DNA from: a virus
Taxonomy: Duplodnaviria > Caudoviricetes
DNA: 64,000 bases
Reading direction: 5' to 3' (one strand)
IMG/VR virus record: IMGVR_UViG_3300032226_000905
Coordinates: 22,276-86,275 of that record
In this document: positions 1 to 64,000 of the stretch, piece after piece
How the letters are laid out: each line of letters opens with the position of its first letter
How positions within the stretch are numbered: position 1 is the stretch's first letter
Notes under the pieces: generated by a model
Seen by the model: only the letters and a program-made list of their open reading frames with translations
Database searches by the model: none
What the model was told of the DNA's origin: nothing
Position numbers and translations under genes: made by a program

Positions 1-108
1 TTCTCTCTTACCAAAGAGATTAAGGCTGGCACAGCCGCTGAGATTAGTTACCAGCAGCAGGCTTGTAGTTAGGATTAGCCAACGAGGGGCATTCACGATT
101 GATTTCAC
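1..108 (-). CDS. o-spanin (Rz1-like lipoprotein), 5' part only, runs off window start
   Basis: Hand translation from GTG at 108: MKSIVNAPRWLILTTSLLLVTNLSGCASLNLFGKRE. Hydrophobic stretch plus lipobox LSGC; overlaps the i-spanin 3' end in another frame. Confidence 0.8.
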   Translation of the reverse strand, partial: MKSIVNAPRWLILTTSLLLVTNLSGCASLNLFGKRE

Positions 109-544
109 TTGGTTTAGTTGCATTTTTTTCAGCCTCTGTTAAAGGCGCTCCGGATGCGATTTCAAGACAACGAAGAGCATTTACGGTGCCTCGATTTACA
201 GCACGTTCCAAACTTGCAGGTTTCGCTGCGGCAGATTTTCCAAACTCTCTTTTTTGTCCATCAGCACCGACGGAAAATCTATCTTTGAGATTTTCCATAT
301 CTTTATTTTGTAATTTAATGGTGGTGTTTAATTCATTGTTTAACTGTTTGATTTTTTCTTGATCTGCTCTCATTTGAGCCATAGCTTCATTTTGTAAGCG
401 AACACCTTCTTCTAGTTTTCGACTGTTTTCTTGAGCTATGGCCAAATCAGCTTTAAGATTGATTAGAAAATAGCCACCAGCTGCTATTATCAGCACTATG
501 ATAAGTGCTACAATAGCTTTGATGGCTCCACCAATTCCAAACAT
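44..544 (-). CDS. i-spanin (Rz-like)
   Basis: N-terminal TM helix, coiled coil, two C-terminal Cys; directly downstream of the endolysin with a TGATG overlap. Confidence 0.75.
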   Translation of the reverse strand: MFGIGGAIKAIVALIIVLIIAAGGYFLINLKADLAIAQENSRKLEEGVRLQNEAMAQMRADQEKIKQLNNELNTTIKLQNKDMENLKDRFSVGADGQKREFGKSAAAKPASLERAVNRGTVNALRCLEIASGAPLTEAEKNATKPSEINRECPSLANPNYKPAAGN

Positions 545-1173
545 CAAGCCACTCCGAAAATGTGCAGTGCGTGTTCGTAGTGATGCTTGCGATCTTCTAG
601 ACCGATAGTTCCGCCGTTGATTCTCTTGGTTAGTGTAAGAATATCACCGGTATCGGCCCACTGATTGAGTTTATTTTGTTCCCAGAAGAAACAGGCTGAC
701 TGTACAGCACCTTCAAAAGTCTGTAGATATTCGCTGGCTTCTTCTACAGGAATGTCTAAACTAGCAGCAAAGAATGTATAGTTGTTCTTTCCTGTCAGTT
801 GAATAAGTCCACGACCGCAATATTTCCAACCGTCGCCTGATGATTCATCACCATTGCCCATACGATTAGCATAGACTCTATTAGCAATTTTTTCTGGCTT
901 GTTAGCATATTCTGCTGCAACGGCGTCATCTGCAAAATATTTAGGAAATACTTTGCGAAGGCTAGCTGCTTTGTAGTTGAGATTTTCTTTTAGAAAAATA
1001 AAGCCGCCGCTTTCGTGAGCACACTGGGCGAGAAAGGCTGCCACACGCTGCGGTGTATTGATTTCGTAATCTGGAAGTATTTCTGAAATAGCCTTGTACC
1101 ATTGATCCACGTAGGGATTTTTAGGAATCATTTCTTTTAATTGCTCTTTGGTAAAATTAAATGTAAAGCTCAT
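544..1173 (-). CDS. Glycoside hydrolase family 19 endolysin
   Basis: FLAQCAHESGG, ENLNY, YCGRGLIQLTGKNNY, TKRINGG motifs of GH19 lysozymes. Confidence 0.92.
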   Translation of the reverse strand: MSFTFNFTKEQLKEMIPKNPYVDQWYKAISEILPDYEINTPQRVAAFLAQCAHESGGFIFLKENLNYKAASLRKVFPKYFADDAVAAEYANKPEKIANRVYANRMGNGDESSGDGWKYCGRGLIQLTGKNNYTFFAASLDIPVEEASEYLQTFEGAVQSACFFWEQNKLNQWADTGDILTLTKRINGGTIGLEDRKHHYEHALHIFGVA

Positions 1174-1175
1174 GG

Positions 1176-1901
1176 TTATATCCTTTTTAATAACATACTA
1201 CGGTCACCGTTAGTAAACAGTAACTTATCCCCAAATTTACTTATATCATAATCACCTAACACCTTTGTTAGCCAAAAAATTTCAGCAGCCGAATCTTCGT
1301 CCATGGATATTTTATCTTCTAATACTATGTTGTCGTCGGCTAATAATTTAAATTCTAATTTTTTATCGAACGGTTTATGAATAGTGATCACGTCTTGATC
1401 CATAGTCAGCTCATTCATTATTGTTCTGTTGAAAAATGATTTAACAGATTCAGTTCGCATCTTAGATAAGAATGCATCATATGATGACGCACTGGTTGGA
1501 ATTACTCGCTTGATAATTTCTTCTTTAACCGGATGTGCTGATGATTCTTTGTGATATTTAAATTTGAATTCGTCAATACCGGTGAGTCTATTTATACCAT
1601 AGGTCAATTCTTTGATCTGTTCTGCTAATTTTTCGCTTCGTGCTAGTTCTACAAATACAAAGTACTCGCCATTTTTATTTTCCCCAGAACTGACATCAGC
1701 ATCTAACACAAAGGAATATCCCTTCTCGATGAATTCCATAAGATCCTTGGCAGGGTTACGATCCTTGGCAGTGAAACTTAAAACTACGACATCCCGATCT
1801 TCGCCCATCTTTGATCGATAAGTATCGACTTCAAATACCGGAGAGATCATTTCTTTAAGATCTTCGGACCGTAGACCTTCATTGAGCTGGCTGTTCTGCA
1901 T
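1176..1901 (-). CDS. Hypothetical phage protein
   Basis: 241-aa ORF in an operon. Confidence 0.6.
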   Translation of the reverse strand: MQNSQLNEGLRSEDLKEMISPVFEVDTYRSKMGEDRDVVVLSFTAKDRNPAKDLMEFIEKGYSFVLDADVSSGENKNGEYFVFVELARSEKLAEQIKELTYGINRLTGIDEFKFKYHKESSAHPVKEEIIKRVIPTSASSYDAFLSKMRTESVKSFFNRTIMNELTMDQDVITIHKPFDKKLEFKLLADDNIVLEDKISMDEDSAAEIFWLTKVLGDYDISKFGDKLLFTNGDRSMLLKRI

Positions 1902-2412
1902 TTGCTGTTTCCTGTGGAGCAGCAGCTTCTTGTTCTGGTTGCTGCTGGACTATATTATTCTGACTTAGGATATCTTCTATTTTGTTTTTATCGAGATTTT
2001 TATAGCCTCGGTTGATATCACTCATTAGTTTTTTAGGCATCATAATTTTCACGATCCAGATATCTTCGTGATCTATTTTACCTTTGCGTGTTCCTGGACG
2101 TATGTCCTCGGGTTTTTTAATTTTTCGAACCTTAGAAATCTGACTTTCACCGATTTTTACTTTGCAGCCGTATTCTAGCAATCTCATGCCACCCTTGGGC
2201 TCCGGCATCTTATCTTTTGGCCACATAAAACTGCAGGTAACAAAGTATCGATCTTCGACCGGTCCTTCTAGTAGTTCACCGTCGATCCAGTTTTCGTAAA
2301 CATAGACATCTAATTCGTCTATGACACGTTCGAAGTCTTTAAGTAAACCGAGGCTGTTGTTAGACCCGTATAAATTTTCAATATTAGCTATTATGTCTTT
2401 AATATCTGCCAT
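1879..2412 (-). CDS. Hypothetical phage protein
   Basis: 177-aa ORF; SD and TAAATA box (2427-2432) upstream. Confidence 0.6.
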   Translation of the reverse strand: MADIKDIIANIENLYGSNNSLGLLKDFERVIDELDVYVYENWIDGELLEGPVEDRYFVTCSFMWPKDKMPEPKGGMRLLEYGCKVKIGESQISKVRKIKKPEDIRPGTRKGKIDHEDIWIVKIMMPKKLMSDINRGYKNLDKNKIEDILSQNNIVQQQPEQEAAAPQETANAEQPAQ

Positions 2413-2554
2413 GATTTCTCCCTAAGTATTTATCCGTCAAAACTTAAACATAAACTATAATAATTCTAGGCTATTGTTAAATACTTTTGTGTTCGGCTAC
2501 GGACACCAACGGTTTGAGGTCCGTGCCTACACGTAAAAGGAGGGCTAACCTTAT

Positions 2555-3295
2555 ATGAAGCGAAAAAGAGCAGTTGCAACAAAATCACACGCTCAACAGC
2601 ACCAACAGCAGTCTAACGTAATCAATCTAATAGACAATCAGTATCAAAAACGTCATCGGGTCCAGATCTATCCAAAAAACCTCAATCAAGAAAGTTATCT
2701 ACTAAAGCTGAACGATCGGCAAAAAATGATTATTTTTGCTATCGGACCGGCTGGCACAGGTAAAACAATGCTTGCAGTTCAGTGGGCTATAGATCAGCTC
2801 AAATACGGTGATTCTGATCGCATAATAATTACCAGACCTGCTGTATCGGTAGATGAAGAACACGGATTTCTACCTGGAGATCTCCAGCAAAAAATGGAAC
2901 CGTGGACCAAGCCCATAATGGATGTATTCGCAGAAAATTACTCAGCTAGAGACATTACTAACATGATAACCGAGGGGGTGATTGAAACCAGTCCTCTAGC
3001 ATACATGAGAGGTCGAACATTCAAGAACGCTATAATCATCGCAGATGAAATGCAGAATGCAACGCCAAGCCAGATGAAAATGTTGCTGACTAGACTAGGT
3101 CAGGGATCTAAGATGGTAGTTACCGGAGATCTGCAACAGGCTGATAGACCTTGTAACAATGGACTATTAGAATTTTTACAGCTCTATAACAACTTTGATA
3201 ACCACAGATACGTGGATATCTGTCATTTCACAGTCGGGGATATTGAACGACATGAAGCAGTAAAGGAGATACTGGCAATCTACGGTGATTCTTGA
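2555..3295 (+). CDS. phoH: PhoH-family ATPase
   Basis: GPAGTGKT Walker A, ITRPAV, GFLPGDL, YMRGRTF, ADEMQN, TGDLQQAD. Confidence 0.95.
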   Translation: MKRKRAVATKSHAQQHQQQSNVINLIDNQYQKRHRVQIYPKNLNQESYLLKLNDRQKMIIFAIGPAGTGKTMLAVQWAIDQLKYGDSDRIIITRPAVSVDEEHGFLPGDLQQKMEPWTKPIMDVFAENYSARDITNMITEGVIETSPLAYMRGRTFKNAIIIADEMQNATPSQMKMLLTRLGQGSKMVVTGDLQQADRPCNNGLLEFLQLYNNFDNHRYVDICHFTVGDIERHEAVKEILAIYGDS

Positions 3296-3299
3296 AATG

Positions 3300-3320
3300 T
3301 TAGGGGATCTAATCCCCTAA
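3300..3320. terminator. Hairpin between convergent phoH and clamp loader genes
   Basis: TTAGGGGA-TCTAA-TCCCCTAA perfect inverted repeat. Confidence 0.6.
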
Positions 3321-3327
3321 CACAAAT

Positions 3328-4257
3328 CTAAGTATTATCGTTCAAACGTCCTAGTTTGACTAAGGTAGCAGCTAGATTTATTTCTGCGTCTCCGCAGATG
3401 GTATGATCTACCAGTCCGGTCTTTATGATCAATATGGCCTGATCCTGTTTCTCTGTAGATTTGTAAAGTGTAGAAAGATTATCATATAGCCAACGATAAA
3501 CTTCTTCCATTTCTTCTGCACGAATTTTTCCGCAGAGTAATTTGCGGGCTTCGGTGATTTTTCCTTCATTGAAAAGTTCGACCATGTCGAATTTCCAGTC
3601 GGCAGCACCTTCGTCTGCCTTGTTAGGCATCATCAGTTTACCTTCTTGAACATTCTGCTGTACGAGATTGATACATTTTCTAAGATCCGGATATGCTACT
3701 TTGACATAATTGTCTAGTGTCTCAAGATCGAAGTCCACAGCCTCTTCAACAAGAATAGTAGCAACACGAGCGGTAAACTCAGTAAGATCCGTTCGCTCAA
3801 CGTGAAATCCTTGACATCGTGAATGTAAAGCAGGGATAATGCGATTAGGGTAGTTACAGGTGAGGATGAAACGAGCAGTTGAGTGATACTCCTCCATGAC
3901 CCCACGTAACGCTGCTTGAGCATTCGGACTAAGATAATCAGCTTCATCTAATAGCACCACCTTAAAAGGTCCAAACGGAATCATCTGGACGAAGTTTGTA
4001 ATTTTGTCTCGGACATCATCGACAGAGTTCGTACGACTAGCATTGATTTCTAGTACATCATAATCTTCGATACCTAGTTCATTGATCAATATTTTAGCCA
4101 ACGTAGTTTTACCGATGCCGGCATTCCCGCTGAGCAAAAGATGGGGAATACTGCAATCTTTGATCCAGGTCTCTATCTGTTTACGTTGAGATTGATCTCT
4201 AAATACATACCCATCTATGTTTTTAGGACGATATTTTTCAACCCATAAATCTTTCAT
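3328..4257 (-). CDS. Clamp loader subunit (RFC small subunit / T4 gp44-like)
   Basis: WVEKYRP, GNAGIGKTT, EINAS, LDEADYLS, AQAALR, SRC motif. Confidence 0.93.
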   Translation of the reverse strand: MKDLWVEKYRPKNIDGYVFRDQSQRKQIETWIKDCSIPHLLLSGNAGIGKTTLAKILINELGIEDYDVLEINASRTNSVDDVRDKITNFVQMIPFGPFKVVLLDEADYLSPNAQAALRGVMEEYHSTARFILTCNYPNRIIPALHSRCQGFHVERTDLTEFTARVATILVEEAVDFDLETLDNYVKVAYPDLRKCINLVQQNVQEGKLMMPNKADEGAADWKFDMVELFNEGKITEARKLLCGKIRAEEMEEVYRWLYDNLSTLYKSTEKQDQAILIIKTGLVDHTICGDAEINLAATLVKLGRLNDNT

Positions 4258-4655
4258 TGTTCATATCCCTGTTTCAATATCGCTCTTTCTTTGCTTAGAT
4301 AATCTTTGAGATCCGGCGGCGTCCACCCTACAGGTTTTAATACCTTACCATCTTCACGCTTGCGAACTTTTCCATCTTCACCAATTTTGGCAAAATTAGA
4401 ACGCATGACTTCTTTCCACGCACCCTCGGCATCTGCTCCTATGCTGTGGATAGCGCCGATAGTAACAACCAAAATGTCTATTAGAGCATCTAACATTTCT
4501 ACTTTGTCTTTGGCCAGAATAGCTTGATTTAATTCCTCGGCCTCTTCTTCAATCAGCTTGAGATACATGTTAAATTGATCAGCGTTTCGAGAGTCGACAG
4601 TCTGATCACAGGCCCGCATAAATTTTTCTTGATCACGAAAAGGATTCGTCATCAT
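4254..4655 (-). CDS. MazG-like / PRA-PH-like NTP pyrophosphohydrolase
   Basis: EEEAEEL...DALIDILVV, EVMRSNFAK, REDGKVLKP. Confidence 0.8.
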   Translation of the reverse strand: MMTNPFRDQEKFMRACDQTVDSRNADQFNMYLKLIEEEAEELNQAILAKDKVEMLDALIDILVVTIGAIHSIGADAEGAWKEVMRSNFAKIGEDGKVRKREDGKVLKPVGWTPPDLKDYLSKERAILKQGYEQ

Positions 4656-4661
4656 TCCTCC

Positions 4662-4904
4662 TTAGGATTTTAATACTTTAATGATACGCTTTTTTTCTTG
4701 TTCTTTCAACCACTGTTTTTCCAAATCGCCGAAATCTGGACTCATTTTCAGTGCGTCGTCAATGATCTGTTTGAGCTGATAAAGATCTTTCTTGCATTCA
4801 AATACTGTAAATCCATCATTGTATGGACTAGCACATTCTCTAGCCAACGAGTGGATTTGCTTTGCTATATCAGCTAGATCCCAATTTTTCTTTTTGAGAT
4901 GCAT
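4662..4904 (-). CDS. Hypothetical protein
   Basis: 80-aa ORF coupled to neighbours. Confidence 0.5.
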   Translation of the reverse strand: MHLKKKNWDLADIAKQIHSLARECASPYNDGFTVFECKKDLYQLKQIIDDALKMSPDFGDLEKQWLKEQEKKRIIKVLKS

Positions 4905-5263
4905 CAGACACTATCTGATACGATGATATCTAAGGGATCTGGAGCTTCGTCACTGACACCCATGATTCCGTTGACGTCCACTCTCCAGATATCTTTTTCA
5001 CCTTCACCATCGTCAATACGGATTTTTCTAGTCCAGCGACCGTGTTCGATCAGAATCCATTGACCGGGTTTTACATCAGTCTGTTTTGGACCAATACAGT
5101 AGACTCTGCCCCATCTAGGATGAACTCCGTGTGATTTCGCATCATCGCTTCTAAGTATCAAACCTGCTGCAGTCTTGGTTTCTCCGAAATTCATATCAGT
5201 TACAAGAACCCAATCTTTGATTGCTCTAACTTTTATATGTTTGACATCATAGGGCGTAGACAT
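4904..5263 (-). CDS. groES: GroES-like co-chaperonin (gp31 analogue)
   Basis: IKDWVLV...TAAGLIL...GRVYCIGP...VKPGQWIL. Confidence 0.85.
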   Translation of the reverse strand: MSTPYDVKHIKVRAIKDWVLVTDMNFGETKTAAGLILRSDDAKSHGVHPRWGRVYCIGPKQTDVKPGQWILIEHGRWTRKIRIDDGEGEKDIWRVDVNGIMGVSDEAPDPLDIIVSDSV

Positions 5264-5493
5264 TATTTTTTATTTCCTCTAGTGGCGATTTCGTCATTGA
5301 TAGCTCTAGGATTATTTTTGTAATAATCTTGTAGTATCTGTTCACGAGTTCGAACAATTTTTCCGCCCGGACCTAGTTCGTCGCCTCTGGCATTTACTTT
5401 CATATTTCCTATCGCAGGAGTATGTTCATTGCGTATGGTTAGTTTTTCCATATCGATCTGTTTGCCCTGCATACTTGTATAAACTCTACCCAT
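5263..5493 (-). CDS. Hypothetical protein
   Basis: 76-aa ORF coupled to neighbours. Confidence 0.55.
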   Translation of the reverse strand: MGRVYTSMQGKQIDMEKLTIRNEHTPAIGNMKVNARGDELGPGGKIVRTREQILQDYYKNNPRAINDEIATRGNKK

Positions 5494-5962
5494 TATATTT
5501 CTCCTTAAAGAATTCTTCTATTGGTAAGTTGTATTTAATACTGTCTATCTTATGGACCCCTATAAGATGAAGTACATAACTGGCCACGCTGGATCCACGT
5601 CCTACTCCCCAAACTACGTTGTTAGCTCTGAGAGTATCTACGATATATTTCATAGCTTTAAGCATAGGGATCATATCGTATTTGGCAAACAGCCTTAGTT
5701 CTTCTACAACTCGCTGTCGTATTTCAGGAGTAGGGCATCTTTGATATAACCAATCTAATATATCCATTGTCCGATATTCCTCCGGAATATTCCAATGTGT
5801 CGGATCAATTTCTTTGGGGGGAATTGGATAATCTAGGCGTTCTGAATCTACTCGTTTTAGATACGATTCTAATTCAGGGTCATCGCAGAGACATTTAGAG
5901 ATGATTTCAGGTCCGTGCCTGATCACTCCTTGAAATAGTTGTTCGACATTATTTGTTGACAT
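5486..5962 (-). CDS. Stand-alone fragment of DNA polymerase III alpha (DnaE-like)
   Basis: WGVGRGSSVASYVLHLIGVHKIDSIKYNLPIEEFF matches DnaE GPGRGSAAGSLVAY.LGIT.IDP.KY.L.FERF; ends before PDID. Confidence 0.8.
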   Translation of the reverse strand: MSTNNVEQLFQGVIRHGPEIISKCLCDDPELESYLKRVDSERLDYPIPPKEIDPTHWNIPEEYRTMDILDWLYQRCPTPEIRQRVVEELRLFAKYDMIPMLKAMKYIVDTLRANNVVWGVGRGSSVASYVLHLIGVHKIDSIKYNLPIEEFFKEKYNG

Positions 5963-6185
5963 TTATCAGTTGATCCAGATCTCCATCTAGTCCGGTATTG
6001 AGACGATCTCTATACCTTCTAGACATTTCTTCTTTGTATATTGTAACAAAAGTTGAGAGCTGTGTCAACAGTTCAGGTTTACCTAAACGCTGTGCAACAA
6101 AATATTTTTTGGTTAGTTCCTGTACTTTTTCTTCCAGTTCTTGATCTTTGAGCTGGCTGAGATCAGATTCCAAAGGATGAAACAT
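5949..6185 (-). CDS. Hypothetical protein
   Basis: 78-aa helical ORF in an operon. Confidence 0.55.
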   Translation of the reverse strand: MFHPLESDLSQLKDQELEEKVQELTKKYFVAQRLGKPELLTQLSTFVTIYKEEMSRRYRDRLNTGLDGDLDQLINVNK

Positions 6186-6191
6186 TTTTTA

Positions 6192-6776
6192 TCAGCTGAA
6201 CTGACCTAGGTAATGTAGAAATATTCTATCCGATTTGTGTCTCCAGACTTCGACGATCAAGGGATCCCCGGCACCTGCTGCCAATTCTTGACTGGTAATT
6301 ACAAATGGAGTAGGAAATCCAGCGGATTTCTTTAAAATAGTACCACCGGTAGTGATAAATGTTAGTGTTCGAGCGGTACCGTCACCGTAGAGCTCTAGGG
6401 TGACTTTGCCCATGCCCGAAGGAGTTGTAGCATCATCTGGAAAATTTAAGAAGTCAACGTTGACATTAGCACCAAATCTATAGATCTGATATCTTCCATT
6501 TTCAAAATCTATGGTTAGTCCTGCAGTGATCGTTCCGCCGTCGAATTTCTTTTCATAGACATTCTGCAGAACAGCATTGGTTATGATATTTCTGTTGAAG
6601 TCAGTATCTTGATCTGTGCGAGCTGTGTTGTCCTGAAGATCTTCGATTTCAGATTTGGCTTCTAGAAAGTTAGTTTTGATAGTATCAAAGTTATCACGGA
6701 AAACCTGTGTGTCATTATCCTGGCCTGCTACAGGAAAGTTTTCGTTTATTGAGGCATAATTTATTGCACTAGTCAC
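6192..6776 (-). CDS. Putative virion structural protein
   Basis: Last gene of the tail block; FRDNFDTIKTNF N-terminal helix. Confidence 0.55.
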   Translation of the reverse strand: MTSAINYASINENFPVAGQDNDTQVFRDNFDTIKTNFLEAKSEIEDLQDNTARTDQDTDFNRNIITNAVLQNVYEKKFDGGTITAGLTIDFENGRYQIYRFGANVNVDFLNFPDDATTPSGMGKVTLELYGDGTARTLTFITTGGTILKKSAGFPTPFVITSQELAAGAGDPLIVEVWRHKSDRIFLHYLGQFS

Positions 6777-9283
6777 GGTAATTTTTCTCCACGTTGCGGA
6801 AACGCAAGGTATTTATCCTCTATTTGACCATCTAAAATATCTATGACATAACGATCTGCGGTAAAATCGATGCTTTTGAAATCAAATCCGTTGGATTTAA
6901 TCCTGCTGATCACAGCTTCGGAATTTCCAGGTTTTAGAAAGCACAACGGTATGGCTTTAGCAAACCCCGATTCGACAAATGAGCGATCTTGTATACTGCG
7001 CATCCATAATGGTAAAAAAGTCCTTTCTCGATTGCCCACTGCTTTGATCCTTGATCTCATATTTTTTATACTGTTAGGAAACACACGTTGATGGTCTCGA
7101 TCACTGACTAAAGGAATGTCGCTGTCTATTCTTATCGCATCATAGCTAACTAATACTCTGCTGTTTATGGTATTTGATAATTCTACGGTTTTGCTAATAC
7201 TCTTGCCATTTTTTTCGAGTTCATCCACTACTTCCACATAGACTATTTCGTAGATTATTTCTTGGGTGGTCTGATCTTTAGCCACAGCATATTTCACATC
7301 TCCGAATCTGATCTGTTTTCGATAATGATTGCGGCTCATAGCCTGCACATATTTTACAGCATTGACACTTTCGATTCCTGCAAATAACAGCATACGTAGT
7401 TCGCCTTGTATACCGAAGTTAGGATCTCCATATCTATAGATTTCGTCAGATCTAAATATACCAGAATCAGTGATAAAATTATACCAAGCTAGTCTTTTTG
7501 GTTTACTTTGGAAGGCCTTGAGATAGAGATTAGCAAATGATTTGGTATTTTCAGTATCTACTGAAATATTAAACTCTCGAATGTTTTCAGCAAAATTTGC
7601 AGAGTCTCTAGCTCTTATAGAAAAAGCAAACACTCGATCAAATGTAGTAGCACTGTTGTCGAATGTGTTATTAAATTGTTTTGAACCTGTAGAGCTGTCT
7701 TCAGTTTCGGGATCTATGCTGTCTACCCGATCATAAAATCTTATTATACCGGGAGCAGAATCGTCACCAAATTGATTAACCTTACCTAAGATCAGTCCTG
7801 TAGTAATAAGATTTAAGCCCGGAGGTAATGTTCCAGAGACTAATTCGTAAATAACTTTGCCTCCATAATAATTACTTTCGGCTTCTACATAGATATCGCT
7901 GGGCTGATTAGGTTTGATGCTGCCGCGATCAGAATCGGTGATCCAGGTTATAGCACTTTCGATTTCACCGATAATGTCTATAGTAAATGTTTTATCGGAA
8001 GTAGATACTGCTAGATTCCAATATTCACCTTCTTGAGGAACTTGGTTACGATTTGTCCTTAGACATACATAGATAAATCCACGAAATCTTACTGCTTCGT
8101 TAGGAAGGTATGTTCTAGTCGCAGACCAGTCACCGACTAGAGTATATTCTATTTCTGCTAGAGCTGCTGGAAAACTCACAGCCTGCATGGTAAATTGATA
8201 GGTGGTAGTGATAGCAGCTTGATAAGGAACACGTCCTGCTATTTCTCCGGTGATGGTATCTAGGGTCAATCCTGGAGGCAGTGTGCTGGCGGATCCGTCA
8301 GGGTTCGTTGAAATCAAAAAGTAAGTGATAACTCCGTCGAGGCTAGGAGGATCGTATACATCAAGATACACAGTTACATAATTGTTAGCACGGTACTGAC
8401 CGAGATAGCTTTCGGTAATCCATAAAGGTTTGCGATCGCTGCTGTTGTCTGCTCGGAATAGATTAGTATCGACTTGTACGATCGAATTGTCTGCCTGTAG
8501 AAACTCTTCGGTAACTACCCAGATACGAAAAATTCTACGAACATCATTGACACCATCAGTGATGCCTACTACGAAAGTATAGAATCTGCTGAGCCTTCGT
8601 GGAGTTTGGCTAGGTTCATTATAGTCAAAGGATACGTTGTCATAGAAGTAGCTGTCATAACCGTTTGATCTAGCTTCGGCAACATCTAGAGGAGTTATAT
8701 CATAACCTGCAGTATCAAAGGCTCCTGTGAGATTACCTACATAGTCTACTGCGAAAATAGGATCTGTGAATCCAGAGATAACTCCATCTTCGCTGAGACT
8801 AAGACCTGGGGGTAATTCTCCTCCCATAGGACTGAGATAGAATTTTAGTGTATCCCCGGCGGTGAGATCTGTGTCAGTAGCTTCTAATTGGAAATTTACA
8901 TAGGCGTTGTCTAAAACAAAATAATTGTCGCCTTCACCTACTTTGAGGAATCCTTCCGCGGTCAGCCATCGAGGAACGTCCGACCCGTCTACTGATAATC
9001 TAAAAGTTCGGTCTTCGATATCTCGTCCATCGCTGGCTCTGATCACAAATCTACTCTCGGTAAATCGTTTGACTTCTACTGGAGACCCTGTAATATATCC
9101 TGTGGTCTGTGAGCTATCTGTGATATCAGAGTTGACTATGCGCAGACCTCGAGGTAGACTACCTGCTATCAGTGTATAGATAATCGGTCCTTGATCGGAG
9201 GTTGCTTCAAGCGGAATCGATAGAGTGATACGCTCAGTGATAATTCCTAGATCGCCTGCAGCAGTGATCCACGTTATGGCCAT
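6773..9283 (-). CDS. Baseplate-associated structural protein with putative Ig-like repeats
   Basis: Four LP(P/R)GL repeats typical of He_PIG Ig-like domains. Confidence 0.65.
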   Translation of the reverse strand: MAITWITAAGDLGIITERITLSIPLEATSDQGPIIYTLIAGSLPRGLRIVNSDITDSSQTTGYITGSPVEVKRFTESRFVIRASDGRDIEDRTFRLSVDGSDVPRWLTAEGFLKVGEGDNYFVLDNAYVNFQLEATDTDLTAGDTLKFYLSPMGGELPPGLSLSEDGVISGFTDPIFAVDYVGNLTGAFDTAGYDITPLDVAEARSNGYDSYFYDNVSFDYNEPSQTPRRLSRFYTFVVGITDGVNDVRRIFRIWVVTEEFLQADNSIVQVDTNLFRADNSSDRKPLWITESYLGQYRANNYVTVYLDVYDPPSLDGVITYFLISTNPDGSASTLPPGLTLDTITGEIAGRVPYQAAITTTYQFTMQAVSFPAALAEIEYTLVGDWSATRTYLPNEAVRFRGFIYVCLRTNRNQVPQEGEYWNLAVSTSDKTFTIDIIGEIESAITWITDSDRGSIKPNQPSDIYVEAESNYYGGKVIYELVSGTLPPGLNLITTGLILGKVNQFGDDSAPGIIRFYDRVDSIDPETEDSSTGSKQFNNTFDNSATTFDRVFAFSIRARDSANFAENIREFNISVDTENTKSFANLYLKAFQSKPKRLAWYNFITDSGIFRSDEIYRYGDPNFGIQGELRMLLFAGIESVNAVKYVQAMSRNHYRKQIRFGDVKYAVAKDQTTQEIIYEIVYVEVVDELEKNGKSISKTVELSNTINSRVLVSYDAIRIDSDIPLVSDRDHQRVFPNSIKNMRSRIKAVGNRERTFLPLWMRSIQDRSFVESGFAKAIPLCFLKPGNSEAVISRIKSNGFDFKSIDFTADRYVIDILDGQIEDKYLAFPQRGEKLP

Positions 9284-9293
9284 CTCGTGATCC

Positions 9294-9839
9294 TTAGAGT
9301 TCTCCTAGGTCAATAGTCAATGAACTAGGGTTAGACACAGTACCGAAATCTAGATTTGATGACTGTGCGTATAATTGTATGATGTTCGTGTACGAGCCAC
9401 TGATAGTACCAAAATCCATGTTGCTAAGGATATCCGTGACTGGTAGTACTGTGTTGATTTTAACAGCATCACCTTGTACAAAAGTAGTGATATCGTTACC
9501 GCCAACTATACTGATGTTAGGGTAATTGTCCGCATCCATGATACCACTGTTAGTGGTGATAGTTTCAAAGGCACCAGGCTGATTGTTTGTGAATATGATA
9601 GAATCGGTAAGTTCGTTGATAAACATTTTGTTACCAGCGACTAATCTCTTTAGCTTAAATTCGTTCCCTGCTTTTTCTTTAAATATGCCAGCCCCTGTAG
9701 AGCCGACGTTGCTCATAGTAGGAGTTAGGCTAGAATACAGATCTGTGAAATTAGCATTTACTTTTTGGAACGCAGTCCGTAAATCATCACCTAATCCATC
9801 GTTTACTACATTACCTATGTTGATCGTTTGTATGGCCAT
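9294..9839 (-). CDS. Baseplate protein with T4 gp9/gp10-like N-terminus
   Basis: MAIQTINIGNVVNDGLGDDLRTAFQKVNANF resembles the T4 gp10 N-terminus. Confidence 0.7.
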   Translation of the reverse strand: MAIQTINIGNVVNDGLGDDLRTAFQKVNANFTDLYSSLTPTMSNVGSTGAGIFKEKAGNEFKLKRLVAGNKMFINELTDSIIFTNNQPGAFETITTNSGIMDADNYPNISIVGGNDITTFVQGDAVKINTVLPVTDILSNMDFGTISGSYTNIIQLYAQSSNLDFGTVSNPSSLTIDLGEL

Positions 9840-9871
9840 TTTGCGCTCTCTTTAGTATATTTACCGTTTCA

Positions 9872-10618
9872 TCAGAATGGTTTAGTAGCACTCTGCGTTA
9901 CTGTGCCGTTGTTTGTTACAGTTTGTTCGTTTACTGAGTCTGTGGTCACTGCTGCACCCAGCATCAGATACTTGGCACCAGCAAAGCCACCCAACGGTGC
10001 TATAGGTGCTGTGACTGTGCTAGTGGCACTGGCGTAAACTGCTGAGCCCACTGTGACTCGCAAGTTGGTAATAAAACCGGGCCAATAGCCTCCGTAGAAT
10101 TTACCTATGTTATTACTCACGCCTGCAAAATTCAGTGTGTTGACCTGTGTGCCGCCGCTGATACCGACGCCGCCTGCGGCAGTGCTGGCACGATAACAGG
10201 TCACAACAGCACTGGTACTCACAAAGGTACCCACCCACATTGTTTCTACTTTGGTATCGGCATCGCGATTCAGTATGATGTACTGCCACTTGTTGACCTG
10301 CAGGGTATCAGAGGGAAAAGTATAAGTTCTTTGACCACCGCCACCATATGCGTCCAGAGTAAACGACTGTGCATCATTGGTGAATAGACTTAGAGCACCT
10401 GAAGCACCGCTGGGGTGCTGTGGGGCAATCAACCCTCTTTGAGAGGTATAGTTGGCGTTGTTGTAGAACCAACCTTCTATGGTGTAAGCATTGGCACCTA
10501 TTGCAATGCCTGGACTCAAACTAAGAAACTGGCTGCTTCCGTTAAACTGAAGACTGCCTGCAAGTGGGGTGTAGAGGCCAGCGGCGTAACTGGCCAGTAA
10601 TGCTACTGCTCCTGCCAT
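9872..10618 (-). CDS. Concanavalin A / LamG-like lectin-domain tail protein
   Basis: GSLQFNG, YTIEGWFY, WQYIIL, GFITNLRVTVGSAVY. Confidence 0.7.
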   Translation of the reverse strand: MAGAVALLASYAAGLYTPLAGSLQFNGSSQFLSLSPGIAIGANAYTIEGWFYNNANYTSQRGLIAPQHPSGASGALSLFTNDAQSFTLDAYGGGGQRTYTFPSDTLQVNKWQYIILNRDADTKVETMWVGTFVSTSAVVTCYRASTAAGGVGISGGTQVNTLNFAGVSNNIGKFYGGYWPGFITNLRVTVGSAVYASATSTVTAPIAPLGGFAGAKYLMLGAAVTTDSVNEQTVTNNGTVTQSATKPF

Positions 10619-10619
10619 A

Positions 10620-13079
10620 TTATGTTAGTCCTATTCCGTTAATGTACCACAAGGTAGACGCTACCTTGACTGCTGTGGCCATACCATTTGCAGCCAGTGT
10701 TCTTGTGCCAGTTGAACTGCTGCCTGCCAATCTCAATGTATCTGTGTTAATCACAATAAGCACTGTGGTAGCACTTGGTCCAGCTATAAATGTAAGAGTA
10801 GTTCCTATGGGATAGGCCACTGATGAGTTGTCCGGAATAGCTATAGCCTGTCCTGTAGTAGTCACATAAATGTGTTTGCCTGCATCACCTATGGCCAGTG
10901 TGGCCGAAGTACTTGTTCCACTCTGTGGTAGACCTAAATAGCCCACGCTCTTGACAGTACTGGCTGTGGTAGCATCTGCTATGGCATTGATTACAACACC
11001 ACCAGAGCCATTGCATTCTAATTCAAGATTAGCGTTTGTGACCGTTGTAGTGATTCTATTGCCCACCACAGTGATCTGATCAGTGTTGAAACGTTCAGCA
11101 GTGACACTATTACTGTATGAAACTTCTTTGGTACTGGCGTTGTATTGTAATATTCCGCTGGTAGCACTGATATTTCTAATTGGTGCTACTGTGAATGTGT
11201 TGGCAGTGGTTTGCTCCAGGGGATCGCCAGTGGCATTTATAATGATCGAGTTTGCAGCTTGATTATTGTAGCCAGCTTTCTTGCCAATCGCTATAGCATT
11301 GGCACCTTGATACGATTCGCCAGCACTCTCGCCAATGGCCACTGCGGCAGCACCTTGTGTGTAATAACCAGCACTAGACCCAATAGCTATAGCTGTCGCA
11401 CTTTGTGAATTTAGTCCAGCTTCATAACCAAATGCTATAGCATTGCCGGCGGTGTCTTTCAATGTCGTATTGTTGGCCAATCGCAACTTACCATCGGTGC
11501 CAAATTCCCACATATAGGTGTTATTGTTAGTGTAAACTCTAACAGGATACGCCCCAAGACCTCTTAGATTTAAATTTTGGTTGGCTCGTAAATCTAGATT
11601 GAGTGTGGTTCGCAGATCAAGATCCATAGCCTGAGCGTCAACTAGTATCTCACCTCCATCGACATCCATATTAATTTTGCTTTGCAGCTGGTAGTAAAAA
11701 ACTAAACTGGTTATTGGTACGGTTGTTCCCTGTCCTCCAGGAGGAACAGCGTCCAGGCCGAGTAGAACACCAGACCCTCCGCCATTGTTGTTGTCATAAA
11801 AAACATTGGGGGTCCTTGCCCCACCATTGATGGATACTTCATAGGCTAAGCCAAGTGAGCCAGGGCCAGTGAGCCAAAAATCTTGAAGGCCTTGGGCATC
11901 AGTAAAGCGGGCGGCCCCTAAGCCGCCTTCGTTATTCCACGATCCACTGCCCCAATCAGCGGAAGAAAAAGAAGTAGTTGAATCACGCCACACACTCATA
12001 TAAGTGCCATTATTGGGGTCTAGGTTTATTTCATTTCTTAATACAGAATTGGCATCTTTGGCCTGTAGTTGAAATTCTTGAGCAATAGGTGCTGTTATGA
12101 TTCCATTTGCCGGTACTGTTAATACACCAGCACTGCTAAGACTGACTGTGTAAGCACCGTTGACTAAACTGCTAACGCTGCCACCGCCACCTAGTACACT
12201 TGTGCCTGTACTATCTTTAATATCGCCGCCTGCTGGCAATGTCAGGTGGCCATCTGCCCCAAACCGCCAATTGAATGTGCTGCTGTCCGGAGTGTCTATG
12301 GTGATGTCGATGTTGGTAGCGGATTTAATTCTACTGTCATCAGGCAGGATCAAGGTGCGGTCTGTATTAAATGTCCAAGTTTGAGAGGGATCTTCAGCAT
12401 TATCAACTAAGACTAGGTTGATTTCTTTAGTGTTGCCTTGGTTCCATACACTGATATAAGAACCGTCTGCTACTTGAAGTTGTGCTAGCCCATCGCCTTC
12501 AACGGCCAGTTGATTTTCTGAAACAATGCCCTGTGCATTGACTTTGAAAGCGCCGGTTGATTCTACGACAACCGAATAAGCACCGTTGACCAATCTATCA
12601 AAGCTGGTAGGTATAGTGGGCTTGCCAGTTAGATCAGCATAGGCACCTGTGGTAGCCACTGTAGCAAATGTGGTACCGCCTGTTATTAGACTTCCGTTGA
12701 CCAATAGATTACCTGCACCGTTGACAGATAATGCTGTGCCACCTAAGAAAATTGTGTTGTTGCTGACATACAGGCTGCGGAACGGTTTAGTAGGAGATCC
12801 TAAGTTACTGCCATTGGCCACACTTGGAGTAATATCCCCGTCTACTGTAATCTCACCGTTTACTGTAATTGGTTTATCGATAACAATAGCAGTACTGTCA
12901 TCAGTACTCATTGTACTACCGGTAAATGTAAAAGCCCCTAGATTTAATGTTGTATCGGCTAATCCCAGTGCTGTATAGAGTTCTGTGAAGTTAGCGTTGA
13001 CCTTATTAAAAGCTGCTCTTAGACTATCGCCATTTTTGGCGTTGGCCGCTGTACCTATGTTGATCGTTTGTTTTGACAT
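10620..13079 (-). CDS. Tail fibre protein
   Basis: gp9/gp10-like N-terminus; repeated LVNGAY and W.F..DG.L.L modules; IAIG trimeric-adhesin-like repeats. Confidence 0.75.
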   Translation of the reverse strand: MSKQTINIGTAANAKNGDSLRAAFNKVNANFTELYTALGLADTTLNLGAFTFTGSTMSTDDSTAIVIDKPITVNGEITVDGDITPSVANGSNLGSPTKPFRSLYVSNNTIFLGGTALSVNGAGNLLVNGSLITGGTTFATVATTGAYADLTGKPTIPTSFDRLVNGAYSVVVESTGAFKVNAQGIVSENQLAVEGDGLAQLQVADGSYISVWNQGNTKEINLVLVDNAEDPSQTWTFNTDRTLILPDDSRIKSATNIDITIDTPDSSTFNWRFGADGHLTLPAGGDIKDSTGTSVLGGGGSVSSLVNGAYTVSLSSAGVLTVPANGIITAPIAQEFQLQAKDANSVLRNEINLDPNNGTYMSVWRDSTTSFSSADWGSGSWNNEGGLGAARFTDAQGLQDFWLTGPGSLGLAYEVSINGGARTPNVFYDNNNGGGSGVLLGLDAVPPGGQGTTVPITSLVFYYQLQSKINMDVDGGEILVDAQAMDLDLRTTLNLDLRANQNLNLRGLGAYPVRVYTNNNTYMWEFGTDGKLRLANNTTLKDTAGNAIAFGYEAGLNSQSATAIAIGSSAGYYTQGAAAVAIGESAGESYQGANAIAIGKKAGYNNQAANSIIINATGDPLEQTTANTFTVAPIRNISATSGILQYNASTKEVSYSNSVTAERFNTDQITVVGNRITTTVTNANLELECNGSGGVVINAIADATTASTVKSVGYLGLPQSGTSTSATLAIGDAGKHIYVTTTGQAIAIPDNSSVAYPIGTTLTFIAGPSATTVLIVINTDTLRLAGSSSTGTRTLAANGMATAVKVASTLWYINGIGLT

Positions 13080-13090
13080 ATATTGCTCCG

Positions 13091-15781
13091 TTATAAGGTC
13101 CTTTTTATTCTAGGTCTAGGGTATACTGCTCCAGTGGCGGGTCTTATTTTATAATTGATCTTAGGATAGGTATTACCTGTGTCCTGTCTTTCTTTATAAT
13201 AGAACAGAAATAGATTAGGGGCTCCCTGCAAATTTTGTCCGTCTGTGGGAGTACTACCACTGGCAGTCAATTGATTCTGCTTGGCATAATTGATTATGTA
13301 AGTTTTAGCATCGGTCTGCGTCATGTTCGGATAGATTTCTAAAGCACAGGCGATGACTCCACATACCTGTGGGCTGGCCATGCTGGTACCGTTGTATTTT
13401 CCTATATAATGACTTCCGCTTCTGGGATCCGGAGTGCTGCTGGCATAACCTGGCAAGGCACTGATAATCGCAGTTCCTGGAGCCCATATGTCTACACCTG
13501 GTCCGCAGTCACTGAAGAGAACTTTCTGATCTATCTGTATACTATCTACAGCGCCTACGCAGATATTTGGAATATCGTAGGTTCCACTAGAAGTATTATC
13601 ATTGGCAGTAGGGCTGGTTCCTCGCATATAATAATAAGGACTAGATACACTTCCTGGGTATCTTGTACCCATTTCGAAAGTATTGTTCCAGTCAGTGCCA
13701 CCCGGGACATCGTGTTTCCATCGACCGTTACCGGCAGCACCTACGAATATAATTCCTTCATCGATGGCGTCTTCGATGTCTGCATCTAATGCGGCCACAC
13801 GCACAGGTATTCTTTGTCCGGATATAAATCCCCAGGTGTTTAACTGTCCTGTGGTAAACGCCTGTCCAGTGACCGTTTTCCTATTGTTTTGCCCTATGAC
13901 TAGGTCTATCTGCGTAGGAGTAGCTTCATAGAATGTGTATTGATACCGCATTCCGGGATTACCTAATGTACCAATGACAGATCCGTTGCCTTCTACGATC
14001 ACTCGGTAAGTTCTATTAGGAGCCGATCCTTCAGTACCATAATAGATTCGCTGTACTGAGTTGTCGTCAGAACCAACCATTATCTTAGGAAAGTTAGGAG
14101 TATCAGCATCAATACCGTAATAGATCGTCGATCCACCGCCAAATGTCAGATAGGTATTAGTACCAAAATATAATGTGCTATGATTTGTACCTAGATAAGT
14201 GATATTGAAAGGAACGTTCAGTGTCCAATAACCGTCATCGTTGTTGCCTACAGTGGGTGTAGTGCTAGATGTAAGACCTGTGATGGAACCTATGCTTTGT
14301 ATTCCTAGATCTGTGACGGTGGCCGTGGGACTAGTTCCTCCTGAAGTTTCTATAGTGCAATACATGGCAAAGGTTGTTAGAGGTGCATCGCTTGCAGAAG
14401 TATTGAGATTGGTGATGTAATTTATAGTATAGACTTCATTGTTGGCCATCACGTAGGTCTGTTGTATGTCTGTTTCAACTTCCAATCCAGTTTCCGGACC
14501 ATCTGAGTAGGTAACGTTGACTCCGCTAGGACTAGTGATAGTGATGCTCGATGACAATGTAACCGTACCAGTATTGCCTCCTGATGCTGTGTTGTTTCTA
14601 AGACTTACTGTACCTGGTCCTTGGACCAGCACTGTGTATGAGGCAGCTGGAGGCACTATTCCAAAAATATAAACCTGATATGAACCAGACTGAGTCCACG
14701 ATGCTGGAACCGAAGTAAATGATGCTGTAGCACTAGGACCGGTTCCGCCAGTGGTAGAAATTCTCTGTGCTATATTTTCCGGATTACCGGTAAAGTTAGC
14801 CAGCAAGGCATTGGAACTGTAGACACCACTGGCTCCACCGTAGGTAGTGGGCGGATTGGCAAATGGAGTATTTCTCGTTCCTCTGTAGGTCACTGCAGTG
14901 ATATCCGAAAAACTCCATTCGGCTGGAAAAATACTCATGCCCCAACTGTTGTTGCAGATAGTGGGATTACGTCTACCTGTGGCAGGATTTATAGATTTGT
15001 TTCTATGGAATTCTCTAATATAATCGATGACATAGGGAAAGTTACTGTCGCCTACGGCACCAGCATAGTAATAGATATTATAGATATTAGCGTCTCTAGC
15101 CCACCCTTGCGTATTACCTGCTACAGTGCCTGCTACGTGTGTGGCATGATCGCTGGTATTGCTGTAGGTATAGGTCCCCGAAGCTGATCCCTTGACCACT
15201 GAATCGTGCTGAAACCAATTGTATTGAACAGTTCTAGTTGAACCAGTACCGTCAGCGTTAGCACGAAATTCTGGATGATTCCATACTAGGCCATCGCCAT
15301 CGACAATAACTACGTCTACATGTTTTCCTGTCTGAGTCAGACTTATCGTAGCAGTTTGCGAAGCTGTGCCGCTACCTGTTCCTTCGAATCCTGTGCCACC
15401 CCACCCAGCTCGCTGTGAAGCTTCAGTGCATCTCAGCAGAGCCCAATTTTTCATGTTAGTGGAGTTTGAATTTGATTTGTCCCAGTTAGAACTAGTTTGA
15501 GTTACATTAGTTCCGGCTTCAATACCTAGCTCTTTCGGTACTAACTCTATGGTTTTAATTCTTGGGTCAGAAGACAGTTGTCCAGCTTCCCAGGCAGTTA
15601 GCCTATAGATAGTTCCACGACTACCGGGTCTTCGACTCACACACTCTACAGCTCTGATCAATTCTAATCCAGGAGGGCTTTTTCCTGCTGATTCTAATTC
15701 ATCATAGATATCGTCGAGGTCATCATAGCTGTGTGCCACGACAATATATTGTTTGGTTCTGATGTAGTCTAATAATGACAT
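13091..15781 (-). CDS. Subtilisin-like serine peptidase (S8) with a large insertion
   Basis: Catalytic motifs VDVVIVD, HATHVAGTVAG, AAGNG, GTSMASPQV. Confidence 0.9.
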   Translation of the reverse strand: MSLLDYIRTKQYIVVAHSYDDLDDIYDELESAGKSPPGLELIRAVECVSRRPGSRGTIYRLTAWEAGQLSSDPRIKTIELVPKELGIEAGTNVTQTSSNWDKSNSNSTNMKNWALLRCTEASQRAGWGGTGFEGTGSGTASQTATISLTQTGKHVDVVIVDGDGLVWNHPEFRANADGTGSTRTVQYNWFQHDSVVKGSASGTYTYSNTSDHATHVAGTVAGNTQGWARDANIYNIYYYAGAVGDSNFPYVIDYIREFHRNKSINPATGRRNPTICNNSWGMSIFPAEWSFSDITAVTYRGTRNTPFANPPTTYGGASGVYSSNALLANFTGNPENIAQRISTTGGTGPSATASFTSVPASWTQSGSYQVYIFGIVPPAASYTVLVQGPGTVSLRNNTASGGNTGTVTLSSSITITSPSGVNVTYSDGPETGLEVETDIQQTYVMANNEVYTINYITNLNTSASDAPLTTFAMYCTIETSGGTSPTATVTDLGIQSIGSITGLTSSTTPTVGNNDDGYWTLNVPFNITYLGTNHSTLYFGTNTYLTFGGGSTIYYGIDADTPNFPKIMVGSDDNSVQRIYYGTEGSAPNRTYRVIVEGNGSVIGTLGNPGMRYQYTFYEATPTQIDLVIGQNNRKTVTGQAFTTGQLNTWGFISGQRIPVRVAALDADIEDAIDEGIIFVGAAGNGRWKHDVPGGTDWNNTFEMGTRYPGSVSSPYYYMRGTSPTANDNTSSGTYDIPNICVGAVDSIQIDQKVLFSDCGPGVDIWAPGTAIISALPGYASSTPDPRSGSHYIGKYNGTSMASPQVCGVIACALEIYPNMTQTDAKTYIINYAKQNQLTASGSTPTDGQNLQGAPNLFLFYYKERQDTGNTYPKINYKIRPATGAVYPRPRIKRTL

Positions 15782-15782
15782 G

Positions 15783-17840
15783 TTAGCCTTCTAGTTTAAC
15801 AGCGGTTAATGTCACAGTGATCGTAGTAGTTCCACCGGACTTGTTAGTGACCGCTAGCTCTATGGCCGTGGTCGGTGATGACTCGTTGTTGAAACCTATC
15901 GCTCCTGGACTAATTAAAATTGTCTGCGCACCAGTGGTTATAACTTCAGCTATCACTCCAGATCCTGGTGTAGGATCTGTGCCTTCTGATCTTCCAGAAT
16001 CAGCTGAACGGCTAGCAGCGTCGGTGTAAATCCTAACCCAAGCAGCTGCACTGGTCTGTATCTTATAAAGCATGTAACCTTTGTAACCTGTGATCTGTAG
16101 GTTACCTGTAGCGGCATTGGCTAGACTAGCAGTAGTTCCTGCGAGTGCTGCTCTGCTGGCTAATAGACTTGTAGGTTTGTTATCTAAATCACCATAGTCT
16201 ATGCCCTGTGTTCCACTGCTGAAAATAATATCTCCACTGGTGCCACCACCTAGTGTTACCGGAGAGTTAGAAGCTCCTTGTATAAGAATAGTGCCAGATG
16301 TTGATATAACAATATTACCAGTGCTGTCATTGATGCTTAAACTTCCGTAGATATTTGAAGTGCTGCCTTTGATGGTAATACGACCTTCGTTGTCGCTGGT
16401 CGTAGTTATTCCAGCTGTGCCTAGAAATTCTATGACCTCTCCAGTGAATATGGGTCTCAGCGTCGAATCATCTGCAGCTACATAAAGCTCAAAGTCTCCT
16501 CCTCCACCTACACCTACACCTCCACCACCGATAGAATTGATAGTAATAGATCCTGCAACAGGATTAGCATCTAGTGTAACATTAGTTCCTGCTATAAATG
16601 TTAGAGTTTGACCTGCCGGAATATCTACGATGGTGCTACCGGTATCTACAACAGCAAATGATAATCCTAGATTTTCTTCTGGAACTATGGCATTGATTGT
16701 GATACTGTCATTTGTAGGATTTGTAGTAAGAGTAACATTATTGCCTGCCACTAATACTAAAGTATCTGTGACATTATCTGCCTGTACAGCACCCTGACCA
16801 GCTACAGAAATATTTTGAAATCCATATCTAGTGTTTGTGATAGTTACGCCGCCAGTAGCTGCACTAACTGACATTCCGTCCCCAGCAGTCAATGATGTGA
16901 CACCGGTATTGGTAAGATTTACAGATCCAGTGGAATTACTCACGCTGATTCCTGTATTACCTGCCAGAGATGTAACTCCGGTATTGTTTATAGTCACAGA
17001 CTTAGCAGTTGAGTTAGGTGTTAAACTTATTCCGCTTCCTGTGCCAAAAACCAAAGTTGCTGAGCCAGTACCAGAATCAATGATTGTAGGATCTCCGCTG
17101 ACTGTTACATATCGGAAAGTATTCTGAACGATATTTGGGGCAGAATTAGTTACGCGAACAGTATTAGCAACACTGGTATCTAAAGTAATTCCAGATCCAG
17201 GATCAGTAACAACACTGATGACGCCACTGACAGCGATAGAATAGTTTGTTTTAGTTCCGGTAATTGTTATACCAGCCCCAGCACTAACATCGATAACTCC
17301 GGCGTTAGTAATTGATTTAGTGGTAGTTCCTAGTATACTAATACCAGCATTTCCTGCAGTAATATCAACAACACCGCTGTTAGTGATAGTCAATGTATCA
17401 GTAGTAGCATTTGTGGTCAATGTAATACCTGCATTGCCTGAGGTAATAGTCAACACGTCGTTGCCGCCGGCATCAGCTACGATATTACTCTGCCCAGAAA
17501 CCGCGATCTCTCTAAAATATTCGTTGTCTAGTACACTGCCACCTATTGTTGATCCTGCTGGAAGATTCAGAGCAGTTCCAGAAGCAGTGATCACAGCGTT
17601 ACCTAGATAGAGACTTGAACCGCTGAGATAGAGATCTTTCCATCGTTTGGCTGCAGATCCTAGATCGTATTGCTCTGTGTATCTAGGAATTAGGTCAGTA
17701 CCTAGATCAGTGAATTCAACTCCGGTGCCTCCTATGGCAGCATATATTTCATTGAAGTTGTCGTTGATATCGTTGAATGCTTGATCAACGGTGCTCCATA
17801 TGATTGGAGGCGAGTTTGAACTGATAGTTTTCTTTGCCAT
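15783..17840 (-). CDS. Tail fibre-like protein with ~25-aa beta repeats
   Basis: Repeated TITNxGVxxxxAGxGI units; FNDINDNFNEIY N-terminal helix. Confidence 0.7.
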   Translation of the reverse strand: MAKKTISSNSPPIIWSTVDQAFNDINDNFNEIYAAIGGTGVEFTDLGTDLIPRYTEQYDLGSAAKRWKDLYLSGSSLYLGNAVITASGTALNLPAGSTIGGSVLDNEYFREIAVSGQSNIVADAGGNDVLTITSGNAGITLTTNATTDTLTITNSGVVDITAGNAGISILGTTTKSITNAGVIDVSAGAGITITGTKTNYSIAVSGVISVVTDPGSGITLDTSVANTVRVTNSAPNIVQNTFRYVTVSGDPTIIDSGTGSATLVFGTGSGISLTPNSTAKSVTINNTGVTSLAGNTGISVSNSTGSVNLTNTGVTSLTAGDGMSVSAATGGVTITNTRYGFQNISVAGQGAVQADNVTDTLVLVAGNNVTLTTNPTNDSITINAIVPEENLGLSFAVVDTGSTIVDIPAGQTLTFIAGTNVTLDANPVAGSITINSIGGGGVGVGGGGDFELYVAADDSTLRPIFTGEVIEFLGTAGITTTSDNEGRITIKGSTSNIYGSLSINDSTGNIVISTSGTILIQGASNSPVTLGGGTSGDIIFSSGTQGIDYGDLDNKPTSLLASRAALAGTTASLANAATGNLQITGYKGYMLYKIQTSAAAWVRIYTDAASRSADSGRSEGTDPTPGSGVIAEVITTGAQTILISPGAIGFNNESSPTTAIELAVTNKSGGTTTITVTLTAVKLEG

Positions 17841-20800
17841 TATGCTCTTCCCACGGCAACTTCAATAGTGCCAATATGATCTGAATCGTAATTTTCTAAT
17901 GCTTTACCTATAATAGTTCCTGCTCGAGCATCACCTCCTGCACTAACAGCAACACCGCTTATAGATGATGTAATTAATAAATCACCTTTGCTGATTTTTC
18001 CAACCACTCGACAGGGCACACGTCCTTGTAGAGCTATCAGTGTTTTGATTCCCGGACAATCTGTATTCATAACATAGGCAGCATTATCGCTGACAACGCC
18101 AGCTACTCTGTGATCGGCCTTGACATTAGAACTGGTAATTTCTCGTTCACCGCCAAATACCACTACGGTTCCGACACTGTACTCCTTATCGCCCTCGTAG
18201 TATTCTGCTAGGTCAGCATAGGTTGCCTGCATCTTTGAACCTGAAGCTAAACTCCAGGTACCTGTGATAGTACCTGCTGTAGAAGTACCACCAGTAGTCA
18301 ACGCCACAGTCTCTACAGATCCGCAGCGTATTGGAGCCAACACCTGAACTGTTCCTGGGTGAGTTCTGAATGTATGTACATCGTTATCATAGTAGGAAAT
18401 CTTAGTTCCACCTGCAGTACCGTCACCTAACAGCAGTGCTACCTGTCCGGAGAAGCCGTGTACCTGAGTATATCCACCTCCAGTGATAGTAGTGGTATCT
18501 AATATAATTTTAGTATCTACTATCAGTCTTTCTACAGAAACATATCTTGCACCAAAGTCTCCGTTGCTGTCTCGAACAACTAGTTTACTGTTATCACCAA
18601 TACCGGTATAACTAGCAGTCATATCTACGATGGAATAATCAGTATCTGCGGTAGCAGCGAACCCGATACGTCTAAGGAAACCAGTTCCGCCAGCGTACTG
18701 AGATTTTTTCACAGCGCCGCCGTCATTGACTACAGTAGTAAATGGTACAGCACTAACGTTGTTGGTTACTAATGTAGAATTACCTAGAACAGTTTTTGTT
18801 GCGATCTGTTCAATTTTACCTACTACTATACCATTATTTTTTACACTGATCCAACCGTTGGTAGCATCAAACTGTGCAGAATCAAAACTGGCTAGTCCTA
18901 GATCAGCTTGTGCGATACCAGTAGCATTAGCTCTGGTGCTTGCTGCGGTCATAGACAGTTTACTCTGTGCGATAGCTGCTGCTGCATTGACATCTGCGTT
19001 TATAATCGAGCCAGCATTGATCTGTGCATCAACAGTATTAGCAGTGCTGTCAATATTAAAACTGATGTCACCTACTACAGCAGAGTTCTGTGCGAAATTA
19101 GCAGCACCGGTAAAAGTTAAAATATCAGCACTGCGAACATTTGAAAGGCTAATATCTTGGAAATTATTAAATGTTAGACTTCTTAGATTGATCGCATCTT
19201 CTGGATCGGTAGCATCTCCTAGATTGGTAATCTTAAAATCATCTAGGTTCATATTGGCCTTCATGGCCAATTGTCCGTCTAGGCTCATAAAACCGCCGGA
19301 GAATGATGGAATCAAACTTGGTTCGATAATTGGAGCGCCGTTATGGCTAACTCCTAGTCGACGATCGAGATAAGTTCTTACAGCATTTTCAGTTGGTACA
19401 GTATCTGTGGCATTGTCTGAAAAACTTGAATCTACAGAAAATTCAGATATCGGAACACCTCGTTTAAAACCAATACCATCTAGATTACTTAGAGCAATAG
19501 CCGCAGCAAATGTAACTGTACCAGTTCCTTGGTCAACTCGGAAGTATGGTCCTACACTAAAGTTACCAAACTGGTCAGTAGTCACATAGAAACATCTACC
19601 AACACCGCGTTCAACGACTTCATTTCCCGGATTATACGGATTTACCGGAGGTCCGAAAATTTCATTTGGATAGTTGGTATCGGCATAAGATCCGGTTCCA
19701 ATGTCTAATAAATCATGTGCAGTAACACGGACCAGCGCGATACGTATGGTCAGTGTACCTGGCTCGTCTTTGGGAACTGCTGATTTGAGTGTAGGCGGTG
19801 TTGAAAAATATACCACGCTATCAAGCAGTGCCGGAGAAACTGTCATCAATGCATAGGGCAATAGCGTTACTGTTTCATCTGAATACGCAGTGACTGTGTA
19901 TTCACGACCTTTAAACACAAATTTAGTATTGAGGATCCGATCTTCCTCTTCGCCGCCGACTGGCACTACTGCAAAGGTACTGTCTCCAACACGTCCAATA
20001 ACCTTGCCTACAGATTGAATACCACTTTGTGTACCAGTGGTTTCAATTTCTACCGCAGGAACAGGCGAATTAGGCGCAGCATCATTGACTATTGTGAAGG
20101 TATTTGGGCTAAGAACTGTTTTGACAAAATAATGTGATGTGGAATTGATTCCAGTCGGTAAAGTACCTGTGGTTTCAAATCTAATCACATCGTCGGCTAA
20201 GAATCCGTGACTGGTCAAAGTCACAACGGCAGGATTAGCTATACTGATTGTACAAGTACTGGCAGAAGTCACAAAAGGTTGAGAAGGCCATACAGTAGCA
20301 TCAACATAGTTGTAGGATTCTCTAAGAGTAGTTCTAGCCAATCCTTCTACAACATATTCGTGTGTGCCCGAGCCAGCGGTAGTAGTGGCTATTGCTGTTC
20401 CGGCCTTGGTTAGTGAGATACTGAAACTATTAGCTGTAAATCCGTTAGCTAAAACAAAATATACATCTGTGGTGTTTATACCAGAAGGTAATGTTCCTGA
20501 GGTTTGGAAACTGACTTGATAATTTGGCTGTAGTCCATGCGAGGCTCTAGTTATAACTGCCGGGCTTCCGTTACTGATAGTACAGACACGGCCGCCTTCT
20601 GGATCATTGTAATCTTCAAACTGTAGGATACGATAGACATCGTTACTTTCTCGAAGTATCATACCGGTAGATGGTCGAACTGCAACATCTACGACATCGC
20701 CTGTCAGCACTGTCTGTGTTCCCTGTCTAATAGTTACTCGAGTATTGTCCGGTACCTGTAGAGCCAGACCGTCTACGCCTGCACCTTCTGCACTCTGTAG

Positions 20801-23800
20801 ACTGAGCTTGGCTACACCTGGTGGAATATCACCGCCAATTTCTGCAGTCGAGACTGGATATCTATATAGGCCACCTAGTCCGTGATCTATTTCGATCTCG
20901 GATAGGTTTAATGGAGCATAAGTCCAATTGTCGACATAGATGATCAGACCACCAGCAGTATTTTGATAAGGTGAACTAGGAAAATATACCTGCGCCACTT
21001 GACTTAGATCGTAGTATAATGTAATTGGAGTAGGAACTTCTAGAGGGTCAGCACCTTCTGCTACCAAAGCATAATTTCCGTGTGCGCTAGAACCACCTAC
21101 TGAACGTATCTGTCCACCATTGATCGCATAGTAAGAGATGTGGTTATAATATGTAAACATCGATACCGCTTCAGCTAAACCACCGTTTGTAACCACTACG
21201 CCATAACCTAAATCGTTGATCTGTGTAAAGTCATTGCTCAACATAGATCTATTACCAGGCATCAGTATTTCGTAGATATTGGCATTTGCATCTACAAAAT
21301 CTATAGTGGCCTGTTGGATATCAGTCTTTTCAGCTAATAAAATTGTTCGGGCAGTTTTTAAAGATGAAGTATAGGCATAGGCATTTAGATCAGGTAAAAC
21401 TTCTGCAGCAGCAGCAGAGACACCGTTGGTGATAATATCGCTGACTTCGTCTAGTAAATTTTGTATTAGAGTCTGAGCGGCACCGTCACTGGCTGAACCA
21501 GTAACCCGTGTTTCTGCGGTATAGGTTGTAACAGGTGCTGCATTGACGATTACCTGACGGGCTAGATAGTTAGCATAGTCAATACCATCGGCCGTTTCTG
21601 CTAGCTGACCTGAAGGAATCTGTAACGATACTGCATCACCAACACCATTATAGTAGGCGATACCAGCATATCTAGTCGCACTGTTTCCGCCATAGACCAG
21701 ATCATAAATCAGTGCCTCGATTATATATTGTACATCTCTAGCACAAGTATTTGAATTAAAACTCAATGAAGGATAGGTAGCCTGAAGATACCCGACAGTT
21801 TCTGCTTTAATAAAATTGATATTAGACTGTAATAACACTTTCGCATTTATGATGTTTGCAGCTAGGCCGGGAGGATTACTGTATAGTACTGCAGGAGCAA
21901 ATGTGGTTCCGTTTCTGATAATGTTGTCTATGGTAGTTTGACTGGTTTCTACGGTAGACTGAGCACCAGCGTATAAACTCAGTGCGGCAAAAGCTAGATC
22001 GTGTGCATAACTGACGGCTCTAGCAGTTAGATCTAATTGTTCATCGATGACCACAGCTGCATTAGCCTGTCTATAAGTTAAACCTGCTCTACGGTGATTG
22101 AAGTTAGTTCCTAGAACAATATCGTATCCTACTGAGTCAATAATAAGTCCTACATCTCGATAGCAGATGTCGTCATTATAGGCAAATACACTTCGTGTCC
22201 AAGGAGTAGCCTCATCTAGTATTAGAGATGCTGTTGATCCGTTGACGTTAAATGTGAAATCTCTAACATAGTTGATACGATACACCGTATCTTCGACGAT
22301 AAAAGACGCAGGTAATTGAGGAAATCTATCTAAGCTTCCAACTCTCAAGAAACTGTTATCGTCTACAGTACCGTTACCAGTAGGAACTACCAGTGTGTTA
22401 TAGATAAACACTGTGCCTACATTATTATCTATGGAGCCTAGGGCTATATAATTTGTAGATCCTACAGTTCTAATAGTATAACTTCTTCCTTTGATTATGT
22501 TTGTGACATTGATTATTTCTTTACTCAGCAGTTCAAATCGAATATTTCCAGTAAACCCGTCAATGAACATACCGCCATGAAACCCCTGTCTTCCAGAACT
22601 TTTGCTAAAAGATGCGCACTCCTGAGCATAAGGAGATTTGGCCAGTATCTGTCCTCGAGGATCTAGAACAGTAAAAAATCCTCCATGACCTTGAACAGTG
22701 ATAGCCTGCCAACGCACAGCATCATTGGCCAAGAACACATCCATCTGATCGTTATTTTTAGGAGTGTTCACGCTGCCATAACCAGGACCGCTTTCATCGA
22801 TAACATCTATCAGAGCATTAGTCAGTGCACCTATGACTCCCCCGTCGTTGACAGCATAACCGCCCCCGGTGTAGATAGGTAAACCAGTGCCGTTTACAGG
22901 TTCAGTAAGTCCGCTGTCTGTATAAAGAGAAAAGCTAGTGGCATTGATAAAAGTAATATAGTAATCGTTACCGTTGAGCTGTGTAGTTCCGCCCAGTTCA
23001 TCGATGATTATATTGTCTCCAGTAGATAACCCATGGGGACTGCTAGTAGTAATGACTACAGGATTGGTTCGAGTCAATGCCGATATATTAAAACTAGTTC
23101 CGCCTACTCCGCTTTCAGCTATGTAGGCACCATCTATGATTTGAAGGAATGTATTTTGATAGATTTCAGTGATTTCGACATTTCTAATAACTAATTGTGC
23201 CAGAGTGGCCAATCTTCTAATACCCGCCTTGGTTTCATCGAGCTGACTTTGTATCGCTATCAATCCGCTGGCATTTTGATAATACTTCAGGGCAGCTGAT
23301 ATAGTTCTGTCTGATCCACCGTATTTTAAATCGAATATCATCGAATCTAAAATCAATCCGACATCTCTTTCACAGATATCTCTGTTATAGTTAAAGGCAC
23401 CTACAAAAGGAGCGATGTTGTTTGAAATCTGATAATCAATCCATCCTATGACTTCTTTCTGTATGAATGATCTGTTTAGGAATAATAATTGTGCTGCGGC
23501 TCTGTAAGAACCTTTATTATTGATGATTGGATAAACTGGATCTTCTGAATCTGTTAGATAGTGATATCCAAATAATCGATCTGCGATAGTTATCTGATCT
23601 AGGTTAGCTTCACCAACCGTGAGATCTCTACGGAATTTATAAAAAGCCCAAGGACTAGAGCTCACACCAGGTCTTGGTCTAATAATAACTCTACGGAATT
23701 CATCACCTACTATAGATACGTTCTGTGGGACTTTTAATGGTAAATTTTCTTCGTAGATTCCACTTTCGACTAGAACTGTTATCTGTACAGGTTTAGCTAC

Positions 23801-25453
23801 ATCACCGTAGGATAGGACTTCGGGATATCCTATATCTCCAGGTTCTAAAAATTTTCCGAATTTAATATCTACATCAAATATTTCTCGCCCGCTGCTGTCT
23901 AGAGATCCGCTGTGTGCTAGTATCTGAGCCAATGCTCCGGATGTCTCTCCTCTAAGAAACAGTCCTTCTCTAATGTCTCTTGTTCTAATGGCTTCCGGAG
24001 TTCCTGTAAGAACATCTCCTGTGAAATCAGTACGTTGTCCTCCTGTTTCTACAAGAAATCTTGGCAGGCTAACTTCGATACCTGGTAGAGATGTAAATCC
24101 AGTTCCTTGATCAGTTACGGTAATACTTTGTACAACTCCGCCCACAATATCAGCGGTACCGAATGCTCCTGTTCCGCCACCTCCAGTAATGCGTACAGAT
24201 ACTAAACCATAACCTGATCCACCATTATCAATCTCTACATTATTGACTTTATAGGTTAGATTAAAGGTACAGCCGTCACCGAAATCACTGTCATCAGTGG
24301 TAGCCACATTAGTGCTGCCTGGCAGCGCAGTGTATACTCCAGAACTCAACTGTCTGAAAGTTACTACAGCTCCAGGTGTTGTAGCAGTTGAAAGCACCTG
24401 GTATCTAGCAGGCTCGATAAATGTTCCGCCGGTGATTGTTATGATGTCTCCTACATTATAGTTTACACCTGGTTGATTTATCGTGGCGGTATCAACACTC
24501 ATCAATACGGTTCCGGCAAAATTACTACCCGAACTCGGTGCTTCATCTATAAGATCAAGAGTACATTGATTAGCACCATTGTTATAGGTCAATACTTTCT
24601 TGTAAGGACCTAGTTCAATCCTGGATTCTAATACTATTTCTTCTGCACGTTTTAGTGCTGCTTCTAGAGTTCTGTAGGCATAGGCTAGAGCACGACCCTG
24701 TATTTCTGGACTTATACCGTTTCTAGAATCTTCTCCAGAAGTAGCTACATATAAGTTTACTGAGCTGCCGAATGCTGAGTTATCTACATACCTTTTTGTA
24801 GCAGCTATAAGACCGTCGTATATTTCGTCATCGTCGGGTTCCGGATCTCTAGCCAAGATCAATGGCCCGGTCATTTGTCCAAAACTAGGATCAACATTGC
24901 CGGTTCTTGGATTGATTGCGTTAGTTCCTGCTTTTGAAACTTTAGTATCCGCATAGCCTTTGTTTACAGCTTCATCTTCGAGAGTAGGTAAGACGGGAGT
25001 AACTCCATCTTGTGCAAACATTCCTCGGATTTTATGTGTAATACCTCCAGATCTAACATTTAGATCTCCGCCTAGCTGAGGACTAGTATCTCCCACAACC
25101 TGAGCAAATTCTGAGCTAATAACTATTTCGTTAGGATTGGTAGTAAAATCTAGGGCAATGCCCTCACCTTCTACTAGCTTTTTAAGCGTGACTCCTGATT
25201 CAAAATTGTTGAGAGTTACAAGAGGAGTATTACCAGTATCAGGATCGTTTTGACCAACGATAGTTTCGTCAGTCCATTTGAAATTTTCGTCTCTTTTTAC
25301 ATCATCAAGACCAAAAAAGGTTAGTCTTTCGCCGAGACCTAAAGAACTATAGAGTTCGCGGAAATTGTCGTTTACCTTGCGAAAGGAATCGCGTATACTG
25401 TCGCCGGTTCCATCGTTGCCAACGACGCCTATATCAATGATTTTACGTGCCAT
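17840..25453 (-). CDS. Giant (2537 aa) virion structural / tail protein
   Basis: gp9/gp10-like N-terminus, three CxRD repeats, three P(A/V)V(I/V)T...HG repeats, C-terminal ADLAE autocleavage-type domain. Confidence 0.8.
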   Translation of the reverse strand: MARKIIDIGVVGNDGTGDSIRDSFRKVNDNFRELYSSLGLGERLTFFGLDDVKRDENFKWTDETIVGQNDPDTGNTPLVTLNNFESGVTLKKLVEGEGIALDFTTNPNEIVISSEFAQVVGDTSPQLGGDLNVRSGGITHKIRGMFAQDGVTPVLPTLEDEAVNKGYADTKVSKAGTNAINPRTGNVDPSFGQMTGPLILARDPEPDDDEIYDGLIAATKRYVDNSAFGSSVNLYVATSGEDSRNGISPEIQGRALAYAYRTLEAALKRAEEIVLESRIELGPYKKVLTYNNGANQCTLDLIDEAPSSGSNFAGTVLMSVDTATINQPGVNYNVGDIITITGGTFIEPARYQVLSTATTPGAVVTFRQLSSGVYTALPGSTNVATTDDSDFGDGCTFNLTYKVNNVEIDNGGSGYGLVSVRITGGGGTGAFGTADIVGGVVQSITVTDQGTGFTSLPGIEVSLPRFLVETGGQRTDFTGDVLTGTPEAIRTRDIREGLFLRGETSGALAQILAHSGSLDSSGREIFDVDIKFGKFLEPGDIGYPEVLSYGDVAKPVQITVLVESGIYEENLPLKVPQNVSIVGDEFRRVIIRPRPGVSSSPWAFYKFRRDLTVGEANLDQITIADRLFGYHYLTDSEDPVYPIINNKGSYRAAAQLLFLNRSFIQKEVIGWIDYQISNNIAPFVGAFNYNRDICERDVGLILDSMIFDLKYGGSDRTISAALKYYQNASGLIAIQSQLDETKAGIRRLATLAQLVIRNVEITEIYQNTFLQIIDGAYIAESGVGGTSFNISALTRTNPVVITTSSPHGLSTGDNIIIDELGGTTQLNGNDYYITFINATSFSLYTDSGLTEPVNGTGLPIYTGGGYAVNDGGVIGALTNALIDVIDESGPGYGSVNTPKNNDQMDVFLANDAVRWQAITVQGHGGFFTVLDPRGQILAKSPYAQECASFSKSSGRQGFHGGMFIDGFTGNIRFELLSKEIINVTNIIKGRSYTIRTVGSTNYIALGSIDNNVGTVFIYNTLVVPTGNGTVDDNSFLRVGSLDRFPQLPASFIVEDTVYRINYVRDFTFNVNGSTASLILDEATPWTRSVFAYNDDICYRDVGLIIDSVGYDIVLGTNFNHRRAGLTYRQANAAVVIDEQLDLTARAVSYAHDLAFAALSLYAGAQSTVETSQTTIDNIIRNGTTFAPAVLYSNPPGLAANIINAKVLLQSNINFIKAETVGYLQATYPSLSFNSNTCARDVQYIIEALIYDLVYGGNSATRYAGIAYYNGVGDAVSLQIPSGQLAETADGIDYANYLARQVIVNAAPVTTYTAETRVTGSASDGAAQTLIQNLLDEVSDIITNGVSAAAAEVLPDLNAYAYTSSLKTARTILLAEKTDIQQATIDFVDANANIYEILMPGNRSMLSNDFTQINDLGYGVVVTNGGLAEAVSMFTYYNHISYYAINGGQIRSVGGSSAHGNYALVAEGADPLEVPTPITLYYDLSQVAQVYFPSSPYQNTAGGLIIYVDNWTYAPLNLSEIEIDHGLGGLYRYPVSTAEIGGDIPPGVAKLSLQSAEGAGVDGLALQVPDNTRVTIRQGTQTVLTGDVVDVAVRPSTGMILRESNDVYRILQFEDYNDPEGGRVCTISNGSPAVITRASHGLQPNYQVSFQTSGTLPSGINTTDVYFVLANGFTANSFSISLTKAGTAIATTTAGSGTHEYVVEGLARTTLRESYNYVDATVWPSQPFVTSASTCTISIANPAVVTLTSHGFLADDVIRFETTGTLPTGINSTSHYFVKTVLSPNTFTIVNDAAPNSPVPAVEIETTGTQSGIQSVGKVIGRVGDSTFAVVPVGGEEEDRILNTKFVFKGREYTVTAYSDETVTLLPYALMTVSPALLDSVVYFSTPPTLKSAVPKDEPGTLTIRIALVRVTAHDLLDIGTGSYADTNYPNEIFGPPVNPYNPGNEVVERGVGRCFYVTTDQFGNFSVGPYFRVDQGTGTVTFAAAIALSNLDGIGFKRGVPISEFSVDSSFSDNATDTVPTENAVRTYLDRRLGVSHNGAPIIEPSLIPSFSGGFMSLDGQLAMKANMNLDDFKITNLGDATDPEDAINLRSLTFNNFQDISLSNVRSADILTFTGAANFAQNSAVVGDISFNIDSTANTVDAQINAGSIINADVNAAAAIAQSKLSMTAASTRANATGIAQADLGLASFDSAQFDATNGWISVKNNGIVVGKIEQIATKTVLGNSTLVTNNVSAVPFTTVVNDGGAVKKSQYAGGTGFLRRIGFAATADTDYSIVDMTASYTGIGDNSKLVVRDSNGDFGARYVSVERLIVDTKIILDTTTITGGGYTQVHGFSGQVALLLGDGTAGGTKISYYDNDVHTFRTHPGTVQVLAPIRCGSVETVALTTGGTSTAGTITGTWSLASGSKMQATYADLAEYYEGDKEYSVGTVVVFGGEREITSSNVKADHRVAGVVSDNAAYVMNTDCPGIKTLIALQGRVPCRVVGKISKGDLLITSSISGVAVSAGGDARAGTIIGKALENYDSDHIGTIEVAVGRA

Positions 25454-25461
25454 AATTTATC

Positions 25462-25487
25462 CTAGGATAGTACTGTCCTAGTATTTA
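25462..25487 (-). promoter_or_regulatory. Late-type TAAATA box followed by a hairpin overlapping the RBS of the giant gene
   Basis: Minus strand TAAATA-CTAGGACAGTACTATCCTAG-GATAAATT-ATG. Confidence 0.5.
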
Positions 25488-25521
25488 GCCCAAAAAAACA
25501 TAAGCCGGATGTAAATACTAG

Positions 25522-25809
25522 ATGTTTCTCAAGACTGAAATTATAATCACTGAACACGAAAGGCCTAGTAAACTAGGTCGTGTTTATAAATTTTTCAGAA
25601 AGAAAACAGAAGCAATATTCCGCTGTGACAGCTGCGATGAACTTTTTCGTAGAGATCTAAAACACATAGACAGAAAGCGTCTCAGCAATAATTATTTTCA
25701 TTGCTGCGGTAACTGTGATGCTAAAAAGTTCGCTCAAAGAAAGGGCGTTGAGCGCAAGAAAATATGGGATATGCCTGCTAGCCTTGATTGGCCTGTAGGT
25801 AAGTATTAG
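25522..25809 (+). CDS. Basic Cys-rich (Zn-binding) protein
   Basis: CDSC and HCCGNC motifs; TAAATA at 25512-25517. Confidence 0.55.
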   Translation: MFLKTEIIITEHERPSKLGRVYKFFRKKTEAIFRCDSCDELFRRDLKHIDRKRLSNNYFHCCGNCDAKKFAQRKGVERKKIWDMPASLDWPVGKY

Positions 25810-26132
25810 ATCCTAAACGATTCTCCACAACCGCAGCGATCCTTCTCTGCAGAGTTACGGAATTCAAATCCTTCATTGACACCCTGTTTTACATAATCTA
25901 TTTCTAGATCTTTAAAATAAGCTAGATGTTTTTGATTGATATACACACAGAAATCATCAAACAGTTTGGTATATCCGGGATCTAAATCAGAAATATCATC
26001 TAGATATTCTAAAGTATAAGCCAGTCCCGAACAGCCCGTGGTTTTGATTCCGATAGAAATTCCTTTGCCCCGACCTCGACGAGCTAGATGCTGTCGTATT
26101 TTTTCAGTCGCGGTGCTTGTTACGGTAATCAT
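25806..26132 (-). CDS. iscA: Fe-S cluster assembly A-type carrier
   Basis: TTGCSGLAY, IDY, GFEF.N, CGCGESF. Confidence 0.92.
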   Translation of the reverse strand: MITVTSTATEKIRQHLARRGRGKGISIGIKTTGCSGLAYTLEYLDDISDLDPGYTKLFDDFCVYINQKHLAYFKDLEIDYVKQGVNEGFEFRNSAEKDRCGCGESFRI

Positions 26133-26487
26133 CTATGGCAGCCTTTATAGAATCTTCAGCTAATATGCTACAGTGTATTTTGACCGGTGGTAGTGCTAGT
26201 TCTTCTGCGATCGCAGTATTTTTAATTGACGCAGCTTCGTCAAGAGTTTTACCTTTAACCCATTCAGTAACCAGCGAACTGCTAGCGATCGCACTACCGC
26301 AACCGTAAGTTTTAAAACGAGCATCTTCAATAATACCATTTTCATTGACCTTGATCTGTAATTTGAGAACATCGCCGCATGCAGGAGCACCAACGAGTCC
26401 TGTGCCTACAGAGGGATCGTTCTTATCAAAACTTCCAACGTTTCGAGGATGCTCGTAGTGATCGATGACTTTTTCGCTGTATGACAT
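26104..26487 (-). CDS. iscU: Fe-S cluster scaffold
   Basis: MSYSEKVIDHYEHPRNVG, GAPACGDV, GCGSAIASSS, LPPVKIHC; start reassigned to 26487. Confidence 0.96.
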   Translation of the reverse strand: MSYSEKVIDHYEHPRNVGSFDKNDPSVGTGLVGAPACGDVLKLQIKVNENGIIEDARFKTYGCGSAIASSSLVTEWVKGKTLDEAASIKNTAIAEELALPPVKIHCSILAEDSIKAAIDDYRNKHRD

Positions 26488-26489
26488 GA

Positions 26490-26762
26490 TTATGGACGTT
26501 GAGGATATATGCCCTGTGTTGAGATCACTGCACGGGGACCATTGTTCCAATCCTGTGCCTTGACTCCGGGCGCTCGTGGATCCATCGGGCGTAGATCTGG
26601 CAAGCAAAAATTATTACGGCCATCGCCACCATATCTTGTTCCCATCAGCGAGTATAGTGCTGCATTCTGCTGTATAGACAAACATTGTCCATTTGCTTCA
26701 AGAAATCCAACAGGGGCAAAAGTTCCTGTAAACCACATCACCATGCCTAAAATTATTTCCAT
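26490..26762 (-). CDS. Stand-alone phage tail-collar-domain protein
   Basis: FAPVGFLEANGQCLSIQQNAALYSLMGTRYGGDG..NF.LPDLR; start reassigned to MEIILG. Confidence 0.85.
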   Translation of the reverse strand: MEIILGMVMWFTGTFAPVGFLEANGQCLSIQQNAALYSLMGTRYGGDGRNNFCLPDLRPMDPRAPGVKAQDWNNGPRAVISTQGIYPQRP

Positions 26763-26773
26763 TCTTTTTCTCC

Positions 26774-27331
26774 TTATATGAGTCTTTGATTGACAGCGTC
26801 CCAATTGATGATACGCCAAATATTGTTTAAGTATTTGGCTTTATCCTGTTGATAGTCTAACGCCCAGGCATGTTCCCAAGCATCTATCAGTAGTGAGATC
26901 TTCATACCTTTACGGTATTCATGATTATGAATAGTATGTAGTTTACCATCATAATCCATATAAATCCAGTTTGAACCCTGTGCAGCCATAAATTCTTTTT
27001 CAACCGCTTCTTTGAACTTATCAAAGTCTCCATACTTTTCATCTATTAGAGATTTACTGAGTCCCTCGGGCTTATTAGCAGCCCTCGGCGGGGTAAGATT
27101 AGAAAAGAATATATTGTGTAGCATAGCGCCACCATAGTTAAAATCAGCGTCGCCTTCACCTTTATTGTATCGTTCAGAATACTTTGCGGCCAAACCATCA
27201 TAATGATATTTGATTGTAGCTTCGCTCATCACGGGCTCTAGCTCTTTCTTGTCAAATTTGAGCTTGTCCTGATATATTTCACGTCGATCTGTATTTTCGG
27301 TTATACTTTTAATAAAATGTAGCATAAGCAT
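26774..27331 (-). CDS. sod: Fe/Mn superoxide dismutase
   Basis: HY, LHNIFF, GSNW, DAWEHAW..DYQ, NWDAV. Confidence 0.9.
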   Translation of the reverse strand: MLMLHFIKSITENTDRREIYQDKLKFDKKELEPVMSEATIKYHYDGLAAKYSERYNKGEGDADFNYGGAMLHNIFFSNLTPPRAANKPEGLSKSLIDEKYGDFDKFKEAVEKEFMAAQGSNWIYMDYDGKLHTIHNHEYRKGMKISLLIDAWEHAWALDYQQDKAKYLNNIWRIINWDAVNQRLI

Positions 27332-27339
27332 ATTTACCG

Positions 27340-27347
27340 TATAAATA
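27340..27347 (+). promoter_or_regulatory. T4-like late promoter TATAAATA, back-to-back with a minus-strand TAAATA at 27331-27336
   Basis: Exact T4 late consensus 20 nt before a start codon with SD AGGAG. Confidence 0.7.
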
Positions 27348-27366
27348 ACCTACAAGGAGATTTAAT

Positions 27367-27678
27367 ATGGAAATCTTATTAGCGATCGCTGTTATAGTTG
27401 TAATTGGAGCTCTTATCTATTTTAATAGAAATAATAAAGGTCTCGATGTCAACAAAGACGGCAAGATTGATTCTGCTGATGTAAAGGCCGCTGTTCAAAA
27501 TGTAGTCTGTGGAGTTAAAGAAACTGCAGATGTCAACAAAGACGGTAAGGTTGACGCTGCTGACGCTGCGGTAGTTGTTGAGAAAGCTAAAACAGAAGTT
27601 AAAAAGGCCGCTACGAAAGCCAAAACTGCTGCTAAGAAAGTGACAACTCGCGGTCGCAAGCCAGCGGCTCAGAAGTAA
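27367..27678 (+). CDS. Membrane-anchored protein with two EF-hand-like loops and a Lys/Ala-rich tail
   Basis: N-terminal TM; DVNKDGKIDSAD and DVNKDGKVDAAD; KKAATKAKTAAKK. Confidence 0.7.
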   Translation: MEILLAIAVIVVIGALIYFNRNNKGLDVNKDGKIDSADVKAAVQNVVCGVKETADVNKDGKVDAADAAVVVEKAKTEVKKAATKAKTAAKKVTTRGRKPAAQK

Positions 27679-28693
27679 TCTTTTTAGCCTCTTCGTAGAG
27701 TGCGAAAGAAGCCAAGTTCTTTGCCTTTGACTCACACATAATATCGAACTGATCCCAAAAACTCAGTGCCCACTGATTCGCTGCTGTATTCCAGTAGAAG
27801 TTTGAGTGTGCTCTGAGTTTTGCTTTTTTGTGACCGCCTTCCATCAACGCATGAAGGGAGGGAAGGGAGTCTGCGGAATGGTCAATAAGATGCTCTTCCC
27901 GTGATACACTATAATGTATAACAGGCCGAACACTACGCCAACTGTCAATAATCCTTTTAACACGGTCGTCAGTAGTTTCAATGTATTCTCCAGTTTTAAT
28001 CCAATGATGATGAATGTCTAAGACCAAGGCACAATGATCAACAAGTTCGATGCTATCTTCAATACCCCAGGTCATTTCGTCGTTTTCGATTGTAAGAGTA
28101 TTACGAGCTTCGGGAGTCATTCGGCTTAGTGCGCTGATAATACCTTTCGGGCCTTGTCGACCTGCGATATGCACATTGATCTTAAAGTCTTGGAATGCCT
28201 GACCATAGCCCATCCAGCGAGCCATGTCTACGTGATACTCAAATTCTTCTATTGAGCGATCGACAATATCTGGACTATCGCTAGCAAGCACAGTAAACTG
28301 GCCGGGATGAAAACTAAGCCGAACACGATTCTCACGGGCCAAGTCACCCACTGTCGAAAAATTTCTTTCGCAATAGGCTCGGACATCATGCTGCCTCCAA
28401 AACCGCTTCCAATTAGGCTCAGTATATACAGGCAATATATCACTGCTGAGTCGTACCATTCTAAGATTTTCATCAAGGGTTCCTACCTTTTCAACTAGTT
28501 TACGTACAGCTTCAATGTTACCTACCATTAGGTCCCAGAGTTTTTGTTCAGCAACAGGTTTGGTTTGCCGATTCAACCATGCTACAGTAGTACTGCCAGT
28601 ATTATACTGTTTGCAGTTGTCTTTTTGTTTAATACCGTCGATCTGTGAAGGACCGTCGATCCATTTACAGGCAAAGCCTATGCGTTTGGTCAT
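27632..28693 (-). CDS. uvsE: UV damage endonuclease (UvsE/UVDE)
   Basis: RIGFAC, RLSSD, RLSFHPGQFTVL, TIENDE, LVLDIHHH, DIMCESKAKNLA. Confidence 0.92.
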   Translation of the reverse strand: MTKRIGFACKWIDGPSQIDGIKQKDNCKQYNTGSTTVAWLNRQTKPVAEQKLWDLMVGNIEAVRKLVEKVGTLDENLRMVRLSSDILPVYTEPNWKRFWRQHDVRAYCERNFSTVGDLARENRVRLSFHPGQFTVLASDSPDIVDRSIEEFEYHVDMARWMGYGQAFQDFKINVHIAGRQGPKGIISALSRMTPEARNTLTIENDEMTWGIEDSIELVDHCALVLDIHHHWIKTGEYIETTDDRVKRIIDSWRSVRPVIHYSVSREEHLIDHSADSLPSLHALMEGGHKKAKLRAHSNFYWNTAANQWALSFWDQFDIMCESKAKNLASFALYEEAKKITSEPLACDRELSLS

Positions 28694-28861
28694 TTAGTGT
28701 ACAGCTTCCCTGACATCTACTTCACACTCGACTACCCAATTATTAAATTCGGTAAACTTGTTGACTTCTATGCCTAGCCCAACTGCTTCGTTTACAAAGT
28801 GTTGTAGAAGTGCATTATAAAGTTCGTCGGGCATTGTGTCTTTATCAAATTGAATTTTCAT
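28694..28861 (-). CDS. Small hypothetical protein (55 aa, not in ORF track)
   Basis: Hand translation MKIQFDKDTMPDELYNALLQHFVNEAVGLGIEVNKFTEFNNWVVECEVDVREAVH fills the gap; stop abuts the uvsE start. Confidence 0.7.
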   Translation of the reverse strand: MKIQFDKDTMPDELYNALLQHFVNEAVGLGIEVNKFTEFNNWVVECEVDVREAVH

Positions 28862-29084
28862 TAGATAATCCTGAAATAAGAAGTTCTCGTTCAGTCATAT
28901 ACGCTACGGGTTTAATCCAGCCACGATCGAGACATTCTGTTAAAATCAATTTATATTCGTAGGGAATATGTTGATTGATTTCAAATCCTGCTCGCGGTGC
29001 TTGAACAAACTTATCAACAATATGAAACCTGGGATCATCTTGTTTGATTGTACGAATTTGACTTTGGTGTGTAGTAAATGTCAT
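28845..29084 (-). CDS. Hypothetical protein
   Basis: 79-aa ORF behind a sigma70-type promoter. Confidence 0.55.
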   Translation of the reverse strand: MTFTTHQSQIRTIKQDDPRFHIVDKFVQAPRAGFEINQHIPYEYKLILTECLDRGWIKPVAYMTERELLISGLSNENSI

Positions 29085-29090
29085 ACTGTA

Positions 29091-29119
29091 AGCATAACAT
29101 CGTTATCGCCAGTTGTCAA
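29091..29119 (-). promoter_or_regulatory. Sigma70-type promoter
   Basis: TTGACA-17nt-TATGCT. Confidence 0.7.
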
Positions 29120-29924
29120 CTACATATGGATCCGTTATATCATGTGGATTTGGATCACCGTGAAACACACAGATTGAACAGCCTTTCGGAATAGTTACAT
29201 CTCTTGCTGTTTTAAAAAATCTACGGCCGCCACCCATAGTCAGTTCGGACCGATTTCGAATTTCCCATTTGTAGCTCTGTATCCAAATTTCTGGAAAAAA
29301 TTTAATCCTTGTTTTGGCTACTTGCCAGATCCAATCTTGATCACCGTGTAATCTCTGAGCTCGGCTCTGATCATTTTTGAACACAGTGTAGATATCTGGA
29401 TGCAGACCAGCTGGCCAAGTCATGACAGAACTGTTGAGAATATTCCATTTAGGATTGAATTTTCTGTTGAAATCTCTGATTCCTAGAAACTCTTGTCCCT
29501 GATCTAAAACTAATTTATTGATATTGTCGTGAATAATTACATCGAGATCCATATACAATATCCTACCCGGTAATTTTAAATCGGGATCGAACATGTGTAC
29601 CTTGTGCCACCAACCTTTAACGTATCCCTGATTAGGATACACAAGACTCTTCACTCCGTCGATGGGATGTTGATCATCGGTTAGGCAATAGAATTCATAG
29701 GGGATAGTTAGATGTCTCGAAACCATATTGCGAAGTTTTTCCACATAGTCGCGACCGTATTTGGTTCCGAATCTCACACATAGCACAGAAATAGGAGGCC
29801 CATTGTATTCTAGTTTAGGCTCTTGAATTATGGGAGCCGGTACAGGCACATCATCCGGAAGATGTCCAAATCTTTTATAATGCTGCCACTGTTCTTTAGT
29901 TAGACCTTCTTTTGACAACTTCAT
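29103..29924 (-). CDS. Glycosyltransferase (GT-A fold, GT8-like)
   Basis: [16 protein letters not shown] (DxD), NSSVM, HGDQDWI, FHGDPNP. Confidence 0.8.
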
Positions 29925-30729
29925 CTATGGCCACCAATTCTTCTAATATATTTTTTAATTTGTCTAAGTGAACCATATTAGGTCCATCACTAGGAGCTGC
30001 ATCGGGATTTTCGTGAGTTTCCATAAACACACCAGCAATACATCCTGTGGCTACAGCCGCCCTCGCCAAGTATGGGACCATAGTTCGATCACCGCCGGAT
30101 CGTTCTCCCATTCCCCCAGGCTGTTGGACAGAATGAGTGGCATCAAAGACCACTGGATACCCGGTGCTTGCCATAATGGGTAGACTACGCATATCAACAA
30201 CAAGATTATTATATCCATGAGTGTATCCTCTTTCACATAACATAATACGTTCATTTCCAGTTGAGGCAATTTTTGCCGCAACGTTCTTCATATCGTGGGG
30301 TGCAAGAAATTGCCCTTTCTTGACATTGATAGCACATCCAGTTTCACCTGCGGCTAGTAATAGATCAGTCTGTCTACATAGGAATGCTGGTATCTGTAGT
30401 ACATCAATGCCAGCATCTGCAACTAATTGTGCTTGATATGATTCATGAATATCAGTTAGAACGGGAATTCCAAATTCATGTTTGATTGAATTTAAAATTT
30501 TAAGTCCTTCGTCAATACCTATTCCTCTTTTAGTAGAGATGCTAGATCTATTAGCTTTGTCAAAACTGCTTTTGTAAACTAAATCGATATCTAATTCGTC
30601 GCAGATTTCTTTTATACTACCTGCTAAAAATTCGGCATGACTCTGACTTTCAATTTGGCAGGGTCCGGCTATAATAAAGATTTTATTATCGTTGCCGGCA
30701 ACGATTCGATTGATAGAAAGTGATTTCAC
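29896..30729 (-). CDS. kdsA: KDO-8-phosphate synthase
   Basis: [58 protein letters not shown]. Confidence 0.96.
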
Positions 30730-30736
30730 AGAATAT

Positions 30737-30928
30737 TTACCAGTGTCTAATTACGTTTACAATAATAAACAAACAAGTGATCACATGAATTATTACCCAA
30801 AATGTTTTAAGAAATAATGCAATTCTTGCTTCACGTATAGTAAGAATAGGAACATCCGGACGATCTTCGTCCGTCTGCCCCATTAGATGCCCAGTTGCCC
30901 GAGCCCATATACGTTCAAAACTATTCAT
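30737..30928 (-). CDS. Small membrane protein
   Basis: 63 aa with a C-terminal hydrophobic helix. Confidence 0.55.
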
Positions 30929-31449
30929 CCTTCGTATGTGGCTGAGTTGCCTGCATGTTCAAATACTTCTACTGAACGAAGACGAACACCTCGCCCAACA
31001 GGATATCGTGCTTCAAATATACGACCATCAGGATGTGTCCAGCCATCGCCTGTTTGATAAGAATTGAGTATTTCGTTCATTGTACGATACGCTAGTTCAG
31101 CAAACTTTTCACAGCCCACAGCTTCTACGATACGTAGGTCACAAATGCCACCATCGGCCTGTTTGCCTAATTTGGCCATTTGTTTGAAAAGTTCTAAATG
31201 AGGGTCGTCTGAACCTACACACAGAGTATGATCAAACTGCCACTCCGACCATTCTTTGAATGCTTTGAGTCCACCGAAGTCCATGACCCAATTACGATCG
31301 TCTAGGGTTTCTGATTCAAAGATTAGTTTGATACCGATTGAGTATCCGTGTAGTAATGAGCAATGACTGTGAGTTGATCGCCATTGTCTAAAACAGCATG
31401 ACAGGCCTCTGTCATTGCCGTAGGTTTTTGTTGAAAGATATTTCGCCAT
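30925..31449 (-). CDS. queD: 6-pyruvoyl/6-carboxy-tetrahydropterin synthase (QueD/PTPS)
   Basis: HCSLLHGY, WVMDFGGLK, FDHT, CEKFAE, VFEH; start reassigned to MAKYLS after SD GGAGG. Confidence 0.85.
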   Translation of the reverse strand: MAKYLSTKTYGNDRGLSCCFRQWRSTHSHCSLLHGYSIGIKLIFESETLDDRNWVMDFGGLKAFKEWSEWQFDHTLCVGSDDPHLELFKQMAKLGKQADGGICDLRIVEAVGCEKFAELAYRTMNEILNSYQTGDGWTHPDGRIFEARYPVGRGVRLRSVEVFEHAGNSATYEG

Positions 31450-31545
31450 CTCTTGCCTCCTATGCATAAAGCGAGTAAGTTTGATGACATGCAGAATTTA
31501 TAAAGCGGGTTGAATGCCATGGAAGACCGCTGATGAACTATTATA
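31450..31545 (-). promoter_or_regulatory. Candidate riboswitch-like structured leader of queD
   Basis: Stem AGCGG/CCGCU; loop contains CUUCC complementary to SD GGAGG; second stem UGCAU/AUGCA; TAAATA box at 31551-31556. Confidence 0.4.
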
Positions 31546-32169
31546 AGATATATTTAACGTAAATGCAACATCAAATGTTGAAATGCGGACATTCTTTTTT
31601 CGCCATTCTTCGGGGCACTGCCATTCTTTGAAATTGATAATATTGAACTCGGTGTCAGGATAATAATGAAATACTCGCTCGATCTGATATCTCCAATATG
31701 AAGGATCTACGGCCGTTGATGCAGAACTGGAATAGTTGTCAGTATCTCTGTAAATATTATTGACACGACCCTGCCTTCCGTAGAGATCCATCCCAACGAT
31801 ATCTATAGATTTAAATCCAAGCCTGGCTGCTAAAAGAACTGCATACGGGCCACTGCCCCAATGTTCTGGATTATCGGGACGGTGTTTACTCTGATAGGGC
31901 AATTCGGGTAATAGTTTTACATTTTTATTTTTTTCTATCTTACGGAAATAATGATGCCAGTGATTTCTTACATAGATTGTAGTAGAGTCTGTATTGGGAT
32001 TTTCTAAAGCTTCTCTCACCATTCTTTGGTCACAGCAGATTAAATGATCTACAATAAGATCTCTATGCACGGCATTGCAACCGATCAATGTGTGAGTATT
32101 TTTTAGTAGAGAAATATCAAGACTTTTACGACTTTCGCCGTTGCCGATGACTAGGGCTTTTGAGCCCAT
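31498..32169 (-). CDS. Maf/MptE-like or GT42-like (sialyltransferase-fold) protein
   Basis: IGNGES, IGCNA, SGPYA, LGFKSIDIVGMD; start reassigned to MGSKAL. Confidence 0.6.
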   Translation of the reverse strand: MGSKALVIGNGESRKSLDISLLKNTHTLIGCNAVHRDLIVDHLICCDQRMVREALENPNTDSTTIYVRNHWHHYFRKIEKNKNVKLLPELPYQSKHRPDNPEHWGSGPYAVLLAARLGFKSIDIVGMDLYGRQGRVNNIYRDTDNYSSSASTAVDPSYWRYQIERVFHYYPDTEFNIINFKEWQCPEEWRKKNVRISTFDVAFTLNISYNSSSAVFHGIQPAL

Positions 32170-32170
32170 A

Positions 32171-33046
32171 TTATCCTCTTTCTTTGATCTCGCCGAATGG
32201 ATACCAGCTGCCTGGGTTTCCTGCACGTAGGCAGATCCAACCTACGTTTCTTCCTACAGTAGGATTGGTATTCCAGATGATGTCGGAGACATTATGATTG
32301 CCTTCTCTAGGAGGTTCAGAAGCGTAGCTATGTAGACGATTTCCAAATCGTATTGAGCCTGCCACATGTAAATCCACAGCAGGATCAGGGTTAGTTACAC
32401 CCACGGCAAGTTTTCCGTTGATAGATACTTGAACAGGATTTCTATTGAGATTTCCTAATTGTATATTACCGCTGGCAGAGACAGTGATTCTAGGCGTGTT
32501 ATCTGTGACTATATTAAAGTCTGTAGAAGCAAAAGTACCTACCATTCCCTGCATATTGCCAGTGGTACCTAGCATTACTTCTATGCCCATTTCTGCGACA
32601 CTGAATCCTGCGTTAGGCGCTTCTGTTCCAAGCCCCAGACGATCACAGGCTGCGTTATAGAATAGATACTGATTGATACTAACAGAACCGTCTACGATCA
32701 ATCCTCTGAGTCTTCCTACAGACTGAAGGCTGCTTTTTGTAACAGTATTGCCTAACTCGATTTCACTTAAAACAGGCACTCCACCGATAGAAAATGTTTT
32801 TTTATTATCAAGATCGATGCTTTCTGATGAGAAGAATCTATCAGGATGGCTGTTGTAAACAAATTGTTTGGTGTATCCTTGACCGCTCCAGATTACGCCT
32901 TTACCATAATTATCAGTGCCTTTTTTAGCACGAAATTCAAGAAATTGTGTTATTTCTTGGGCTACAGGTCGATGAGCTGCATCAGCTAGATCTTTGATGA
33001 TCTGATTGAGGTCTGTTAGGGATTGATCTAAATTGGCATTGTTCAT
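32171..33046 (-). CDS. Putative fibre/structural protein
   Basis: RLGLGTEAP and KLAVGVTNP..DLHVAG fibre-type repeats; late box at 33052-33057. Confidence 0.55.
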   Translation of the reverse strand: MNNANLDQSLTDLNQIIKDLADAAHRPVAQEITQFLEFRAKKGTDNYGKGVIWSGQGYTKQFVYNSHPDRFFSSESIDLDNKKTFSIGGVPVLSEIELGNTVTKSSLQSVGRLRGLIVDGSVSINQYLFYNAACDRLGLGTEAPNAGFSVAEMGIEVMLGTTGNMQGMVGTFASTDFNIVTDNTPRITVSASGNIQLGNLNRNPVQVSINGKLAVGVTNPDPAVDLHVAGSIRFGNRLHSYASEPPREGNHNVSDIIWNTNPTVGRNVGWICLRAGNPGSWYPFGEIKERG

Positions 33047-33074
33047 ACCAATATTTATCACTCGCTAACAGAAT

Positions 33075-34268
33075 CTATGATTGTACTTTTAGCAGAATAG
33101 TATCTTCGTTGATACGTCCGTTGAGCTTGATATCTACTGCTTTAATGTCATCAAGAAACTTACGAAGTTGTACTTTACCAGCCGCTTTGAACTCTTTTAA
33201 CTGCTCTTCAGGCTTACGCAGAGTCTTTTGCACAGATTTATACTCGTCAAACCCGGTGATTGATGTGCCTTTGACTCCTAGATCAGAGAATTCTCCTGCG
33301 ATATATTTGCCTAATTTACGGGTCTTGATGTTGAAAATCCACAGTTCTTTAGCACCAATAATGTCTGTAGGGTTGATAGACACTAATTTTAGTGGCTCGT
33401 TGGTTTTGGAATATTTCAATTTAGCCACGAGTTTTTCCGCAGGAACTGATTTTTTAGCACGGGGTTTTTTATTGATCTTGGCTTCCTGCATCAGCATACC
33501 GCAGGCTGAAAGTATTTCGTTATAAAATGCCGAGATTTTTTTGATATGTGCTTTGCTCAAATGGCTGTAGCCTTCTTTAAGTTGATCGCACTTTCCTTCA
33601 AGTACTTCTAGATATTCGTCGTGCTGTCGCTGATATATATCTCGGATAATTCTAGCATGAGCAGCCTTAGCTTGCTTGCCTTTGAGCAAATTTAGGATTT
33701 TAAATGCTTTGGGATCAAATGCTTCTGGATCTTGGCTAAAGTTTTCTAATGTATCTTCGATTTCTTCGGTCATTTTGTAAGAAGCTTCGCGGAGTCGATC
33801 TTGAATAGTGATCTGAGGAACTGCAGGTTTGTCTTCTTCTACGACTTCGGGTTCAGCATCATTTTTGCCATCCTCGATGATCTTAGAGATCTGTTCTCCT
33901 AACCACTGTGCGGTATTTCGGCCGTCATTGAAGTCGGTACGTATTGGAGGCATGCCTTTGAGTAGATTGGCCGCGATAGATCCCATAGTAGAATTACAGC
34001 GAAAATCTTTGGTATCTTTGAATGCTTTGATTTGATCCTTAGTATACCCACTGGAGCTCATCCAACTAATGACCTTAGGTTTAAGGTCTCGCCCATTGAA
34101 TTCCAAACGATAATAATCCATAGATAAACGGAAATGACGATGAAATTGATCAGTATTCCAAGCTTCGTGTCCGTCCCATTTTGGACTCAGATCTTTAACA
34201 GATTTGAAACGGTGTTCTGCTACTTGTTTTTTAGTAATACGAGTTTTGGTTGCGGCTTTGGCCATCAT
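33075..34268 (-). CDS. Conserved hypothetical T4-like phage protein
   Basis: 397-aa ORF behind a sigma70-type promoter. Confidence 0.6.
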   Translation of the reverse strand: MMAKAATKTRITKKQVAEHRFKSVKDLSPKWDGHEAWNTDQFHRHFRLSMDYYRLEFNGRDLKPKVISWMSSSGYTKDQIKAFKDTKDFRCNSTMGSIAANLLKGMPPIRTDFNDGRNTAQWLGEQISKIIEDGKNDAEPEVVEEDKPAVPQITIQDRLREASYKMTEEIEDTLENFSQDPEAFDPKAFKILNLLKGKQAKAAHARIIRDIYQRQHDEYLEVLEGKCDQLKEGYSHLSKAHIKKISAFYNEILSACGMLMQEAKINKKPRAKKSVPAEKLVAKLKYSKTNEPLKLVSINPTDIIGAKELWIFNIKTRKLGKYIAGEFSDLGVKGTSITGFDEYKSVQKTLRKPEEQLKEFKAAGKVQLRKFLDDIKAVDIKLNGRINEDTILLKVQS

Positions 34269-34287
34269 CTGCTCCTATGGTGTAAGT

Positions 34288-34503
34288 TTATAATGTTATT
34301 ATAGCACCATTATCATCAATGGTCAACCGTTCTACTTCATCCATATCTCCGTCTTGAGTTTCTGAAAGTATAAAAATCTCTCCGCCTAATTCTTCTAAGG
34401 TTTTTTCGGCTAACTGTTTGGCCTCTTTAAGGCTTTTAGTAGTGTCGACAAGTTCTTCGTGGCCCTCGTCGTTATGCCATACTTCGTAAAGTTCCCATCT
34501 CAT
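34288..34503 (-). CDS. Hypothetical protein
   Basis: Acidic small ORF; likely start MRWELY. Confidence 0.5.
   Translation of the reverse strand: MRWELYEVWHNDEGHEELVDTTKSLKEAKQLAEKTLEELGGEIFILSETQDGDMDEVERLTIDDNGAIITL
34298..34326 (-). promoter_or_regulatory. Sigma70-type promoter
   Basis: TTGACC-17nt-TATAAT. Confidence 0.8.
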
Positions 34504-34513
34504 TTTGGGGTTA

Positions 34514-35080
34514 TTAGTCTCCGTTAAATTTTTCCCAATCTCCACCAGGCGCTATTGCCCAGCCAAGACGCTGGAGATCATTCCGGATCTCGTCGGTGAT
34601 ATAACCTTCAGGAACATATTTACGCTGATTCCATAATTTTTCAGAATCTTCGTCCTGATAATCATTTCGAATGCCCGAACAATACCAATCTATATAGTCG
34701 CCTTGTTGTCGCATGTCTGCTATTATGCCGCCAGAGTGTCTCCAAGAACATGACCATTCTTGTTGTTTAAGGATAGGAATCACATCTAATTTAATGAATC
34801 CGTTATTACACATAGACGCATATAGATGCTGAGCGTAGGAATCATCGCCACGAACTTTCTCTAGAATCCAATCAGTAGTTAGAAGATCGTATTCCATATT
34901 GTTGACACGACTTTGGGGATCGTTAAACTTATTTTTATGTTCTTCTAAGACTTGTTCGAACCAATCAAGATAATTTTTGTTGATAGGTTCGCCTTTTTCT
35001 TCCTGTCGTTTAACATAGCCGCCCTTTTGGAAGCTATGTCGGTCAGGACTCTTACTGGGATTCTTCATACGACTTGACAA
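34514..35080 (-). CDS. Hypothetical protein
   Basis: 188-aa ORF. Confidence 0.6.
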   Translation of the reverse strand: MSSRMKNPSKSPDRHSFQKGGYVKRQEEKGEPINKNYLDWFEQVLEEHKNKFNDPQSRVNNMEYDLLTTDWILEKVRGDDSYAQHLYASMCNNGFIKLDVIPILKQQEWSCSWRHSGGIIADMRQQGDYIDWYCSGIRNDYQDEDSEKLWNQRKYVPEGYITDEIRNDLQRLGWAIAPGGDWEKFNGD

Positions 35081-36311
35081 TTCTATTCATAGACACTTCT
35101 GGATCCCATTCTTTACAATATTTTTTACGATTAGCACGACCTTCTTTGGTATTTGGATCATAGTCAACCCATGAAAACTCTGTGCCATCACATTCTGGGC
35201 AGTGACTATTGTAATCATCATCTTCACGCATATCGCTACGCATACCTACCCAACCGCATTCTTTGTTATCACAGATAGCATCCACGGGCTCGGGAGGTTG
35301 ATTGACCCATGAGCTTGTGTCCCAATTGTACCCGCTCCAGGTTTCTACCCCAGCGATTGATTTAAACTTGCCGTGTTCCCATTCACCAAACTCTGTGCCA
35401 TTCCAATATGCTGTGCCATATGTTGTTCCGTAACTTTTCCAAACACAGCTGTACCAACCTTCTATTGTAGGTTTGACTTTTTTAAACTTAAAAGTTTCAG
35501 ACTTTTCCCATTCACTTGGACTTGTACCAATTGGGGGATGTCCCCAATCCTTTTCTTCGGGCTCATAGCGTTCAAAATTTCCTTTGTCGTCGATGAGGCG
35601 AACCATGATCATGTCCGAACTTTTTCCGTCGGTACTGCCACCGTTGTTGTCGATCTCTTCTCCGTCGTACATCACTGAGTTGATTATTTCTTCACCGTCT
35701 ACTTCGTCATAGTAGAGTTCTAGTTTTTCAATATCAAACGGTGCTCGTAGTTCAAACTCTCCCTCAAAGAATGTTCCTTTCTCGTTTGAACTACCAATAA
35801 ACACCACTTCGCCTTTTTTGCGCATACCAACCCAAATTTCGTCTTGACAGCTCCAGGCTGGACTCCCATCACCACCATCGCAGTCATCAAAACTTTTTTG
35901 GAAAATTGTATCGCCGTTTTCATCTTCGATCTGTACGGTTCCGGCGCTTCGACTCACTCCATTGATGTGTGCCATATTATCTGTTTCATACCACTGTCCG
36001 GGTGTAAACGGTAACTGATCTAGATCCAAGTCCATTTCTTCTTGAACAGTGTCTTCATCGCTCCAGGCTATTTCCTGCAGGTCTACCGAGTTCTCCATAC
36101 AGTAATCCCAGACCTTGGGATCTACTGTACCCATGACTTTTTCGCCACCATAACCCCACATCGAAATCTTGTAGGTTCTAGGAGTGAACTTTAAAACTTC
36201 AATGAGTTTTTGTTGTTCGGCTATCTTCTGTACTTCTAATTCTTCGGAAGTTGGCTCCGGCGCATCGCCTGGCGAAAAAGGCCAAGAGCCTTTAGGATTA
36301 GTGGTTGTCAT
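35052..36311 (-). CDS. Acidic hypothetical protein with a C-terminal Zn ribbon
   Basis: CDNKECGW...CPECD. Confidence 0.6.
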   Translation of the reverse strand: MTTTNPKGSWPFSPGDAPEPTSEELEVQKIAEQQKLIEVLKFTPRTYKISMWGYGGEKVMGTVDPKVWDYCMENSVDLQEIAWSDEDTVQEEMDLDLDQLPFTPGQWYETDNMAHINGVSRSAGTVQIEDENGDTIFQKSFDDCDGGDGSPAWSCQDEIWVGMRKKGEVVFIGSSNEKGTFFEGEFELRAPFDIEKLELYYDEVDGEEIINSVMYDGEEIDNNGGSTDGKSSDMIMVRLIDDKGNFERYEPEEKDWGHPPIGTSPSEWEKSETFKFKKVKPTIEGWYSCVWKSYGTTYGTAYWNGTEFGEWEHGKFKSIAGVETWSGYNWDTSSWVNQPPEPVDAICDNKECGWVGMRSDMREDDDYNSHCPECDGTEFSWVDYDPNTKEGRANRKKYCKEWDPEVSMNRIVKSYEESQ

Positions 36312-36775
36312 ACATATTCTCCTTCGTTTGCAATTTTAGATGTTGCCTTTTGTTTTGAATTACTTTTACTTCGAAATGTTTTTACATCATTGATAGCTGA
36401 TTTAATGGTCTCTGAATAATTCAATGCCTGTTGTTCGGACATAGTGATAGTGGTTTCAGTTCTGACGTATCCTCGAGTCCATATCTCCCAGGTCATTTTA
36501 ACACGACGAACAAACCCATTGAACAGATCTTTCCAAAACCAATCCCATTCCTGCACCCAGATAGTATCAATGTCATAGCGTTTTTTTACTGATTCTGACC
36601 AATAATTAGATTTAACTATGACGTAGGCATTGACATTTACTCCAGTGTCGCCTGCTTCAACTTCAAAGTCGATGTCGTGATCGGGTTGACCGCAACCGCA
36701 GACTACTTTATAAAACTTTGAATCACCGTATTCGCCGGTCTTCATGATGCCTTCTGCTGGAGTTTCTACTTTCAA
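36308..36775 (-). CDS. Hypothetical protein
   Basis: 155-aa ORF with a CGC..DH motif. Confidence 0.55.
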   Translation of the reverse strand: MKVETPAEGIMKTGEYGDSKFYKVVCGCGQPDHDIDFEVEAGDTGVNVNAYVIVKSNYWSESVKKRYDIDTIWVQEWDWFWKDLFNGFVRRVKMTWEIWTRGYVRTETTITMSEQQALNYSETIKSAINDVKTFRSKSNSKQKATSKIANEGEYV

Positions 36776-37017
36776 TGGTAATGTCCCTGTTCTGGTTTTA
36801 ATTCTATTACTTTATCTCGGCTATTAGAAATACTGTCAATCATCTTATTATATTCGCTGTCGTCTAACACTGTTTTATAAATGCTCATAGATTGTGCGAC
36901 AAGAATGGCTGCGATCTCAATAGGTGAGTGTCCTTTGTCAATCATAGAAGAATGTATGACCCAATAATCTTGATAGAGATTATCTAAATCAGTATTTGTA
37001 TTTTTTTCGGCGTTCAT
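36772..37017 (-). CDS. Hypothetical protein
   Basis: 81-aa ORF. Confidence 0.5.
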   Translation of the reverse strand: MNAEKNTNTDLDNLYQDYWVIHSSMIDKGHSPIEIAAILVAQSMSIYKTVLDDSEYNKMIDSISNSRDKVIELKPEQGHYH

Positions 37018-37183
37018 TTTCGTCTCTTTCTTTTATTATTTGATGTCTGTATTCTCTCCGTAACCACCATTTAAACTTTTGAAAATATTCTCGTTCAGTG
37101 AGCCTATCACCATCGTGATACAGCAGCCGCTCTTCACAGTTCTCGACCCAAAGATGATGTATCCAGTGTCTAAATGGAGTCAC
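36989..37183 (-). CDS. Hypothetical protein
   Basis: 64-aa Trp/Arg-rich ORF. Confidence 0.5.
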   Translation of the reverse strand: MTPFRHWIHHLWVENCEERLLYHDGDRLTEREYFQKFKWWLRREYRHQIIKERDENERRKKYKY

Positions 37184-37185
37184 GA

Positions 37186-38001
37186 TTATGTCCAGAGGCT
37201 CTGACGTACTTTGATTAAACGAATCATCATTTCTTCATCTTCTTGTTCGTATTGTGCTTCCAACTCACGGCTTTTGTCAAGAGCAGTCTTGCACATTTCG
37301 GCTTCTTCTGCGGTTTTATCTTCCATATCGAGGAGATGATAACCTTTTTCACGACGTAGATTGCAGTAGGATGTCCATCCGCTGGCATCATGAACGTCTG
37401 GACGTTTTGGATAAACATCTTTCCACCAACGATATAGTTCTAGTATTTCTCTAGCAGCCTTGGCCTGATAGGTAGGCTCAGCTAGATGCTTCTCACCATC
37501 TTCCAAAAACTCTTCGTTGGTTAGAGTCATTGCCCATTCTAGATAAGCAATACCTGCTTCAGGACAACGCCAGTTGCGATACCATCTGCGCCACCAAGGG
37601 TAACTATATTTTTTCTTATCTTCATTGCTCCAGACACAGTAATGCCATGCCTGTTCTATCTCGACAAAATCCACAAGTCCATTAAAAAGGCAGGGAAGAA
37701 AACGATTTCCCACATCATGCCATTGGCCGGGAGCAATATCCCGAGGATGGGCTGTAAGAGCATGACTACGGGTAACCCAACGATTGTTGATATAGTAGCG
37801 TATATCGTTTAACCTTTCTGGAATCCAGCACCAAACATTTTGAATTTTATCCAAACCTTCTTCAGCGATCCACCAACGGATCGGATACTTGGCCTTAGCG
37901 GCCTTTTCCCATTCTGACCATTGTTTTCCTGTGCCGCACTTTAGCTTAGTGGTGCCACGGATCCAATCGGCAAATGGAGAGCATGTCCAATAATCTCTCA
38001 T
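37186..38001 (-). CDS. Hypothetical Trp-rich protein
   Basis: 271-aa ORF behind a consensus sigma70 promoter. Confidence 0.6.
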   Translation of the reverse strand: MRDYWTCSPFADWIRGTTKLKCGTGKQWSEWEKAAKAKYPIRWWIAEEGLDKIQNVWCWIPERLNDIRYYINNRWVTRSHALTAHPRDIAPGQWHDVGNRFLPCLFNGLVDFVEIEQAWHYCVWSNEDKKKYSYPWWRRWYRNWRCPEAGIAYLEWAMTLTNEEFLEDGEKHLAEPTYQAKAAREILELYRWWKDVYPKRPDVHDASGWTSYCNLRREKGYHLLDMEDKTAEEAEMCKTALDKSRELEAQYEQEDEEMMIRLIKVRQSLWT

Positions 38002-38038
38002 TATAATTCCTTCTCAGACTTTGTAGTCGAACACTTTA

Positions 38039-38067
38039 ATTATACGATCTTTTAGAAAATCTGTCAA
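38039..38067 (-). promoter_or_regulatory. Sigma70-type promoter
   Basis: TTGACA-17nt-TATAAT. Confidence 0.85.
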
Positions 38068-38073
38068 GACCTC

Positions 38074-38742
38074 TCAATTTTGGATCAGACTATCAGCCAT
38101 AGGAAATATCGCCGAAATTGCCTTGGCACAGGCCAACGCTATCAGCTGGTGTTCTTTCTGTGTGCCGTTAGCTGAACGCAGCTCAATAAAGTGTATCCAT
38201 GAGCGTAGTGTTCCATTCATATACAAGCGACTTTCTATAAGGCCTTCTGGTAGAACAGCTCGGGCCTGTTCTTTGGCTATGCCTTTAGCGATAGCCCATT
38301 GATAGGCACTTCTTGCGTAGTCAATGACCTGCTGTTGCTGATATTCCCAATCTCGTTGTAGGCGTTGATCATCCGTTTTGACTGAGTTCTGTCTGTTTTT
38401 TGGGTCTTGAAGTCGTGCTTCTCTAACCACGAACGAGAGGTCTTGAGTAGGGTCAGCATATCGCTGACTGAATTCTTGAAAACTGAAACTTCTGTGTCGC
38501 AGGATCTGTCGGGCGATGTCTCTAGTAGTTTCGATTTCAACGCAGGCTGAGACCATTTCAAGTGGGCTCCAGTGTTGGTGTTTGACCAGGTATCGGATGA
38601 GTTTGTCTGATGTCTCGGTGTTAAATTGGTTTGCGGGATTGCTGACACGGGCGCAATACGCAATGAGTTCCTGCGCATCTGTGATGCCCAGATCTGCAAA
38701 TTCTGATGTTGGTTGTGAATAGGATACCAAACGTACATTCAT
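38074..38742 (-). CDS. thyX: Flavin-dependent thymidylate synthase
   Basis: HWSPLE, RQILRHRSFSFQEFSQRY, RAVLP, LRSWIHFIELR. Confidence 0.95.
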   Translation of the reverse strand: MNVRLVSYSQPTSEFADLGITDAQELIAYCARVSNPANQFNTETSDKLIRYLVKHQHWSPLEMVSACVEIETTRDIARQILRHRSFSFQEFSQRYADPTQDLSFVVREARLQDPKNRQNSVKTDDQRLQRDWEYQQQQVIDYARSAYQWAIAKGIAKEQARAVLPEGLIESRLYMNGTLRSWIHFIELRSANGTQKEHQLIALACAKAISAIFPMADSLIQN

Positions 38743-39296
38743 TATTTTTCCTTTATAATAATATCAAAGTTTACCACAGACCTAGGATATTTTTTAGGAA
38801 TACCTCCTCCATGATAAAGTGTGCCATCGAATACCAGCACTCTTCCTTTTTTAGGACTAACTCGTTGGGTAATATTTCCCTGGCTGTCAAAAAAAACAGT
38901 ATCTCCGTCGCTGTCGTTTAGATAGTATAGTACTACCATATGAGGAAAATTGCAATCCACGTGTGGTGCATAATGTTCTAATTTTGTTTCATAGGGCAGT
39001 ATCAGATACAATCTTGCTAATATAACTGCCTTGAGAATCCAATCAAAATGATCGCAGACTATCTGCGGTATAAGACCAAAATTTTCAAGATGCGAACTGG
39101 TCTGTGTATCTGATTTAAGGACATGCACAAAACTGATAGGATTACTTCCGTCCTCTAACGCTGTTGATTCGTACTTGACTTTAAAATCGATCATAGGATG
39201 CATAACTTCGTCATCCACAGAAGTTCGACCTAGAGTGATCAACTCAAAATAATCCTGCAGATGTTTTGGAATCAGATCATCAAATACTTGAATCAT
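38742..39296 (-). CDS. 2OG-Fe(II) oxygenase
   Basis: PHVD...YYLNDSDGDT..F...PKKGR.LVFDG..YH. Confidence 0.8.
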   Translation of the reverse strand: MIQVFDDLIPKHLQDYFELITLGRTSVDDEVMHPMIDFKVKYESTALEDGSNPISFVHVLKSDTQTSSHLENFGLIPQIVCDHFDWILKAVILARLYLILPYETKLEHYAPHVDCNFPHMVVLYYLNDSDGDTVFFDSQGNITQRVSPKKGRVLVFDGTLYHGGGIPKKYPRSVVNFDIIIKEK

Positions 39297-39299
39297 TGA

Positions 39300-39773
39300 T
39301 TATGTTTCTTTTAAAATCTTCATGATCTTTTCTTTTTCTAAAAGATCTCGTTCTAGTTCCATGTATTGATTACGCAGTTCTTTTAACTTATCCCAACGTT
39401 CTTCTAGTTCTGGATTTGGTTTAAGTATACCTAACCGCTCCTCGATTTTCTCTATGGATTCGCTCAAACTCTTGCCGCCTATCTTGATATCACTACCAGG
39501 CTTCATATCAATCCCTTCAGTGGTAATACTGACTGTGGAATCATTAGCAAAGTAGGTCGAATATATCGAAGATGTTCCTGAACTGGTCGTATAACCTCCT
39601 ACAGTGGATCCAGGATAGTTACCATAAGTTACTCTAGATGGCAATGATATCGTAGAGATACCACCGAGAGAATTATTTAAACTTGATACACTATACGAAG
39701 GTTGCGTCGTAGACCAATCGCTGACATTGATAGTAACAGTGCCGCTACCGTCTTCTATATTTTCTTCATCCAT
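39300..39773 (-). CDS. Hypothetical protein
   Basis: Ser/Thr-rich N-terminus, coiled-coil C-terminus. Confidence 0.55.
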   Translation of the reverse strand: MDEENIEDGSGTVTINVSDWSTTQPSYSVSSLNNSLGGISTISLPSRVTYGNYPGSTVGGYTTSSGTSSIYSTYFANDSTVSITTEGIDMKPGSDIKIGGKSLSESIEKIEERLGILKPNPELEERWDKLKELRNQYMELERDLLEKEKIMKILKET

Positions 39774-39774
39774 T

Positions 39775-40335
39775 TTATTTGATTCCTATGATCATAAATC
39801 TTCGGAAACTCCAGTTAGGATAGGTAAACAGCTTTTCTCCGGTAAAAAAAGTTTCAGATAGATTAAATTCTTTAACAAACTCGTCTAAATTGCTATGGCA
39901 TTCTGTGTGATCTTCGTGAGGCATATCGTTGCTCTGCAATACTACCAAGCAGTCTTTGGGTATGTTTTCAAACCATTTTCGAGACTCGATGTGTTCTACA
40001 CTGGTATTGATCACAGTGTCAAAATCATCGATAGTGTAATGAAAGTCGTTGGCATCGCTAGTTATACTCTTGAACTGCCAGTCCTGCCATTCCCAAGAGT
40101 TGTTGATCTTATCAGCGATTTTTTCAACTTCGGGATCAATATCTAGGCTACGAAAATTTTTGATTTTCATTCGGTTACGAATTCGCAGTATGAAGTTTGT
40201 TAGACCATACCAACCACCTAGGCAAAGTATCTGTCTAGGTTGAGCCAGCAGATTGAGTTCTACGACTTTTTCCAGCGACTCAGCTAACCATACCTTGCTG
40301 AGAACTTGACCGCTGGAAAAAGCATCGAAGTTCAT
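39775..40335 (-). CDS. Class I SAM-dependent methyltransferase-like protein
   Basis: LGGWYG motif I, SLDIDP, DAN, INTSVEH. Confidence 0.7.
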   Translation of the reverse strand: MNFDAFSSGQVLSKVWLAESLEKVVELNLLAQPRQILCLGGWYGLTNFILRIRNRMKIKNFRSLDIDPEVEKIADKINNSWEWQDWQFKSITSDANDFHYTIDDFDTVINTSVEHIESRKWFENIPKDCLVVLQSNDMPHEDHTECHSNLDEFVKEFNLSETFFTGEKLFTYPNWSFRRFMIIGIK

Positions 40336-40336
40336 A

Positions 40337-40531
40337 TTACTTGGCCTTGGCTTCTTTGCGGGCGTTCTTTTCTGCTGTGATTTCGTTGCGGCGTGCTTTG
40401 ATCAGTTTGGCAGCTTCTTGCAGAGCTTTACGAGCACGAGTACCTGCGGCTGAATTACCACCTGTGAATTTAGCATCTTCTGCTAGAAATGTTTCAAATT
40501 GAGTTTTTAGTTGTTCTACTGTGTTTGACAT
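40337..40531 (-). CDS. Histone H1-like Hc1-family small basic protein
   Basis: GNSAAGTRARKAL matches the Hc1 core GNKAA..RVR. Confidence 0.7.
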   Translation of the reverse strand: MSNTVEQLKTQFETFLAEDAKFTGGNSAAGTRARKALQEAAKLIKARRNEITAEKNARKEAKAK

Positions 40532-40574
40532 TTTGTTTTCCTTATAAAATGTGTCTAATACTTATCGTAGTAAA

Positions 40575-40685
40575 TGGTGTGGCCGGTAGGTTTCGAACCT
40601 ACAAAGGCTACGAACTATGTCAGCGCCCCGTCCCCTTTCCGAACTATGGGCTCGGCGGGAGCTTTGCCAATTTGCTCACGGCCAC
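40575..40685 (-). ncRNA. 111-nt tRNA-like RNA with an expanded anticodon region
   Basis: Acceptor stem GUGGCCG/CGGCCAC + ACCA; D-arm AGC-AAAUUGGCAAA-GCU; T-arm GUAGG-UUCGAAA-CCUAC; ~55 nt between D and T arms. Confidence 0.7.
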
Positions 40686-40690
40686 AGCTT

Positions 40691-40719
40691 ATTATATACT
40701 AAAAAAATACATAATGCAA
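40691..40719 (-). promoter_or_regulatory. Sigma70-type promoter of the tRNA-like RNA
   Basis: TTGCAT-17nt-TATAAT ending 5 nt before G1. Confidence 0.65.
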
Positions 40720-40792
40720 TAATTTTAAAAAATTTTTTAGGAAAATTCTAGCTAGATATATAGTATAGATATTTTATTTTTAAGGAAATCAA

Positions 40793-41812
40793 ATGAAACT
40801 AAAACTTTTACCATTACTATGTCTTTTTGGAATTTCTACGGCCTACTCTCAGGTTTCAGTATATGGTGTTATCGATACCAGTATCCAATCTTATAATAAC
40901 GGAACTACTAGTTTTACTAGAGCAGCTGACAGTCAATACAGCACGAGTCGTTTGGGATTTCGAGGAACAGAAGACCTCGGAGGCGGACTAAGTGCCTTTT
41001 TTCAAGTGGAAGGTCAATTAAATCCTGCTACAGGTTCTATGGGATCTACTACAGTAACTACCAATGAAATTTTTAATAGAGACGCATACGTTGGTATCAA
41101 ATCTCCCGTGGGATCTATTAGAATGGGACGAACTGATGTGGCTTTGGTAGGAGAGATGGATTTATTTGTATCACAATCTGGAAACTTTGGTATGCATCCA
41201 ACTAACGGTACCAGCGTTGAATTGGGTACCGATCAAAAAAACGTGGTCAGATATGACAGCCCAGTTTATCGAGGATTTCAACTTATAGTAGGTCATGCTA
41301 CTAATAATGTAGGAGCAACCACGGATGCCGTAGCGGATCAAAATGGAGTCGCTCTAAGATATGAAGTAGGCAAACTAAAGGCCGGAGTAGGTCATCAGAA
41401 AAATCAAGGTGTAGGTGTGGCAGCACGTGAGACCACGACTGCAGGATTAGCCTATGATTTTTCTATTTTGTCAGTTGGTACCGCATATGCAAGGGGTGAT
41501 AATTCGACCACTACTGATGTGACTAGTTCGACATGGGTAACCTCAGTAAGGGTACCGTTGCAGCAACAGTATGCTGCACATGTCGTATATGCGCACAGCT
41601 CAAATGGTTCCAGCACTACTGATAACAAAGGCAACGGTGTTACATTAGCAGTTACTAAAAATTTAAGTAAACGCACTGCATTGTATGGCGCCTATACCAA
41701 AGTCTATAATCAGACTAATTCATCAATGGCTATGTTCAACGCTACTTCTGCTCCGGCAACTGCCGGCTTGAATACCAGTTCATTAGGACTAGGAATTAGC
41801 CATACATTCTAA
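40793..41812 (+). CDS. Gram-negative trimeric porin (betaproteobacterial type)
   Basis: Signal peptide, VSVYGVID, SRLGFRGTEDLGGGLSAFFQVE, LSKRTALYG, C-terminal LGISHTF. Confidence 0.93.
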   Translation: MKLKLLPLLCLFGISTAYSQVSVYGVIDTSIQSYNNGTTSFTRAADSQYSTSRLGFRGTEDLGGGLSAFFQVEGQLNPATGSMGSTTVTTNEIFNRDAYVGIKSPVGSIRMGRTDVALVGEMDLFVSQSGNFGMHPTNGTSVELGTDQKNVVRYDSPVYRGFQLIVGHATNNVGATTDAVADQNGVALRYEVGKLKAGVGHQKNQGVGVAARETTTAGLAYDFSILSVGTAYARGDNSTTTDVTSSTWVTSVRVPLQQQYAAHVVYAHSSNGSSTTDNKGNGVTLAVTKNLSKRTALYGAYTKVYNQTNSSMAMFNATSAPATAGLNTSSLGLGISHTF

Positions 41813-41820
41813 TTGATGTT

Positions 41821-42753
41821 ATGTTAAAACTATTGTTGATTTTATTTTTAGGAGTGTCTGCTTTTTCTACAAAGGCAGACACTGCCAACAAATTGCCAAA
41901 AGATGTTAGTATTATAGTTCCGTACGGACCTGGCGGAATTTCAGATGTACAGATAAGACATCTGACACAGTGGCTTTCGAAAAAAGGAATAAATTTAAAT
42001 CCTATTTTTAAACCCGGGGGCAACAGCACATTAGCTGCCAATGAACTGATATCATCAAATAAAGATGGCTCTGTGTTGATGATAAATTCGACTAGTAACT
42101 CGTTATTAGCTGAACAGAGATTAGGTAAGAAGGTGATTGATCCAATAATATCTACTGGCGGTACTGGTCAAGTAATGATAACTTTTTCTGGCAGTAAGTA
42201 TGAAAAATATGAAAATTTTATCAGCGCATTACAGAATTCAGATCCAGATATAAAGATAGGTTGGCATTCAGTAGCTACTGTTTTGAATCTTCACCAACTT
42301 TCTTCTAGGACCGGAGCGTTTAAACCTTTACTGATTCCTTACAAAACTTCTACAGATTCTAGCAGAGATGTTGCAGGACGACACTTACCTTTGGCATTAG
42401 TACCTTTGGCCACAGCCATGCCGTGGTTAGAATCGGGCAAAGTTAAAGTAGTTTTTGGTTTCATGCCAACATCGGGAAAATCTGGATTGCCAACTGATGT
42501 GATCGATTTGAAATCTAGAATTCCATCGTGGACGCATGATGAAATATTTTTTATAGGTTTACCCCCAGACACGGATAAAAAAATCTCGAGAATATGGTAT
42601 CAACTATTGGAAGAATGGTTGAACGATAAAGAAACTGAAGAAGTATTCAAGAAAGCATATTTTGGTAAGGATGTTAAAAATGCAGATCAAATCGTTTCTG
42701 TGATTAAACATCAAGGTACGATGATTAAAAAGTTTAATGTAGACATTAAATAA
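41821..42753 (+). CDS. Tripartite tricarboxylate transporter substrate-binding protein (Bug/TctC-like)
   Basis: Signal peptide, IIVPYGPGGISD, KPGGN, DGSVL. Confidence 0.75.
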   Translation: MLKLLLILFLGVSAFSTKADTANKLPKDVSIIVPYGPGGISDVQIRHLTQWLSKKGINLNPIFKPGGNSTLAANELISSNKDGSVLMINSTSNSLLAEQRLGKKVIDPIISTGGTGQVMITFSGSKYEKYENFISALQNSDPDIKIGWHSVATVLNLHQLSSRTGAFKPLLIPYKTSTDSSRDVAGRHLPLALVPLATAMPWLESGKVKVVFGFMPTSGKSGLPTDVIDLKSRIPSWTHDEIFFIGLPPDTDKKISRIWYQLLEEWLNDKETEEVFKKAYFGKDVKNADQIVSVIKHQGTMIKKFNVDIK

Positions 42754-42756
42754 TAC

Positions 42757-42945
42757 ATGAAGACTGAAATCTCAGGAATGAAAACCAGACTGTGGAAAGA
42801 GGGAGTTTTACCTCCCTTGGATGCCAAGCGTCCTAGATGTAAAGTCCTATACTGCTACGATGGAAAAAATGGTATATTAGATGAGGACGACACAGACTTT
42901 GTGGATTGGCTCATTGTTATAGCCTATGAAACAGAGAAAAAATAA
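42757..42945 (+). CDS. Small hypothetical protein
   Basis: 62-aa ORF coupled to the next gene. Confidence 0.45.
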   Translation: MKTEISGMKTRLWKEGVLPPLDAKRPRCKVLYCYDGKNGILDEDDTDFVDWLIVIAYETEKK

Positions 42946-43718
42946 TGGATCCAAAAATTTACGAATCAAGAGCTAAGTATCATTCTCTACCTGCTGATTT
43001 TCAATATCAGGGAGCTGAAAAATATCAAAGCAATTTAGAATATATCAAAGAAAATTTCAGCAGTTATCATTTTGATAAATGGAAAAAAGAAGAAGAAGGA
43101 GATTGGTATCATCAGTTAGGAAGATTTGAATTAGATCCAGAGATACCAAAAATCATTCCTTGGCTGATTGAAAAATCTAAAGAAGTAGGTTGGACCGAAC
43201 TATCAAAAAAAGGAGCGCATCCGGGCTTTCCGGGAGGAGTGAGTCCTCTCCAGGATCAAGAAGATTACGATTTAGAACAAAGCGGAGTAAAAAATGATTT
43301 TGTTCAAATGGTCCCCGAGCCAGACATGTGTAATATTCCTGCTCTTCAAAAAATGGGTGAATATTGGAAATTTAAAAGACTAAGAACCAGAGTCCATGTA
43401 CAAATGCCAGGTCAGCTGTTTACTTGGCATGTGGATAAACTTTGGCACAGGAATCCGTTAGCCCCGCATAAAATGTCTAGAATGGTTATATTTTTAGAAG
43501 ATTATGAACCGGGACAGATAATGGTCTATGGTAATTCTGTTCTAACACAGTGGCGTGCCGGTGATGTACATATTTTTGACACGTTAAATATTCCTCACTG
43601 TACTGCAAATATGAGTTATAAGCCTAGAGTGGTAATGATTATAACAGCAGTTCGTACAGACGAGACTGATAAAATTCTAAAAGACTGCACCGCAGATACT
43701 ATACATCGATATACTTAA
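42945..43718 (+). CDS. Asp/Asn beta-hydroxylase-like 2OG-Fe(II) oxygenase
   Basis: PGQLFTWHVD, WRAGDVHIFD, IPHCTAN, PRVVM. Confidence 0.8.
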   Translation: MDPKIYESRAKYHSLPADFQYQGAEKYQSNLEYIKENFSSYHFDKWKKEEEGDWYHQLGRFELDPEIPKIIPWLIEKSKEVGWTELSKKGAHPGFPGGVSPLQDQEDYDLEQSGVKNDFVQMVPEPDMCNIPALQKMGEYWKFKRLRTRVHVQMPGQLFTWHVDKLWHRNPLAPHKMSRMVIFLEDYEPGQIMVYGNSVLTQWRAGDVHIFDTLNIPHCTANMSYKPRVVMIITAVRTDETDKILKDCTADTIHRYT

Positions 43719-44745
43719 ATTGTTTTACTAGATATTCATCTACAATTACAGGCTCGAAGTTTGATGAGTCTGTTTTTTTGATAATGTCTTGAAGTAGATA
43801 TTGATTAGTAGTACTTAAACCCCAATTCAGATTTGGAACCACGGCCGCACAATTCAAAAGAACTGAACTAGCAATTCCAGTCTCTGCGATCTTTCCGGAT
43901 AGGTTTACATTTAATCCTAGATCATTTGCCAAGTTTGCAGCTTCGATTATCTTGAAGGGATCACTGAATTTTATCAGTTTTAAATTTACTCCTTGACCGG
44001 TGCCCAGACTCATCATTTCGCGAATATCTTTGCAGGAAAAAATGTCCTGATCTAGACATACACTTATACCCAGATCGAGAGAATTACAGTCTTCAATATA
44101 GATTATATTATCTCTAGAAGTTTCTTGAACAAATGTTTGAAAAGATTCTGTAGAAATGCCGCTGTTTGAATCAACGCATAGATTAGAATCATGTATTATT
44201 TCTCTTAGACGATGTATTAGTAAAATCTCATCGTTGATGTCGTGTTTGCCTATTTTGACTTTAAAAAATCTAGTACCGGACAGGTAACAATCTTCAGCTT
44301 CTTTAAGATCACTGTCTATAGTGTCGTTAGCTAATATTCTTAAACTTTTAAGATCATTTCTGATTTTTTTTCCTAATAGTTGATGTAGTGAAATATTATT
44401 AGCTCTACAATATAAATCTAGTACAGCCGAATACACTGCAAATTTGGCACCAGTATTGCCATAGAACATTTTATCTATGCTAGAGATGATTTTTTTATAA
44501 TCTGAAATTTTTTGATTGATAATAAGGCTTCGAAACCAACGATTGATGATTTCGGCCATTCCAGAAACTGTATCGCCAGTCATTCTGGGGGCTGATGCAG
44601 ATTCACCCCAACCGACCAGTCCATCTGATTCAATTTTGACTATTATATTTTCAGCATGACTTATGCACCTACCAGAAAGAAACATAGGCTTCTTCAGCGG
44701 AATTTTTAAAACAATCGTTTCGAGGTTGGTAACTTTTAAAGACAT
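43699..44745 (-). CDS. Enolase superfamily, MLE / dipeptide-epimerase-like protein
   Basis: GLVGWGES, KVKIG, VDSN, IED, NLKLIK. Confidence 0.8.
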   Translation of the reverse strand: MSLKVTNLETIVLKIPLKKPMFLSGRCISHAENIIVKIESDGLVGWGESASAPRMTGDTVSGMAEIINRWFRSLIINQKISDYKKIISSIDKMFYGNTGAKFAVYSAVLDLYCRANNISLHQLLGKKIRNDLKSLRILANDTIDSDLKEAEDCYLSGTRFFKVKIGKHDINDEILLIHRLREIIHDSNLCVDSNSGISTESFQTFVQETSRDNIIYIEDCNSLDLGISVCLDQDIFSCKDIREMMSLGTGQGVNLKLIKFSDPFKIIEAANLANDLGLNVNLSGKIAETGIASSVLLNCAAVVPNLNWGLSTTNQYLLQDIIKKTDSSNFEPVIVDEYLVKQFKYIDV

Positions 44746-44755
44746 TTAAAGTAGT

Positions 44756-45937
44756 TTATTGAACGAAATCTAGAATCTTAAATCCTTTAGTTTTTAATTT
44801 TCTTAGTCCTGCATTGTAATTTGTTTTTTCTAGAAGCAAAGAAGTGTCTATATCGCTTTGAATACTTTTAACTGTTGAGCTATAGACATCTCTAGCCTCT
44901 GCGAAATCAGACATTTCATACATCCAATAATACCAATCACTGCGATCCACATTTGGTTTTCCTACTTGGAAAGTTGAGGGGTTCCAAGAATCTCGATACA
45001 GAATATCCTTGAAAAGTTTATTCTGCAATTTTAAAAGTCGATTTACTCTCAATGCTGAATTTTGATCATCTTTATTGATAAGACAATTTTTAAATTTTTT
45101 GTCAATGGCGACATTTAACGCAGTTTGATATGCCTGTTCCATGGGCAGGATAGGAAAATCCGCAGTCCAATAAAACGGTTCTTTAGTTCCTAACTCTGGA
45201 TTTACGATCAACATATCCATAGCATGATCTAAAAAATGAAAATATATTCCATCGGAATTTTCTGATAGAACCGGTTTTTCTATTCCGAAAATGTGAGCAG
45301 TATTTTCTGGTTTATATCTAGCGTCGAATTTATCTATATTTGCAGACATAAAAAAGACTGCCGGAGTATAATTAGAATAGAAATAATTATTGTGATCTAA
45401 TTTTTTATTCATAGTTCCTATGATTTTTTTAGACATGAGATTCTCTGCATAATCAACTATGGTAATCTTGATCTCTGGATTAGAGTTTGATATCCTTTTT
45501 AAAACAGGTTCGATGGCATAGTCCCATTCGCTTAGAGCATTTCTAGCAGAAGTGTCGTTGGCATTAGGTGTATAAAATTTTTTGTCAGATAAAATTTTAG
45601 GCCATTTAACTACTATTTCGTCTAATTTTATTTTATGTTTTAAAAAAGTATGTAGTATATTGTAACTGTCCGATCCTCCGCTGAAGTGTAAAACTAAATG
45701 CGAATATCGATCTCTCAGTTGTTGGGCTCGTTGTTTGTAAAGATCTGGCAAAGGAATTTTTCCTAACAGAGATCTATCAAAATTTTCCCAGATATGATTA
45801 TGATAGTAAAAGAAAATTTCATCGGTCTTCAAAATTGAGGCATATTTAAAGGCTTCGAATTTTCTAAGAAACCCTCGGCCATTGACAATCCAGCAACCAT
45901 ATTTTGAAAGAAGTTTGGGATATTTGAGATGATCCAT
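44756..45937 (-). CDS. PP-loop (asparagine-synthase-like) ATP pyrophosphatase, type A1
   Basis: YKQRAQQLRDRY..LVLHFSGGSDS, FGIEKP, FYWT. Confidence 0.75.
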   Translation of the reverse strand: MDHLKYPKLLSKYGCWIVNGRGFLRKFEAFKYASILKTDEIFFYYHNHIWENFDRSLLGKIPLPDLYKQRAQQLRDRYSHLVLHFSGGSDSYNILHTFLKHKIKLDEIVVKWPKILSDKKFYTPNANDTSARNALSEWDYAIEPVLKRISNSNPEIKITIVDYAENLMSKKIIGTMNKKLDHNNYFYSNYTPAVFFMSANIDKFDARYKPENTAHIFGIEKPVLSENSDGIYFHFLDHAMDMLIVNPELGTKEPFYWTADFPILPMEQAYQTALNVAIDKKFKNCLINKDDQNSALRVNRLLKLQNKLFKDILYRDSWNPSTFQVGKPNVDRSDWYYWMYEMSDFAEARDVYSSTVKSIQSDIDTSLLLEKTNYNAGLRKLKTKGFKILDFVQ

Positions 45938-45945
45938 AGGACAAA

Positions 45946-45975
45946 TATTTAAGCATTACTGTGTGGGTATAAATA
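45946..45975. promoter_or_regulatory. Divergent late-type promoter pair
   Basis: Minus TAAATA at 45946-45951; plus TATAAATA at 45968-45975. Confidence 0.6.
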
Positions 45976-45980
45976 TTATC

Positions 45981-46436
45981 ATGATAATTTTAGAAGGTCT
46001 TTTTTATTTTTTCTTATGGACTTTAATGATCTATTGGATACATAGACTGTCTCACAGTTATAGAATTCCAATACTTTCAAACTTCCATAGAGAACATCAT
46101 AAATTTGTAGCGAATAACAAGATAACTTGGAAGTTTAATAACTTATTTTTATTCAACGACAATTGGCCCAGCACAATAGATTTCTGGTTGACTGAGGTTA
46201 TTCCTACAATAATTTTTTCTGTTATAACAGGACAGTACTGGTTATTGTTGGCATTTTACATTTATGCCGCTTGCTTACAAGAGTGGATAGAACACAACGA
46301 AAAATTCAATGCATATCCACTGCATACTTCGGGTCAATGGCATATGCTTCATCATACAAGTTATCCCTGCAATTTTGGCATAGGAACACCGCTATGGGAT
46401 TATATGTTTAGAACTAATAAAAAATTATCACTGTAA
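45981..46436 (+). CDS. Sterol desaturase / fatty acid hydroxylase superfamily membrane protein
   Basis: His boxes HRLSH, HREHH, HMLHH; NFG...WDYMFRT. Confidence 0.85.
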   Translation: MIILEGLFYFFLWTLMIYWIHRLSHSYRIPILSNFHREHHKFVANNKITWKFNNLFLFNDNWPSTIDFWLTEVIPTIIFSVITGQYWLLLAFYIYAACLQEWIEHNEKFNAYPLHTSGQWHMLHHTSYPCNFGIGTPLWDYMFRTNKKLSL

Positions 46437-46772
46437 AAACATTAAATCAGTTATTTCAGTCAGTTCTCTAGATTTTTTCCATGTTCTGTTCTGCCAAAAA
46501 GATTTAGAATAATTTACGATAGGATGATTATCGAATTCTTCGTAGCTGATTCGATCTGCAAATACAGTTGTAATTTCTAATTTATTACCATCATTAGATA
46601 ATATCAGTGATCGATAAAGTATTTTCTTTTGATCGATCATTTCTTTGACCAGTTTTCTAACGCCGGTGCCTTGAGAATCTTTTAATAGATGTTTCCAGTT
46701 TCTATAGTAGAAATCGTCTATAGAAGTAGCATTTAAATTCTCTTCACAATACGTAATTTTAAGTAATATCAT
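46428..46772 (-). CDS. Small protein, possible dimeric alpha/beta-barrel
   Basis: LEITTVFADRISYEEFDNHP resembles 47532-47834. Confidence 0.45.
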   Translation of the reverse strand: MILLKITYCEENLNATSIDDFYYRNWKHLLKDSQGTGVRKLVKEMIDQKKILYRSLILSNDGNKLEITTVFADRISYEEFDNHPIVNYSKSFWQNRTWKKSRELTEITDLMFLQ

Positions 46773-47512
46773 AGATCTAACTGTTGAACAATGTAATCAG
46801 GTAAAGCAGAATAATGTAGTCTAGCAGATTTGCAATACTGACTAATGAATTCTTTTAGTTCTTCGAAATTAGTAAAATACTTAGACATATCGTGACTATC
46901 GTTGTAACCGCTATTAAAAATTATATCATGATCGAAGTAATCATTTATTTTAGAATACCGAACAGAATCAGATAGGTCTTCTAAATAAACTTTGTGTATA
47001 AAATTCTTATGGAATGAGTATTCATTTTCTAGCTGCCAATACTGAAAAGAAAAATTATTAAAATAATCAATGATTCTTCTATCTTCTCGATTTGATCTAC
47101 GAAATGTAAATGCTTCAAATCTCGTCGAGGATCCATCGTAATTTGAATTCTCTATAGCTAATAAAAAACTTCCAAAGGTCTTCCAAAAATTTTTCCTTAG
47201 TACTATGAATACATCTAATTGATTATTTTCTATGATATTTTTAAAATCTCTATGCCAAATTAGAAAAGTTTTAAATCCCATGTATTCTTTATTTTGATGA
47301 TGTTTCATGTCTATCATTTTTTTGACGATAGCATCGTGATCATACAAATGACTTTGAAAAAACTGAGAAGAATAACTTATCTGTTTGAGATTAAATGGTT
47401 CGAAACTACGGAACGGAGGTATCCAAATTTTAGATATTTGTGATAGCGTGTTACAGAAGAATTTTGTGCCGCTTCTTGGAATGCCGAGAACGACAAAGTT
47501 TTTATTTGACAT
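46769..47512 (-). CDS. Sulfotransferase (Stf0-like)
   Basis: GIPRSGTKF PAPS-binding loop, EPFN, GFK, LRKN. Confidence 0.75.
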   Translation of the reverse strand: MSNKNFVVLGIPRSGTKFFCNTLSQISKIWIPPFRSFEPFNLKQISYSSQFFQSHLYDHDAIVKKMIDMKHHQNKEYMGFKTFLIWHRDFKNIIENNQLDVFIVLRKNFWKTFGSFLLAIENSNYDGSSTRFEAFTFRRSNREDRRIIDYFNNFSFQYWQLENEYSFHKNFIHKVYLEDLSDSVRYSKINDYFDHDIIFNSGYNDSHDMSKYFTNFEELKEFISQYCKSARLHYSALPDYIVQQLDL

Positions 47513-47531
47513 GTACTACCAAACTTACAAT

Positions 47532-47834
47532 TTAAATACTCGAAGTAGTGGTTTCTTTGGTGATGCTATTGGTGTTGTTGTACATATCAAATAGATCCTG
47601 TTGGAATCTTATATCAGGATCTGCAAGATAGTTATTATACTCTTCTTCATTATTCCAGATCTGTCTAATTTCAAGTGTTAGAGGATCTAGTTCTTGGTAC
47701 GATCTTCGATTGTACATGTCGTGTCTTAGCTGCGCTTCTTTGTAATTAGGGCTGACCTTTTCGGCAAAATATTGGCTGTGCCATGCCAAGGAGGGCAACG
47801 GTTTTCTAAAAATTAAAGTAACGATAAAAGGCAT
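47532..47834 (-). CDS. Small protein, possible dimeric alpha/beta-barrel
   Basis: LEIRQIWNNEEEYNNYLADP. Confidence 0.45.
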   Translation of the reverse strand: MPFIVTLIFRKPLPSLAWHSQYFAEKVSPNYKEAQLRHDMYNRRSYQELDPLTLEIRQIWNNEEEYNNYLADPDIRFQQDLFDMYNNTNSITKETTTSSI

Positions 47835-47858
47835 GATCTTTCCTAGTTTATGTTCTGT

Positions 47859-47926
47859 TATTTATCACGAAAAATTTAGGGCCGCGCCAACTAGAATTAT
47901 TTGTAGGTCTAACACTCATATAAATA
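47859..47926. promoter_or_regulatory. Divergent late-type promoter pair
   Basis: Minus TAAATA at 47859-47864; plus TATAAATA at 47919-47926. Confidence 0.6.
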
Positions 47927-47935
47927 TTTGTCATT

Positions 47936-48436
47936 ATGCTGGTAAAATATCTCGAAAATATAGAAAATTTTCCTAAATTAGCCGAAGAAATCATGGAATT
48001 GATTTCAAAAGTGCAGTTCAAGGATAATCAAATTTCATGTCAAGGTCTTACAGCTGATCAAGATGACTGGCATTCGAGTGTGGGATCTTTAAAAAAATTA
48101 GATGATCAAAACGAAGAAAACTATATCCATATCAATAAATCTTTACAGGGCACAGTTATAGAATCTGTTATAACAAGATTTGGCGGATATCGAGCAAGGA
48201 TAATGTCAATGGGTCCTAGAAAATGCTACAGTGTACATGCAGATCCAACTCCTAGAATCCATGTTCCTATAATTACCAATGACCAGTGCTGGATGACTTG
48301 GCCGTATGATAATTATTCTCAGCATCTAGTAGAAGGTCGAGCATTTTGGACCGATACTACTAAACAACATTCAGCATATAACGGACACGAGATGTTAGAA
48401 AGAATACATCTAGTGATGTGTGTGAAAATAAATTAA
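47936..48436 (+). CDS. Asp/Asn beta-hydroxylase-like 2OG-Fe(II) oxygenase
   Basis: RARIM, YSVHAD...RIHVPI, QHSAYN, RIHLV. Confidence 0.82.
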   Translation: MLVKYLENIENFPKLAEEIMELISKVQFKDNQISCQGLTADQDDWHSSVGSLKKLDDQNEENYIHINKSLQGTVIESVITRFGGYRARIMSMGPRKCYSVHADPTPRIHVPIITNDQCWMTWPYDNYSQHLVEGRAFWTDTTKQHSAYNGHEMLERIHLVMCVKIN

Positions 48437-49659
48437 ATCAGATTTTTCTTAAATTTTCCAAGATAATAAAGTTTACTGTAACAAGGTCGATACTCCCAAT
48501 TTTCTTTGTTAATTTCAACTCCGGGCAATCTCGCAGGTTCAGTGATTTTTAAAAAATCTTGATTAACATTGTTATACAAAAAGTCCATGCCGCGCCTAAA
48601 TGTTTTGTAGCCATTAGTATTGATAAAGTCTGTCATCCAATAATCCCATTCTTGAAAAGTCGCCTTTTCTGGTTTGTTACATTGAAACGTGCTTAGATCG
48701 TAATCAGGGTAAATTATTGCTTTGATGCATGCCTCATATGCTGTACGATTAAGATTATTCGTCTGCCACCAAAAATTTAACATATAAGATAATCTTTGAT
48801 TATCTTTCAGTTCGAACCATCTTTTGATTTCGTGGCATTGTTTGATTATGAGCTGCGGCAGATCAGGACTCCAAAAAAATAGTTCTACATCTATATTATC
48901 GAATCCGTTATTGACTGTGGCATGAAGAGCGGAATGCACCGGTCTATCTACAAAAATTAAATTTACATCTTCTTTTTGAAATGTTACTCTAGGTTTATCG
49001 GTACCAAAAATTATTCCAACCTTTTTACCTTTATCAAAATTTCTCAGCGTCTCTATATTGGTTGAATCGGAGTATCTTACTATGCAGCCAGGAGTAACGT
49101 AATCACCGACCCAGTATATAAAGTTTTCATCCCAATAAATATTTTTATCAATTATATCTTTACTAAAGTCATGTAATGTTATTTTTGTTTTTGGACTTAC
49201 GCTCGCTAGCCAATTTAAGATAGGTTTGGCCGCATATTCAAATTCGCTGTATTCGTTAGCTGCGTTAAAATTTAGTTTATTAGGTTTCCATTTATTTGTT
49301 CCTGCTCCCGGATATCTTACGATTACTTCGTCTAAGAAAAGACCTTGCTGTATAAAACTATAAAGAACAGTATTGCTATCTGAACCGCCGCTGAGATTTA
49401 ATATAAGATAGTCATATTTTTCTCTAAGCTGTTTGGCCCGAATATGATAATAACTTTTTACAGTTCCTGGAGGTTCGACGGTCCAATCATATTTCGAAAA
49501 CGCATCATCGTTGAAATTCCATTTTAAATCTTTATATCCTAGATTCAATTTGGAAGCCTCTAATAAAGCCGATGCCTTATTCCAGAATATTTGTCCATTT
49601 ATTTCATACCATCCCAAAGAGGGATTCTTAGACATGGTGGTGTGGTCGAGTTTAATCAT
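48433..49659 (-). CDS. PP-loop ATP pyrophosphatase, type A2
   Basis: RAKQLREKYDYLILNLSGGSDS, FGTDKP, FFWSPD; TATAAATA at 49674-49681. Confidence 0.75.
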   Translation of the reverse strand: MIKLDHTTMSKNPSLGWYEINGQIFWNKASALLEASKLNLGYKDLKWNFNDDAFSKYDWTVEPPGTVKSYYHIRAKQLREKYDYLILNLSGGSDSNTVLYSFIQQGLFLDEVIVRYPGAGTNKWKPNKLNFNAANEYSEFEYAAKPILNWLASVSPKTKITLHDFSKDIIDKNIYWDENFIYWVGDYVTPGCIVRYSDSTNIETLRNFDKGKKVGIIFGTDKPRVTFQKEDVNLIFVDRPVHSALHATVNNGFDNIDVELFFWSPDLPQLIIKQCHEIKRWFELKDNQRLSYMLNFWWQTNNLNRTAYEACIKAIIYPDYDLSTFQCNKPEKATFQEWDYWMTDFINTNGYKTFRRGMDFLYNNVNQDFLKITEPARLPGVEINKENWEYRPCYSKLYYLGKFKKNLI

Positions 49660-49697
49660 AATTTTTTACAATGTATTTATATATTGATAATTACAGT

Positions 49698-50099
49698 ATG
49701 AATAAAATCATCGTTGAAAAGAGTAATGTATCAAGTAGAATGACTGTGTTTCGTTTAGGCACTGAAGTCCTAACGGTAATCGATAATGAAGAAATTCCAG
49801 TTTGGTGCGTATCACAAACTTATTCTAGATTCACTACCAATTTTAAAGAATTGTTTCAGTACGCTGTTTCTCATCAAGAAGAAAAAAAATTATATCAATT
49901 TTTTATTGTGTCCAATGATCTCGATACAAAGTTAGATTTTATCTCAGAAAAATATAATTGTTATTTAGAACATCAAGTTAAAAAAAATTCTCTGACCGGT
50001 TACGAAAACATTGATCATGATGTATTAGAATATACTACAACATCAAATGATAGATTTATACATCTTTGGGTACTAAAGAATGAATATCGAACTATCTAA
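49698..50099 (+). CDS. Hypothetical protein
   Basis: 133 aa, coupled to a PP-loop gene. Confidence 0.5.
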   Translation: MNKIIVEKSNVSSRMTVFRLGTEVLTVIDNEEIPVWCVSQTYSRFTTNFKELFQYAVSHQEEKKLYQFFIVSNDLDTKLDFISEKYNCYLEHQVKKNSLTGYENIDHDVLEYTTTSNDRFIHLWVLKNEYRTI

Positions 50100-51012
50100 G
50101 AATAATCACATGGTATGGGGATATAATGATATCCCCTGGTCTAATAGAAAAAATTTATACGATCATTTTTTTATAAAATACGGCAAAATTAAATCTGTTC
50201 CGAAAAATTTCAGAGAAGCTTGTATAAACACAGCTAAAGAAATAGCAGAACGTGCCAAAAATCTTAATAAGAAGCCGTTAATTTATTATTCGGGAGGAAT
50301 AGACAGTGAATCTATTATTGCAGCATTTATTGAAGCAGGATTAGATTTTTCTATCGCACATATTAAATATAGTCCTAGATTTAATCAACACGAGTATTTC
50401 TATGTTAAAAAATTTATTAAAAAGTATGATTTAAACCTTTTGGAGTTTGATGTAAATCCTATAGAATTTCTCTCAACTGAAAAACTTTTTTCCAAAGCAG
50501 TTAGAGATAACGCAAGACTTATCGAAACTCATCTGCTGACCAGTATCACTGAAAAAGTAAAAAATGATTTTTTTCCTATTTTAGATCATCCAGGAACTAT
50601 GCTATATAGAAAAAATCCTAACTTGAATGAAAAAAGTGAATGGGCTTGGAAAGATTTCGAACATCTAATGTTTTTTTACAATCATTGCATAAATGAAAAT
50701 ATGGAGGCATGTCCTAGTTTTTATCATTGGAGTCCTGAGATTATGTTAGCATTCTTATTAGATCCTATTACAGTAGATTTGGTTACCAATAAGACTTATG
50801 GAAAAATAACTAACAGGACTTCGACCTTGTTGATGTATAACAATGCTTTTCCAGAATATCAATTTGAAGAACGCCCCAAATACGGAGGGTTCGAATACAT
50901 TCCGAAAACATTAATAAACGATTTAAATAGAAAATTAAATGCACACACACATTATGATAGGCATAGTGGTCAGGCCTATGATTATAATGAATTAGTGAAG
51001 ATGTTATCATGA
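50080..51012 (+). CDS. PP-loop ATP pyrophosphatase, type B1
   Basis: FREACI, YYSGGIDSE, FYHWSPEIMLA. Confidence 0.75.
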   Translation: MNIELSKNNHMVWGYNDIPWSNRKNLYDHFFIKYGKIKSVPKNFREACINTAKEIAERAKNLNKKPLIYYSGGIDSESIIAAFIEAGLDFSIAHIKYSPRFNQHEYFYVKKFIKKYDLNLLEFDVNPIEFLSTEKLFSKAVRDNARLIETHLLTSITEKVKNDFFPILDHPGTMLYRKNPNLNEKSEWAWKDFEHLMFFYNHCINENMEACPSFYHWSPEIMLAFLLDPITVDLVTNKTYGKITNRTSTLLMYNNAFPEYQFEERPKYGGFEYIPKTLINDLNRKLNAHTHYDRHSGQAYDYNELVKMLS

Positions 51013-51572
51013 TACGACAGATTCTTTTATCCGATTTAGAATCTTTACAAGAATTTTTTGAATCGGCCACTACTAGTATGGACCATCGACCCGATACTTT
51101 CTCTATGGTACCTTATTATCTGTCTACAGATGAATATTATAGAGGGTTTGCGAAATTTGACGATACTGGAAAAATACTCAGTGCCTGTTTTATGAGAGAA
51201 CTAGTAGAACAAAAAGTACAGGTATTGGATTTTATTGTTGCGAGAAAGGATGTTTCTATCTTTAGAAATCTCGTAGGAGAAGTTGTAGACTATGCTATCT
51301 GTTTTGGGGAAAAGAAAGGAATATATAGATTTTATACATTTCTTACCAATGACATGTTAAACACAGTCGATGTACTCAAAAAGAAAAATCTAGTATTCAC
51401 ATGGAGAGAGCGATACGATACTTATGTGGATGAAATTATAGAACCACAATGTTTTTCTCGTTACTATCTACACTGGGTCTATCTTATGAATACCACGGTT
51501 AGAAAGCATAGAAAGATTGTTCGTCATCATCACCTAAAGCCAGACCACTACGATAGAACTACAGAATCTTGA
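51009..51572 (+). CDS. Possible GNAT-fold protein
   Basis: MIRQILLSDL start and beta/helix pattern; weak. Confidence 0.4.
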   Translation: MIRQILLSDLESLQEFFESATTSMDHRPDTFSMVPYYLSTDEYYRGFAKFDDTGKILSACFMRELVEQKVQVLDFIVARKDVSIFRNLVGEVVDYAICFGEKKGIYRFYTFLTNDMLNTVDVLKKKNLVFTWRERYDTYVDEIIEPQCFSRYYLHWVYLMNTTVRKHRKIVRHHHLKPDHYDRTTES

Positions 51573-52270
51573 TTTACAAAAGGCAAAAATTTTTGGTAAT
51601 CTATTTTGCCAAACACTCGAATAGTGATCCTAATGCCATCAACCATGCCTACACCGTGCCAGGCACTGTCATTAAACAACATAGCATTTCCTGAAACTTT
51701 GTGTATTTCGCCAGTGTCGAATGAATGTATTTTCATAGGAACTCTGCCAGTATCAGGAATAATACTTAGACCAAAACAGGCATCGTAGTCCTTGCTCAAC
51801 CTGTCCTCGCCCCATCCGTAATCTCTATGAGTGGCGAAGAATGTATTTTCAGTAATGAATACACGTATGCAGCCAATGTGTTCGTATGGAAGGCTTTCTA
51901 GGCAAAATCTTAGATAAGGAGTTTTTTCTATAATTTCTTCTCGCCACCGCCATCCTTGAACATCTAATTTTTTTGTGATATCAAACCTATTGACATTTTT
52001 TTTATTATCTATATGATATCTCATATAAAAAATATATTGTCCTCTTAAATCCTTGCTGATGTGCTGATGTTGTTTGGTTTGATAATCTACCCGATCATAA
52101 AGATCTAATGACTCTGAAGCAAATATCTGTCCTTGTTTTGCGGCCTGCACATTGAAATCATATGGCGGAGAATGGTTCCAGAACTTTTTTGTAGCTAGTA
52201 TTTCTTCTTTGATTTTGTTATAATCAAAGTCTAGATCTAAACTAGCAGCAAGAATATTTTTAATGTCCAT
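51548..52270 (-). CDS. 2OG-Fe(II) oxygenase-like protein
   Basis: IRVF...FATHRD, LFNDSAWHGV, RITIRV. Confidence 0.72.
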   Translation of the reverse strand: MDIKNILAASLDLDFDYNKIKEEILATKKFWNHSPPYDFNVQAAKQGQIFASESLDLYDRVDYQTKQHQHISKDLRGQYIFYMRYHIDNKKNVNRFDITKKLDVQGWRWREEIIEKTPYLRFCLESLPYEHIGCIRVFITENTFFATHRDYGWGEDRLSKDYDACFGLSIIPDTGRVPMKIHSFDTGEIHKVSGNAMLFNDSAWHGVGMVDGIRITIRVFGKIDYQKFLPFVNQDSVVLS

Positions 52271-52327
52271 CAATTATTTAATTTATCAGCGATCAACCCG
52301 TTGATAAATATCCTAAACAATATCATT

Positions 52328-53131
52328 ATGAACACTCGACATCTTCTTGATTTTTTTAATGCTAAAAATCTAAATCTGCTACAATATGCTACTATAACAG
52401 CATTTGTTGTAGCAGCCATCTCTTTTTTCTATATTAAATTCAGTTGGTCAATGTTGGGACTAACTGTGCTGATGTATTATCTGATATTTGGGTTTGGAGT
52501 TAGCGCCACTCTGCATCGAGCCATTACGCATAGATCTATAGTGTTTCATCCTTGGATAGAAACATTTGGAAAGTTCATAGCGATGATGGGGGGTACAGGA
52601 TCAGTAATTAGCTGGGTGATGACCCATAGAGCCCATCATAAGTATTCAGATACAGATCTAGATCCGCATCCTCCTTGGAAGATATCTAAGACACTAATTG
52701 GTCAATATCCTAAAGTGGATACTCGCGGCATGCGAAGATATGCAGACAGTTCTTTTAATAGATTTACTCATAGATATTATTTCCTAGTTTTATCTCTATA
52801 TGCTATAGCATGGAGTTTACTAGGAATAGAGTTTTTCTTCTACGGGTTTCTTTATCCTGCATTGTTGACCATCATTGCCAGTAACGTAGTCAACAAGTAT
52901 TCTCACTCCGATCTAATCTTTAACTATCGTAGACATGATACCAAAGATACTAGCCAGAACAGCCCTATAGTGGGACTGATGACCTGGGGCGAAGGTTGGC
53001 ATAACACACATCATCGTTATCCGGGTCGTGCTAGATTTGCCATGTCTTCTTGGGAAATTGATCTAAGTTTCTATCTAGTAATACTATTAGAGAAACTAGG
53101 ACTAGCCAAGATCAAGCCTCATAATCCCTAA
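52328..53131 (+). CDS. Delta-9-type fatty acid desaturase
   Basis: HRAITH, WVMTHRAHHKYSDTDLDPH, GEGWHNTHH; TM helices. Confidence 0.92.
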   Translation: MNTRHLLDFFNAKNLNLLQYATITAFVVAAISFFYIKFSWSMLGLTVLMYYLIFGFGVSATLHRAITHRSIVFHPWIETFGKFIAMMGGTGSVISWVMTHRAHHKYSDTDLDPHPPWKISKTLIGQYPKVDTRGMRRYADSSFNRFTHRYYFLVLSLYAIAWSLLGIEFFFYGFLYPALLTIIASNVVNKYSHSDLIFNYRRHDTKDTSQNSPIVGLMTWGEGWHNTHHRYPGRARFAMSSWEIDLSFYLVILLEKLGLAKIKPHNP

Positions 53132-53810
53132 TCACTGCATATTCTTTGTAAATCTTCGCGCTGCGTTCGACGAGATCTCTGTGCCTATCTAAATCTAAAT
53201 CTCCCATTACATACAACAGTAATTTTTGATTTGCATCAGCTTCATCATTTCCGTGGGCACAGCTATAACTACCCATAACCCAGCCGGGGCTAGATTCAGG
53301 TAAGGTGCAGTAGATTTTTCCTAGGGTATTTGTATAAACATAAAAACTGTCTTTGTGCAGAGCTCCATCTAATAACAGTCTATAAAAACAGGGGTCATTA
53401 TCTCTGTAATAGTTCTTTTCCTCTTGATCGACATCGGCTCTGAGATCTAGATGCATAGGTACCGATCCGTTAGAACTTATAGCAGTGATATATTTAAATC
53501 TGCGGAATGGCAAGTTGAGTTTGATATAATCGATCAATCTCGGACACAGTGTCTGCGCTTCGCTGGTCCAATGCCAATCAAAATTTTCTATCTGTGCTTC
53601 GTAGGGATTTTCCACGTTGTCGTTAGGAACATGTATGCGGAAACTGTTCCATGCATAGAGATGATGTTTTTTCTGTTCTTCTAATTCTAGTCGCTGTTCT
53701 TCACTGACCTGGGGTACGAAAGTATAGTAATCTTTTATCCGGTCAAGAGTGAGTTCTTTAGGCGGTAACGGTAGGTCCAGCGGAGTCCATAATATGTTAT
53801 TCACCGCCAA
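53112..53810 (-). CDS. 2OG-Fe(II) oxygenase-like protein
   Basis: VPMHLD, YRLLL, CAHG. Confidence 0.6.
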   Translation of the reverse strand: MAVNNILWTPLDLPLPPKELTLDRIKDYYTFVPQVSEEQRLELEEQKKHHLYAWNSFRIHVPNDNVENPYEAQIENFDWHWTSEAQTLCPRLIDYIKLNLPFRRFKYITAISSNGSVPMHLDLRADVDQEEKNYYRDNDPCFYRLLLDGALHKDSFYVYTNTLGKIYCTLPESSPGWVMGSYSCAHGNDEADANQKLLLYVMGDLDLDRHRDLVERSAKIYKEYAVIRDYEA

Positions 53811-54651
53811 TCTCCGGATGAGCTAATCCCTTGAATAATAGATCTATAGGATGTATCTTACCGAAGAATTCATTGACAGTGTAACTGTCATCTTCTTGAT
53901 TATAGTCTAGCCAGGGGCTGAATCCTAGAACAAGATGTATACGTTTCTTCATAGATTTTGCTGTAGCATAGACTCTGTGTGCGATATGCGTGTCTGTAGT
54001 GTAAATATTTCCCACAGGTGTGGTCATAGGCGTCTGCCCTTCGGATTGAAACATAAAAGTTTCATCTCCTACTAGGGGTATATTCAATCTTAGATTTTCA
54101 TAGACAGGTTCGTCCTTATGCCATAGAAATTCTTCACCCACGCGATCATAATAGTCTGCATCTAAGACACCTATTCGTCCTCTTGTAGGAGTAAGTCTGA
54201 ACCCTTTAATAAACTCTCGTAGACTTGAATTTGTCACTGCAGGCGATAGGTGCCGGAATCCATAGGTATCAAAATAGGTATGTTTAATAGAATTAAATCG
54301 AGAAGTATTGGCCCAATAGAACTCTCCGGGTGCATTAGTTTTAGTACCTAAAGTGCTTTGATTAGGATCTGTATTTTCACGGAGATTAGGATTATAGACT
54401 AGGCTCAAACCTCCGTAGGCTCGAGCATCACCTTTTTTAGTTTGCCATCCCTTGACTCCGTTTTGATCTAGACAGTCTTCTGTAATTTGTCGTAGCCTGT
54501 CGATGTTTAATCTATGAGGAATACTGATCCAATTATCTGTGGGTACCGAACATTGTAGATCATGATAGGCTTCTTTGAAATTTATCTGCGAATCGATCCA
54601 TGAAAATATAGTTCGATCTTCGGGACAGTCCTTGACAAAAAATTTATTCAT
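53797..54651 (-). CDS. Asp/Asn beta-hydroxylase-like 2OG-Fe(II) oxygenase
   Basis: WHKDE...RLNIPL, DTHIAHRV, RIHLVLG. Confidence 0.78.
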   Translation of the reverse strand: MNKFFVKDCPEDRTIFSWIDSQINFKEAYHDLQCSVPTDNWISIPHRLNIDRLRQITEDCLDQNGVKGWQTKKGDARAYGGLSLVYNPNLRENTDPNQSTLGTKTNAPGEFYWANTSRFNSIKHTYFDTYGFRHLSPAVTNSSLREFIKGFRLTPTRGRIGVLDADYYDRVGEEFLWHKDEPVYENLRLNIPLVGDETFMFQSEGQTPMTTPVGNIYTTDTHIAHRVYATAKSMKKRIHLVLGFSPWLDYNQEDDSYTVNEFFGKIHPIDLLFKGLAHPEIGGE

Positions 54652-55246
54652 AAGGTTGAAAGAATCCCCTTAGTTGAGCGTTTTTTAAATACTCAGGATT
54701 ATTTATAGCCACAAACTGCCTACAACTGTTCGGGGGATTATCCATACATTCGCAGACATTATATCTTCCGGGCATGATTACAAATTTCTGTTCTGATACT
54801 GTATTTGCTAATCTAATAATTTCTTTAAAACTTTTTAAATAATTGCCCTCTCTGGTAATCATGACTGCTTTAATCTCTGGCATAGTTTTTAAAACTTTGA
54901 GTTGAGATTCTAAAACAATAGGACTAAATTTTATAGAATCAGATCTCCATTTTGTTAGACCCGAAGTTCTATATTTTGGACTGATCCAAAATCTCGTAAG
55001 AGCTCGAACGATGGTTTCTCCCCATCGATCTGCTCGCCTTTCAACGCCTCCGAATGAAATAATTTCTTCATTGTATAAAACAGCGGTAAAATTTAAGAAT
55101 TTTTTTAAATCTATATCGAGATAATTCTCGTAAAGCTCATCTTCTCGGCAGGCTTCTTTGAGGTACTGCATACATTGATTCCATTGATCTTCGTATTCTC
55201 TAGAATGCTTTGTTATATCAATAATTTTTACATCTGATGAGTTCAT
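54644..55246 (-). CDS. GNAT-fold acyltransferase-like protein
   Basis: IISFGGV, RFWISPKYRTSG (motif A-like). Confidence 0.55.
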   Translation of the reverse strand: MNSSDVKIIDITKHSREYEDQWNQCMQYLKEACREDELYENYLDIDLKKFLNFTAVLYNEEIISFGGVERRADRWGETIVRALTRFWISPKYRTSGLTKWRSDSIKFSPIVLESQLKVLKTMPEIKAVMITREGNYLKSFKEIIRLANTVSEQKFVIMPGRYNVCECMDNPPNSCRQFVAINNPEYLKNAQLRGFFQPYE

Positions 55247-55247
55247 A

Positions 55248-55259
55248 TTAAATATTTAA
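55248..55259. promoter_or_regulatory. Palindromic bidirectional late-type box
   Basis: TTAAATATTTAA in the 16-nt gap between divergent genes. Confidence 0.55.
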
Positions 55260-55262
55260 TCT

Positions 55263-56201
55263 ATGTACGACATCACTCAAAATTTCCAAAATCCTTTAGA
55301 TGAAAATTTTTCCTACGGGTACGACGGAAACCTGTATAATTTACGTAGTTCTAACAAATCAGAATTTCAATGTTATTATAAACAAGCCAAATATATTCCT
55401 ATTTCTTTTAAAGAAGAATGCATAAAGGTTTGTGAGAAAATCAGTGATTACGCAGAATCTGTAGGTAGAATACCTATGGTGTTGTTGAGTGGTGGGCTGG
55501 ACAGTGAAGTAGTTGTGAGAAGCTTTATTGAGTCAGGAAGACCTTTTCAAATAGTTTCTAATAGATTTAACAATCAGTTGAACGATCACGAAATTCAATA
55601 TGTAAAAAAGTTTTCAATTAAACACAATTTAAAAATTAAATATATAAACTTAGATATTACAAGTCTTTTGACCAGTGATAGATATTTAAAAATGGCTGAA
55701 ATATCTAGGTGTCCTTATGCAGAAATGTTGCCGACCATGGATCTTATTGATCGAGTTTACTTTGAAATGAACGGTGTTCCTGTTTTAGGCAATGGAGATT
55801 TTTATGCTTCAAAAATTGATAATGCCTGGACGTATATCGAATTTGAATATATTCTAGCATGGATGAGATATATCATTGATAAGAAAATAGCAGCAGCTAT
55901 AAATTTTTTCCAGTATACTCCAGAAATAGTATTATCTATGGCCTTAGATCCAATAGTGCATGATGCAATCATAGGAAATCAATATCCCAATGTTCGTCAG
56001 GCCAAATACGCAGTTTACAGAAAATATTGGAATGATATTGAACTAAGAACAAAATATAACGGAGCAGAATCAATACAATCGCTATGCGACGAAATAAACG
56101 AAAAATATCTTGCAGAAAATAAAATTTATACATCTAAATGGTCCAAACCATTATATCAGTTTCTTAAAAACATGATGCCGAGAGTAAACGAGATAAATTA
56201 A
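55263..56201 (+). CDS. PP-loop ATP pyrophosphatase, type B2
   Basis: FKEECI, LLSGGLDSEVV, FFQYTPEIVLS. Confidence 0.75.
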   Translation: MYDITQNFQNPLDENFSYGYDGNLYNLRSSNKSEFQCYYKQAKYIPISFKEECIKVCEKISDYAESVGRIPMVLLSGGLDSEVVVRSFIESGRPFQIVSNRFNNQLNDHEIQYVKKFSIKHNLKIKYINLDITSLLTSDRYLKMAEISRCPYAEMLPTMDLIDRVYFEMNGVPVLGNGDFYASKIDNAWTYIEFEYILAWMRYIIDKKIAAAINFFQYTPEIVLSMALDPIVHDAIIGNQYPNVRQAKYAVYRKYWNDIELRTKYNGAESIQSLCDEINEKYLAENKIYTSKWSKPLYQFLKNMMPRVNEIN

Positions 56202-56204
56202 AAT

Positions 56205-56909
56205 ATGACAAACACGATCGTACCTCCCGGTGTTAGCGGAAGATCCCAATCATATGATCCTAAAAATGTTAGTAATGAAACCTTGGCCAATGAATTAGTA
56301 TTGGCTAATTTGGGATCCTTTGAACCGTTAAAAATAAAAATCGATATCGGTCAATTTATGCGAGAGATAGAACCTTACAAAAATGCATGGGTGGATTATC
56401 TTCCAAGAACAGATAGACCAAATAATAGAAAATCTTTAGTTTTAACAAATTTAATCGGTAAGAGTCATACAGATAATCCTAGTCTTGCTCAGGCCAGCTA
56501 TGCTGCTAATAGACGCCTAAGCGAAACTGAATTTAGTTATCCTACAGAAGTCTACAATGCCTGTAGTAGTCTTAGAAGTTTTCTTGATATGTGGCAACCT
56601 TTAGGAAGAACTTTTTTAGTAAAATCTGACACTGGCGGTTATTTTGTTCCTCATAGAGATCATCCCACGATGCCGCGCGATGTTTTTAGACTGATTGTTT
56701 TTCTAAATAACTGCGGCCCCTATGACTACGATTGGTGGATGGATGATCGAAAAGCTCAGATAGAACATGGAAGAGTATATTATGTCAACACTAGACTTAC
56801 TCATCGAACTATCAGTTGGGTCAATGATAGTATACATTTAATATTAAATGTTCCCATGACTTCTGAAAATGTTGCTAAAGTGATTGCTAATTTACAACAC
56901 AGTCATTAG
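56205..56909 (+). CDS. Asp/Asn beta-hydroxylase-like 2OG-Fe(II) oxygenase
   Basis: GGYFVPHRD, GRVYYVNT..THRT, SIHLIL. Confidence 0.8.
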   Translation: MTNTIVPPGVSGRSQSYDPKNVSNETLANELVLANLGSFEPLKIKIDIGQFMREIEPYKNAWVDYLPRTDRPNNRKSLVLTNLIGKSHTDNPSLAQASYAANRRLSETEFSYPTEVYNACSSLRSFLDMWQPLGRTFLVKSDTGGYFVPHRDHPTMPRDVFRLIVFLNNCGPYDYDWWMDDRKAQIEHGRVYYVNTRLTHRTISWVNDSIHLILNVPMTSENVAKVIANLQHSH

Positions 56910-56920
56910 TTTTTCCAAAT

Positions 56921-57472
56921 TTATTTTTTAAGGACTACATAAGAGCTAAATTTTTCGTAGCTTCTTTTTAGTAATTCTAAATGTCTCTCTTTGTTTAGCC
57001 ATCCTCGTATATAAATGGTCGTTCTGCTTTCATCTTCTTTGACTCTGTGTATAGCTGAGGTTGAATTTAAAATATATCCGCACGGTACTTTTGGCAGAGC
57101 CGCAACAACATATTCTTTTCCGTTAAATGTTTCTAGACTGTCAATTTCGCCTTTAACGACGAATCTATACCCCGCAGGCTCTGTATCTAATATATGTTCA
57201 TATTCTCCATTAGAAAAATTCATGGCAGCATAAACATCAACATGCGGACCAACTTCTTTTTGCTGTATCTTGTATTGAATATTTGTAATTTTATCAAATG
57301 GTAATTGATTTAATATTTTATCAAAATTATTTTTTTTGATAACTTCGTCGCTGAGTAAAGTTGAATTCCAATATGGATTATATTTAGAAACAACAGGCGT
57401 GCCGATAAACGAATCAAATTCGATATTTTCTATTTCTATGTCTAGAGGACAAAATAAAATTTCATTTAACAT
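56921..57472 (-). CDS. 2OG-Fe(II) oxygenase-like protein
   Basis: VGPHVD, YRFV, NST.AIHRV. Confidence 0.62.
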   Translation of the reverse strand: MLNEILFCPLDIEIENIEFDSFIGTPVVSKYNPYWNSTLLSDEVIKKNNFDKILNQLPFDKITNIQYKIQQKEVGPHVDVYAAMNFSNGEYEHILDTEPAGYRFVVKGEIDSLETFNGKEYVVAALPKVPCGYILNSTSAIHRVKEDESRTTIYIRGWLNKERHLELLKRSYEKFSSYVVLKK

Positions 57473-58266
57473 ATGCAGTCGACATAATCATTTATATTTT
57501 TCAAACTGATTAAACAATTATCTTGATATTTTTCTATACTTCTCTCGATTAGAGACTCATATTTAAACCAATCAATTTTATTTGCCCAATGGAATATAAA
57601 AGTTATTTTTTTGTAATCCGGATTGAATTTACTATAGTGTTGAGTTCTTAAATTACTCCACGCAAAACTGTTAGTACCAAGTTTTGTAGATACTTCTACT
57701 GTTTTTATTTTGTCTTCAACTGATGTATTAGGAAGTACTTCTGATACCCAAAAATTATTGTTGGGATTTTTATCCATCACTATTCTAAATTCTAAAGGAA
57801 GATCCAAAAACAATGATTGATCTCGATGGGCTATTATATCTGTGGTACTAGACCATATTGATAATCCTATAATTTCTTTAAAAGGTAACTGATCATAGAA
57901 CTGTTGCCATAGATCAGGCCATTTATTTTTTATATCTACGATGTTTTTTGACCAAACTGATTTTGACGTATCGTACCAATCGGGTAGAACATCTATAGAA
58001 AGAAAACTGCTTCCTCCAGTATATTCTGTGGCCACATCTTTGTTTTGTTTTATGCTTGGAACAGCATTTTCAAAATACCAATGAAAGAAATTTTCATTGC
58101 TGAAGATAGGAATATCTAATGGAATAAATCCAAAGTTTCCAAATTTTTCTTCTAATCTGAGAATGTGTTTCTTAGTTTCTTCGTCGTAGCGATTTAGGTT
58201 GTTGAATCGCTGTTCAGTAAACCATTTTTTTTCGTCCGAAGCGTAACCGGTGTTAAATCGAGTCAT
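57466..58266 (-). CDS. 2OG-Fe(II) oxygenase-like protein
   Basis: IIAHRD, EFRIV, WSN..TQHYS. Confidence 0.62.
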   Translation of the reverse strand: MTRFNTGYASDEKKWFTEQRFNNLNRYDEETKKHILRLEEKFGNFGFIPLDIPIFSNENFFHWYFENAVPSIKQNKDVATEYTGGSSFLSIDVLPDWYDTSKSVWSKNIVDIKNKWPDLWQQFYDQLPFKEIIGLSIWSSTTDIIAHRDQSLFLDLPLEFRIVMDKNPNNNFWVSEVLPNTSVEDKIKTVEVSTKLGTNSFAWSNLRTQHYSKFNPDYKKITFIFHWANKIDWFKYESLIERSIEKYQDNCLISLKNINDYVDCIC

Positions 58267-58305
58267 ATAAGATATTTAATCTTATATGTCGATGACAAAA
58301 ATATA

Positions 58306-59682
58306 TTAGTGCAATGACGTCCAGGAACCGCCTGCTACTGCCCTTACTTTGGTTAGAGTAGTATCATAATACATCATACCATTTACTCGATTACCTGAGC
58401 CGCCTATAGCAGAATCTGCTGCTGCTTCATTGGCATATGTGGGTAATACCGGAACTGTTAGGAATTCAGTTTTTCTACCTTTGATAGATATTTTATTACT
58501 TCGACTTCCGGTCTCATCAGTGGCGCTAATATCAATTCTAGTAGGAATAACTCCAGTACTAACTACACCGTCGACAGTATGAGTTATTTCACTGGTAGTA
58601 ACATAGCTGGTGCCATCATGGGCAACAAATGTAATTTCGCTGATTTCGTCACTGGCAGCTACTGCTGTGGGCACTGTGTCAGTGCCTCTTGCTCTTCTAA
58701 AGGTCGTGTTTCTAGAATCAGCCGTAGTGTGAAATTGCTGTATAAGCAGCACAGGTGCGCCAGAAGCATATCCGTTGACTGTGACCCTTGTTGACCCGTC
58801 TAGGTTGATCAATCCTGCACTGTCGAGGTACATTCTTCTAGTCATAGTTCCACTAGAATCAGCAGTGAAAAAGTCGAGACGTCCTGGAACTGCAGTTCCT
58901 GTAATAGTTCCTTCGGTTAATCCTTTGATTGTAGCTGCAGAAACTACTGCACCTGTTGTAGTAGGTGCGTTCCAATCTATATCACCTAGAGAATCATCAG
59001 CTAATGGAATAGTCGGTGAGGAAATAGTTCCTCTTCTGCGTTGGAAAACTAGTGCCGATGAAAACGGTGAATTGTGTGTTTGTACAAGACTTATAAATCT
59101 AGAAAGCTCGTCTGACGCATAATAAAATACTTCATTATTAAAAATCGAATTACCTTGTACTGTGAGATCATTATCTACCGTAACATTTGTCTGAAATTGG
59201 ATCGGAGTATCAACTAAAATAGTACTAGATGTAGCAGAAGAAATTAGATTGGTTTCTATGTTGCCACTAACATTACCGGTGACGTTACCAGTGACATTGC
59301 CCGTAACATTACCGAGCACATTGCCATTTAAAGTCGCCGTGGTAACATTTAATACCACTGTAGATGCGCCATTGAATATTTTTTCAGTTATAACAGCATC
59401 TGCTTCTATAGTGTCGTGAGTTAAAATATCAACTCTGGCGCTTAGAGATTTAGTAGTATTATTGTATGTAAAACTGATGTTTTGATGGGTGCCTGCTAAT
59501 AACGAGGCTGCTGCTGCATCTTTGGCTTCGTTTGAGCTTATTCCTGCAAGGAGTACTCCGCCGGCTGTAGATCCGTCGCCTACACTGACTCGTTTTAATT
59601 GTGTATCATAAACTAATTCACCCACCGATGGTGTAATACTTCCGACTTCTGCGGTGTTGCCTCTGCGAAGCTGTAATGGCAT
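58306..59682 (-). CDS. Orphan tail fibre / spike-like protein
   Basis: MPLQLRRGNT and GELVYDT fibre-type N-terminus; (NVTG)n repeat; duplicated RR.RGT...P..v...D.l..i.f module. Confidence 0.7.
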   Translation of the reverse strand: MPLQLRRGNTAEVGSITPSVGELVYDTQLKRVSVGDGSTAGGVLLAGISSNEAKDAAAASLLAGTHQNISFTYNNTTKSLSARVDILTHDTIEADAVITEKIFNGASTVVLNVTTATLNGNVLGNVTGNVTGNVTGNVSGNIETNLISSATSSTILVDTPIQFQTNVTVDNDLTVQGNSIFNNEVFYYASDELSRFISLVQTHNSPFSSALVFQRRRGTISSPTIPLADDSLGDIDWNAPTTTGAVVSAATIKGLTEGTITGTAVPGRLDFFTADSSGTMTRRMYLDSAGLINLDGSTRVTVNGYASGAPVLLIQQFHTTADSRNTTFRRARGTDTVPTAVAASDEISEITFVAHDGTSYVTTSEITHTVDGVVSTGVIPTRIDISATDETGSRSNKISIKGRKTEFLTVPVLPTYANEAAADSAIGGSGNRVNGMMYYDTTLTKVRAVAGGSWTSLH

Positions 59683-59746
59683 ATTTCGACTCCTGGAATC
59701 AATCCTATCTCATATATTTATGCCTCTCCGATCAGAAGTTATAGTC

Positions 59747-59776
59747 AAAAAAATAGGGCTTCGAAAAGCCCTATTT
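59747..59776 (-). terminator. Rho-independent terminator
   Basis: Stem AAATAGGGCT/AGCCCTATTT followed by a T-run on the minus strand. Confidence 0.8.
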
Positions 59777-59788
59777 AAACTGCGTAGT

Positions 59789-60394
59789 TTAATCTACTAC
59801 GGGTCCATTTCCGTTACGAAATCCTACTTCACCACCTTCTGCTTGAATACGTGCAATAACGTCTTCAAAAAGGATAGGTGCGAAATTTGGAGTTTGTTCC
59901 ACGCAAACGCAATGATAACGGACATCGTTTTCATTACTGTACAAGACTTCTCCTGTACGTGCATCAACACCTCGGGCCCGCTTTACACGGTTTGAGTGTA
60001 GATGACCGTGAATGTTTACACCAAACCGTCCTAAACTCGCTTCGTGGACAGGAATATGACTAAGAATCATGCCGTTCATCACATGGTAAGCTCTTAGTTC
60101 GCGGAAATATACGCTATATTCTGTATCACGGAAGATATCATGATTGCCACGAATAAGTACCTTGTCCCCGTTTAATCGAGATAGAGTTTTTAGAGATTTT
60201 CGATTTATAACCACATCACCGAGGTGATAAACCTTATCCGTAGGCTTTACCTGTTCGTTCCACGCTTTGATCATAGCTTCGTCCATGTCTTCTGGATTGT
60301 CCCATGGACGCAACTTTGAACCGTCATCACGTAAGAAACGGCACACGCCTGCGTGACCAAAGTGCGTGTCGCTGACTAAAAATACGCTAGGCAT
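59789..60394 (-). CDS. Calcineurin-like metallophosphoesterase
   Basis: SDTHFGH, LGD, GNHD, SHIP, HGHLH. Confidence 0.9.
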   Translation of the reverse strand: MPSVFLVSDTHFGHAGVCRFLRDDGSKLRPWDNPEDMDEAMIKAWNEQVKPTDKVYHLGDVVINRKSLKTLSRLNGDKVLIRGNHDIFRDTEYSVYFRELRAYHVMNGMILSHIPVHEASLGRFGVNIHGHLHSNRVKRARGVDARTGEVLYSNENDVRYHCVCVEQTPNFAPILFEDVIARIQAEGGEVGFRNGNGPVVD

Positions 60395-60418
60395 AGTGCC
60401 CTCCTTTCTTAAAATATA

Positions 60419-60447
60419 ATTATAATCTCAAACGTCGATGCTGTCAA
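60419..60447 (-). promoter_or_regulatory. Sigma70-type promoter
   Basis: TTGACA-17nt-TATAAT. Confidence 0.85.
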
Positions 60448-61688
60448 GTTTGGTATGTTATAACAGCAGATTGTATGATTTTGGAGAATTTTATCTCAGC
60501 TTCTTCTAAGGTATTTCCGCTGACTAAAATAGTACCGTTATGATCGACCGCAAAATCATTTCTCAACATGCGGATCTGTTTAGATTTTGGATAGCTTATT
60601 TGATCGGCCAAATTGCTGTCCGGTAAATGCAGTTCTTTTAATGTGCCGTTTTTTAAAGGAATCATTCTTAAAATAGTAGGCTTTATATCTAGAGTATAAG
60701 TTTCATCAAATAATAACTTATTTGTCAATTTTACAGCATAATTTTTTTCACCGCTGTGTAGAAACAGTCTATAAGATACAGCAGATGTTCTAGCGGCAAA
60801 ATCGATAAAGTAAAAACGATTTTTATCTACAATAATATCAAACATAAAAGGACTATTATCTAATTCAATATCGTCAAAAAACTTTTTTATTTCTTTAATA
60901 ATAGAATTTTTAAAATCTACAGTATCAAATTTTGATGGATACACAAATCCAGTTTCGGCAGTATAGGGATAACAATCACTTTCAATTTCATACATAAAAT
61001 CGATAGATATTTCTTTATTTTTAACTATTCCAGATACTGATACCAATATTCCAGGTATATATTGTTGAATTAAATAATTGCCTCCTAGAGAAAGATATTG
61101 TAAACTTTTAAATTTAGAATTGTGTTTCTCTTGAAAGGTATGAGTTTGAAAGTTGGTATCTTGAAAAAAATCAATCAGTTGCTGTTGATTTTCAATTATT
61201 TGAACTCCTAGACTGCAGAAACCTGAAGATGGTTTTACTATACATGGAAAATTTATACTTTCAGCGATCTGATGTATTTCTTGAAGATACTCTATTTCAT
61301 CATAGATCTCCGGACACGGTACTCCGAGGTTTTTCCATATTTTGTAATATGATGATTTATTTTTTATTTTTTCTGCAGATGCACTCTGTATACCTAATAG
61401 ATTGAATCTATCGTTGATTGTTGCGATATCAGTAACCATACTATCTGCAAATAAAGGATAAATGAAATTATATCCTCGATTACAGAGCTCTTCGATTTTC
61501 TGTAATAATTCTTTTTTACTTTCAACAATACTGTACCTACCATCCAAAGATTCAATTAAAGATTCTTCAATGTCGTTTTCTACCTTGTTTGGAGATAGTA
61601 TAAAATGAACATCGAAATTATTCTGTTCTAATTTTTTAGCCATGTTTATTTGACTAGTATTTGTACAGGAAAAAATTATTTTTTTCAT
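60444..61688 (-). CDS. ATP-grasp ligase
   Basis: FPCIVKPSSGFCSLGV, LIQQYIPG, FIDFAAR. Confidence 0.82.
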   Translation of the reverse strand: MKKIIFSCTNTSQINMAKKLEQNNFDVHFILSPNKVENDIEESLIESLDGRYSIVESKKELLQKIEELCNRGYNFIYPLFADSMVTDIATINDRFNLLGIQSASAEKIKNKSSYYKIWKNLGVPCPEIYDEIEYLQEIHQIAESINFPCIVKPSSGFCSLGVQIIENQQQLIDFFQDTNFQTHTFQEKHNSKFKSLQYLSLGGNYLIQQYIPGILVSVSGIVKNKEISIDFMYEIESDCYPYTAETGFVYPSKFDTVDFKNSIIKEIKKFFDDIELDNSPFMFDIIVDKNRFYFIDFAARTSAVSYRLFLHSGEKNYAVKLTNKLLFDETYTLDIKPTILRMIPLKNGTLKELHLPDSNLADQISYPKSKQIRMLRNDFAVDHNGTILVSGNTLEEAEIKFSKIIQSAVITYQT

Positions 61689-61712
61689 CGAACTGCTGAT
61701 ATGTTTAGAATT

Positions 61713-62288
61713 TTAAATATATTCAACATCTGCCGCTAGTATGAATCTATATTGATCACTTTGTACGATGCCAGGTCTATGCCATTGATCGGATGGGTAA
61801 ATCAGCCAGTTACCGTCTGTGGGCTTTACAAAAAATTTATCATTTTTTTCGGGGCCAGAAGGTGCCATTTCTGTTCCGCAGTAATCTCGGTCTTTGACAT
61901 CTTCGGGAATATGTAGATAAAAAATTCCACTCATCATCTTGGCATTTGGATTTTCTGGATGCCAATGGTTATGCCATAATTTTTCACGATCTTCGGCACC
62001 CTGGAGATTAGTCATAAACGACCAAGCCATCATGTTAGATATTTTGGCCTCTCGACCTAGATACATGAATACTGAAAAAAGAAAACTCATTCTATATTTG
62101 AGCCAAACAGATTCTGGTCTAGCAAATATATTTTCTTTAGTCTGATATTTAGGACTGTTGGTAAAATAATTTCCGTCGGCGATAATCGATCGTATAATGC
62201 CCACAGCAGAATCATTATCCTGTTTGGTAATTACACTACTAAAATCAAATTTTCTAAAAGTGTCGTTTTGATCGATTACTGTTATCAT
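61713..62288 (-). CDS. 2OG-Fe(II) oxygenase-like protein (HxH type)
   Basis: WHNH...SGIFYLHIP, LIYPSDQWH, RFILA. Confidence 0.75.
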   Translation of the reverse strand: MITVIDQNDTFRKFDFSSVITKQDNDSAVGIIRSIIADGNYFTNSPKYQTKENIFARPESVWLKYRMSFLFSVFMYLGREAKISNMMAWSFMTNLQGAEDREKLWHNHWHPENPNAKMMSGIFYLHIPEDVKDRDYCGTEMAPSGPEKNDKFFVKPTDGNWLIYPSDQWHRPGIVQSDQYRFILAADVEYI

Positions 62289-62304
62289 TGGGTATTTAAA
62301 TGAA

Positions 62305-62543
62305 TATCGATAGTAGCACTATAGTTTCGGTTCGAGGCGATGCTCGAGGCCACCCAGGCATTACAGCGCCTGCTACTTTAGTCCAGCCTAACATGGAATC
62401 CGTTATCTCGCAACAGCTTCGCTCTGTAAAAAGTTGTCTGTCATATTGAGACCAATAATGCACCTACGATGCACCAACTCTGCAGTTCCACCCGCTCGGT
62501 ATCGCCTTACGGTCATTGATCGGATCTTGTGCTACTATCGATA
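62305..62543 (-). ncRNA. Candidate structured ncRNA A (strand uncertain)
   Basis: 15-bp perfect terminal inverted repeat plus internal helices; abuts the tRNA CCA end. Confidence 0.5.
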
Positions 62544-62545
62544 AC

Positions 62546-62620
62546 TGGTTGCGGGGGACAGAATCGAACTGTCGATCTCCAGGTTATGAGCCTGGCGGGT
62601 TACCTCTTCCCCACCCCGCG
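62546..62620 (-). tRNA. Initiator tRNA-fMet (CAU)
   Basis: CGCGGGG...CCCCGCA-ACCA; C1:A72 mismatch; G11-C24; loop CUCAUAA; T-loop UUCGAUU. Confidence 0.93.
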
Positions 62621-62623
62621 ATA

Positions 62624-62792
62624 ACTTTAGTTGATAGTACTCGAGCCTTATAGGACTGAGCGGATTTCTGAGTGGAGTTCGATATTCCTCATAAGCCATT
62701 GCCCTCGGTTTTATCAGAAGAGTAAGATGGCCCTATTCTTCATGAGTCTGTGCGTCCACAAACGATACCCGCCGAATGCTATCAACTAAAGT
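62624..62792 (-). ncRNA. Candidate structured ncRNA B (strand uncertain)
   Basis: 14-bp perfect terminal inverted repeat; internal TTCTGA/TCAGAA and GAAGA/TCTTC helices. Confidence 0.5.
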
Positions 62793-63000
62793 GTCTAGCC
62801 ACGGTTCCCGGACCGCCCTAAACTGAGTTGTTACCCTGTCCGTTAGTATTTGCGTTTTATGTCGTCAGTTCTACTTCTGCCGCCACGGTGTCTCAAGTCG
62901 TCCATATAACGGACCTTATGGTCATTACCGTTTGTACCCTGTCTGTATGGCTGCGACAATCGCCCACTTTATATAACGTAAAAGTGTAAACCGGGGTCTG

Positions 63001-63579
63001 TTACAGCAGGCCTTCTGTTTGAAGAACTGCTGCGGTTTCATCACTGAGAGGAATCTCAGTTTTGATATTGAGTTCAAGAATTTCGTCATTGAGCTTCTGC
63101 TTGGATTTTTTCAGGTTGAGGATTTCGGCCTTGGCCTGTGCGATCTGATCTCTGCTGACTATTGTGGTAGTCACTGTGTCGCCGTAGCCAAACACACGAC
63201 TACGTGCTTCGTCTTTGAGACTCTTGATTTTCTCCAACTTGCCTTTGATTATATCTAGAGATGTCATCTCTTTGGACTTGGCTAATTCCTCTAACTGACC
63301 AATTCTTTTATCAATGAACGCTGCTTTGGCCAGTGCAGTATCAATACCGCTGGCTGCATTAGCGGTACCGACTAGGGCACGGATATTGTACAACGCCATG
63401 GTCAACTTCTGTCGGCGGCTGTCGTTTTCTACTAATTGGCTGTTAGCCTTGGCGATAATATCCTCGACATTCTGAAACTCGTTGAGTTCAACATCTAGAT
63501 CGACTTTGATGGCCTTTACGGCATCATTGATGCTGTTTTGTACAGCATTGGCTTTTCTCAGTGTAATGTTCATTCCCAT
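63001..63579 (-). CDS. Coiled-coil hypothetical protein
   Basis: 192-aa helical ORF coupled to rpoZ. Confidence 0.6.
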   Translation of the reverse strand: MGMNITLRKANAVQNSINDAVKAIKVDLDVELNEFQNVEDIIAKANSQLVENDSRRQKLTMALYNIRALVGTANAASGIDTALAKAAFIDKRIGQLEELAKSKEMTSLDIIKGKLEKIKSLKDEARSRVFGYGDTVTTTIVSRDQIAQAKAEILNLKKSKQKLNDEILELNIKTEIPLSDETAAVLQTEGLL

Positions 63580-63797
63580 TTTCCTTTTTCTTTGCGAGGC
63601 AATTTTTTCATGTAATCTTCTTTAGTATAAAGACCTTCTTCGATTTCCTTTAAGGCAGTTACGATCGGTCCGTTGTCTGTAGCGACCCTTGCCTGCGATC
63701 CTTGCCTAAGTTCTCTAGCTCTTTGGCTAGCGCCGAGAACTAGATCGAACAATCCACCGTATTTCAATGCTGCTTTTTGAGAAGTAATCCTAGCCAT
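63570..63797 (-). CDS. rpoZ: RNA polymerase omega subunit homolog
   Basis: MARIT...FDLVLGASQRAREL..G...IVTALKEIEEG matches the RpoZ consensus. Confidence 0.88.
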   Translation of the reverse strand: MARITSQKAALKYGGLFDLVLGASQRARELRQGSQARVATDNGPIVTALKEIEEGLYTKEDYMKKLPRKEKGKWE

Positions 63798-63809
63798 CTG
63801 CTATCCTTT

Positions 63810-63838
63810 ATTATAGTGACGGTTTGAGGAAAGGTCAA
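63810..63838 (-). promoter_or_regulatory. Sigma70-type promoter of rpoZ
   Basis: TTGACC-17nt-TATAAT. Confidence 0.8.
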
Positions 63839-64000
63839 GTAATAGACCGGACAATAGACAACGGAAGAATTCAATCTTCCTTTGACAATGTGCAAATAAC
63901 AATACACAGAGGTCTATATATTTCCGATTAACAAATGACATTCTATTAGGGATCGGATCACATAAACACGGTCCAATGTTCAGTTGGATTGTAAGTATGG

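Follow-up and report, generated by a model that had tools for sequence, protein, structure and literature searches.

What does a phage do with a 23-kb block of paralogous tailoring-enzyme genes, and do these genes act as one pathway? The first-pass annotation of this locus (38742-62288 of the window, the whole stretch of 64,000 nucleotides that was analysed) took the block for a single biosynthetic pathway of an uncharacterised kind. Here, we show that the block instead combines two phage-associated modules that can occur apart: it is kept whole only in close relatives and elsewhere resolves into these two modules. The best explanation is a flexible accessory island, made up of two recurrent modules and locally expanded hydroxylases.

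Layout and gene content of the island

The island comprises 30 genes with 12 strand switches, compared with about two in the first 38 kb of the window, and its GC content is 31-39% as against 40-47% upstream, which agrees with the alternating strands and AT-richness described earlier. The previous gene inventory was also largely borne out. All four SGGxDS PP-loop proteins are present and fall into two pairs of paralogs (BLASTP E 4e-32 and 3e-32), as are ten Fe/2OG-type oxygenases, nine with an intact HxD...H triad, and two His-box enzymes (Pfam FA_hydroxylase and FA_desaturase) with full His boxes and transmembrane segments. The enolase-family enzyme, the ATP-grasp ligase, the porin, the fibre gene (Mtd_N) and both GNAT-like proteins were likewise recovered, and the proposed TTT binding protein proved to be TctC-like. 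The predicted sulfotransferase and methyltransferase genes do exist, but their identity is weak. Loss of catalytic residues from most ORFs, which the annotation had named as counting against its reading, was not seen, since the motifs are intact.

The island is phage DNA

The source record, an 86-kb IMG/VR contig (completeness 23%), covers part of the genome of an uncultured aquatic jumbo myophage, with baseplate genes resembling T4 gp9/10 and a backbone resembling that of PA5oct. Co-occurrence of the island genes in related phages is seen in the loci L005-L007, where gene order is retained at 50-85% amino-acid identity, and in L096, which also retains the order and whose 87.5-kb record shares a backbone protein with 67% identity. 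Host contamination or mis-assembly, the alternative raised by the first-pass annotation, could appeal to a GC content below that of the remaining contig and to the cellular look of the porin and TctC-like genes. However, two independent records from related phages show the whole block in identical order, flanked on either side by phage genes. Moreover, the Atlas clusters closest to the AsnB-shaped family are 99-100% viral, those closest to the AsnB-like and P200 proteins are nearly all viral, and no close cellular relative of the porin was found among 185,579 species genomes. We consider the likelihood of contamination negligible; the island is phage DNA.

Module A is built around AsnB-shaped PP-loop enzymes

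Module A is a recurrent neighbourhood of AsnB-shaped PP-loop enzymes, an exported TctC-like protein and an Fe/2OG oxygenase. Its two PP-loop synthetase paralogs here, 44756-45937 (minus strand, SGGSDS at residue 86) and 48433-49659 (minus, SGGSDS at residue 90), are 28% identical to each other and belong to a family found at no fewer than 550 IMG/VR loci. The predicted fold of the second (AF2 pLDDT 89) matches AsnB (Z 11.7), human ASNS (10.8) and beta-lactam synthetase (9.8), and the N-acetyl-sugar amidotransferase fold poorly (Z 4.8). These phage enzymes share the shape of the AsnB synthetase domain without its glutaminase domain, and an NCBIfam search at E 0.1 assigned them to no family.

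The exported TctC/Bug-like solute-binding protein (41821-42753, plus) has a signal peptide, as does every TctC-like copy inspected, and although its direct TctC match of 19 bits lies under the Pfam cut-off, an HMM of 61 phage relatives matches it at 6e-43. In 46 of the 88 AsnB loci, a TctC-like gene adjoins the AsnB-like gene (median gap 9.5 bases), and a DctP-like cytoplasmic partner adjoins the AsnB-like gene in 57/88 loci elsewhere; these and the following neighbourhood counts cover 88 AsnB loci and 82 Q loci, which are related and not phylogenetically independent. The oxygenase of the module (family c44; 42945-43718, plus) has invariant H162, D164, H218 and R228, and its predicted fold (AF2 pLDDT 70) matches EvdMO1, prolyl hydroxylases (P4H) and AspH in Foldseek searches (E ~1e-6). 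In this island, the TctC-like gene is accompanied by an outer-membrane porin (Porin_4; 40793-41812, plus; Pfam 1.4e-40) with a signal peptide, and both PP-loop copies are cytoplasmic.

Module B combines QueC-like enzymes with a desaturase

Module B is a second recurrent neighbourhood, with the canonical order c3, Q, P200, Des, and is set amid AspH/LpxO-like hydroxylases. The QueC-like PP-loop enzymes Q1 (50080-51012, plus, SGGIDS at residue 71) and Q2 (55263-56201, plus, SGGLDS at residue 76; 27% identical to Q1) represent a family present at 173 or more IMG/VR loci. Their likeness to Pfam QueC is limited to the N-terminal PP-loop region (model positions 3-75 of 210). QueC carries a zinc-binding Cys cluster at its C-terminus; the Q family alignment contains no conserved Cys.

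The putative GNAT-fold acyltransferase P200 (51009-51572, plus; Atlas 0.96) matched GNAT structures in the PDB at E 5e-6 with the 78-sequence profile A10. Its start overlaps the end of Q1 by four bases, and P200 adjoins Q in 48/82 loci (median gap 0). A second GNAT-like protein (49671-50099, plus) is a P200 paralog (hhalign 97.8% to the P200 family). The c3-family protein (54644-55246, minus; hhalign 98.8% to c3), divergent from Q2, is a possible though unproven acyltransferase: its GNAT Pfam match has E 0.017 and none of 51 homologues shows a Pfam domain. In 41 loci, a c3 protein precedes Q. Finally, Des (52301-53131, plus; Pfam FA_desaturase 6.6e-15) is a membrane delta-9-type fatty-acid desaturase with three TM segments and the boxes HRAITH, HRAHH and HNTHH in a delta-9 pattern, a type that JGI names also support. 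The Met at residue 10 of Des may be its real start.

An expanded set of oxygenases

Three of the ten oxygenases were called by Pfam, one (c44) by predicted fold and the rest by profile-profile comparison. The Pfam-based calls are the left-edge enzyme 38742-39296 (minus; 2OG-FeII_Oxy_3, 6.7e-7), which is weakly FlmC-like (38 bits to the NCBIfam FlmC family, far under the cut-off), the AspH/LpxO-family hydroxylase 47936-48436 (plus; Asp_Arg_Hydrox 3.5e-8; H101, D103 and H145 conserved) and the right-edge enzyme 61713-62288 (minus; 2OG-FeII_Oxy_5, 2.8e-6). Base 38742 is shared by the left-edge gene and the end of a thymidylate-synthase-like gene. Among the bacterial members of Asp_Arg_Hydrox whose function is known are LpxO and OlsC, which hydroxylate lipids.

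Two further families are AspH-like, namely c13 (53797-54651, minus; hhalign 98.2% to AspH; H178, D180, H225 and R237 conserved) and c29 (56205-56909, plus; 95.9%; H150, D152 and H200 conserved), and c11 (51548-52273, minus; H149, D151, H206 and R219 conserved) aligns to family X at 97% and to AspH at 81%. Family X has three copies, 53112-53810 (minus; placed by paralogy; H120, D122 and H186 conserved), 56921-57472 (minus; hhalign 100% to the first) and 57466-58266 (minus; 84% to the second), which are tied to the oxygenases via c11 and two related families (60-97%, profile-profile). HxD...H is retained in every oxygenase family, and the distal His is replaced in 57466-58266, which from its sequence is probably inactive or repurposed. 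The island also encodes a membrane di-iron enzyme of the FA_hydroxylase superfamily (45963-46436, plus; Pfam 2.3e-15) with HxxxH, HxxHH and HxxHH boxes and two TM segments.

Other genes of the island

The enolase-superfamily enzyme 43699-44745 (minus; MR_MLE_N and MR_MLE_C, MLE subgroup) reached about 90 bits to the NCBIfam models for Ala-Glu epimerase, muconate cycloisomerase and OSBS, each under its cut-off, and may be a dipeptide or N-acyl-amino-acid epimerase/racemase-like enzyme. An ATP-grasp carboxylate-amine ligase (60444-61688, minus; ATP-grasp_4 5.8e-12) reached no NCBIfam equivalog, and a calcineurin-like metallophosphoesterase (59789-60394, minus; Pfam) is PdeM-like in NCBIfam, under the cut-off. 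The tail-fibre or receptor-binding protein 58306-59682 (minus; Mtd_N, Pfam 4.1e-10; PHROG tail fibre) belongs to a family found in 11 Q loci, often adjoining the AsnB-like gene.

The weak methyltransferase-like protein (39775-40335, minus; class I; Methyltransf_25 E 0.16, PDB profile E 0.02-0.04) belongs to a family near Q genes in 33/82 loci. The sulfotransferase-like protein (46769-47512, minus; Sulfotransfer_3 E 0.048) is similarly weak, and a PDB search returned no match for it; in L005, an APS-kinase-like gene adjoins its relative. Three small proteins complete the set: 39300-39773 (minus; 157 aa, no Pfam or PHROG match, homologue in L007), 46428-46772 (minus; 114 aa, no match, kept in L005) and 47532-47834 (minus; 100 aa, no match, kept in L005 and L007).

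Modularity and precedents

Across hundreds of phages we find the two modules together with a changeable pool of AspH-like oxygenases, and both modules recur nearly exclusively in uncultured phage contigs. Des lies near Q in 65/82 loci but near AsnB in only 6/88 AsnB-centred loci (Fisher p 1e-23 over these related loci), and AsnB-like genes occur in only 28/82 Q loci, which suggests that the modules may not share a product.

Islands of this kind are not without precedent, contrary to the earlier view: hypervariable 'host recognition clusters' of pelagimyophages and cyanomyophages have been published (PMC7029224), as have cyanophage delta-9 desaturases, of the same enzyme class as Des, that are active on lipids (PMC5776448). 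The first-pass annotation knew of no functional characterisation of such a cluster; for the two PP-loop modules, we likewise found none in the literature, nor a description of them.

Possible function of the island

The evidence favours a lipid-like target, and we tentatively propose, at rather less than even confidence, that the island tailors an amide-linked fatty-acyl lipid of the host envelope. In the infected cell, a fatty-acyl group would be attached by the GNAT proteins to an amine, for example of an amino acid; free carboxylates would be adenylated and converted to amides by the PP-loop and ATP-grasp enzymes; and desaturation and hydroxylation of the acyl chains would then fall to Des, the FA-hydroxylase-type enzyme and the AspH/LpxO-like oxygenases. 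A carboxylate building block may be imported via the exported binding protein and the porin, and the product would be an aminolipid-like or lipid-A-like molecule in the host envelope. The delta-9 boxes and transmembrane segments of Des, its active cyanophage relative (PMC5776448) and the membrane-bound FA_hydroxylase-type enzyme point to a lipid, as does the presence of LpxO and OlsC among the characterised bacterial Asp_Arg_Hydrox proteins. If this is correct, we might guess that the phage benefits from an altered cell surface or from a lipid free of phosphorus. Acyl carrier protein (PF00550) was not found in the source record or three related records, and we recognised no enzyme of the OlsB, acyl-CoA or lipid A type. 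The fibre gene inside the block and the action of AspH and P4H folds on proteins also speak against a lipid, and the separability of modules A and B against a single lipid product.

It is somewhat unlikely that the porin and TctC-like protein instead raise the uptake of a small organic acid or an amino acid, which the AsnB-shaped enzymes, ATP-grasp ligase, epimerase and oxygenases would turn into a soluble amide, either an amide of the asparagine type that feeds phage synthesis or a small bioactive compound, including beta-lactam-like chemistry. The close spacing of AsnB-like and TctC-like genes, the DctP-like partner, the c44 oxygenase travelling with module A, the likeness of 43699-44745 to dipeptide epimerases and the fold matches to beta-lactam and carbapenam synthetases, which are partners of Fe/2OG enzymes, are consistent with this. 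However, Des would then be an independent membrane-fluidity gene and the tight linkage of Q, GNAT protein and membrane desaturase would go unexplained; moreover, the island ORFs include no recognisable partner of the CarB or CEAS type, and a TctA/TctB membrane component is absent from the island, where no ORF exceeds three TM segments. Tailoring of surface glycans, as proposed for pelagimyophage host-recognition clusters (PMC7029224), would have LPS or capsule sugars or acyl groups of the host amidated, hydroxylated, methylated and sulfated, thereby blocking superinfection. Comparable islands contain LPS-type genes (PMC7029224), and in Pelagibacter phage Mosig, the best cultured analogue, the AspH and desaturase genes sit amid sugar-type enzymes (an ArnB-like aminotransferase, a carbamoyltransferase and an epimerase), an arrangement that also weighs against a lipid. 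The AsnB-like gene of L008 adjoins two GT1 glycosyltransferases and a sugar epimerase, and the FlmC likeness of 38742-39296 points the same way. We nevertheless regard glycan tailoring as unlikely here, given that Pfam found no glycosyltransferase, sugar-nucleotide enzyme or flippase in the island, and given the poor amidotransferase fold match and the missing NCBIfam assignment of the AsnB-shaped proteins.

Decoration of the virion, with the oxygenases, ATP-grasp and amide ligases modifying the Mtd-like fibre or other virion proteins and so tuning receptor binding or stability, appears quite unlikely. The same-strand run at 56921-62288 does unite the fibre gene with an Fe/2OG gene, the ATP-grasp gene and two X oxygenases, the fibre family recurs in Q loci, and proteins are hydroxylated by AspH and P4H folds. 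Yet integral-membrane desaturase and hydroxylase enzymes and an exported binding protein are ill-suited to a cytoplasmic protein substrate, most module loci lack a fibre gene within 8-10 kb, and a permissive hypervariable region may alone explain its proximity to accessory genes. Such a region could equally have gathered independently acquired auxiliary genes, each acting alone, as the alternating strands, low GC, composition varying between phages and separable modules might suggest, but recurrent tight adjacency within modules (median gaps 0-626 bases in dozens of divergent loci) and the Q1/P200 overlap make the lack of any shared substrate improbable. Support is least for nucleic acid as the target: a role of the PP-loop enzymes and oxygenases in tRNA modification, or in extending the phage's 7-deazaguanine modification of DNA, is highly improbable, even though Q touches Pfam QueC and a tRNA-Met (62546-62620) lies at the island edge, beyond the right-edge oxygenase, since the QueC likeness is confined to the PP-loop region, the Q family lacks a conserved Cys, and Q is most constantly accompanied by a membrane desaturase and a GNAT protein.

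Layout and phage origin of the island

The island at window positions 38742-62288, which holds 30 genes, is phage DNA and not host DNA, and it is made up of two modules, here called A and B, that lie side by side. Its source is an 86,275-bp linear IMG/VR virus record of which the window forms the final 64 kb; CheckV rates this record as 23% complete, and it is therefore a fragment of a jumbo phage. Nearly all of the first 38 kb is coded on the minus strand and specifies T4 gp9/10-like baseplate proteins, a glycosyltransferase, an endonuclease and a thymidylate-synthase-like protein. A 397-aa backbone protein from the same region (33075-34268) has its best cultured relatives, at approximately 40% identity, in PA5oct-type Pseudomonas jumbo phages, and no real match to the island or the structural region emerged from a megablast search of 50,697 phage records. 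Strand switches number 12 among the 30 island genes versus about two in the preceding 38 kb, and GC content drops from 0.40-0.47 to 0.31-0.39 across about 42-62 kb, in line with the first-pass annotation, which had described the island as strand-alternating and AT-rich. The fall in GC begins only near 42-43 kb and not at the left edge of the island. At that edge, the thymidylate-synthase-like gene (38074-38742, minus strand) and the end of the first Fe/2OG oxygenase gene have base 38742 in common, and for this reason the edge is probably co-transcribed with the nucleotide-metabolism block.

In three related JGI contigs (L005-L007), the genes of 39300-56909 recur as homologues in identical order and at 50-85% identity. 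An 87.5-kb virus record (L096) preserves this order from the AspH-like gene through the oxygenase gene c29 and also encodes the 397-aa backbone protein (67% identity), so that the genes do co-occur in related phages, a point that the first-pass annotation had left to be checked. Moreover, the Atlas clusters nearest to the AsnB-shaped protein of the island are 99-100% viral. What did not hold is the notion of a single 23-kb pathway, since modules A and B recur separately; the window island is, in addition, exceptionally rich in AspH-type oxygenases. Host inference via the porin was dropped: when 185,579 species genomes (one per bacterial or archaeal species) were scanned twice, no relative of it came up.

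Several features were observed around the island and elsewhere in the window. A tRNA-Met (CAU) gene lies just beyond the right edge (62546-62620, minus strand). A 2537-aa protein (17840-25453, minus strand) carries a T4 gp9/10 domain at its N-terminus and, at residues 799-851, a match to the E1 FCCH domain of ubiquitin-activating enzymes that passes the Pfam cut-off (E 3e-9), and an 896-aa protein of the baseplate/fibre region (13091-15781, minus strand) has a subtilase (Peptidase_S8) domain at its C-terminus (E 1e-24). A perfect TTGACA-17-TATAAT promoter match is located ahead of the phosphoesterase gene (60447-60419, minus strand) and a terminator-like site with an 11-bp stem just upstream of the fibre gene (59776-59751, minus strand); total counts in the promoter and terminator scan do not exceed shuffled expectation.

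AsnB-shaped enzymes and module A

The four PP-loop proteins of the island form two paralog pairs, namely the AsnB-shaped proteins at 44756-45937 and 48433-49659 (minus strand) and the QueC-like proteins, family Q, at 50080-51012 and 55263-56201 (plus strand). As the first-pass annotation had stated, all four contain the SGGxDS motif, which is invariant in both family alignments, and their resemblance in fold and profile to AsnB, NAD synthetase and GMP synthetase places them in the PP-loop ATP pyrophosphatase superfamily.

The AsnB-shaped proteins (393-408 aa, with N-termini starting MDHLK and MIKLD) belong to a family of at least 550 IMG/VR loci and 453 clusters at 90% identity, every one of which is unnamed. 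The best fold match of the AF2 model (pLDDT 89) is asparagine synthetase B 1ct9 (Z 11.7, rmsd 5.2 over 291 residues, VIA-align), and further matches include human ASNS, beta-lactam synthetase, TsnB9 and carbapenam synthetase (Z down to 8.0, 225-291 residues), with generic PP-loop folds lower (Z about 7). This fold is apparent only in the wide VIA search; Foldseek returned no match at E 0.001. The PP-loop is reached already at residues 86-90, the N-terminal stub being only about 60 residues long, and the proteins have neither a glutaminase domain nor a Cys at position 2. Searches with Pfam (E 0.01) and NCBIfam (E 0.1) models, Asn_synthase included, gave no match, and a family profile search of the PDB gave none to AsnB and none of significance, the best being EpiD (E 0.022). 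Likewise, neither the AsnB-shaped nor the QueC-like proteins matched any of the 50,697 phage records, cultured phages included, by tblastn (E 1e-5 and 1e-3).

Neighbourhoods were counted in 88 AsnB-centred loci. A DctP-like protein lacking a signal peptide neighbours the AsnB-like gene in 57 of these and a TctC-like protein with a signal peptide in 46, the latter at a median gap of 9.5 bases, and arrays such as TctC, PP, PP, DctP, TctC, DctP are frequent; the oxygenase family c44 is present in 9 of the 88 (phmmer). The window holds the TctC-like protein (41821-42753, plus strand), c44 (42945-43718, plus strand) and two PP-loop copies of this module A, and the DctP-like protein, though common beside AsnB-like genes elsewhere, is absent from the 86-kb record, itself 23% complete. 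The window TctC-like protein scores 19 bits against a Pfam TctC cut-off of 27. Phage relatives that cluster with it carry unmarked PF03401 matches, an HMM of the phage TctC-like family matches it at 6e-43, and its N-terminus, MLKLLLILFLGVSAFSTKA, is hydrophobic, as in its relatives, and constitutes a predicted export signal. The DctP-like neighbours, which are of the TRAP receptor family, begin directly at the mature domain in L003, L010, L011 and 54 loci besides (for example L010:11444-12463) and cannot have a signal peptide, whereas every TctC-like neighbour has one. This sets a cytoplasmic homologue of TRAP receptors beside a presumed amide synthetase.

The Q family and module B

Family Q (310 aa) is present in at least 173 IMG/VR loci. 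Among the 82 Q loci whose neighbourhoods were counted, the neighbours are a desaturase (65), P200 (48), c3 (41), an AspH-like protein (36), a methyltransferase-like protein (33) and radical SAM enzymes (30), and, more rarely, AsnB-shaped proteins (28), the oxygenase families X (22), c11 (21) and c13 (16), a fibre (11), TctC (10) and FA_hydroxylase (10). The radical SAM enzymes are of the SPASM/B12 type, and none is encoded in the window. P200 lies beside Q at a median gap of 0, the commonest order of this module B is c3, Q, P200, desaturase, and a single Q locus can contain up to five or six desaturase copies. As an internal control, the desaturase is found in 65 of 82 Q loci versus 6 of 88 AsnB-centred loci (Fisher p 1e-23), and TctC shows the opposite bias, favouring AsnB-centred over Q loci (p 2e-8); both p values exaggerate the strength of the association because the loci are phylogenetically non-independent. 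This co-occurrence pattern spans proteins of only 23-30% identity.

Q matches Pfam QueC over model positions 3-75 of 210 only, at 22-25 bits and thus near the cut-off of 22, and reaches 22 bits with NCBIfam QueC, whose cut-off is 150. QueC has a zinc-binding Cys cluster at its C-terminus; the Q alignment (40 members) has no Cys in columns conserved at 85%. An assignment of Q as QueC was rejected, given a match limited to the PP-loop region and the lack of a conserved Cys, and no canonical QueC was found elsewhere in the 86-kb record, which is 23% complete.

P200 (51009-51572, plus strand) has no Pfam match on its own. Its family comprises 734 representatives at 50% identity in a library-wide search, and a profile built from 78 of them matches GNAT structures (E 4.7e-6 and 2e-5); three GNAT Pfam models are each matched by one or two of the 78 members, and Atlas places P200 with viral N-acetyltransferase-like clusters (0.96). 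The protein at 49671-50099 is a paralog of P200. Both are thus classed as predicted GNAT acyltransferases, and the earlier call of two GNAT-like proteins stands, for P200 by profile and for 49671-50099 by paralogy. A further protein, 54644-55246, which is homologous to the c3 family (98.8%), is a doubtful GNAT candidate: it matches a GNAT Pfam model at E 0.017, finds no PDB match and has 51 homologues that are all without a Pfam domain.

The desaturase (52301-53131, plus strand) has the His boxes HRAITH, HRAHH and HNTHH, which fit the HxxxxH, HxxHH, HxxHH pattern and are conserved in 40 homologues, together with three hydrophobic segments. It passes Pfam FA_desaturase and scores 92 bits against NCBIfam DesA_fam, below the curated cut-off of 400 and over 239 of 385 positions; relatives of it bear the JGI names stearoyl-CoA or acyl-lipid 9-desaturase. 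Q has its most constant partner in this putative integral-membrane desaturase of the delta-9 type. The FA_hydroxylase-type protein (45963-46436, plus strand) likewise has complete His boxes and hydrophobic segments, which confirms the two His-box desaturase/hydroxylase enzymes of the first reading. A carotenoid ketolase or hydroxylase (CrtW/CrtZ) identity for these two short enzymes was dropped because the desaturase boxes follow the delta-9 pattern and the only NCBIfam match is to the DesA desaturase family.

Oxygenases and other island genes

Ten 2OG-Fe(II)-type oxygenases had been counted from the sequence; this number holds, nine having an intact triad, and Pfam alone detects only three of them. 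In relatives of c44, H162, D164, H218 and R228 are invariant, and Foldseek matches the AF2 model (pLDDT 70) to EvdMO1, prolyl hydroxylases and AspH (E about 1e-6, probability 1.00). The double-stranded beta-helix fold was thus seen in c44, the one of ten compared by structure, and the others were assigned by Pfam or by hhalign with family alignments drawn from the 82 related loci. In these comparisons, 53797-54651 (c13) aligns with the AspH family at 98% and 56205-56909 (c29) at 96%, and 51548-52273 (c11) aligns with family X at 97% and with AspH at 81%, thereby linking the three X paralogs (53112-53810, 56921-57472 and 57466-58266) to AspH-type families at 60-97%. The HxD...H triad is conserved in the AspH family (window member 47936-48436, plus strand) and in c11, c13, c29, X and c44; in 57466-58266, the third copy of X, the distal His is lost. 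A PDB profile search with family X gave no usable match.

The enolase-family enzyme, ATP-grasp ligase, porin and fibre of the first description were all recovered, the fibre having an Mtd_N domain, and the sulfotransferase (46769-47512, minus strand) and methyltransferase (39775-40335, minus strand) amount to weak calls. PDB profile searches gave no usable match for the sulfotransferase-like protein or the c3-like family, and 17 unassigned ORFs had no match in PHROGs. Acyl carrier protein (PF00550) was matched neither in this record at E 1 nor in three related records at E 0.1, all four being fragments, and ACP-dependent thiotemplated acyl tailoring was set aside on this ground. The island does not show the full enzyme set of a carbapenem/clavam-type beta-lactam pathway either: beside its synthetase-like fold and its oxygenases, no crotonase (CarB) or ThDP enzyme (CEAS) was recognised among the island ORFs. 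A diversity-generating retroelement at the fibre was rejected, no reverse transcriptase (PF00078) being encoded in the 86 kb of this 23% complete record.

Discussion

Host recognition clusters of pelagimyophages and cyanomyophages are large, hypervariable islands with poor synteny in aquatic T4-type myophages, and combine fibres with Asp/Asn beta-hydroxylase-like, radical SAM, methyltransferase, acetyltransferase, transport- and LPS-type genes (PMC7029224). The window island is a similarly large mix of fibre and modifying-enzyme genes; however, its backbone is PA5oct-like and not of the Kyanoviridae, and no glycosyltransferases lie inside it. In Pelagibacter phage Mosig EXVC030M, Asp_Arg_Hydrox and FA_desaturase genes are adjacent beside fibres, but the PP-loop families of the window find no tblastn match in the phage records that include Mosig. 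Like the window enzyme, the cyanophage vFAD proteins are membrane-type desaturases that a phage encodes and that carry three His boxes, and their delta-9 class is active on C16 lipids (PMC5776448). The window desaturase is nevertheless distant, with no vFAD or cyanophage match at E 1e-3, and, unlike vFAD, is tightly linked to genes for a PP-loop enzyme and a GNAT protein and occurs in several copies in relatives. Hypervariable phage islands and phage delta-9 desaturases are thus already known; for the AsnB-shaped/TctC/DctP module and the c3, Q, GNAT, desaturase module we found no published description, consistent with the first-pass annotation, which knew of no functional characterisation for such a cluster.

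The AsnB-shaped enzymes share SGGxDS and overall fold with the AsnB synthetase domain, beta-lactam synthetase, carbapenam synthetase and TsnB9. AsnB and its glutaminase-dead relatives adenylate a carboxylate to form an amide; in contrast to asparagine synthetase B, the window proteins are without the N-terminal Ntn glutaminase domain and its catalytic Cys. Orphan arrangements without TctA/TctB are common for Bug proteins, and the TctC-like protein resembles TctC/Bug receptors in its probable fold family, signal peptide and absence of TctA/TctB, but differs in being phage-encoded, paired with AsnB-shaped enzymes and often arrayed with DctP-like proteins without signal peptides. The hydroxylase family of the AspH-like enzymes includes LpxO and OlsC, and OlsB, OlsC, OlsE, OlsG and LpxO presumably belong to the same superfamilies as the N-acyltransferase-fold, Asp_Arg_Hydrox, FA_hydroxylase-type and methyltransferase proteins of the island. 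By analogy, the Ols pathways of ornithine-lipid and aminolipid synthesis and modification, together with the lipid A hydroxylase LpxO, may offer a coherent picture of how the island works, although no orthology emerged, the OlsB, OlsA and LpxO models being unmatched in the island, and amide ligases of the PP-loop and ATP-grasp kinds have no place in these pathways.

Enzyme classes, intact motifs, predicted export or membrane location, and linkage are what the analysis establishes directly. From these we tentatively propose, at somewhat less than even confidence, that the island tailors an amide-linked fatty-acyl molecule of the envelope. The simplest common substrate would be a fatty-acyl chain borne on an amine, because the most constant partner of Q is the delta-9-type desaturase and GNAT, FA_hydroxylase-type and LpxO/OlsC-family hydroxylase proteins accompany it. 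The PP-loop and ATP-grasp enzymes would turn free carboxylates into amides, with the GNAT acyltransferase fused in transcription to Q; the MLE-type enolase enzyme would epimerise an N-acyl amino acid or dipeptide, and uptake of the acid would fall to the porin and the TctC-like protein. This lipid reading is weakened by the failure to find an ACP or an orthologue of known aminolipid or lipid A enzymes and by the separability of the modules.

Among the other explanations, the same TctC-like protein and amide-forming enzymes could instead yield a soluble amide metabolite from a captured acid, which we consider unlikely, and tailoring of LPS or capsule, as proposed for pelagimyophage islands, is somewhat less probable again. 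Decoration of the fibre (58306-59682, minus strand), which lies in a same-strand gene run at the right end of the island, we judge improbable, and we give still less credence to the genes having no shared substrate, separable as the modules are. Modification of nucleic acids is very improbable, Q resembling QueC only in the PP-loop and having no conserved Cys, and mis-assembly, set beside the gene order kept in related phages, is barely conceivable. To return to the lipid reading, in its broadest form a pathway encoded across hundreds of uncultured aquatic phages would make or rewrite, inside the infected cell, an amide-linked, desaturated, hydroxylated acyl lipid using two virus-associated PP-loop amide-forming families for which no function has been described; we hold this only as a doubtful, if plausible, extension.

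If true, viruses would be makers of an envelope lipid of a new class, possibly one without phosphorus, which would alter the cell surface or free phosphate for a giant genome. Hypervariable islands account for much of the unexplained coding capacity of aquatic T4-type and jumbo phages and have so far been interpreted loosely as host-recognition or LPS genes; one such island is here resolved into two tightly linked, phage-associated enzyme modules found on hundreds of contigs. The small gene sets 49671-53131 and 54644-56909 are expressible, assayable units, and a defined product would assign function to several large 'hypothetical' viral protein families and reveal how phages chemically remodel the host envelope or metabolite pool.

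Related islands contain further enzymes. Three of them (L008, L174 and L175) encode a Rieske-like protein, TauD dioxygenases and DUF2061 proteins, all of them absent from the window. The closest relative of the island, L005, has two extra genes, both missing from the window, which encode an APS-kinase/KTI12-like P-loop protein (L005:13520-14353), inserted near the sulfotransferase-like gene, and an AMP-binding (ANL) adenylating enzyme (L005:1-230) at the island edge; the pair fits sulfation and acyl activation.

Follow-up and report, generated by a model that had tools for sequence, protein, structure and literature searches.

A conserved RNA family on a leucine tRNA frame, probably non-decoding, heads transcription units in uncultured freshwater jumbo myophages

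A short phage locus with the elbow and encoded CCA end of a tRNA but with a rebuilt anticodon domain raises the question of what kind of RNA it specifies. It lies in a 64,000-nt stretch of DNA (the window, meaning the whole stretch that was analysed) from an 86-kb IMG/VR virus record judged 23% complete. The window encodes baseplate, tail and other phage families (PHROGs), and among cultured phages its closest relatives are jumbo myophages, PA5oct for example. We found that the RNA gene is real and conserved, absent from catalogues (Rfam) and overlooked by tRNA finders. The original prediction, made from the sequence, described a 7-bp acceptor stem, A73, an encoded CCA, a leucine-like D loop, a T arm and a CCGAG-CCCAUAG-UUCGG hairpin, and all of these are present on the minus strand. 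The parts of the gene, with RNA positions counted from G1, are as follows.

40575..40685, minus strand: tRNA-Leu-framed non-decoding RNA, whole gene, 111 nt; G1 is 40685 and the A of CCA is 40575
40679..40685, minus strand: 5' strand of the acceptor stem (RNA 1-7), 7 bp with RNA 101-107; 100% paired in 43 sequences, five of the seven pairs compensatory
40660..40676, minus strand: D arm (RNA 10-26), a 3-bp stem and a leucine-type 11-nt loop, AAAUUGGCAAA, with G18G19
40632..40659, minus strand: 'anticodon' arm in its extended form (RNA 27-54), with three C-G pairs, then an internal loop (G/AAA) and a 5-bp stem under a 7-nt loop
40604..40629, minus strand: variable-arm hairpin (RNA 57-82), a 5-bp base, an internal loop, a 3-4-bp distal stem and an NUA triloop
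40586..40602, minus strand: T arm (RNA 84-100), GUAGG-UUCGAAA-CCUAC, near-invariant in sequence, with one covarying pair in distant members
40575..40585, minus strand: 3' strand of the acceptor stem, A73 and the encoded CCA

Read on the minus strand, U8 and G9 come after the 5' strand of the acceptor stem. In the D arm, A14, A15, G18, G19 and A21 are invariant in an alignment of 43 distinct copies, and the D loop of the window RNA differs from that of phage T4 tRNA-Leu at a single base. The hairpin of the extended arm presents the loop CCCAUAG (40644-40650, minus strand), with C at position 33. About 57 nt separate the D and T arms and contain two copies of the 9-mer CAUAGUUCG (RNA 38-46 and 67-75). 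Both copies, one of them inside the hairpin, had been pointed out in the original prediction and are indeed there; the duplication, however, is found in just one of the 96 distinct versions of the RNA described below and is hence a coincidence, and the second copy belongs to the covarying variable-arm hairpin, not to a second anticodon-like element. The 9-mer was accordingly rejected as a repeat or insertion scar. A free-energy fold of the single sequence recovers the helices listed above, with a weak thermodynamic z-score of -1.85.

ARAGORN made no tRNA or tmRNA call at 40575-40685, so that the proposed check with a tRNA finder did not return the locus as a tRNA; its only call in the window is a tRNA-Met at 62546-62620. 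Rfam gave no match at the RNA locus, either at gathering thresholds or at E values up to 10. Among the 96 family members, ARAGORN calls just six, and these inconsistently. Set against a canonical tRNA of the class II tRNA-Leu type, the RNA has the acceptor stem, discriminator and CCA as well as the G18G19/UUCRANN elbow, but it lacks a 5-bp anticodon stem joined directly to position 26, U33 and a leucine anticodon, and it goes unrecognised by tRNA gene finders and by Rfam RF00005. We also considered tmRNA, YrlA and other catalogued tRNA-like RNAs and rejected them (no tmRNA call by ARAGORN, no Rfam match, and a G-C pair at 3-70 in place of G3-U70).

An exact search with the 3' part of the RNA returned two relatives. 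Using the downstream gene for an Hc1 histone-like protein as an anchor gave 501 IMG/VR loci, and D-arm and T-arm patterns added more. A covariance model made from 43 distinct copies (R1) scores the window RNA at 109.7 bits and finds one copy per locus, at 50-118 bits. The covariance search of phage genomes that the original prediction had called for was productive, and all routes together gave 96 distinct versions among 191 instances on phage contigs of IMG/VR. The 5' end of the RNA is carried by over 120 additional metagenome contigs; contigs that begin at G1 were sought among them, and the matches are ordinary DNA contigs only. Among 80 Hc1-anchored loci, a set unbiased with respect to the RNA, 65 carry it, and the distinct versions from this anchoring retain A73 and U48 (37 of 37), the D-loop pattern (37 of 37) and CCA (34 of 37). 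Host or prophage copies were sought in 185,579 GTDB species genomes, where the conserved 3' block of the RNA has no exact match, and matches in cultured phages are limited to T-arm-sized stretches of tRNA-Tyr genes. The window RNA is thus a member of a large, conserved and uncatalogued family of uncultured freshwater jumbo myophages, and because it is absent from Rfam and overlooked by tRNA finders, this family goes unannotated.

The fold itself is under selection. The scaffold helices are 95.9% paired over 43 sequences, with 10 pairs that show changes on both sides; none of 500 shuffles paired as well, and slid controls drop to 26-50% paired. In the subtype of the window RNA (25 sequences), pairing holds in 99.9% of cells, and compensatory change is seen in 13 of the 31 pairs. 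Within this subtype, the variable arm has two basal and three distal covarying pairs, and its shape is retained in the remaining subtypes. In the inner 'anticodon' stem, four out of five pairs covary, showing as many as six pair types. The D stem is reduced in many relatives to just two clear Watson-Crick pairs. Random decay of the middle region in homologs would have marked the gene as a pseudogene; the middle region instead covaries, which refutes decay and rules out the pseudogene.

The arm in the anticodon position exists in several forms. That of the window is found in 25 of the 96 versions, where 13 different 5-bp stems carry a nearly fixed loop (CCCAUAG in 14, CUCAUAG in seven, CCUAUAG in three and CCCACAG in one). 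In 33 versions its place is taken by a longer helix capped with a GNRA tetraloop, and in the other 38 by hairpins of other kinds, many of them short stumps closed by a stable tetraloop. Since the arm differs in this way between lineages, the family cannot depend on an anticodon and does not decode. Each arm module appears from its sequence conservation to be under selection in its own right. The original prediction had held that the RNA is not a decoding tRNA, and this view is strengthened by the GNRA caps and stumps of sister lineages, by the lack of an ARAGORN or Rfam call, and by the arm of the window RNA, which is too long by three pairs and an internal loop and has C33. Its suggestion of an intron-containing tRNA fared differently. 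When run in intron mode, ARAGORN gave near-identical relatives anticodons (Pro, His, Tyr, Ala, Leu, Ser and others) and intron positions that contradict one another; no intron reading holds across them, the insert itself covaries as helices, and the suggestion was rejected. We also asked whether the 7-nt loop has an antisense target, but the window shows no enrichment of the complementary sequence (8 occurrences against 5.5 expected), which does not lie at gene starts either.

Several lines point to a leucine tRNA as the origin of the frame. In phage T4, R1 scores tRNA-Leu best, at 45 bits, compared with 25 bits for tRNA-Ser and 20.8 bits for rnaC, and five of the six closest canonical tRNAs checked in related phages are tRNA-Leu. 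E. coli leucyl-tRNA synthetase (LeuRS) needs A73, A15-U48, G18G19, A20a and the D/T tertiary pairs, and tRNA-Leu variants without the anticodon and variable arms stay active with it (review PMC9976931). None of the identity elements published for E. coli LeuRS is missing or variable in the RNA family; the LeuRS rules of the host may differ. Because the E. coli identity set is kept in full, charging of the RNA by LeuRS is plausible on sequence grounds, and we would put the chance that it is leucylated, or at least bound by LeuRS, at about even. The variable arm is conserved though dispensable for E. coli LeuRS, which points to some other partner. Strong purifying selection acts on the frame gripped by tRNA-handling enzymes, namely the acceptor/T minihelix, the D/T elbow, A73, A15-U48, G18G19, A20a and the variable arm.

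Some other loci carry tRNAs or tRNA-like sequences with features of the family. L174 (4572-4664, minus strand, 93 nt) is a class II RNA with a canonical 5-bp stem and the loop CUCAUAA, adjoins a tRNA-Leu(UAA) and has a terminator after it; L137 (3322-3422, minus strand, 101 nt) is a class II RNA with a stem of about 8 bp and lies within an array of 18 tRNAs. Both combine a D loop of leucine type and a long variable arm with A73 and CAU, and ARAGORN reports each of them as tRNA-Met. They resemble decoding relatives of the anticodon-less family, and LeuRS, MetRS or both might charge them. Two further loci (L210, 13454-13530; L201, 8779-8855) encode a 77-nt tRNA-Leu(UAG) with a short, class I-like variable loop and a T arm in common with the look-alike RNA. 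A short variable loop is unusual in a bacterial-type tRNA-Leu. Finally, L211 (7878-7963, minus strand) carries an 86-nt tRNA-like sequence with a T arm and ACCA of the same type, which ARAGORN does not call and R1 scores at 42.6 bits.

The surroundings of the gene show how the RNA would be made. The relevant features are these.

40714..40719, minus strand: -35-like hexamer TTGCAT, with a 17-nt spacer to the -10 hexamer
40691..40696, minus strand: -10 hexamer TATAAT, with five bases between the hexamer and G1
40532..40574, minus strand: 43-nt spacer from CCA to the Hc1 gene, with a weak hairpin, AUAAGUA (40559-40565) and a Shine-Dalgarno sequence, and no terminator
40337..40531, minus strand: Hc1 histone-like gene, 64 aa (Pfam PF07432, E 1.5e-14), first gene of the operon

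The RNA had been predicted to have its own promoter with a start near G1, and TTGCAT, 17 nt and TATAAT do place the start at or beside G1. Across the family, 76 of the 96 versions have a -10 hexamer, matching at five or more of six positions, whose end lies exactly six bases before G1, in most cases together with a -35 hexamer that can be recognised at 17 nt; in 35 versions the -35 hexamer at this spacer matches TTGACA at five or six positions. The consensus promoter scan of the window did not list the RNA promoter because the -35 hexamer there matches at just three of six positions. The fixed distance between the -10 hexamer and G1 argues that the 5' end is made by initiation and not by RNase P. 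On the other side of the RNA, an intrinsic terminator within 130 nt downstream was absent in 94 of the 96 versions, and the sole case with one is the canonical-looking cousin L174.

The Hc1 gene follows the RNA in 67 of the 96 distinct versions (about 70%). Ten versions have a normal tRNA (Arg-CCU, Ser-GCU or Thr-UGU) after the RNA, for the most part at a distance of 3-11 nt and otherwise within about 90 nt, which argues for tRNA-like maturation of the RNA. The remaining versions precede unrelated genes. At the Hc1-linked loci the spacer measures 41-45 nt, and 46 of its 54 distinct forms have AUAAG at one fixed place, with its start 10 nt past CCA, inside a weak hairpin that covaries. This element may mark where the transcript is processed, or it may be a hairpin that protects the 5' end of the Hc1 mRNA; we rejected AUAAGUA as a general phage promoter, given that ATAAGTA is depleted in the window (6 occurrences against 14.8 expected).

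The Hc1 H1-like protein is encoded at more than 500 IMG/VR loci and heads a conserved early operon in this phage group. In the window, the minus-strand Hc1 operon also holds two genes of unknown function, a 2OG oxygenase and ThyX. The first gene after Hc1 (39775-40335, minus strand) encodes a 186-aa protein without a Pfam or PHROG match, whose structural model (pLDDT 91.7) has a generic Rossmann SAM-methyltransferase fold (top matches TehB and ChlM, TM about 0.6). We considered it as a tRNA-specific enzyme and rejected the idea, as the fold shows no tRNA-specific signal. In relatives, a paralogue of this protein is encoded upstream of the porin gene. For the 157-aa protein also encoded after Hc1, no assignment was obtained. 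Divergent from the RNA promoter lies a porin gene (Porin_4, E 1.4e-40; 40793-41812, plus strand) with a gene for a TctC-like binding protein 3' of it, and a porin homologue is found upstream in about 49 of the 96 RNA contexts. A different layout is seen at L101 (4296-4483, minus strand), where a consensus TTGACA-17-TATAAT promoter precedes the look-alike RNA, followed after 7 nt by a tRNA-Arg(CCU) and by a gene with a CX5R phosphatase motif; L115, L142, L173 and L193 have the same layout.

Taken as a whole, these observations are best explained by a working gene for a non-decoding small RNA on a class II tRNA-Leu frame that acts in trans as a tRNA mimic or as a scaffold, a composite reading to which we assign a probability of roughly 0.6. 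Host RNA polymerase would start at or beside G1 from a sigma-70-type promoter, a start that makes RNase P unnecessary for the 5' end. The RNA would form the first 111 nt of an early transcript that runs on into the Hc1 operon, and would probably be cut free right after the encoded CCA, as a tRNA is. LeuRS, which ignores the anticodon arm, would thus leucylate or bind it. In place of the anticodon arm, each lineage has its own module, which in the window is a lengthened stalk showing a conserved 7-nt CAU-type loop. As such an RNA cannot reach the decoding centre, it would most likely serve as a trans-acting tRNA mimic or a natural tRNA scaffold.

The same transcript organisation could be read in another way, with the fold as a cis-acting 5' leader, that is, only a processing or stabilising module (tRNA punctuation) that leaves a protected 5' end on the Hc1 mRNA and releases the RNA as a by-product. 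The RNA is always first in its transcription unit with the start at G1, a downstream terminator is nearly always lacking, and the hairpin with AUAAGUA stands at a fixed distance after CCA, all as a leader would have it. A simple hairpin would suffice for this purpose, however, and the leader reading does not account for selection on A73, CCA, the leucine-specific A15-U48, A20a and the variable arm, or for the sequence conservation of the arm modules; the same RNA also heads tRNA arrays and unrelated genes. We therefore regard a purely cis-acting role as unlikely.

A role in counter-defence is also conceivable, in which an abundant early RNA would soak up a host effector directed at tRNAs while leaving translation undisturbed. 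Such an effector would recognise the acceptor end, the elbow, the long variable arm or, in the subtype of the window, the CAU anticodon stem-loop. The promoters of the family are strong and often consensus, and the swapping of arms between lineages is as expected of an arms race. Phages are known to use their own tRNAs against retron and PARIS-type effectors that cleave tRNAs (PMC11555353). There are also toxins, MenT and toxSAS, whose target is the acceptor end of tRNAs (PMC10435456 and 10.1101/2024.07.05.602228). A decoy for an anticodon nuclease should nevertheless retain a true anticodon loop, which most lineages lack, and no partner gene co-occurs with the RNA within 6 kb on either side. 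As a specific account of the family, the decoy is distinctly improbable.

A more specific form of the trans-acting reading, speculative and at long odds, takes the leucine frame as a natural tRNA scaffold, which would have been retained because LeuRS charges it regardless of the anticodon arm, which LeuRS charging and EF-Tu binding would stabilise and on which phages would display interchangeable RNA modules. In the lineage of the window, the CAU stem-loop mimic could then titrate a factor that inspects the anticodon loops of Met, fMet or Ile2 tRNAs, with a VapC-type tRNase, TilS or MetRS as candidates. If this were true, phages would have in this RNA an RNA-based factor for anti-defence or host takeover, and the same idea would explain the stable RNAs of phages T4 and T5.

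The original prediction had also proposed an aminoacyl donor for the adjacent GNAT, ATP-grasp and PP-loop enzymes. As a dedicated carrier, the leucyl-RNA would serve as substrate for a phage transferase, such as one of GNAT fold, acting on DNA, protein or the envelope outside translation. The precedent is Mom of phage Mu, a GNAT-fold enzyme that moves glycine from Gly-tRNA onto DNA (PMC13219725). GNAT-like, ATP-grasp and PP-loop genes are present in the window, DNA-modification genes were noted in the genome, and a non-decoding carrier would avoid competition with the ribosome. The proposed link did not hold up in the relatives, where the upstream island is not conserved beside the RNA, unlike the downstream operon. 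Pfam places the GNAT-like proteins in none of the Fem, Aat and Mom families, and the PP-loop proteins are weakly QueC-like. We rejected the GNAT-like proteins as aminoacyl-tRNA transferases, with a single sub-threshold match to Acetyltransf_1 for one of them and no useful relative among PDB sequences for either. Nor did synteny supply a partner, as no ORF family within 6 kb either side of the RNA is present in all contexts. The Mom precedent keeps the carrier idea alive in principle, and nothing here ties Mom-type chemistry to the RNA; we judge such a carrier very unlikely.

That the RNA is an odd but decoding CAU tRNA (Met, Ile2 or mis-sense Leu) with a long anticodon stem, or a tRNA with an intron, is scarcely credible: its 5-bp stem and 7-nt loop do offer CAU and A37, the loop is constant over the 13 different stems, some relatives have U33, and canonical-looking class II CAU cousins (L174 and L137) sit in tRNA arrays, but the three added pairs and internal loop exceed the arm of any decoding tRNA, C33 is present here, neither ARAGORN nor Rfam calls it, the intron-mode anticodons of close relatives contradict one another, a group I intron needs far more than 111 nt, and GNRA caps occupy the same place in sister lineages.

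The design is widespread: a leucine tRNA frame with a swapped decoding arm, under strong selection, heads putative early transcripts in hundreds of abundant freshwater jumbo phages. Its possible functions include a decoy for tRNA enzymes, an amino-acid carrier in the style of Mom and Gly-tRNA, and a scaffold for RNA modules. The tight conservation of LeuRS identity offers a concrete entry point to the function of such RNAs.

With class II tRNA-Leu, such as that of T4 (NC_000866, 72370-72456), the window RNA shares the 7-bp acceptor stem, A73-CCA, the 3-bp D stem with its 11-nt loop, A15-U48, G18G19, the T arm, along with the long variable arm. It differs in having no leucine anticodon, in its longer arm with C33 and CAU, in going undetected by tRNA finders and in having its own promoter at G1. 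Plant-virus 3' tRNA-like structures (TLS-Val, TLS-His and TLS-Tyr) also combine a tRNA-like frame that is recognised and aminoacylated with a non-decoding remainder (PMC10870377 and PMC11791061). These viral structures stand at the 3' end of RNA genomes and have a pseudoknotted acceptor, whereas the window RNA has a genuine cloverleaf and is encoded where the transcript of a DNA phage begins, at its 5' end. Engineered tRNA scaffolds likewise have a tRNA-shaped frame recognised by tRNA enzymes while the rest is non-decoding, a likeness that is one of analogy only.

RNA1 and RNA2 of phage T5 and rnaC and rnaD of phage T4 (species 1 and 2) are annotated in database records as 'tRNA-like stable RNA with unknown functions', and to our knowledge no function has been found for them in the roughly fifty years since they became known. 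Like the window family, they are phage-encoded, have a tRNA frame without an anticodon and are co-transcribed with genes or tRNAs. In T5 RNA1, which we read directly, a leucine-type D arm and a T arm flank a large insert. The R1 scores are weak, at 20.8 bits for T4 rnaC, 18.0 for T5 RNA2 and 17.9 for T5 RNA1, and are lower than what ordinary tRNAs reach in those records. The T4 and T5 RNAs measure 119-144 nt and lie inside tRNA clusters, whereas the window RNA measures 111 nt and heads the Hc1 operon, and the annotated T5 RNA1 is without the CCA end that the window RNA encodes. Class II tRNA-Leu is thus the closest canonical family to the window RNA, and the stable RNAs of T4 and T5 are the closest described non-decoding RNAs.

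Follow-up and report, generated by a model that had tools for sequence, protein, structure and literature searches.

Beta-lactam synthetase, carbapenam synthetase and TsnB9 are AsnB-like enzymes that have lost the use of glutamine and make lactams or unusual amides. Members of this group retain a full-length, inactive N-terminal domain and are found in bacterial antibiotic gene clusters. Lasso-peptide cyclases (C proteins) are also AsnB-like adenylating enzymes, which convert a side-chain carboxylate into an amide independently of glutamine, and AsnB-like amidotransferases of polyketide pathways have been reported to amidate the carboxylate of dicarboxyl thioesters, such as malonyl-ACP.

Here, we analysed a 64-kb stretch of a jumbo phage fragment (hereafter, the window), which encodes four stand-alone PP-loop proteins of two types, A and B. 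These proteins have the PP-loop motif SGGxDS in common with AsnB and the synthetase domain of human ASNS, and appear to share with AsnB the order of four motifs (PP-loop, G-x-G loop, strand-P-[DE] motif and R/Q-x-K). Unlike AsnB, they have neither an Ntn glutaminase domain nor Cys1, only about 60-85 residues precede the PP-loop, and their length is 310-408 aa versus 554 aa in AsnB.

Identification of four PP-loop proteins in a jumbo phage fragment

The four genes are located as follows.

A1: 44756..45937, minus strand; type A, 393 aa; SGGSDS at residues 86-91, FGIEKP at 217
A2: 48433..49659, minus strand; type A, 408 aa; SGGSDS at 90-95, FGTDKP at 218, ELFFWSPD at 259-266
B1: 50080..51012, plus strand; type B, 310 aa; SGGIDS at 71-76
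B2: 55263..56201, plus strand; type B, 312 aa; SGGLDS at 76-81, GNGD at 176-179, FFQYTPE at 215-221, R262-x-K264

Coordinates and lengths agreed with those of a first-pass annotation of this DNA, and six-frame translation of the window revealed exactly four SGGxDS motifs, one in each ORF. The motifs described there were also present in both members of each type (RA.QLR..Y..L.L..SGGSDS and FG..KP in type A, F.E.CI and SGG.DSE in type B). The C-terminal motif that it had assigned to all four proteins does occur in each of them, but with different spacing, F-x-x-[WY]-[ST] in type B and F-x-[WY]-[ST] in type A; the next residues are P-[DE] in A2, B1 and B2, as had been noted, and A-D in A1. The central motif is DHPG in B1 and GNGD in most of the type B family. 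None of the four N-termini (MDHLKY, MIKLDH, MNIELS and MYDITQ) has a Cys and no CxxC is present in any of the proteins, in agreement with the earlier view that they contain neither an N-terminal-Cys glutaminase domain nor the QueC Zn motif.

Sequence identity is 28% between A1 and A2 (E 2e-33) and 27% between B1 and B2 (E 1e-33). Between the two types, both BLASTP and shallow profile comparison detected similarity in the PP-loop alone, whereas deep profiles aligned over 270 columns (96% probability, E 4e-9), and look-alikes in the ESM atlas also connect A and B. Types A and B are distant homologues.

Predicted fold and position in the PP-loop superfamily

None of the four proteins had a significant Pfam or NCBIfam family, including TilS models, and PHROGs contained no family for them or their partners, which supports the earlier statement that these PP-loop enzymes lie outside every curated family. 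PF00733 (Asn_synthase) did not match the four proteins or a six-frame translation of the phage record, and is weakly matched by some type B homologues. Sequence searches against solved structures gave nothing relevant for type A and only weak, generic PP-loop matches for type B.

Predicted models were obtained for A2 (pLDDT 87, pTM 0.88) and B2 (pLDDT 94.4, pTM 0.92), in which SGGxDS follows strand 1 and precedes a helix of a Rossmann-like alpha/beta fold. When structures were compared and scored with VIA-align, all top matches of both types were PP-loop enzymes, and AsnB or ASNS was the best match in each case. For B2, human ASNS (9b6c_A; Z 15.9, rmsd 4.3, 272 residues aligned) and AsnB (Z 15.0) were followed by beta-lactam synthetase (14.0), carbapenam synthetase (12.8) and TsnB9 (11.3), versus at most 10.5 for generic PP-loop enzymes. 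For A2, the AsnB/ASNS scores were 11.2 (AsnB 1ct9_A; rmsd 5.2, 291 residues aligned) and 10.3, and those of beta-lactam synthetase, carbapenam synthetase and TsnB9 were 9.3, 8.0 and 8.9, versus at most 7.2 for generic enzymes. Identity to these last three proteins is only 9-15%, and their Tyr-Glu dyad could not be mapped. QueC, TilS and the NAD and GMP synthetases ranked below the AsnB group for both types (TilS chains, Z 7.8-8.8 against type B and 5.6-7.0 against type A), and no solved lasso cyclase appeared among the matches. The comparison with AsnB, TilS and QueC that had been proposed thus places the predicted folds nearest the AsnB/beta-lactam synthetase/carbapenam synthetase group.

At the profile level, the deep type B profile aligned to residues 146-509 of E. 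coli AsnB with low confidence (62% probability, E 7e-5). This same low-confidence alignment pairs G-N177-G of type B with G-E348-G and R262-x-K264 with R447-x-K449, so that the position of the catalytic Glu348 of AsnB would be Asn177 in type B and, via the A-B alignment, T220 in type A. Shallow profiles of both types aligned to E. coli AsnB over the PP-loop alone; the deep type A profile gave a non-significant match, and sequence similarity of type A to AsnB is significant over the PP-loop only. Motif, models and structural matches place A and B in the PP-loop ATP pyrophosphatase superfamily, with a predicted fold of the AsnB synthetase-domain type.

WbuX/PseA-type N-acetyl sugar amidotransferases resemble types A and B in being stand-alone PP-loop proteins (about 380-400 aa) encoded in variable gene islands. 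This identity was rejected, as there was no NCBIfam match (TIGR03573) and 8wex_B reached a Z of only 5.2 against type B. In addition, Pfam scans of the island, in which several ORFs had no match at all, revealed no HisH/HisF-like partner.

Distribution of types A and B

Homologues of type A were found in 423 IMG/VR contigs; the type A profile recovers A1 with an E value of 1.8e-112, and none of the 453 homologues of A2 has a Pfam domain. Type B is represented by 1738 cluster representatives (clusters at 50% identity). Among cellular genomes, type A was present in only four MAG contigs, three of which have several further gene families in common with the phage loci, while the fourth (L152) shares only A and a TctC-like gene with them. 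The type B profile gave only three partial PP-loop matches in 401 Pseudomonadota genomes. Neither type had a homologue in isolate phages (tblastn against INPHARED), and no fused long form of type A was found, which is weak evidence. Full-text literature searches returned nothing describing either family; the only related item lists tctA among the auxiliary genes of SUP05 viruses. Types A and B are two large, essentially viral families. The suggestion of a new family holds in that the proteins are outside curated families, but there are two families rather than one.

Genes associated with type B

The following genes around B1 and B2 were examined.

f19: 47936..48436, plus strand; AspH/LpxO-like hydroxylase (Pfam Asp_Arg_Hydrox, E 3.5e-8)
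f176: 49671..50099, plus strand; 142-aa ORF overlapping the start of B1
f9: 51009..51572, plus strand; 187 aa, probably GNAT-like, overlapping the B1 stop by 4 nt
f4: 52301..53131, plus strand; Delta9-type fatty-acid-desaturase-like membrane protein (Pfam FA_desaturase, E 6.6e-15)
f75: 54644..55246, minus strand, divergent from B2; 200 aa, GNAT-like (weak Acetyltransf_1 match, E 0.017)

GNAT-type partners adjoin 38 of 67 type B genes, with overlaps of 4-20 nt, and this adjacency spans seven lineages (60% identity) whose B proteins have a median identity of 30% to each other. In 18 loci, an f9 gene immediately follows B and overlaps it in every case. The f9 protein of the window is homologous to the partner in locus L001 (E 2e-7), and its look-alikes in the ESM atlas are viral 'N-acetyltransferase domain' clusters (score 0.96). 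The second partner, f75, is related by hhalign (97%) to f15, a family located upstream of B elsewhere. Five of the 39 partner sequences matched Acetyltransf_1 (best E 7.8e-5), and natural fusions were identified in both orders (GNAT-B in P0278, P0287 and P0272; B-GNAT in P0332). Type B and GNAT-type genes are translationally coupled. The GNAT-like genes noted earlier beside both B genes are real neighbours with a link backed by natural fusions, but they belong to different families: no similarity between f9 and f75 was detectable, and hhalign gave no link between f9 and f15. The GNAT domains resemble generic acetyl-CoA types and not known lipid N-acyltransferases, and another B-adjacent partner family, f21, matches a malonyl-CoA decarboxylase GNAT-type domain (E 5.9e-8).

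The desaturase-like protein f4 has three His boxes (HRAITH, HRAHH and HNTHH) and is encoded within four genes of 32 of the 67 B genes, with gaps between f9 and f4 of -8 to +8 nt. Type B, a desaturase-like gene of this kind and an AspH-like hydroxylase gene often form a tight operon. The gene order f19-f15-B-f9-f4 was observed in at least eight loci, and the AspH-like gene f19 also follows a fused GNAT-B gene. In three loci, L001, L002 and L051 (two distinct sequences), a carrier-protein gene (PP-binding, E 1.4e-6) stands between GNAT and B and immediately precedes B; no such gene was found in the window. The arrangement of f176 and B1 is repeated in L010. Several more ORFs of the island resemble oxygenases by eye and had no Pfam match.

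Genes associated with type A

The genes around A1 are listed below.

Omp32-like outer-membrane porin: 40793..41812, plus strand; directly upstream of the TctC-like gene (PDB Omp32, 2fgr and 1e54, E 1.7e-21, full length)
f3, TctC/Bug-like periplasmic solute-binding protein: 41821..42753, plus strand; signal peptide (PDB BugE/Bug27, E 6e-9; Pfam TctC, E 1e-3)
f42, unannotated protein of 257 aa: 42945..43718, plus strand; no Pfam match
Enolase-superfamily protein, dipeptide/N-acyl-amino-acid epimerase type: 43699..44745, minus strand; adjoins A1 (Pfam MR_MLE_N and MR_MLE_C)
Fatty-acid-hydroxylase-family membrane protein: 45963..46436, plus strand; adjoins A1 (Pfam FA_hydroxylase, E 2.3e-15)

The first-pass annotation had paired type A with an epimerase, a hydroxylase and an oxygenase. 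The epimerase-type, fatty-acid-hydroxylase and AspH-like genes are indeed present in the window, but they are not conserved beside type A in other loci. The epimerase-type protein, which matches PDB 2p88 and L-Ala-D/L-Glu epimerase (E about 4e-22), forms a singleton family found in this window alone, and the fatty-acid-hydroxylase family occurs in only three loci. Instead, the genes that recur with type A encode TctC-like and DctP-like binding proteins and sometimes TctA. A TctC-like or DctP-like gene lies within three genes of 85 of 119 A genes versus 2 of 67 B genes, and this proximity holds in 13 of 18 type A lineages (50% identity). For the TctC-like family f3, 87% of whose members have a hydrophobic N-terminus, 36 cases of adjacency to A were counted (median gap, -2.5 to 9 nt), and TctA follows A directly in four loci. 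The DctP-like proteins beside type A carry no signal peptide. The f42 family also recurs in other loci, within four genes of 13 type A genes.

Gene calls and gene families were produced with our own crude ORF caller and single-linkage clustering. As the loci compared belong to related phages and type A keeps the same genomic position, inheritance or a shared insertion hot-spot, rather than function, could account for part of the synteny.

Possible functions of types A and B

We lean towards the view that A and B are glutaminase-less carboxylate-adenylating amide ligases of the AsnB/beta-lactam-synthetase type, constituting two distantly homologous viral families. By analogy with their fold relatives, SGGxDS would bind ATP, and adenylation of a free substrate carboxylate would release PPi. 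The resulting acyl-AMP would then react with a nitrogen nucleophile to give an amide, the nucleophile being either free ammonia or an amine carried by the substrate itself or by a co-substrate. Amide or lactam formation may hold, as may the earlier idea of one dedicated substrate for each paralog.

Type B may act with GNAT-type acyltransferases, an AspH-like hydroxylase and a Delta9-desaturase-like membrane enzyme, joined in some phages by a phosphopantetheine carrier protein. From these partners, its substrate is most likely a small acylated carboxylic acid, possibly lipid-like or thioester-bound. Type A sits among phage-borne genes for organic-anion uptake (Omp32-like porin, TctC-like, DctP-like and sometimes TctA), and is most likely a cytoplasmic enzyme acting on an imported carboxylate.

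A peptide- or protein-directed role of one or both types appears doubtful. Here, the enzyme would adenylate a peptide, virion protein or host protein at an Asp/Glu side chain or at the C-terminus to form an amide or isopeptide in a lasso-cyclase-like manner, and tailoring would be the task of the island's GNAT, AspH-like, 2OG-oxygenase, ATP-grasp and sulfotransferase-like genes. The AsnB-like fold is common to lasso cyclases, AspH-family enzymes hydroxylate Asp/Asn residues in proteins, and the recurrence of the AspH-like gene with B, even behind a GNAT-B fusion, is consistent with such a role. The island also contains an ATP-grasp gene and at least two Pfam-supported AspH-like/2OG oxygenase genes, to which radical-SAM and methyltransferase genes are added in related loci. 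On the other hand, neither a leader peptidase (lasso B protein) nor an RRE/PqqD-like domain was detected by Pfam in the island of the window, where many ORFs are unannotated, and a conserved precursor-like small ORF was not found near A or B. A role in small-molecule chemistry is the better match for the close gene linkage with a membrane desaturase, a carrier protein and transport proteins.

It is less probable still that the acyl-AMP is captured by a thiol or other non-nitrogen nucleophile, as in carrier-protein loading, or that the free carboxylate of a dicarboxyl thioester such as malonyl-ACP is amidated. The carrier protein upstream of B in three loci and the malonyl-CoA decarboxylase-type domain of f21 point in this direction. 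However, the carrier protein occurs in few lineages and is absent from this window, ketosynthase and phosphopantetheinyl transferase genes were not seen, and the AsnB-like group is not known to use thiol capture. Finally, it is very improbable that the proteins are nucleobase or tRNA enzymes of the QueC/TilS type, with type B, for example, a divergent QueC for 7-deazaguanine DNA modification or an enzyme acting on the phage tRNA that carries a CAU anticodon (62546-62620). In favour of this role, B1 and B2 just reach the Pfam QueC threshold (25.7 and 22.5 bits) and the 86-kb fragment contains no canonical queC. Against it, the QueC matches are confined to the PP-loop third of the model (positions 3-75 of 210), the Zn-binding cysteines are missing, QueC and TilS folds score a Z of about 8 versus about 15 for AsnB, and the conserved partners are GNAT, desaturase and AspH-like rather than queuosine genes. 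Moreover, the fragment represents 23% of the genome, and queC may be encoded in the remainder.

Returning to the amide-ligase reading, a more speculative and less likely extension is that large aquatic phages contain two metabolic modules not recognised before. The first would be a carrier-protein/GNAT/ligase/AspH-like/Delta9-desaturase operon producing a new amide-containing lipid or acyl metabolite in the infected cell, and the second a system for uptake and capture in which a phage porin, a TctC-like binding protein (in some phages with TctA) and a cytoplasmic DctP-like protein supply type A with an organic acid, with paralog expansions pairing ligases and binding proteins for different substrates.

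Types A and B are two abundant, virus-restricted families without annotation, and their recognisable predicted chemistry (carboxylate adenylation) and conserved partners make them testable. DctP-like proteins without a signal peptide would be an atypical case of a transporter binding-protein fold serving in the cytoplasm. If the gene contexts reflect function, large freshwater phages would encode their own biosynthesis of small-molecule or lipid amides as well as a dedicated system for uptake and conversion of organic acids, which would widen the known auxiliary metabolism of phages.

Two related PP-loop families in a jumbo phage island

The window covers the last 64 kb, at the 3' end, of an IMG/VR virus record 86,275 bp long, for which CheckV estimates 23% completeness; the record is therefore a fragment of a jumbo phage. 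Baseplate and tail-fibre-like genes and one tRNA(CAU) are present in the window, and the clamp loader shows 54% identity to its counterparts in PA5oct-like Pseudomonas jumbo phages. All four PP-loop genes are located in an accessory island (~43-62 kb of the window) with low GC content (~33%), which also holds the last two ORFs listed here:

44756-45937 (-), A1, type A PP-loop protein
48433-49659 (-), A2, type A PP-loop protein
50080-51012 (+), B1, type B PP-loop protein
55263-56201 (+), B2, type B PP-loop protein
60444-61688 (-), ATP-grasp ligase (Pfam ATP-grasp_4, E 5.8e-12)
46769-47512 (-), weak sulfotransferase-like ORF

The ATP-grasp and sulfotransferase-like ORFs did not recur among the other loci examined. 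By eye, at least eight island ORFs contain HxD...H-type motifs (42945-43718, 51548-52273, 53112-54651, 56205-58266, 61713-62288); Pfam matches among such ORFs were obtained only for 47936-48436 (AspH-like) and 61713-62288 (2OG-FeII_Oxy_5). Diverged cupin or 2OG oxygenases seem to have expanded in this island.

The four ORFs and all motifs quoted for them in the first-pass annotation were recovered from the window, and six-frame translation revealed four occurrences of SGGxDS, restricted to these ORFs. An N-terminal Cys and CxxC are absent from all four proteins, in line with the earlier statement that they lack a glutaminase domain and the QueC Zn motif. A1 and A2 share 28% identity over their full length (E 2e-33), and B1 and B2 share 27% (E 1e-33). 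By BLASTP and shallow profiles, similarity between types A and B was limited to the PP-loop, whereas deep profiles (236 sequences for type A, 298 for type B) aligned 270 columns with 96% probability (E 4e-9), superposing the PP-loop, FGTDKP of type A on LGNGDF of type B, and ELFFWSPD on NFFQYTPE. The named ESM atlas clusters nearest to A2 were viral type-B-like clusters, which agrees with the profile kinship. Thus, the proposed common C-terminal motif is real, with the type A version one residue shorter than had been claimed.

Structural relationship to asparagine synthetase

Type A had no match in Pfam, NCBIfam or PHROGs, and type B had only threshold-level matches in these databases, to the N-terminal 70 positions of QueC. 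Confident AlphaFold models of A2 (pLDDT 87, pTM 0.88) and B2 (pLDDT 94.4, pTM 0.92) were compared with all representatives and ranked by Z. The best match of type B was human asparagine synthetase (Z 15.9; 272 residues, rmsd 4.3), followed by Escherichia coli AsnB (15.0), beta-lactam synthetase (14.0), carbapenam synthetase (12.8) and TsnB9 (11.3), with the remaining PP-loop enzymes at 10.5 or below. The same group also led for type A (Z 11.2, 10.3, 9.3, 8.9 and 8.0; other PP-loop enzymes at most 7.2), with E. coli AsnB first at 11.2. Foldseek by itself gave a weaker and less specific signal than this search. The structural alignments start at model residues 1-5, implying that short N-terminal beta-hairpins overlie part of the AsnB N-domain.

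AsnB has a glutaminase domain, whereas types A and B lack it, and neither type shows the profile match that, with this domain, defines the AsnB family. The deep type B profile aligned with AsnB residues 146-509 at a probability of only 62%, and despite this value the motifs are in register, with G-N177-G of B2 on G-E348-G and R262-x-K264 on R447-x-K449. The type A profile was not significant against AsnB. Types A and B probably act like the AsnB synthetase domain.

Genomic context of type A genes

Neighbourhoods were compared by calling ORFs in the window and 144 related loci (145 sequences in all) and clustering them by BLASTP, an approach that is transparent and yields crude gene calls. The epimerase, fatty acid hydroxylase and AspH-like neighbours reported earlier for type A do exist in the window, but they are singletons or rare in the related loci. 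Instead, the neighbours conserved across loci belong to two families of binding proteins. One is TctC/Bug-like (f3; PDB BugE and Bug27, E 6e-9), with a hydrophobic N-terminus in 87% of members. The other is DctP-like (f2; Pfam E 1e-48, PDB E 1e-26); despite its match to periplasmic DctP proteins, a signal peptide was found in none of its 66 members, which may reflect a cytoplasmic use of the binding-protein fold. Either family lies within three genes of 85 of 119 type A genes (77 of the 98 with full flanks), compared with 2 of 67 type B genes; when type A is grouped at 50% identity, 13 of the 18 lineages show the association. TctC/Bug-like and type A genes frequently overlap, type A paralogs are interleaved with binding proteins in several loci (L088, L100, L103, L106, L115), and TctA follows type A in four loci. 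Two type A paralogs flank a flavin-dependent tryptophan-halogenase-like gene at L142:3397-5010 (Pfam E 2.8e-52), and such a gene is similarly placed in L139 and L144.

L088:8826-9776 (+), DctP-family gene (TRAP binding protein) adjoining type A
40793-42753 (+), Omp32-like outer-membrane porin (PDB Omp32, E 1.7e-21), then TctC/Bug-like periplasmic binding protein with signal peptide

The porin and TctC-like genes, 8 nt apart and 2 kb from A1, resemble a pair for organic-anion uptake and suggest a betaproteobacterial host. Among cellular bins, the homologue closest to type A was on a Polynucleobacter MAG contig.

Genomic context of type B genes

A partner of ~150-215 aa immediately adjoins type B in 38 of 67 genes. 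A recurrent co-directional module consists of an AspH-like gene (f19), f15, type B, f9 and a fatty acid desaturase (f4), with f15 to B at -4 nt, B and f9 overlapping (median -16 nt) and f9 to desaturase at -8 to +8 nt. Grouped at 60% identity, the type B proteins with an f9 partner fall into seven lineages; their median pairwise identity is 30%.

51009-51572, G1, probably GNAT-like gene beside B1 (f9)
54644-55246, G2, GNAT-like gene beside B2 (f75, homologous to f15, hhalign 97%)
L001:15516-15746 and L051:5600-5824, phage carrier proteins between the GNAT-like gene and type B
39775-40335 (-) and 59789-60394 (-), members of f11 and f16 in the window, at least 10 kb from the type B genes

No relationship was detectable between G1 and G2. 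In the window, B1 and its f9 partner are followed by one inserted opposite-strand gene and then the desaturase, whose three His boxes are typical of Delta9 desaturases.

The link between type B and GNAT-like genes proposed in the first-pass annotation is borne out by natural fusions in both orders, GNAT-B in P0278, P0287 and P0272 (Acetyltransf_1 E 8e-12 in P0278 and 4e-11 in P0287) and B-GNAT in P0332; an AspH-like gene follows the fused GNAT-B gene too. Among separate partners, f130 is a clear GNAT (E 5e-11), f21 matches the GNAT-type domain of malonyl-CoA decarboxylase, and f15, f75 and f9 have weak but recurrent Acetyltransf_1 matches and atlas look-alikes. The carrier proteins, found between f15 and B in L001, L002 and L051, are 74-76 aa long with an LGLDSLD phosphopantetheine motif (PP-binding E 1.4e-6). 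In another phage lineage (f21-B-f11-f16), an unannotated family of ~195 aa and a metallophosphoesterase directly follow type B.

Distribution

A word-indexed search yielded 453 protein clusters for type A; every one is labelled 'hypothetical' and lacks Pfam domains. Relatives occurred on 423 IMG/VR contigs (longest 354 kb). For type B there were 125 close clusters and 1738 representatives at 50% identity with E <=0.001, 1067 of them at <=1e-10. Neither type was found in isolate phages (INPHARED). Type A patterns in 185,579 species genomes hit four contigs, all from freshwater MAGs (Polynucleobacter, Methylococcaceae, Nanopelagicales and Haliscomenobacter). Three of them have several further gene families in common with phage loci, and the Nanopelagicales contig only a TctC-like gene and type A. 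In 401 Pseudomonadota genomes, full-length matches to the type B profile were absent.

Possible functions

We propose that both types would adenylate a carboxylate with ATP and then form an amide independently of glutamine. The type A substrate would be an imported organic or amino acid. That of type B would be handled by GNAT acyltransferases, in some phages also by a carrier protein, and subsequently hydroxylated and/or desaturated, which suggests an acylated, possibly lipid-like metabolite. The enzymes might instead modify peptide or protein side chains in the manner of lasso cyclases; alternatively, the adenylate might be captured by a carrier-protein thiol, or a dicarboxyl-thioester amidated. 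A QueC/TilS-like nucleobase role, prompted by the failure to find canonical queC in the phage fragment, is disfavoured, as fold, motifs and gene context all count against it. Part of the synteny may be inherited or reflect an insertion hot-spot. The original observation of four PP-loop paralogs in two subfamilies holds, and its reading as a new amide- or lactam-forming family with a dedicated substrate for each paralog is supported in part only. Types A and B each form a large, virus-restricted and unannotated variant of the AsnB-like PP-loop ligase, with conserved partners that are newly defined here.

Follow-up and report, generated by a model that had tools for sequence, protein, structure and literature searches.

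Two families of folded RNA, which we call element A and element B, flank a tRNA gene in the DNA of the uncultured phage analyzed here, and comparison with relatives supports reading both as structured phage RNAs that had not been catalogued before and that lie on the tRNA strand. Judging from where they occur, A and B are optional, exchangeable cassettes of phage tRNA arrays and are unrelated to each other. We think it rather probable that both belong to one early tRNA-strand transcript, that their ends are set by tRNA processing, and that their interiors would most likely act in trans.

The window, meaning the whole 64,000-nt stretch that was analyzed, is the final 64 kb of an 86-kb IMG/VR viral contig. 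CheckV gives a completeness of 23% for these 86 kb, so the contig is a fragment of a very large phage. A, B and the tRNA sit in a 712-nt intergenic spacer (62289-63000), and the features in and around this spacer are as follows.

61713-62288, minus strand: 2OG-Fe(II) oxygenase-like gene (PF13759, 28.1 bits, cut-off 27)
62305-62543, minus strand: element A, structured RNA of 239 nt (covariance model R1, 271.7 bits)
62546-62620, minus strand: tRNA-Met(CAU), initiator-type, with an encoded CCA at 62546-62548 (ARAGORN; Rfam tRNA, 62.7 bits and alignment)
62624-62792, minus strand: element B, structured RNA of 169 nt (covariance model R2, 190 bits)
62793-63000, minus strand: element U, putative third structured RNA of about 205 nt in a 208-nt interval (from covariation)
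63001-63579, minus strand: 192-aa gene without a Pfam family, read as a coiled coil by eye only
63570-63797, minus strand: RNA polymerase omega homologue (rpoZ), 75 aa (PF01192, 38.1 bits, cut-off 26)
63810-63838, minus strand: sigma70-like promoter, TTGACC-17-TATAAT (consensus match only, 11 of 12 positions)

The initial annotation of this DNA described a long inverted repeat closing each element, and an inverted-repeat search found both where it had placed them. The arms of A (62305-62319 and 62529-62543) are 15 nt long, 100% complementary and separated by 209 nt; by chance, a spacer of 712 nt would be expected to hold about 2e-4 perfect inverted repeats of 15 bp. The arms of B (62624-62643 and 62773-62792) are 20 nt long and 90% complementary, made up of a 14-bp perfect run, one mismatch, and 5 further pairs. 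The start codon of the oxygenase-like gene lies 16 nt past the end of A.

Typically, bacterial initiator tRNAs are marked by a CAU anticodon, a C1xA72 mismatch, and three G-C pairs adjoining the anticodon loop. The tRNA between A and B had been read as an initiator, and it does have the CAU anticodon, the C1xA72 mismatch and an encoded CCA. The Rfam alignment gives it two of the three G-C pairs beside the anticodon loop, the third being A-U, and we call it initiator-type on account of the mismatch.

Syntenic loci were gathered with two flanking proteins, using the 2OG-oxygenase-like gene as the downstream anchor and the 192-aa gene as the upstream anchor. This recovered 126 syntenic loci, which reduce to 69 distinct spacers of 108 to 3727 nt. 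In these relatives the spacer is built from modules, namely an array of tRNA genes (Met, Pro, Arg, Gly, and sometimes Cys) interrupted by inserts that vary. Two families of inserts, 200-260 nt long and at first taken for RNAs, are small protein genes; one product is omega-like with about 75 aa, and the other has about 60 aa. The omega-like (rpoZ-like) gene lies inside the tRNA array after tRNA-Met, at the position of A, in 17 distinct relatives (e.g. L016:4633-4882 and L027:1656-1900); the omega gene of the window lies upstream instead (63570-63797). The gene for the conserved protein of about 60 aa has its own Shine-Dalgarno sequence and is embedded between tRNA-Pro and tRNA-Arg/Gly (e.g. L012:2555-2755).

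For element A, an initial alignment of 8 distinct relatives (MAFFT and RNAalifold) gave a minus-strand structure of 68 pairs, with compensatory changes in 23, and a consensus folding energy of -67.7 kcal/mol on the minus strand versus -42.4 on the plus strand. Widening the family with covariance model R1 and pattern scans brought in 33 distinct sequences from viral and metagenome contigs. In the resulting alignment (A6), which like its counterpart for B is fitted to a covariance model and so biased towards structure, a bias mitigated by controls with slid partners and by the independent MAFFT/RNAalifold runs, compensatory changes affect 57 of the 68 helix pairs, and pairing extends to 96.6% of cells. 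With the partners slid, 35-41% of cells pair, and no shuffle reached the observed values.

The consensus fold of A is multi-branched, with 12 helices, and is closed by a 15-bp clamp, P1 (62305-62319 with 62529-62543), in which all 15 pairs covary. Several parts of the interior are invariant in the family: a GNRA hairpin (62505-62512), the loop GUGGAA (62486-62491), the strand UCCAUGUUAGGCUGGAC (62381-62397; UCCAUGUUARGCURGAC across the family), the loops UUACAG (62424-62429) and GCUGUAA (62361-62367), and AAACCAAA near the 3' end. The last two of these loops could form 6-7 Watson-Crick pairs with each other in 33 of 33 members, compared with 0.5% of shuffled loops. Because both loops never vary, covariation is silent about this loop-loop pairing, and it is their complementarity that suggests it.

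The initial annotation also proposed a further helix in A between GAGGCGATGC and GTATCGCCTT. This helix can form here, but it is not conserved, with just 63% (minus) or 71% (plus) of family cells paired, and in this region covariation supports two local hairpins instead. In the P2 of A we noted the sequence GGUCCGA as a candidate Ro-binding helix; this candidate was dropped, as the identity is short and there is no model match and no Ro gene.

Element B was found by its core pattern in other phage arrays, between tRNA pairs of Leu/Ser, Leu/Glu, Leu/Val, Tyr/Asp and Glu/Leu. An initial alignment of 17 sequences had 31 of 44 pairs compensatory. Consensus folding of B gave an energy of -49.1 on the minus strand versus -39.6 on the plus strand. 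In the family alignment (A7; 35 distinct members, model R2, with the same bias towards structure and the same safeguards as A6), 38 of 44 pairs show compensatory change and the paired share of cells is 98%, versus 34-45% with partners slid. The consensus fold of B is also multi-branched, with 8 helices and a pseudoknot. Covariation is seen in 17 of the 18 pairs of its P1, and the interior includes the hairpin GUUUGUG-GACG-CACAGAC (62746-62763). In the pseudoknot, the hairpin loop GGGCCAU (62727-62733) pairs with the downstream strand AUGGCUU (62693-62699), and three mutually compensating versions of this pairing are seen in the family, namely GGGCCAU/AUGGCUU, GGCAU/AUGCU, and GGCGA/UCGCU.

Even in the most divergent members (L187, L185 and L026), the loops of A and B are unchanged while P1 changes wholesale, and in divergent members of A such as L187 and L089 the closing stem has been wholly replaced. 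Given that P1 is swapped by compensatory change while the loops stay invariant, these sequence comparisons show that the interior folds of A and B are under selection, whatever the sequence of the clamp. The same turnover of closing stems bears on two details that had been noted earlier. A GATAG/CTATC core is indeed common to both stems in the window, and an AGTTAT-CG junction does precede both the tRNA and A here, but neither is a family feature, as closing stems differ in other members. We also considered the GATAG core as a recognition motif and rejected it, since it is missing in many members.

Single-sequence folding of A or B alone does not distinguish the strands, and to that extent the initial annotation was right to leave the strand unsettled. 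The comparative data do separate them. Besides the consensus energies given above, which favor the tRNA (minus) strand for both elements, G-U cells outnumber A-C cells in the minus-strand reading by 372:13 in A, which fixes the strand of A as minus, and by 121:5 in B. The family alignments of A and B have no coding signal, in that neither a 3-base periodicity nor a conserved open frame is present. The covariation found among homologues (57 of 68 pairs in A, 38 of 44 in B) thus agrees with the earlier description of A and B as structured RNAs.

On the antisense strand of B (62668-62700, plus), there is a resemblance to the 3' half of a tRNA, consisting of a T arm (GGAGTTCGATATTCC), seven bases, and CCA. 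Relatives show this look-alike more cleanly (GGAGTTCGATTCTCC); most of the 35 members have it, and several have lost it. It was rejected as the identity of B, being missing in several members and lying on the strand that is disfavored, and it may at most be a relic of B's origin.

We compared A and B with catalogued RNAs at several levels of stringency. At the gathering score, the sole Rfam 15 match in all 64 kb was the tRNA. At E<=10, Rfam 15 returned no family for A, B or U in the region 62100-63200, only tRNAs and chance matches, so that the families named in the initial annotation (6S, GOLLD and ROOL) matched neither A nor B. A divergent array (L187) searched with Rfam 15 at E<=5 gave tRNAs, chance matches and one weak YrlA-like match, with neither A nor B matched. 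A distant blastn search of 62250-63050 against cultured-phage DNA gave matches confined to the tRNA, and the exact core patterns of A and B were found in none of 185,579 prokaryotic species, represented by one genome each. In the literature we found no description of the A or B family, with a catalogue of 10,006 viral structured-RNA candidates (PMC10690425) standing outside the comparison. Short resemblances by eye to RNase P RNA, SRP RNA, a group I intron and tmRNA had no Rfam or ARAGORN support and were discarded.

A and B each occur once in the part of this genome that is known. In five large relatives (214-353 kb), A was found in none, and B gave one match each in four, one of these being partial at a contig end. 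A relative that is 98% complete has neither element, so A and B are dispensable. Each is also found without the other, and they are therefore independent modules. For the same reason we rejected the idea that U, B, the tRNA and A make up a single GOLLD-like RNA with a tRNA in its linker, given that each module occurs without the others.

In many relatives the copy of B belongs to a second tRNA array that lies 1-3 kb upstream of the 192-aa gene, with tRNA-Leu on one side of B and tRNA-Val or Pro on the other (e.g. L040:2727-2900 and L041:2382-2555). In this window the second-array region, upstream of the unit formed by omega and the 192-aa gene, falls beyond the contig end.

Both families keep close to the ends of tRNAs. 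In 27 of the 28 copies of A that have an upstream tRNA, A starts 2-5 nt past the CCA of tRNA-Met, Pro or Gly, and in most copies it ends 5-8 nt ahead of tRNA-Arg, Ile, Gly or Val. For B, the first strand of P1 begins within the CCA of a tRNA-Leu, Tyr or Glu (at -3 or -4; CCAUUA...UAAUGG) in 24 of the 35 copies, and most copies with a following tRNA end 3-14 nt ahead of it. In the window, U stands in place of the upstream tRNA, and the B stem ACUUUA...UAAAGU is followed by UAU and then by the tRNA. The orientation of A and B is the same as that of the tRNAs throughout. The tight spacing to tRNA ends would fit release by tRNA processing, as the initial annotation had suggested when it spoke of co-processing.

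One copy of B (L185:2788-2939, minus strand) lies among protein genes, with a terminator-like hairpin on one side and the ribosome-binding site of the next gene on the other, and its closing stem is different and longer. Since this copy is outside any tRNA array, tRNA processing is not required for every member of the B family.

A scan of the minus strand from the promoter (63810-63838) to A found no terminator-like site. Based on this and on the sigma70-like promoter ahead of rpoZ, the promoter, rpoZ, the coiled-coil gene, U, B, the tRNA and A apparently form one early transcription unit.

In the reading that we favor, a single early transcript would run from this promoter through rpoZ, the coiled-coil gene, U, B, tRNA-fMet and A. 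The ends of A and B would be defined by RNase P cutting at the 5' end of the next tRNA and by trimming to the CCA of the previous tRNA, because the P1 clamp begins near or inside the preceding CCA and ends 3-14 bases before the next tRNA. What would be left are discrete RNAs with their ends buried in a clamp of 15-20 bp, which would protect them from exonucleases and keep them from disturbing the folding of the tRNA. In the window, the clamp of B would also close off the 3' end newly formed on the upstream mRNA, and the clamp of A the 5' end newly formed on the downstream transcript. The conserved interiors, meaning the multi-helix junction and H-type pseudoknot of B and the GNRA hairpin and two complementary loops of A, would then carry the function, most likely as a surface recognized in trans by a partner from the host or the phage.

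U, which the initial annotation did not flag, begins at the stop codon of the 192-aa coiled-coil gene and ends with a GUUUAG...CUAGAC helix that abuts B. It is kept in most relatives and folds into at least 6 helices, with 20 of 32 pairs compensatory and 94.9% of cells paired versus 35-48% with partners slid; its single-sequence fold is unremarkable (z = 0.35). Between U and tRNA-fMet there is a slot that in relatives is empty (a spacer of 9-10 nt), filled by B, or filled by one of at least seven other unrelated modules, making at least eight modules in total (example alleles are L046, L023, L047, L100, L009, L093, L003 and L018). The modules are 82-350 nt long, most are closed by stems of 17-21 bp, and some are little more than long hairpins. 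Most of them have outer ACUUUA/UAAAGU bases in common and a spacer of 3-4 nt to the tRNA. Homing endonucleases were considered as drivers of cassette exchange and rejected, as the ORFs in the larger spacers are unlike them by eye.

A and B could alternatively be purely cis-acting spacers or insulators, in which only the clamp counts and the interiors have no function in trans. Such a clamp could spare the folding of the tRNA, provide a double-stranded processing site of the RNase III kind as in rRNA operons, or protect mRNA ends from tRNA excision. That so many unrelated stem-closed modules can fill one slot, most of them with common outer clamp bases, fits a merely structural role of the clamp, and empty alleles and the dispensability of A and B point the same way. 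The stalks cut by RNase III in bacterial rRNA operons offer a parallel in how they work only: there, too, long-range pairing surrounds a stable RNA in a transcript with tRNAs, whereas the stems of A and B are 15-20 bp long and AU-rich, and RNase P together with 3' trimming could suffice to account for their ends. Against a role in cis only, the interiors of A and B are conserved where P1 has been completely replaced, with invariant loops, a covarying pseudoknot, and compensatory change in every inner helix, and a bare clamp would not need this conservation. We consider it unlikely that the clamp is all that counts; it is the large number of modules interchangeable in the slot that leads us to retain this alternative.

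Non-tRNA RNAs in phage tRNA clusters have precedents. The T4 record includes the small stable RNAs species 1 (rnaC, 139 nt) and species 2 (rnaD, 119 nt), which lie inside the tRNA gene cluster, on the tRNA strand and adjoining a tRNA, and A and B resemble them in position and strand as far as can be read from the DNA. Model R2 gave no match to the T4 cluster at E<=0.01, and R1 with its filters off gave nothing beyond short hairpin matches scoring at most 12 bits. The T4 rnaC also differs in having a tRNA-type T arm and no long end-to-end clamp, while A and B, besides being larger, have cores with a pseudoknot or putative kissing loops.

GOLLD (RF01998) and ROOL (RF03087) are ornate phage and prophage RNAs that are often near tRNA islands and in which kissing loops are central, and one GOLLD was first discovered downstream of a Met-tRNA (PMC12286853). 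A and B are likewise phage-encoded and beside tRNA islands, and A has its invariant complementary loops. In contrast, A and B have no Rfam match, measure 239 and 169 nt compared with about 580 and over 800 nt, and are separate modules rather than domains of one RNA.

YrlA (RF02553) and other bacterial Y RNAs share with A and B a long stem formed from both ends and a structured module at the far end. One could imagine A and B as Y-RNA-like RNAs or as decoys for proteins of RNA surveillance or defense (Ro/Rsr, anticodon nucleases), within the counter-defense role proposed for phage tRNA arrays. Their nature as accessory, swappable cassettes in a hypervariable region would suit this, as would the array of L187, which holds 14 tRNAs, divergent copies of both A and B, and also an element between two tRNAs (L187:745-857) with a sub-threshold YrlA match (41 bits for a gathering score of 69, E = 3e-7). 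However, A and B themselves match neither the Y_RNA nor the YrlA model and have no tRNA-like domain on the sense strand. The TROVE/Ro gene (PF05731) was found in none of the five large related phage records, one of them 98% complete, in which control profiles did match. We regard this explanation as improbable.

6S RNA is a largely double-stranded rod with a large central bubble resembling an open promoter; it binds the sigma70 holoenzyme and templates a product RNA. The initial annotation held that A and B are novel phage RNAs, possibly decoys for RNA polymerase, with the nearby rpoZ as a hint. The first part stands, in that they are structured, are uncatalogued and lie on the tRNA strand. 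As for the second, A and B do have closed 5' and 3' ends and sizes comparable to 6S RNA (RF00013), and a genuine omega gene (PF01192) heads the transcription unit, so one may picture them binding the polymerase holoenzyme together with the phage omega. But A and B have no 6S match at the gathering score or at E<=10, and in place of a rod with a central bubble they show multi-branched folds that include tertiary pairings. Nor is the link to omega specific, as the omega gene is in or beside the array in relatives regardless of whether A or B is present, and in the 17 distinct relatives mentioned above an omega-like gene fills the slot of A. A 6S-like role is therefore very improbable.

We give the same low standing to the idea that A and B are ribozymes that help to process the array themselves. 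Their compact folds with a pseudoknot or kissing loops, their invariant unpaired nucleotides, and their location exactly at tRNA ends would all be expected of such ribozymes, but no known self-cleaving class was matched, and a cut leaving a cyclic phosphate at A76 would be incompatible with a chargeable tRNA.

Least credible is that the inverted repeats are the ends of a MITE-like mobile DNA element with incidental RNA folds, a possibility raised in the initial annotation: presence and absence vary at fixed sites and different modules of one slot have outer repeat bases in common, but the stems evolve by compensatory change with G-U pairs tolerated on one strand only, the orientation is always that of the tRNAs, there is zero or one copy per genome (including the records of 214-353 kb), filled and empty alleles differ by no direct target duplication, and no transposase is nearby.

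We thus favor the reading of A and B as RNAs released from an early tRNA transcript with interiors that would act in trans. A broader proposal, which we offer as a speculation with the odds against it, is that phage tRNA arrays carry general, exchangeable, stem-clamped RNA cassettes, or "RNA morons", of which A and B would be two complex members. Their cores might act in trans as decoys against the RNA-targeting defenses of the host, or A might oligomerize through UUACAG/CUGUAA in the manner of ROOL and GOLLD.

Few large and intricately folded RNAs are known whose function is not, and past examples turned out to be ribozymes, riboswitches, or unexpected RNA assemblies. A and B add two further classes of structured RNA, with U as a third candidate, and they come with unusually clean covariation and with working covariance models (R1 and R2). 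They also come with a genomic logic: tight docking to tRNA ends, a clamp that may include the CCA of the tRNA, and a polymorphic slot where clamped modules of unrelated kinds take each other's place. Together these features may provide a handle on a question that is 40 years old, namely what the non-tRNA RNAs in phage tRNA clusters are for.
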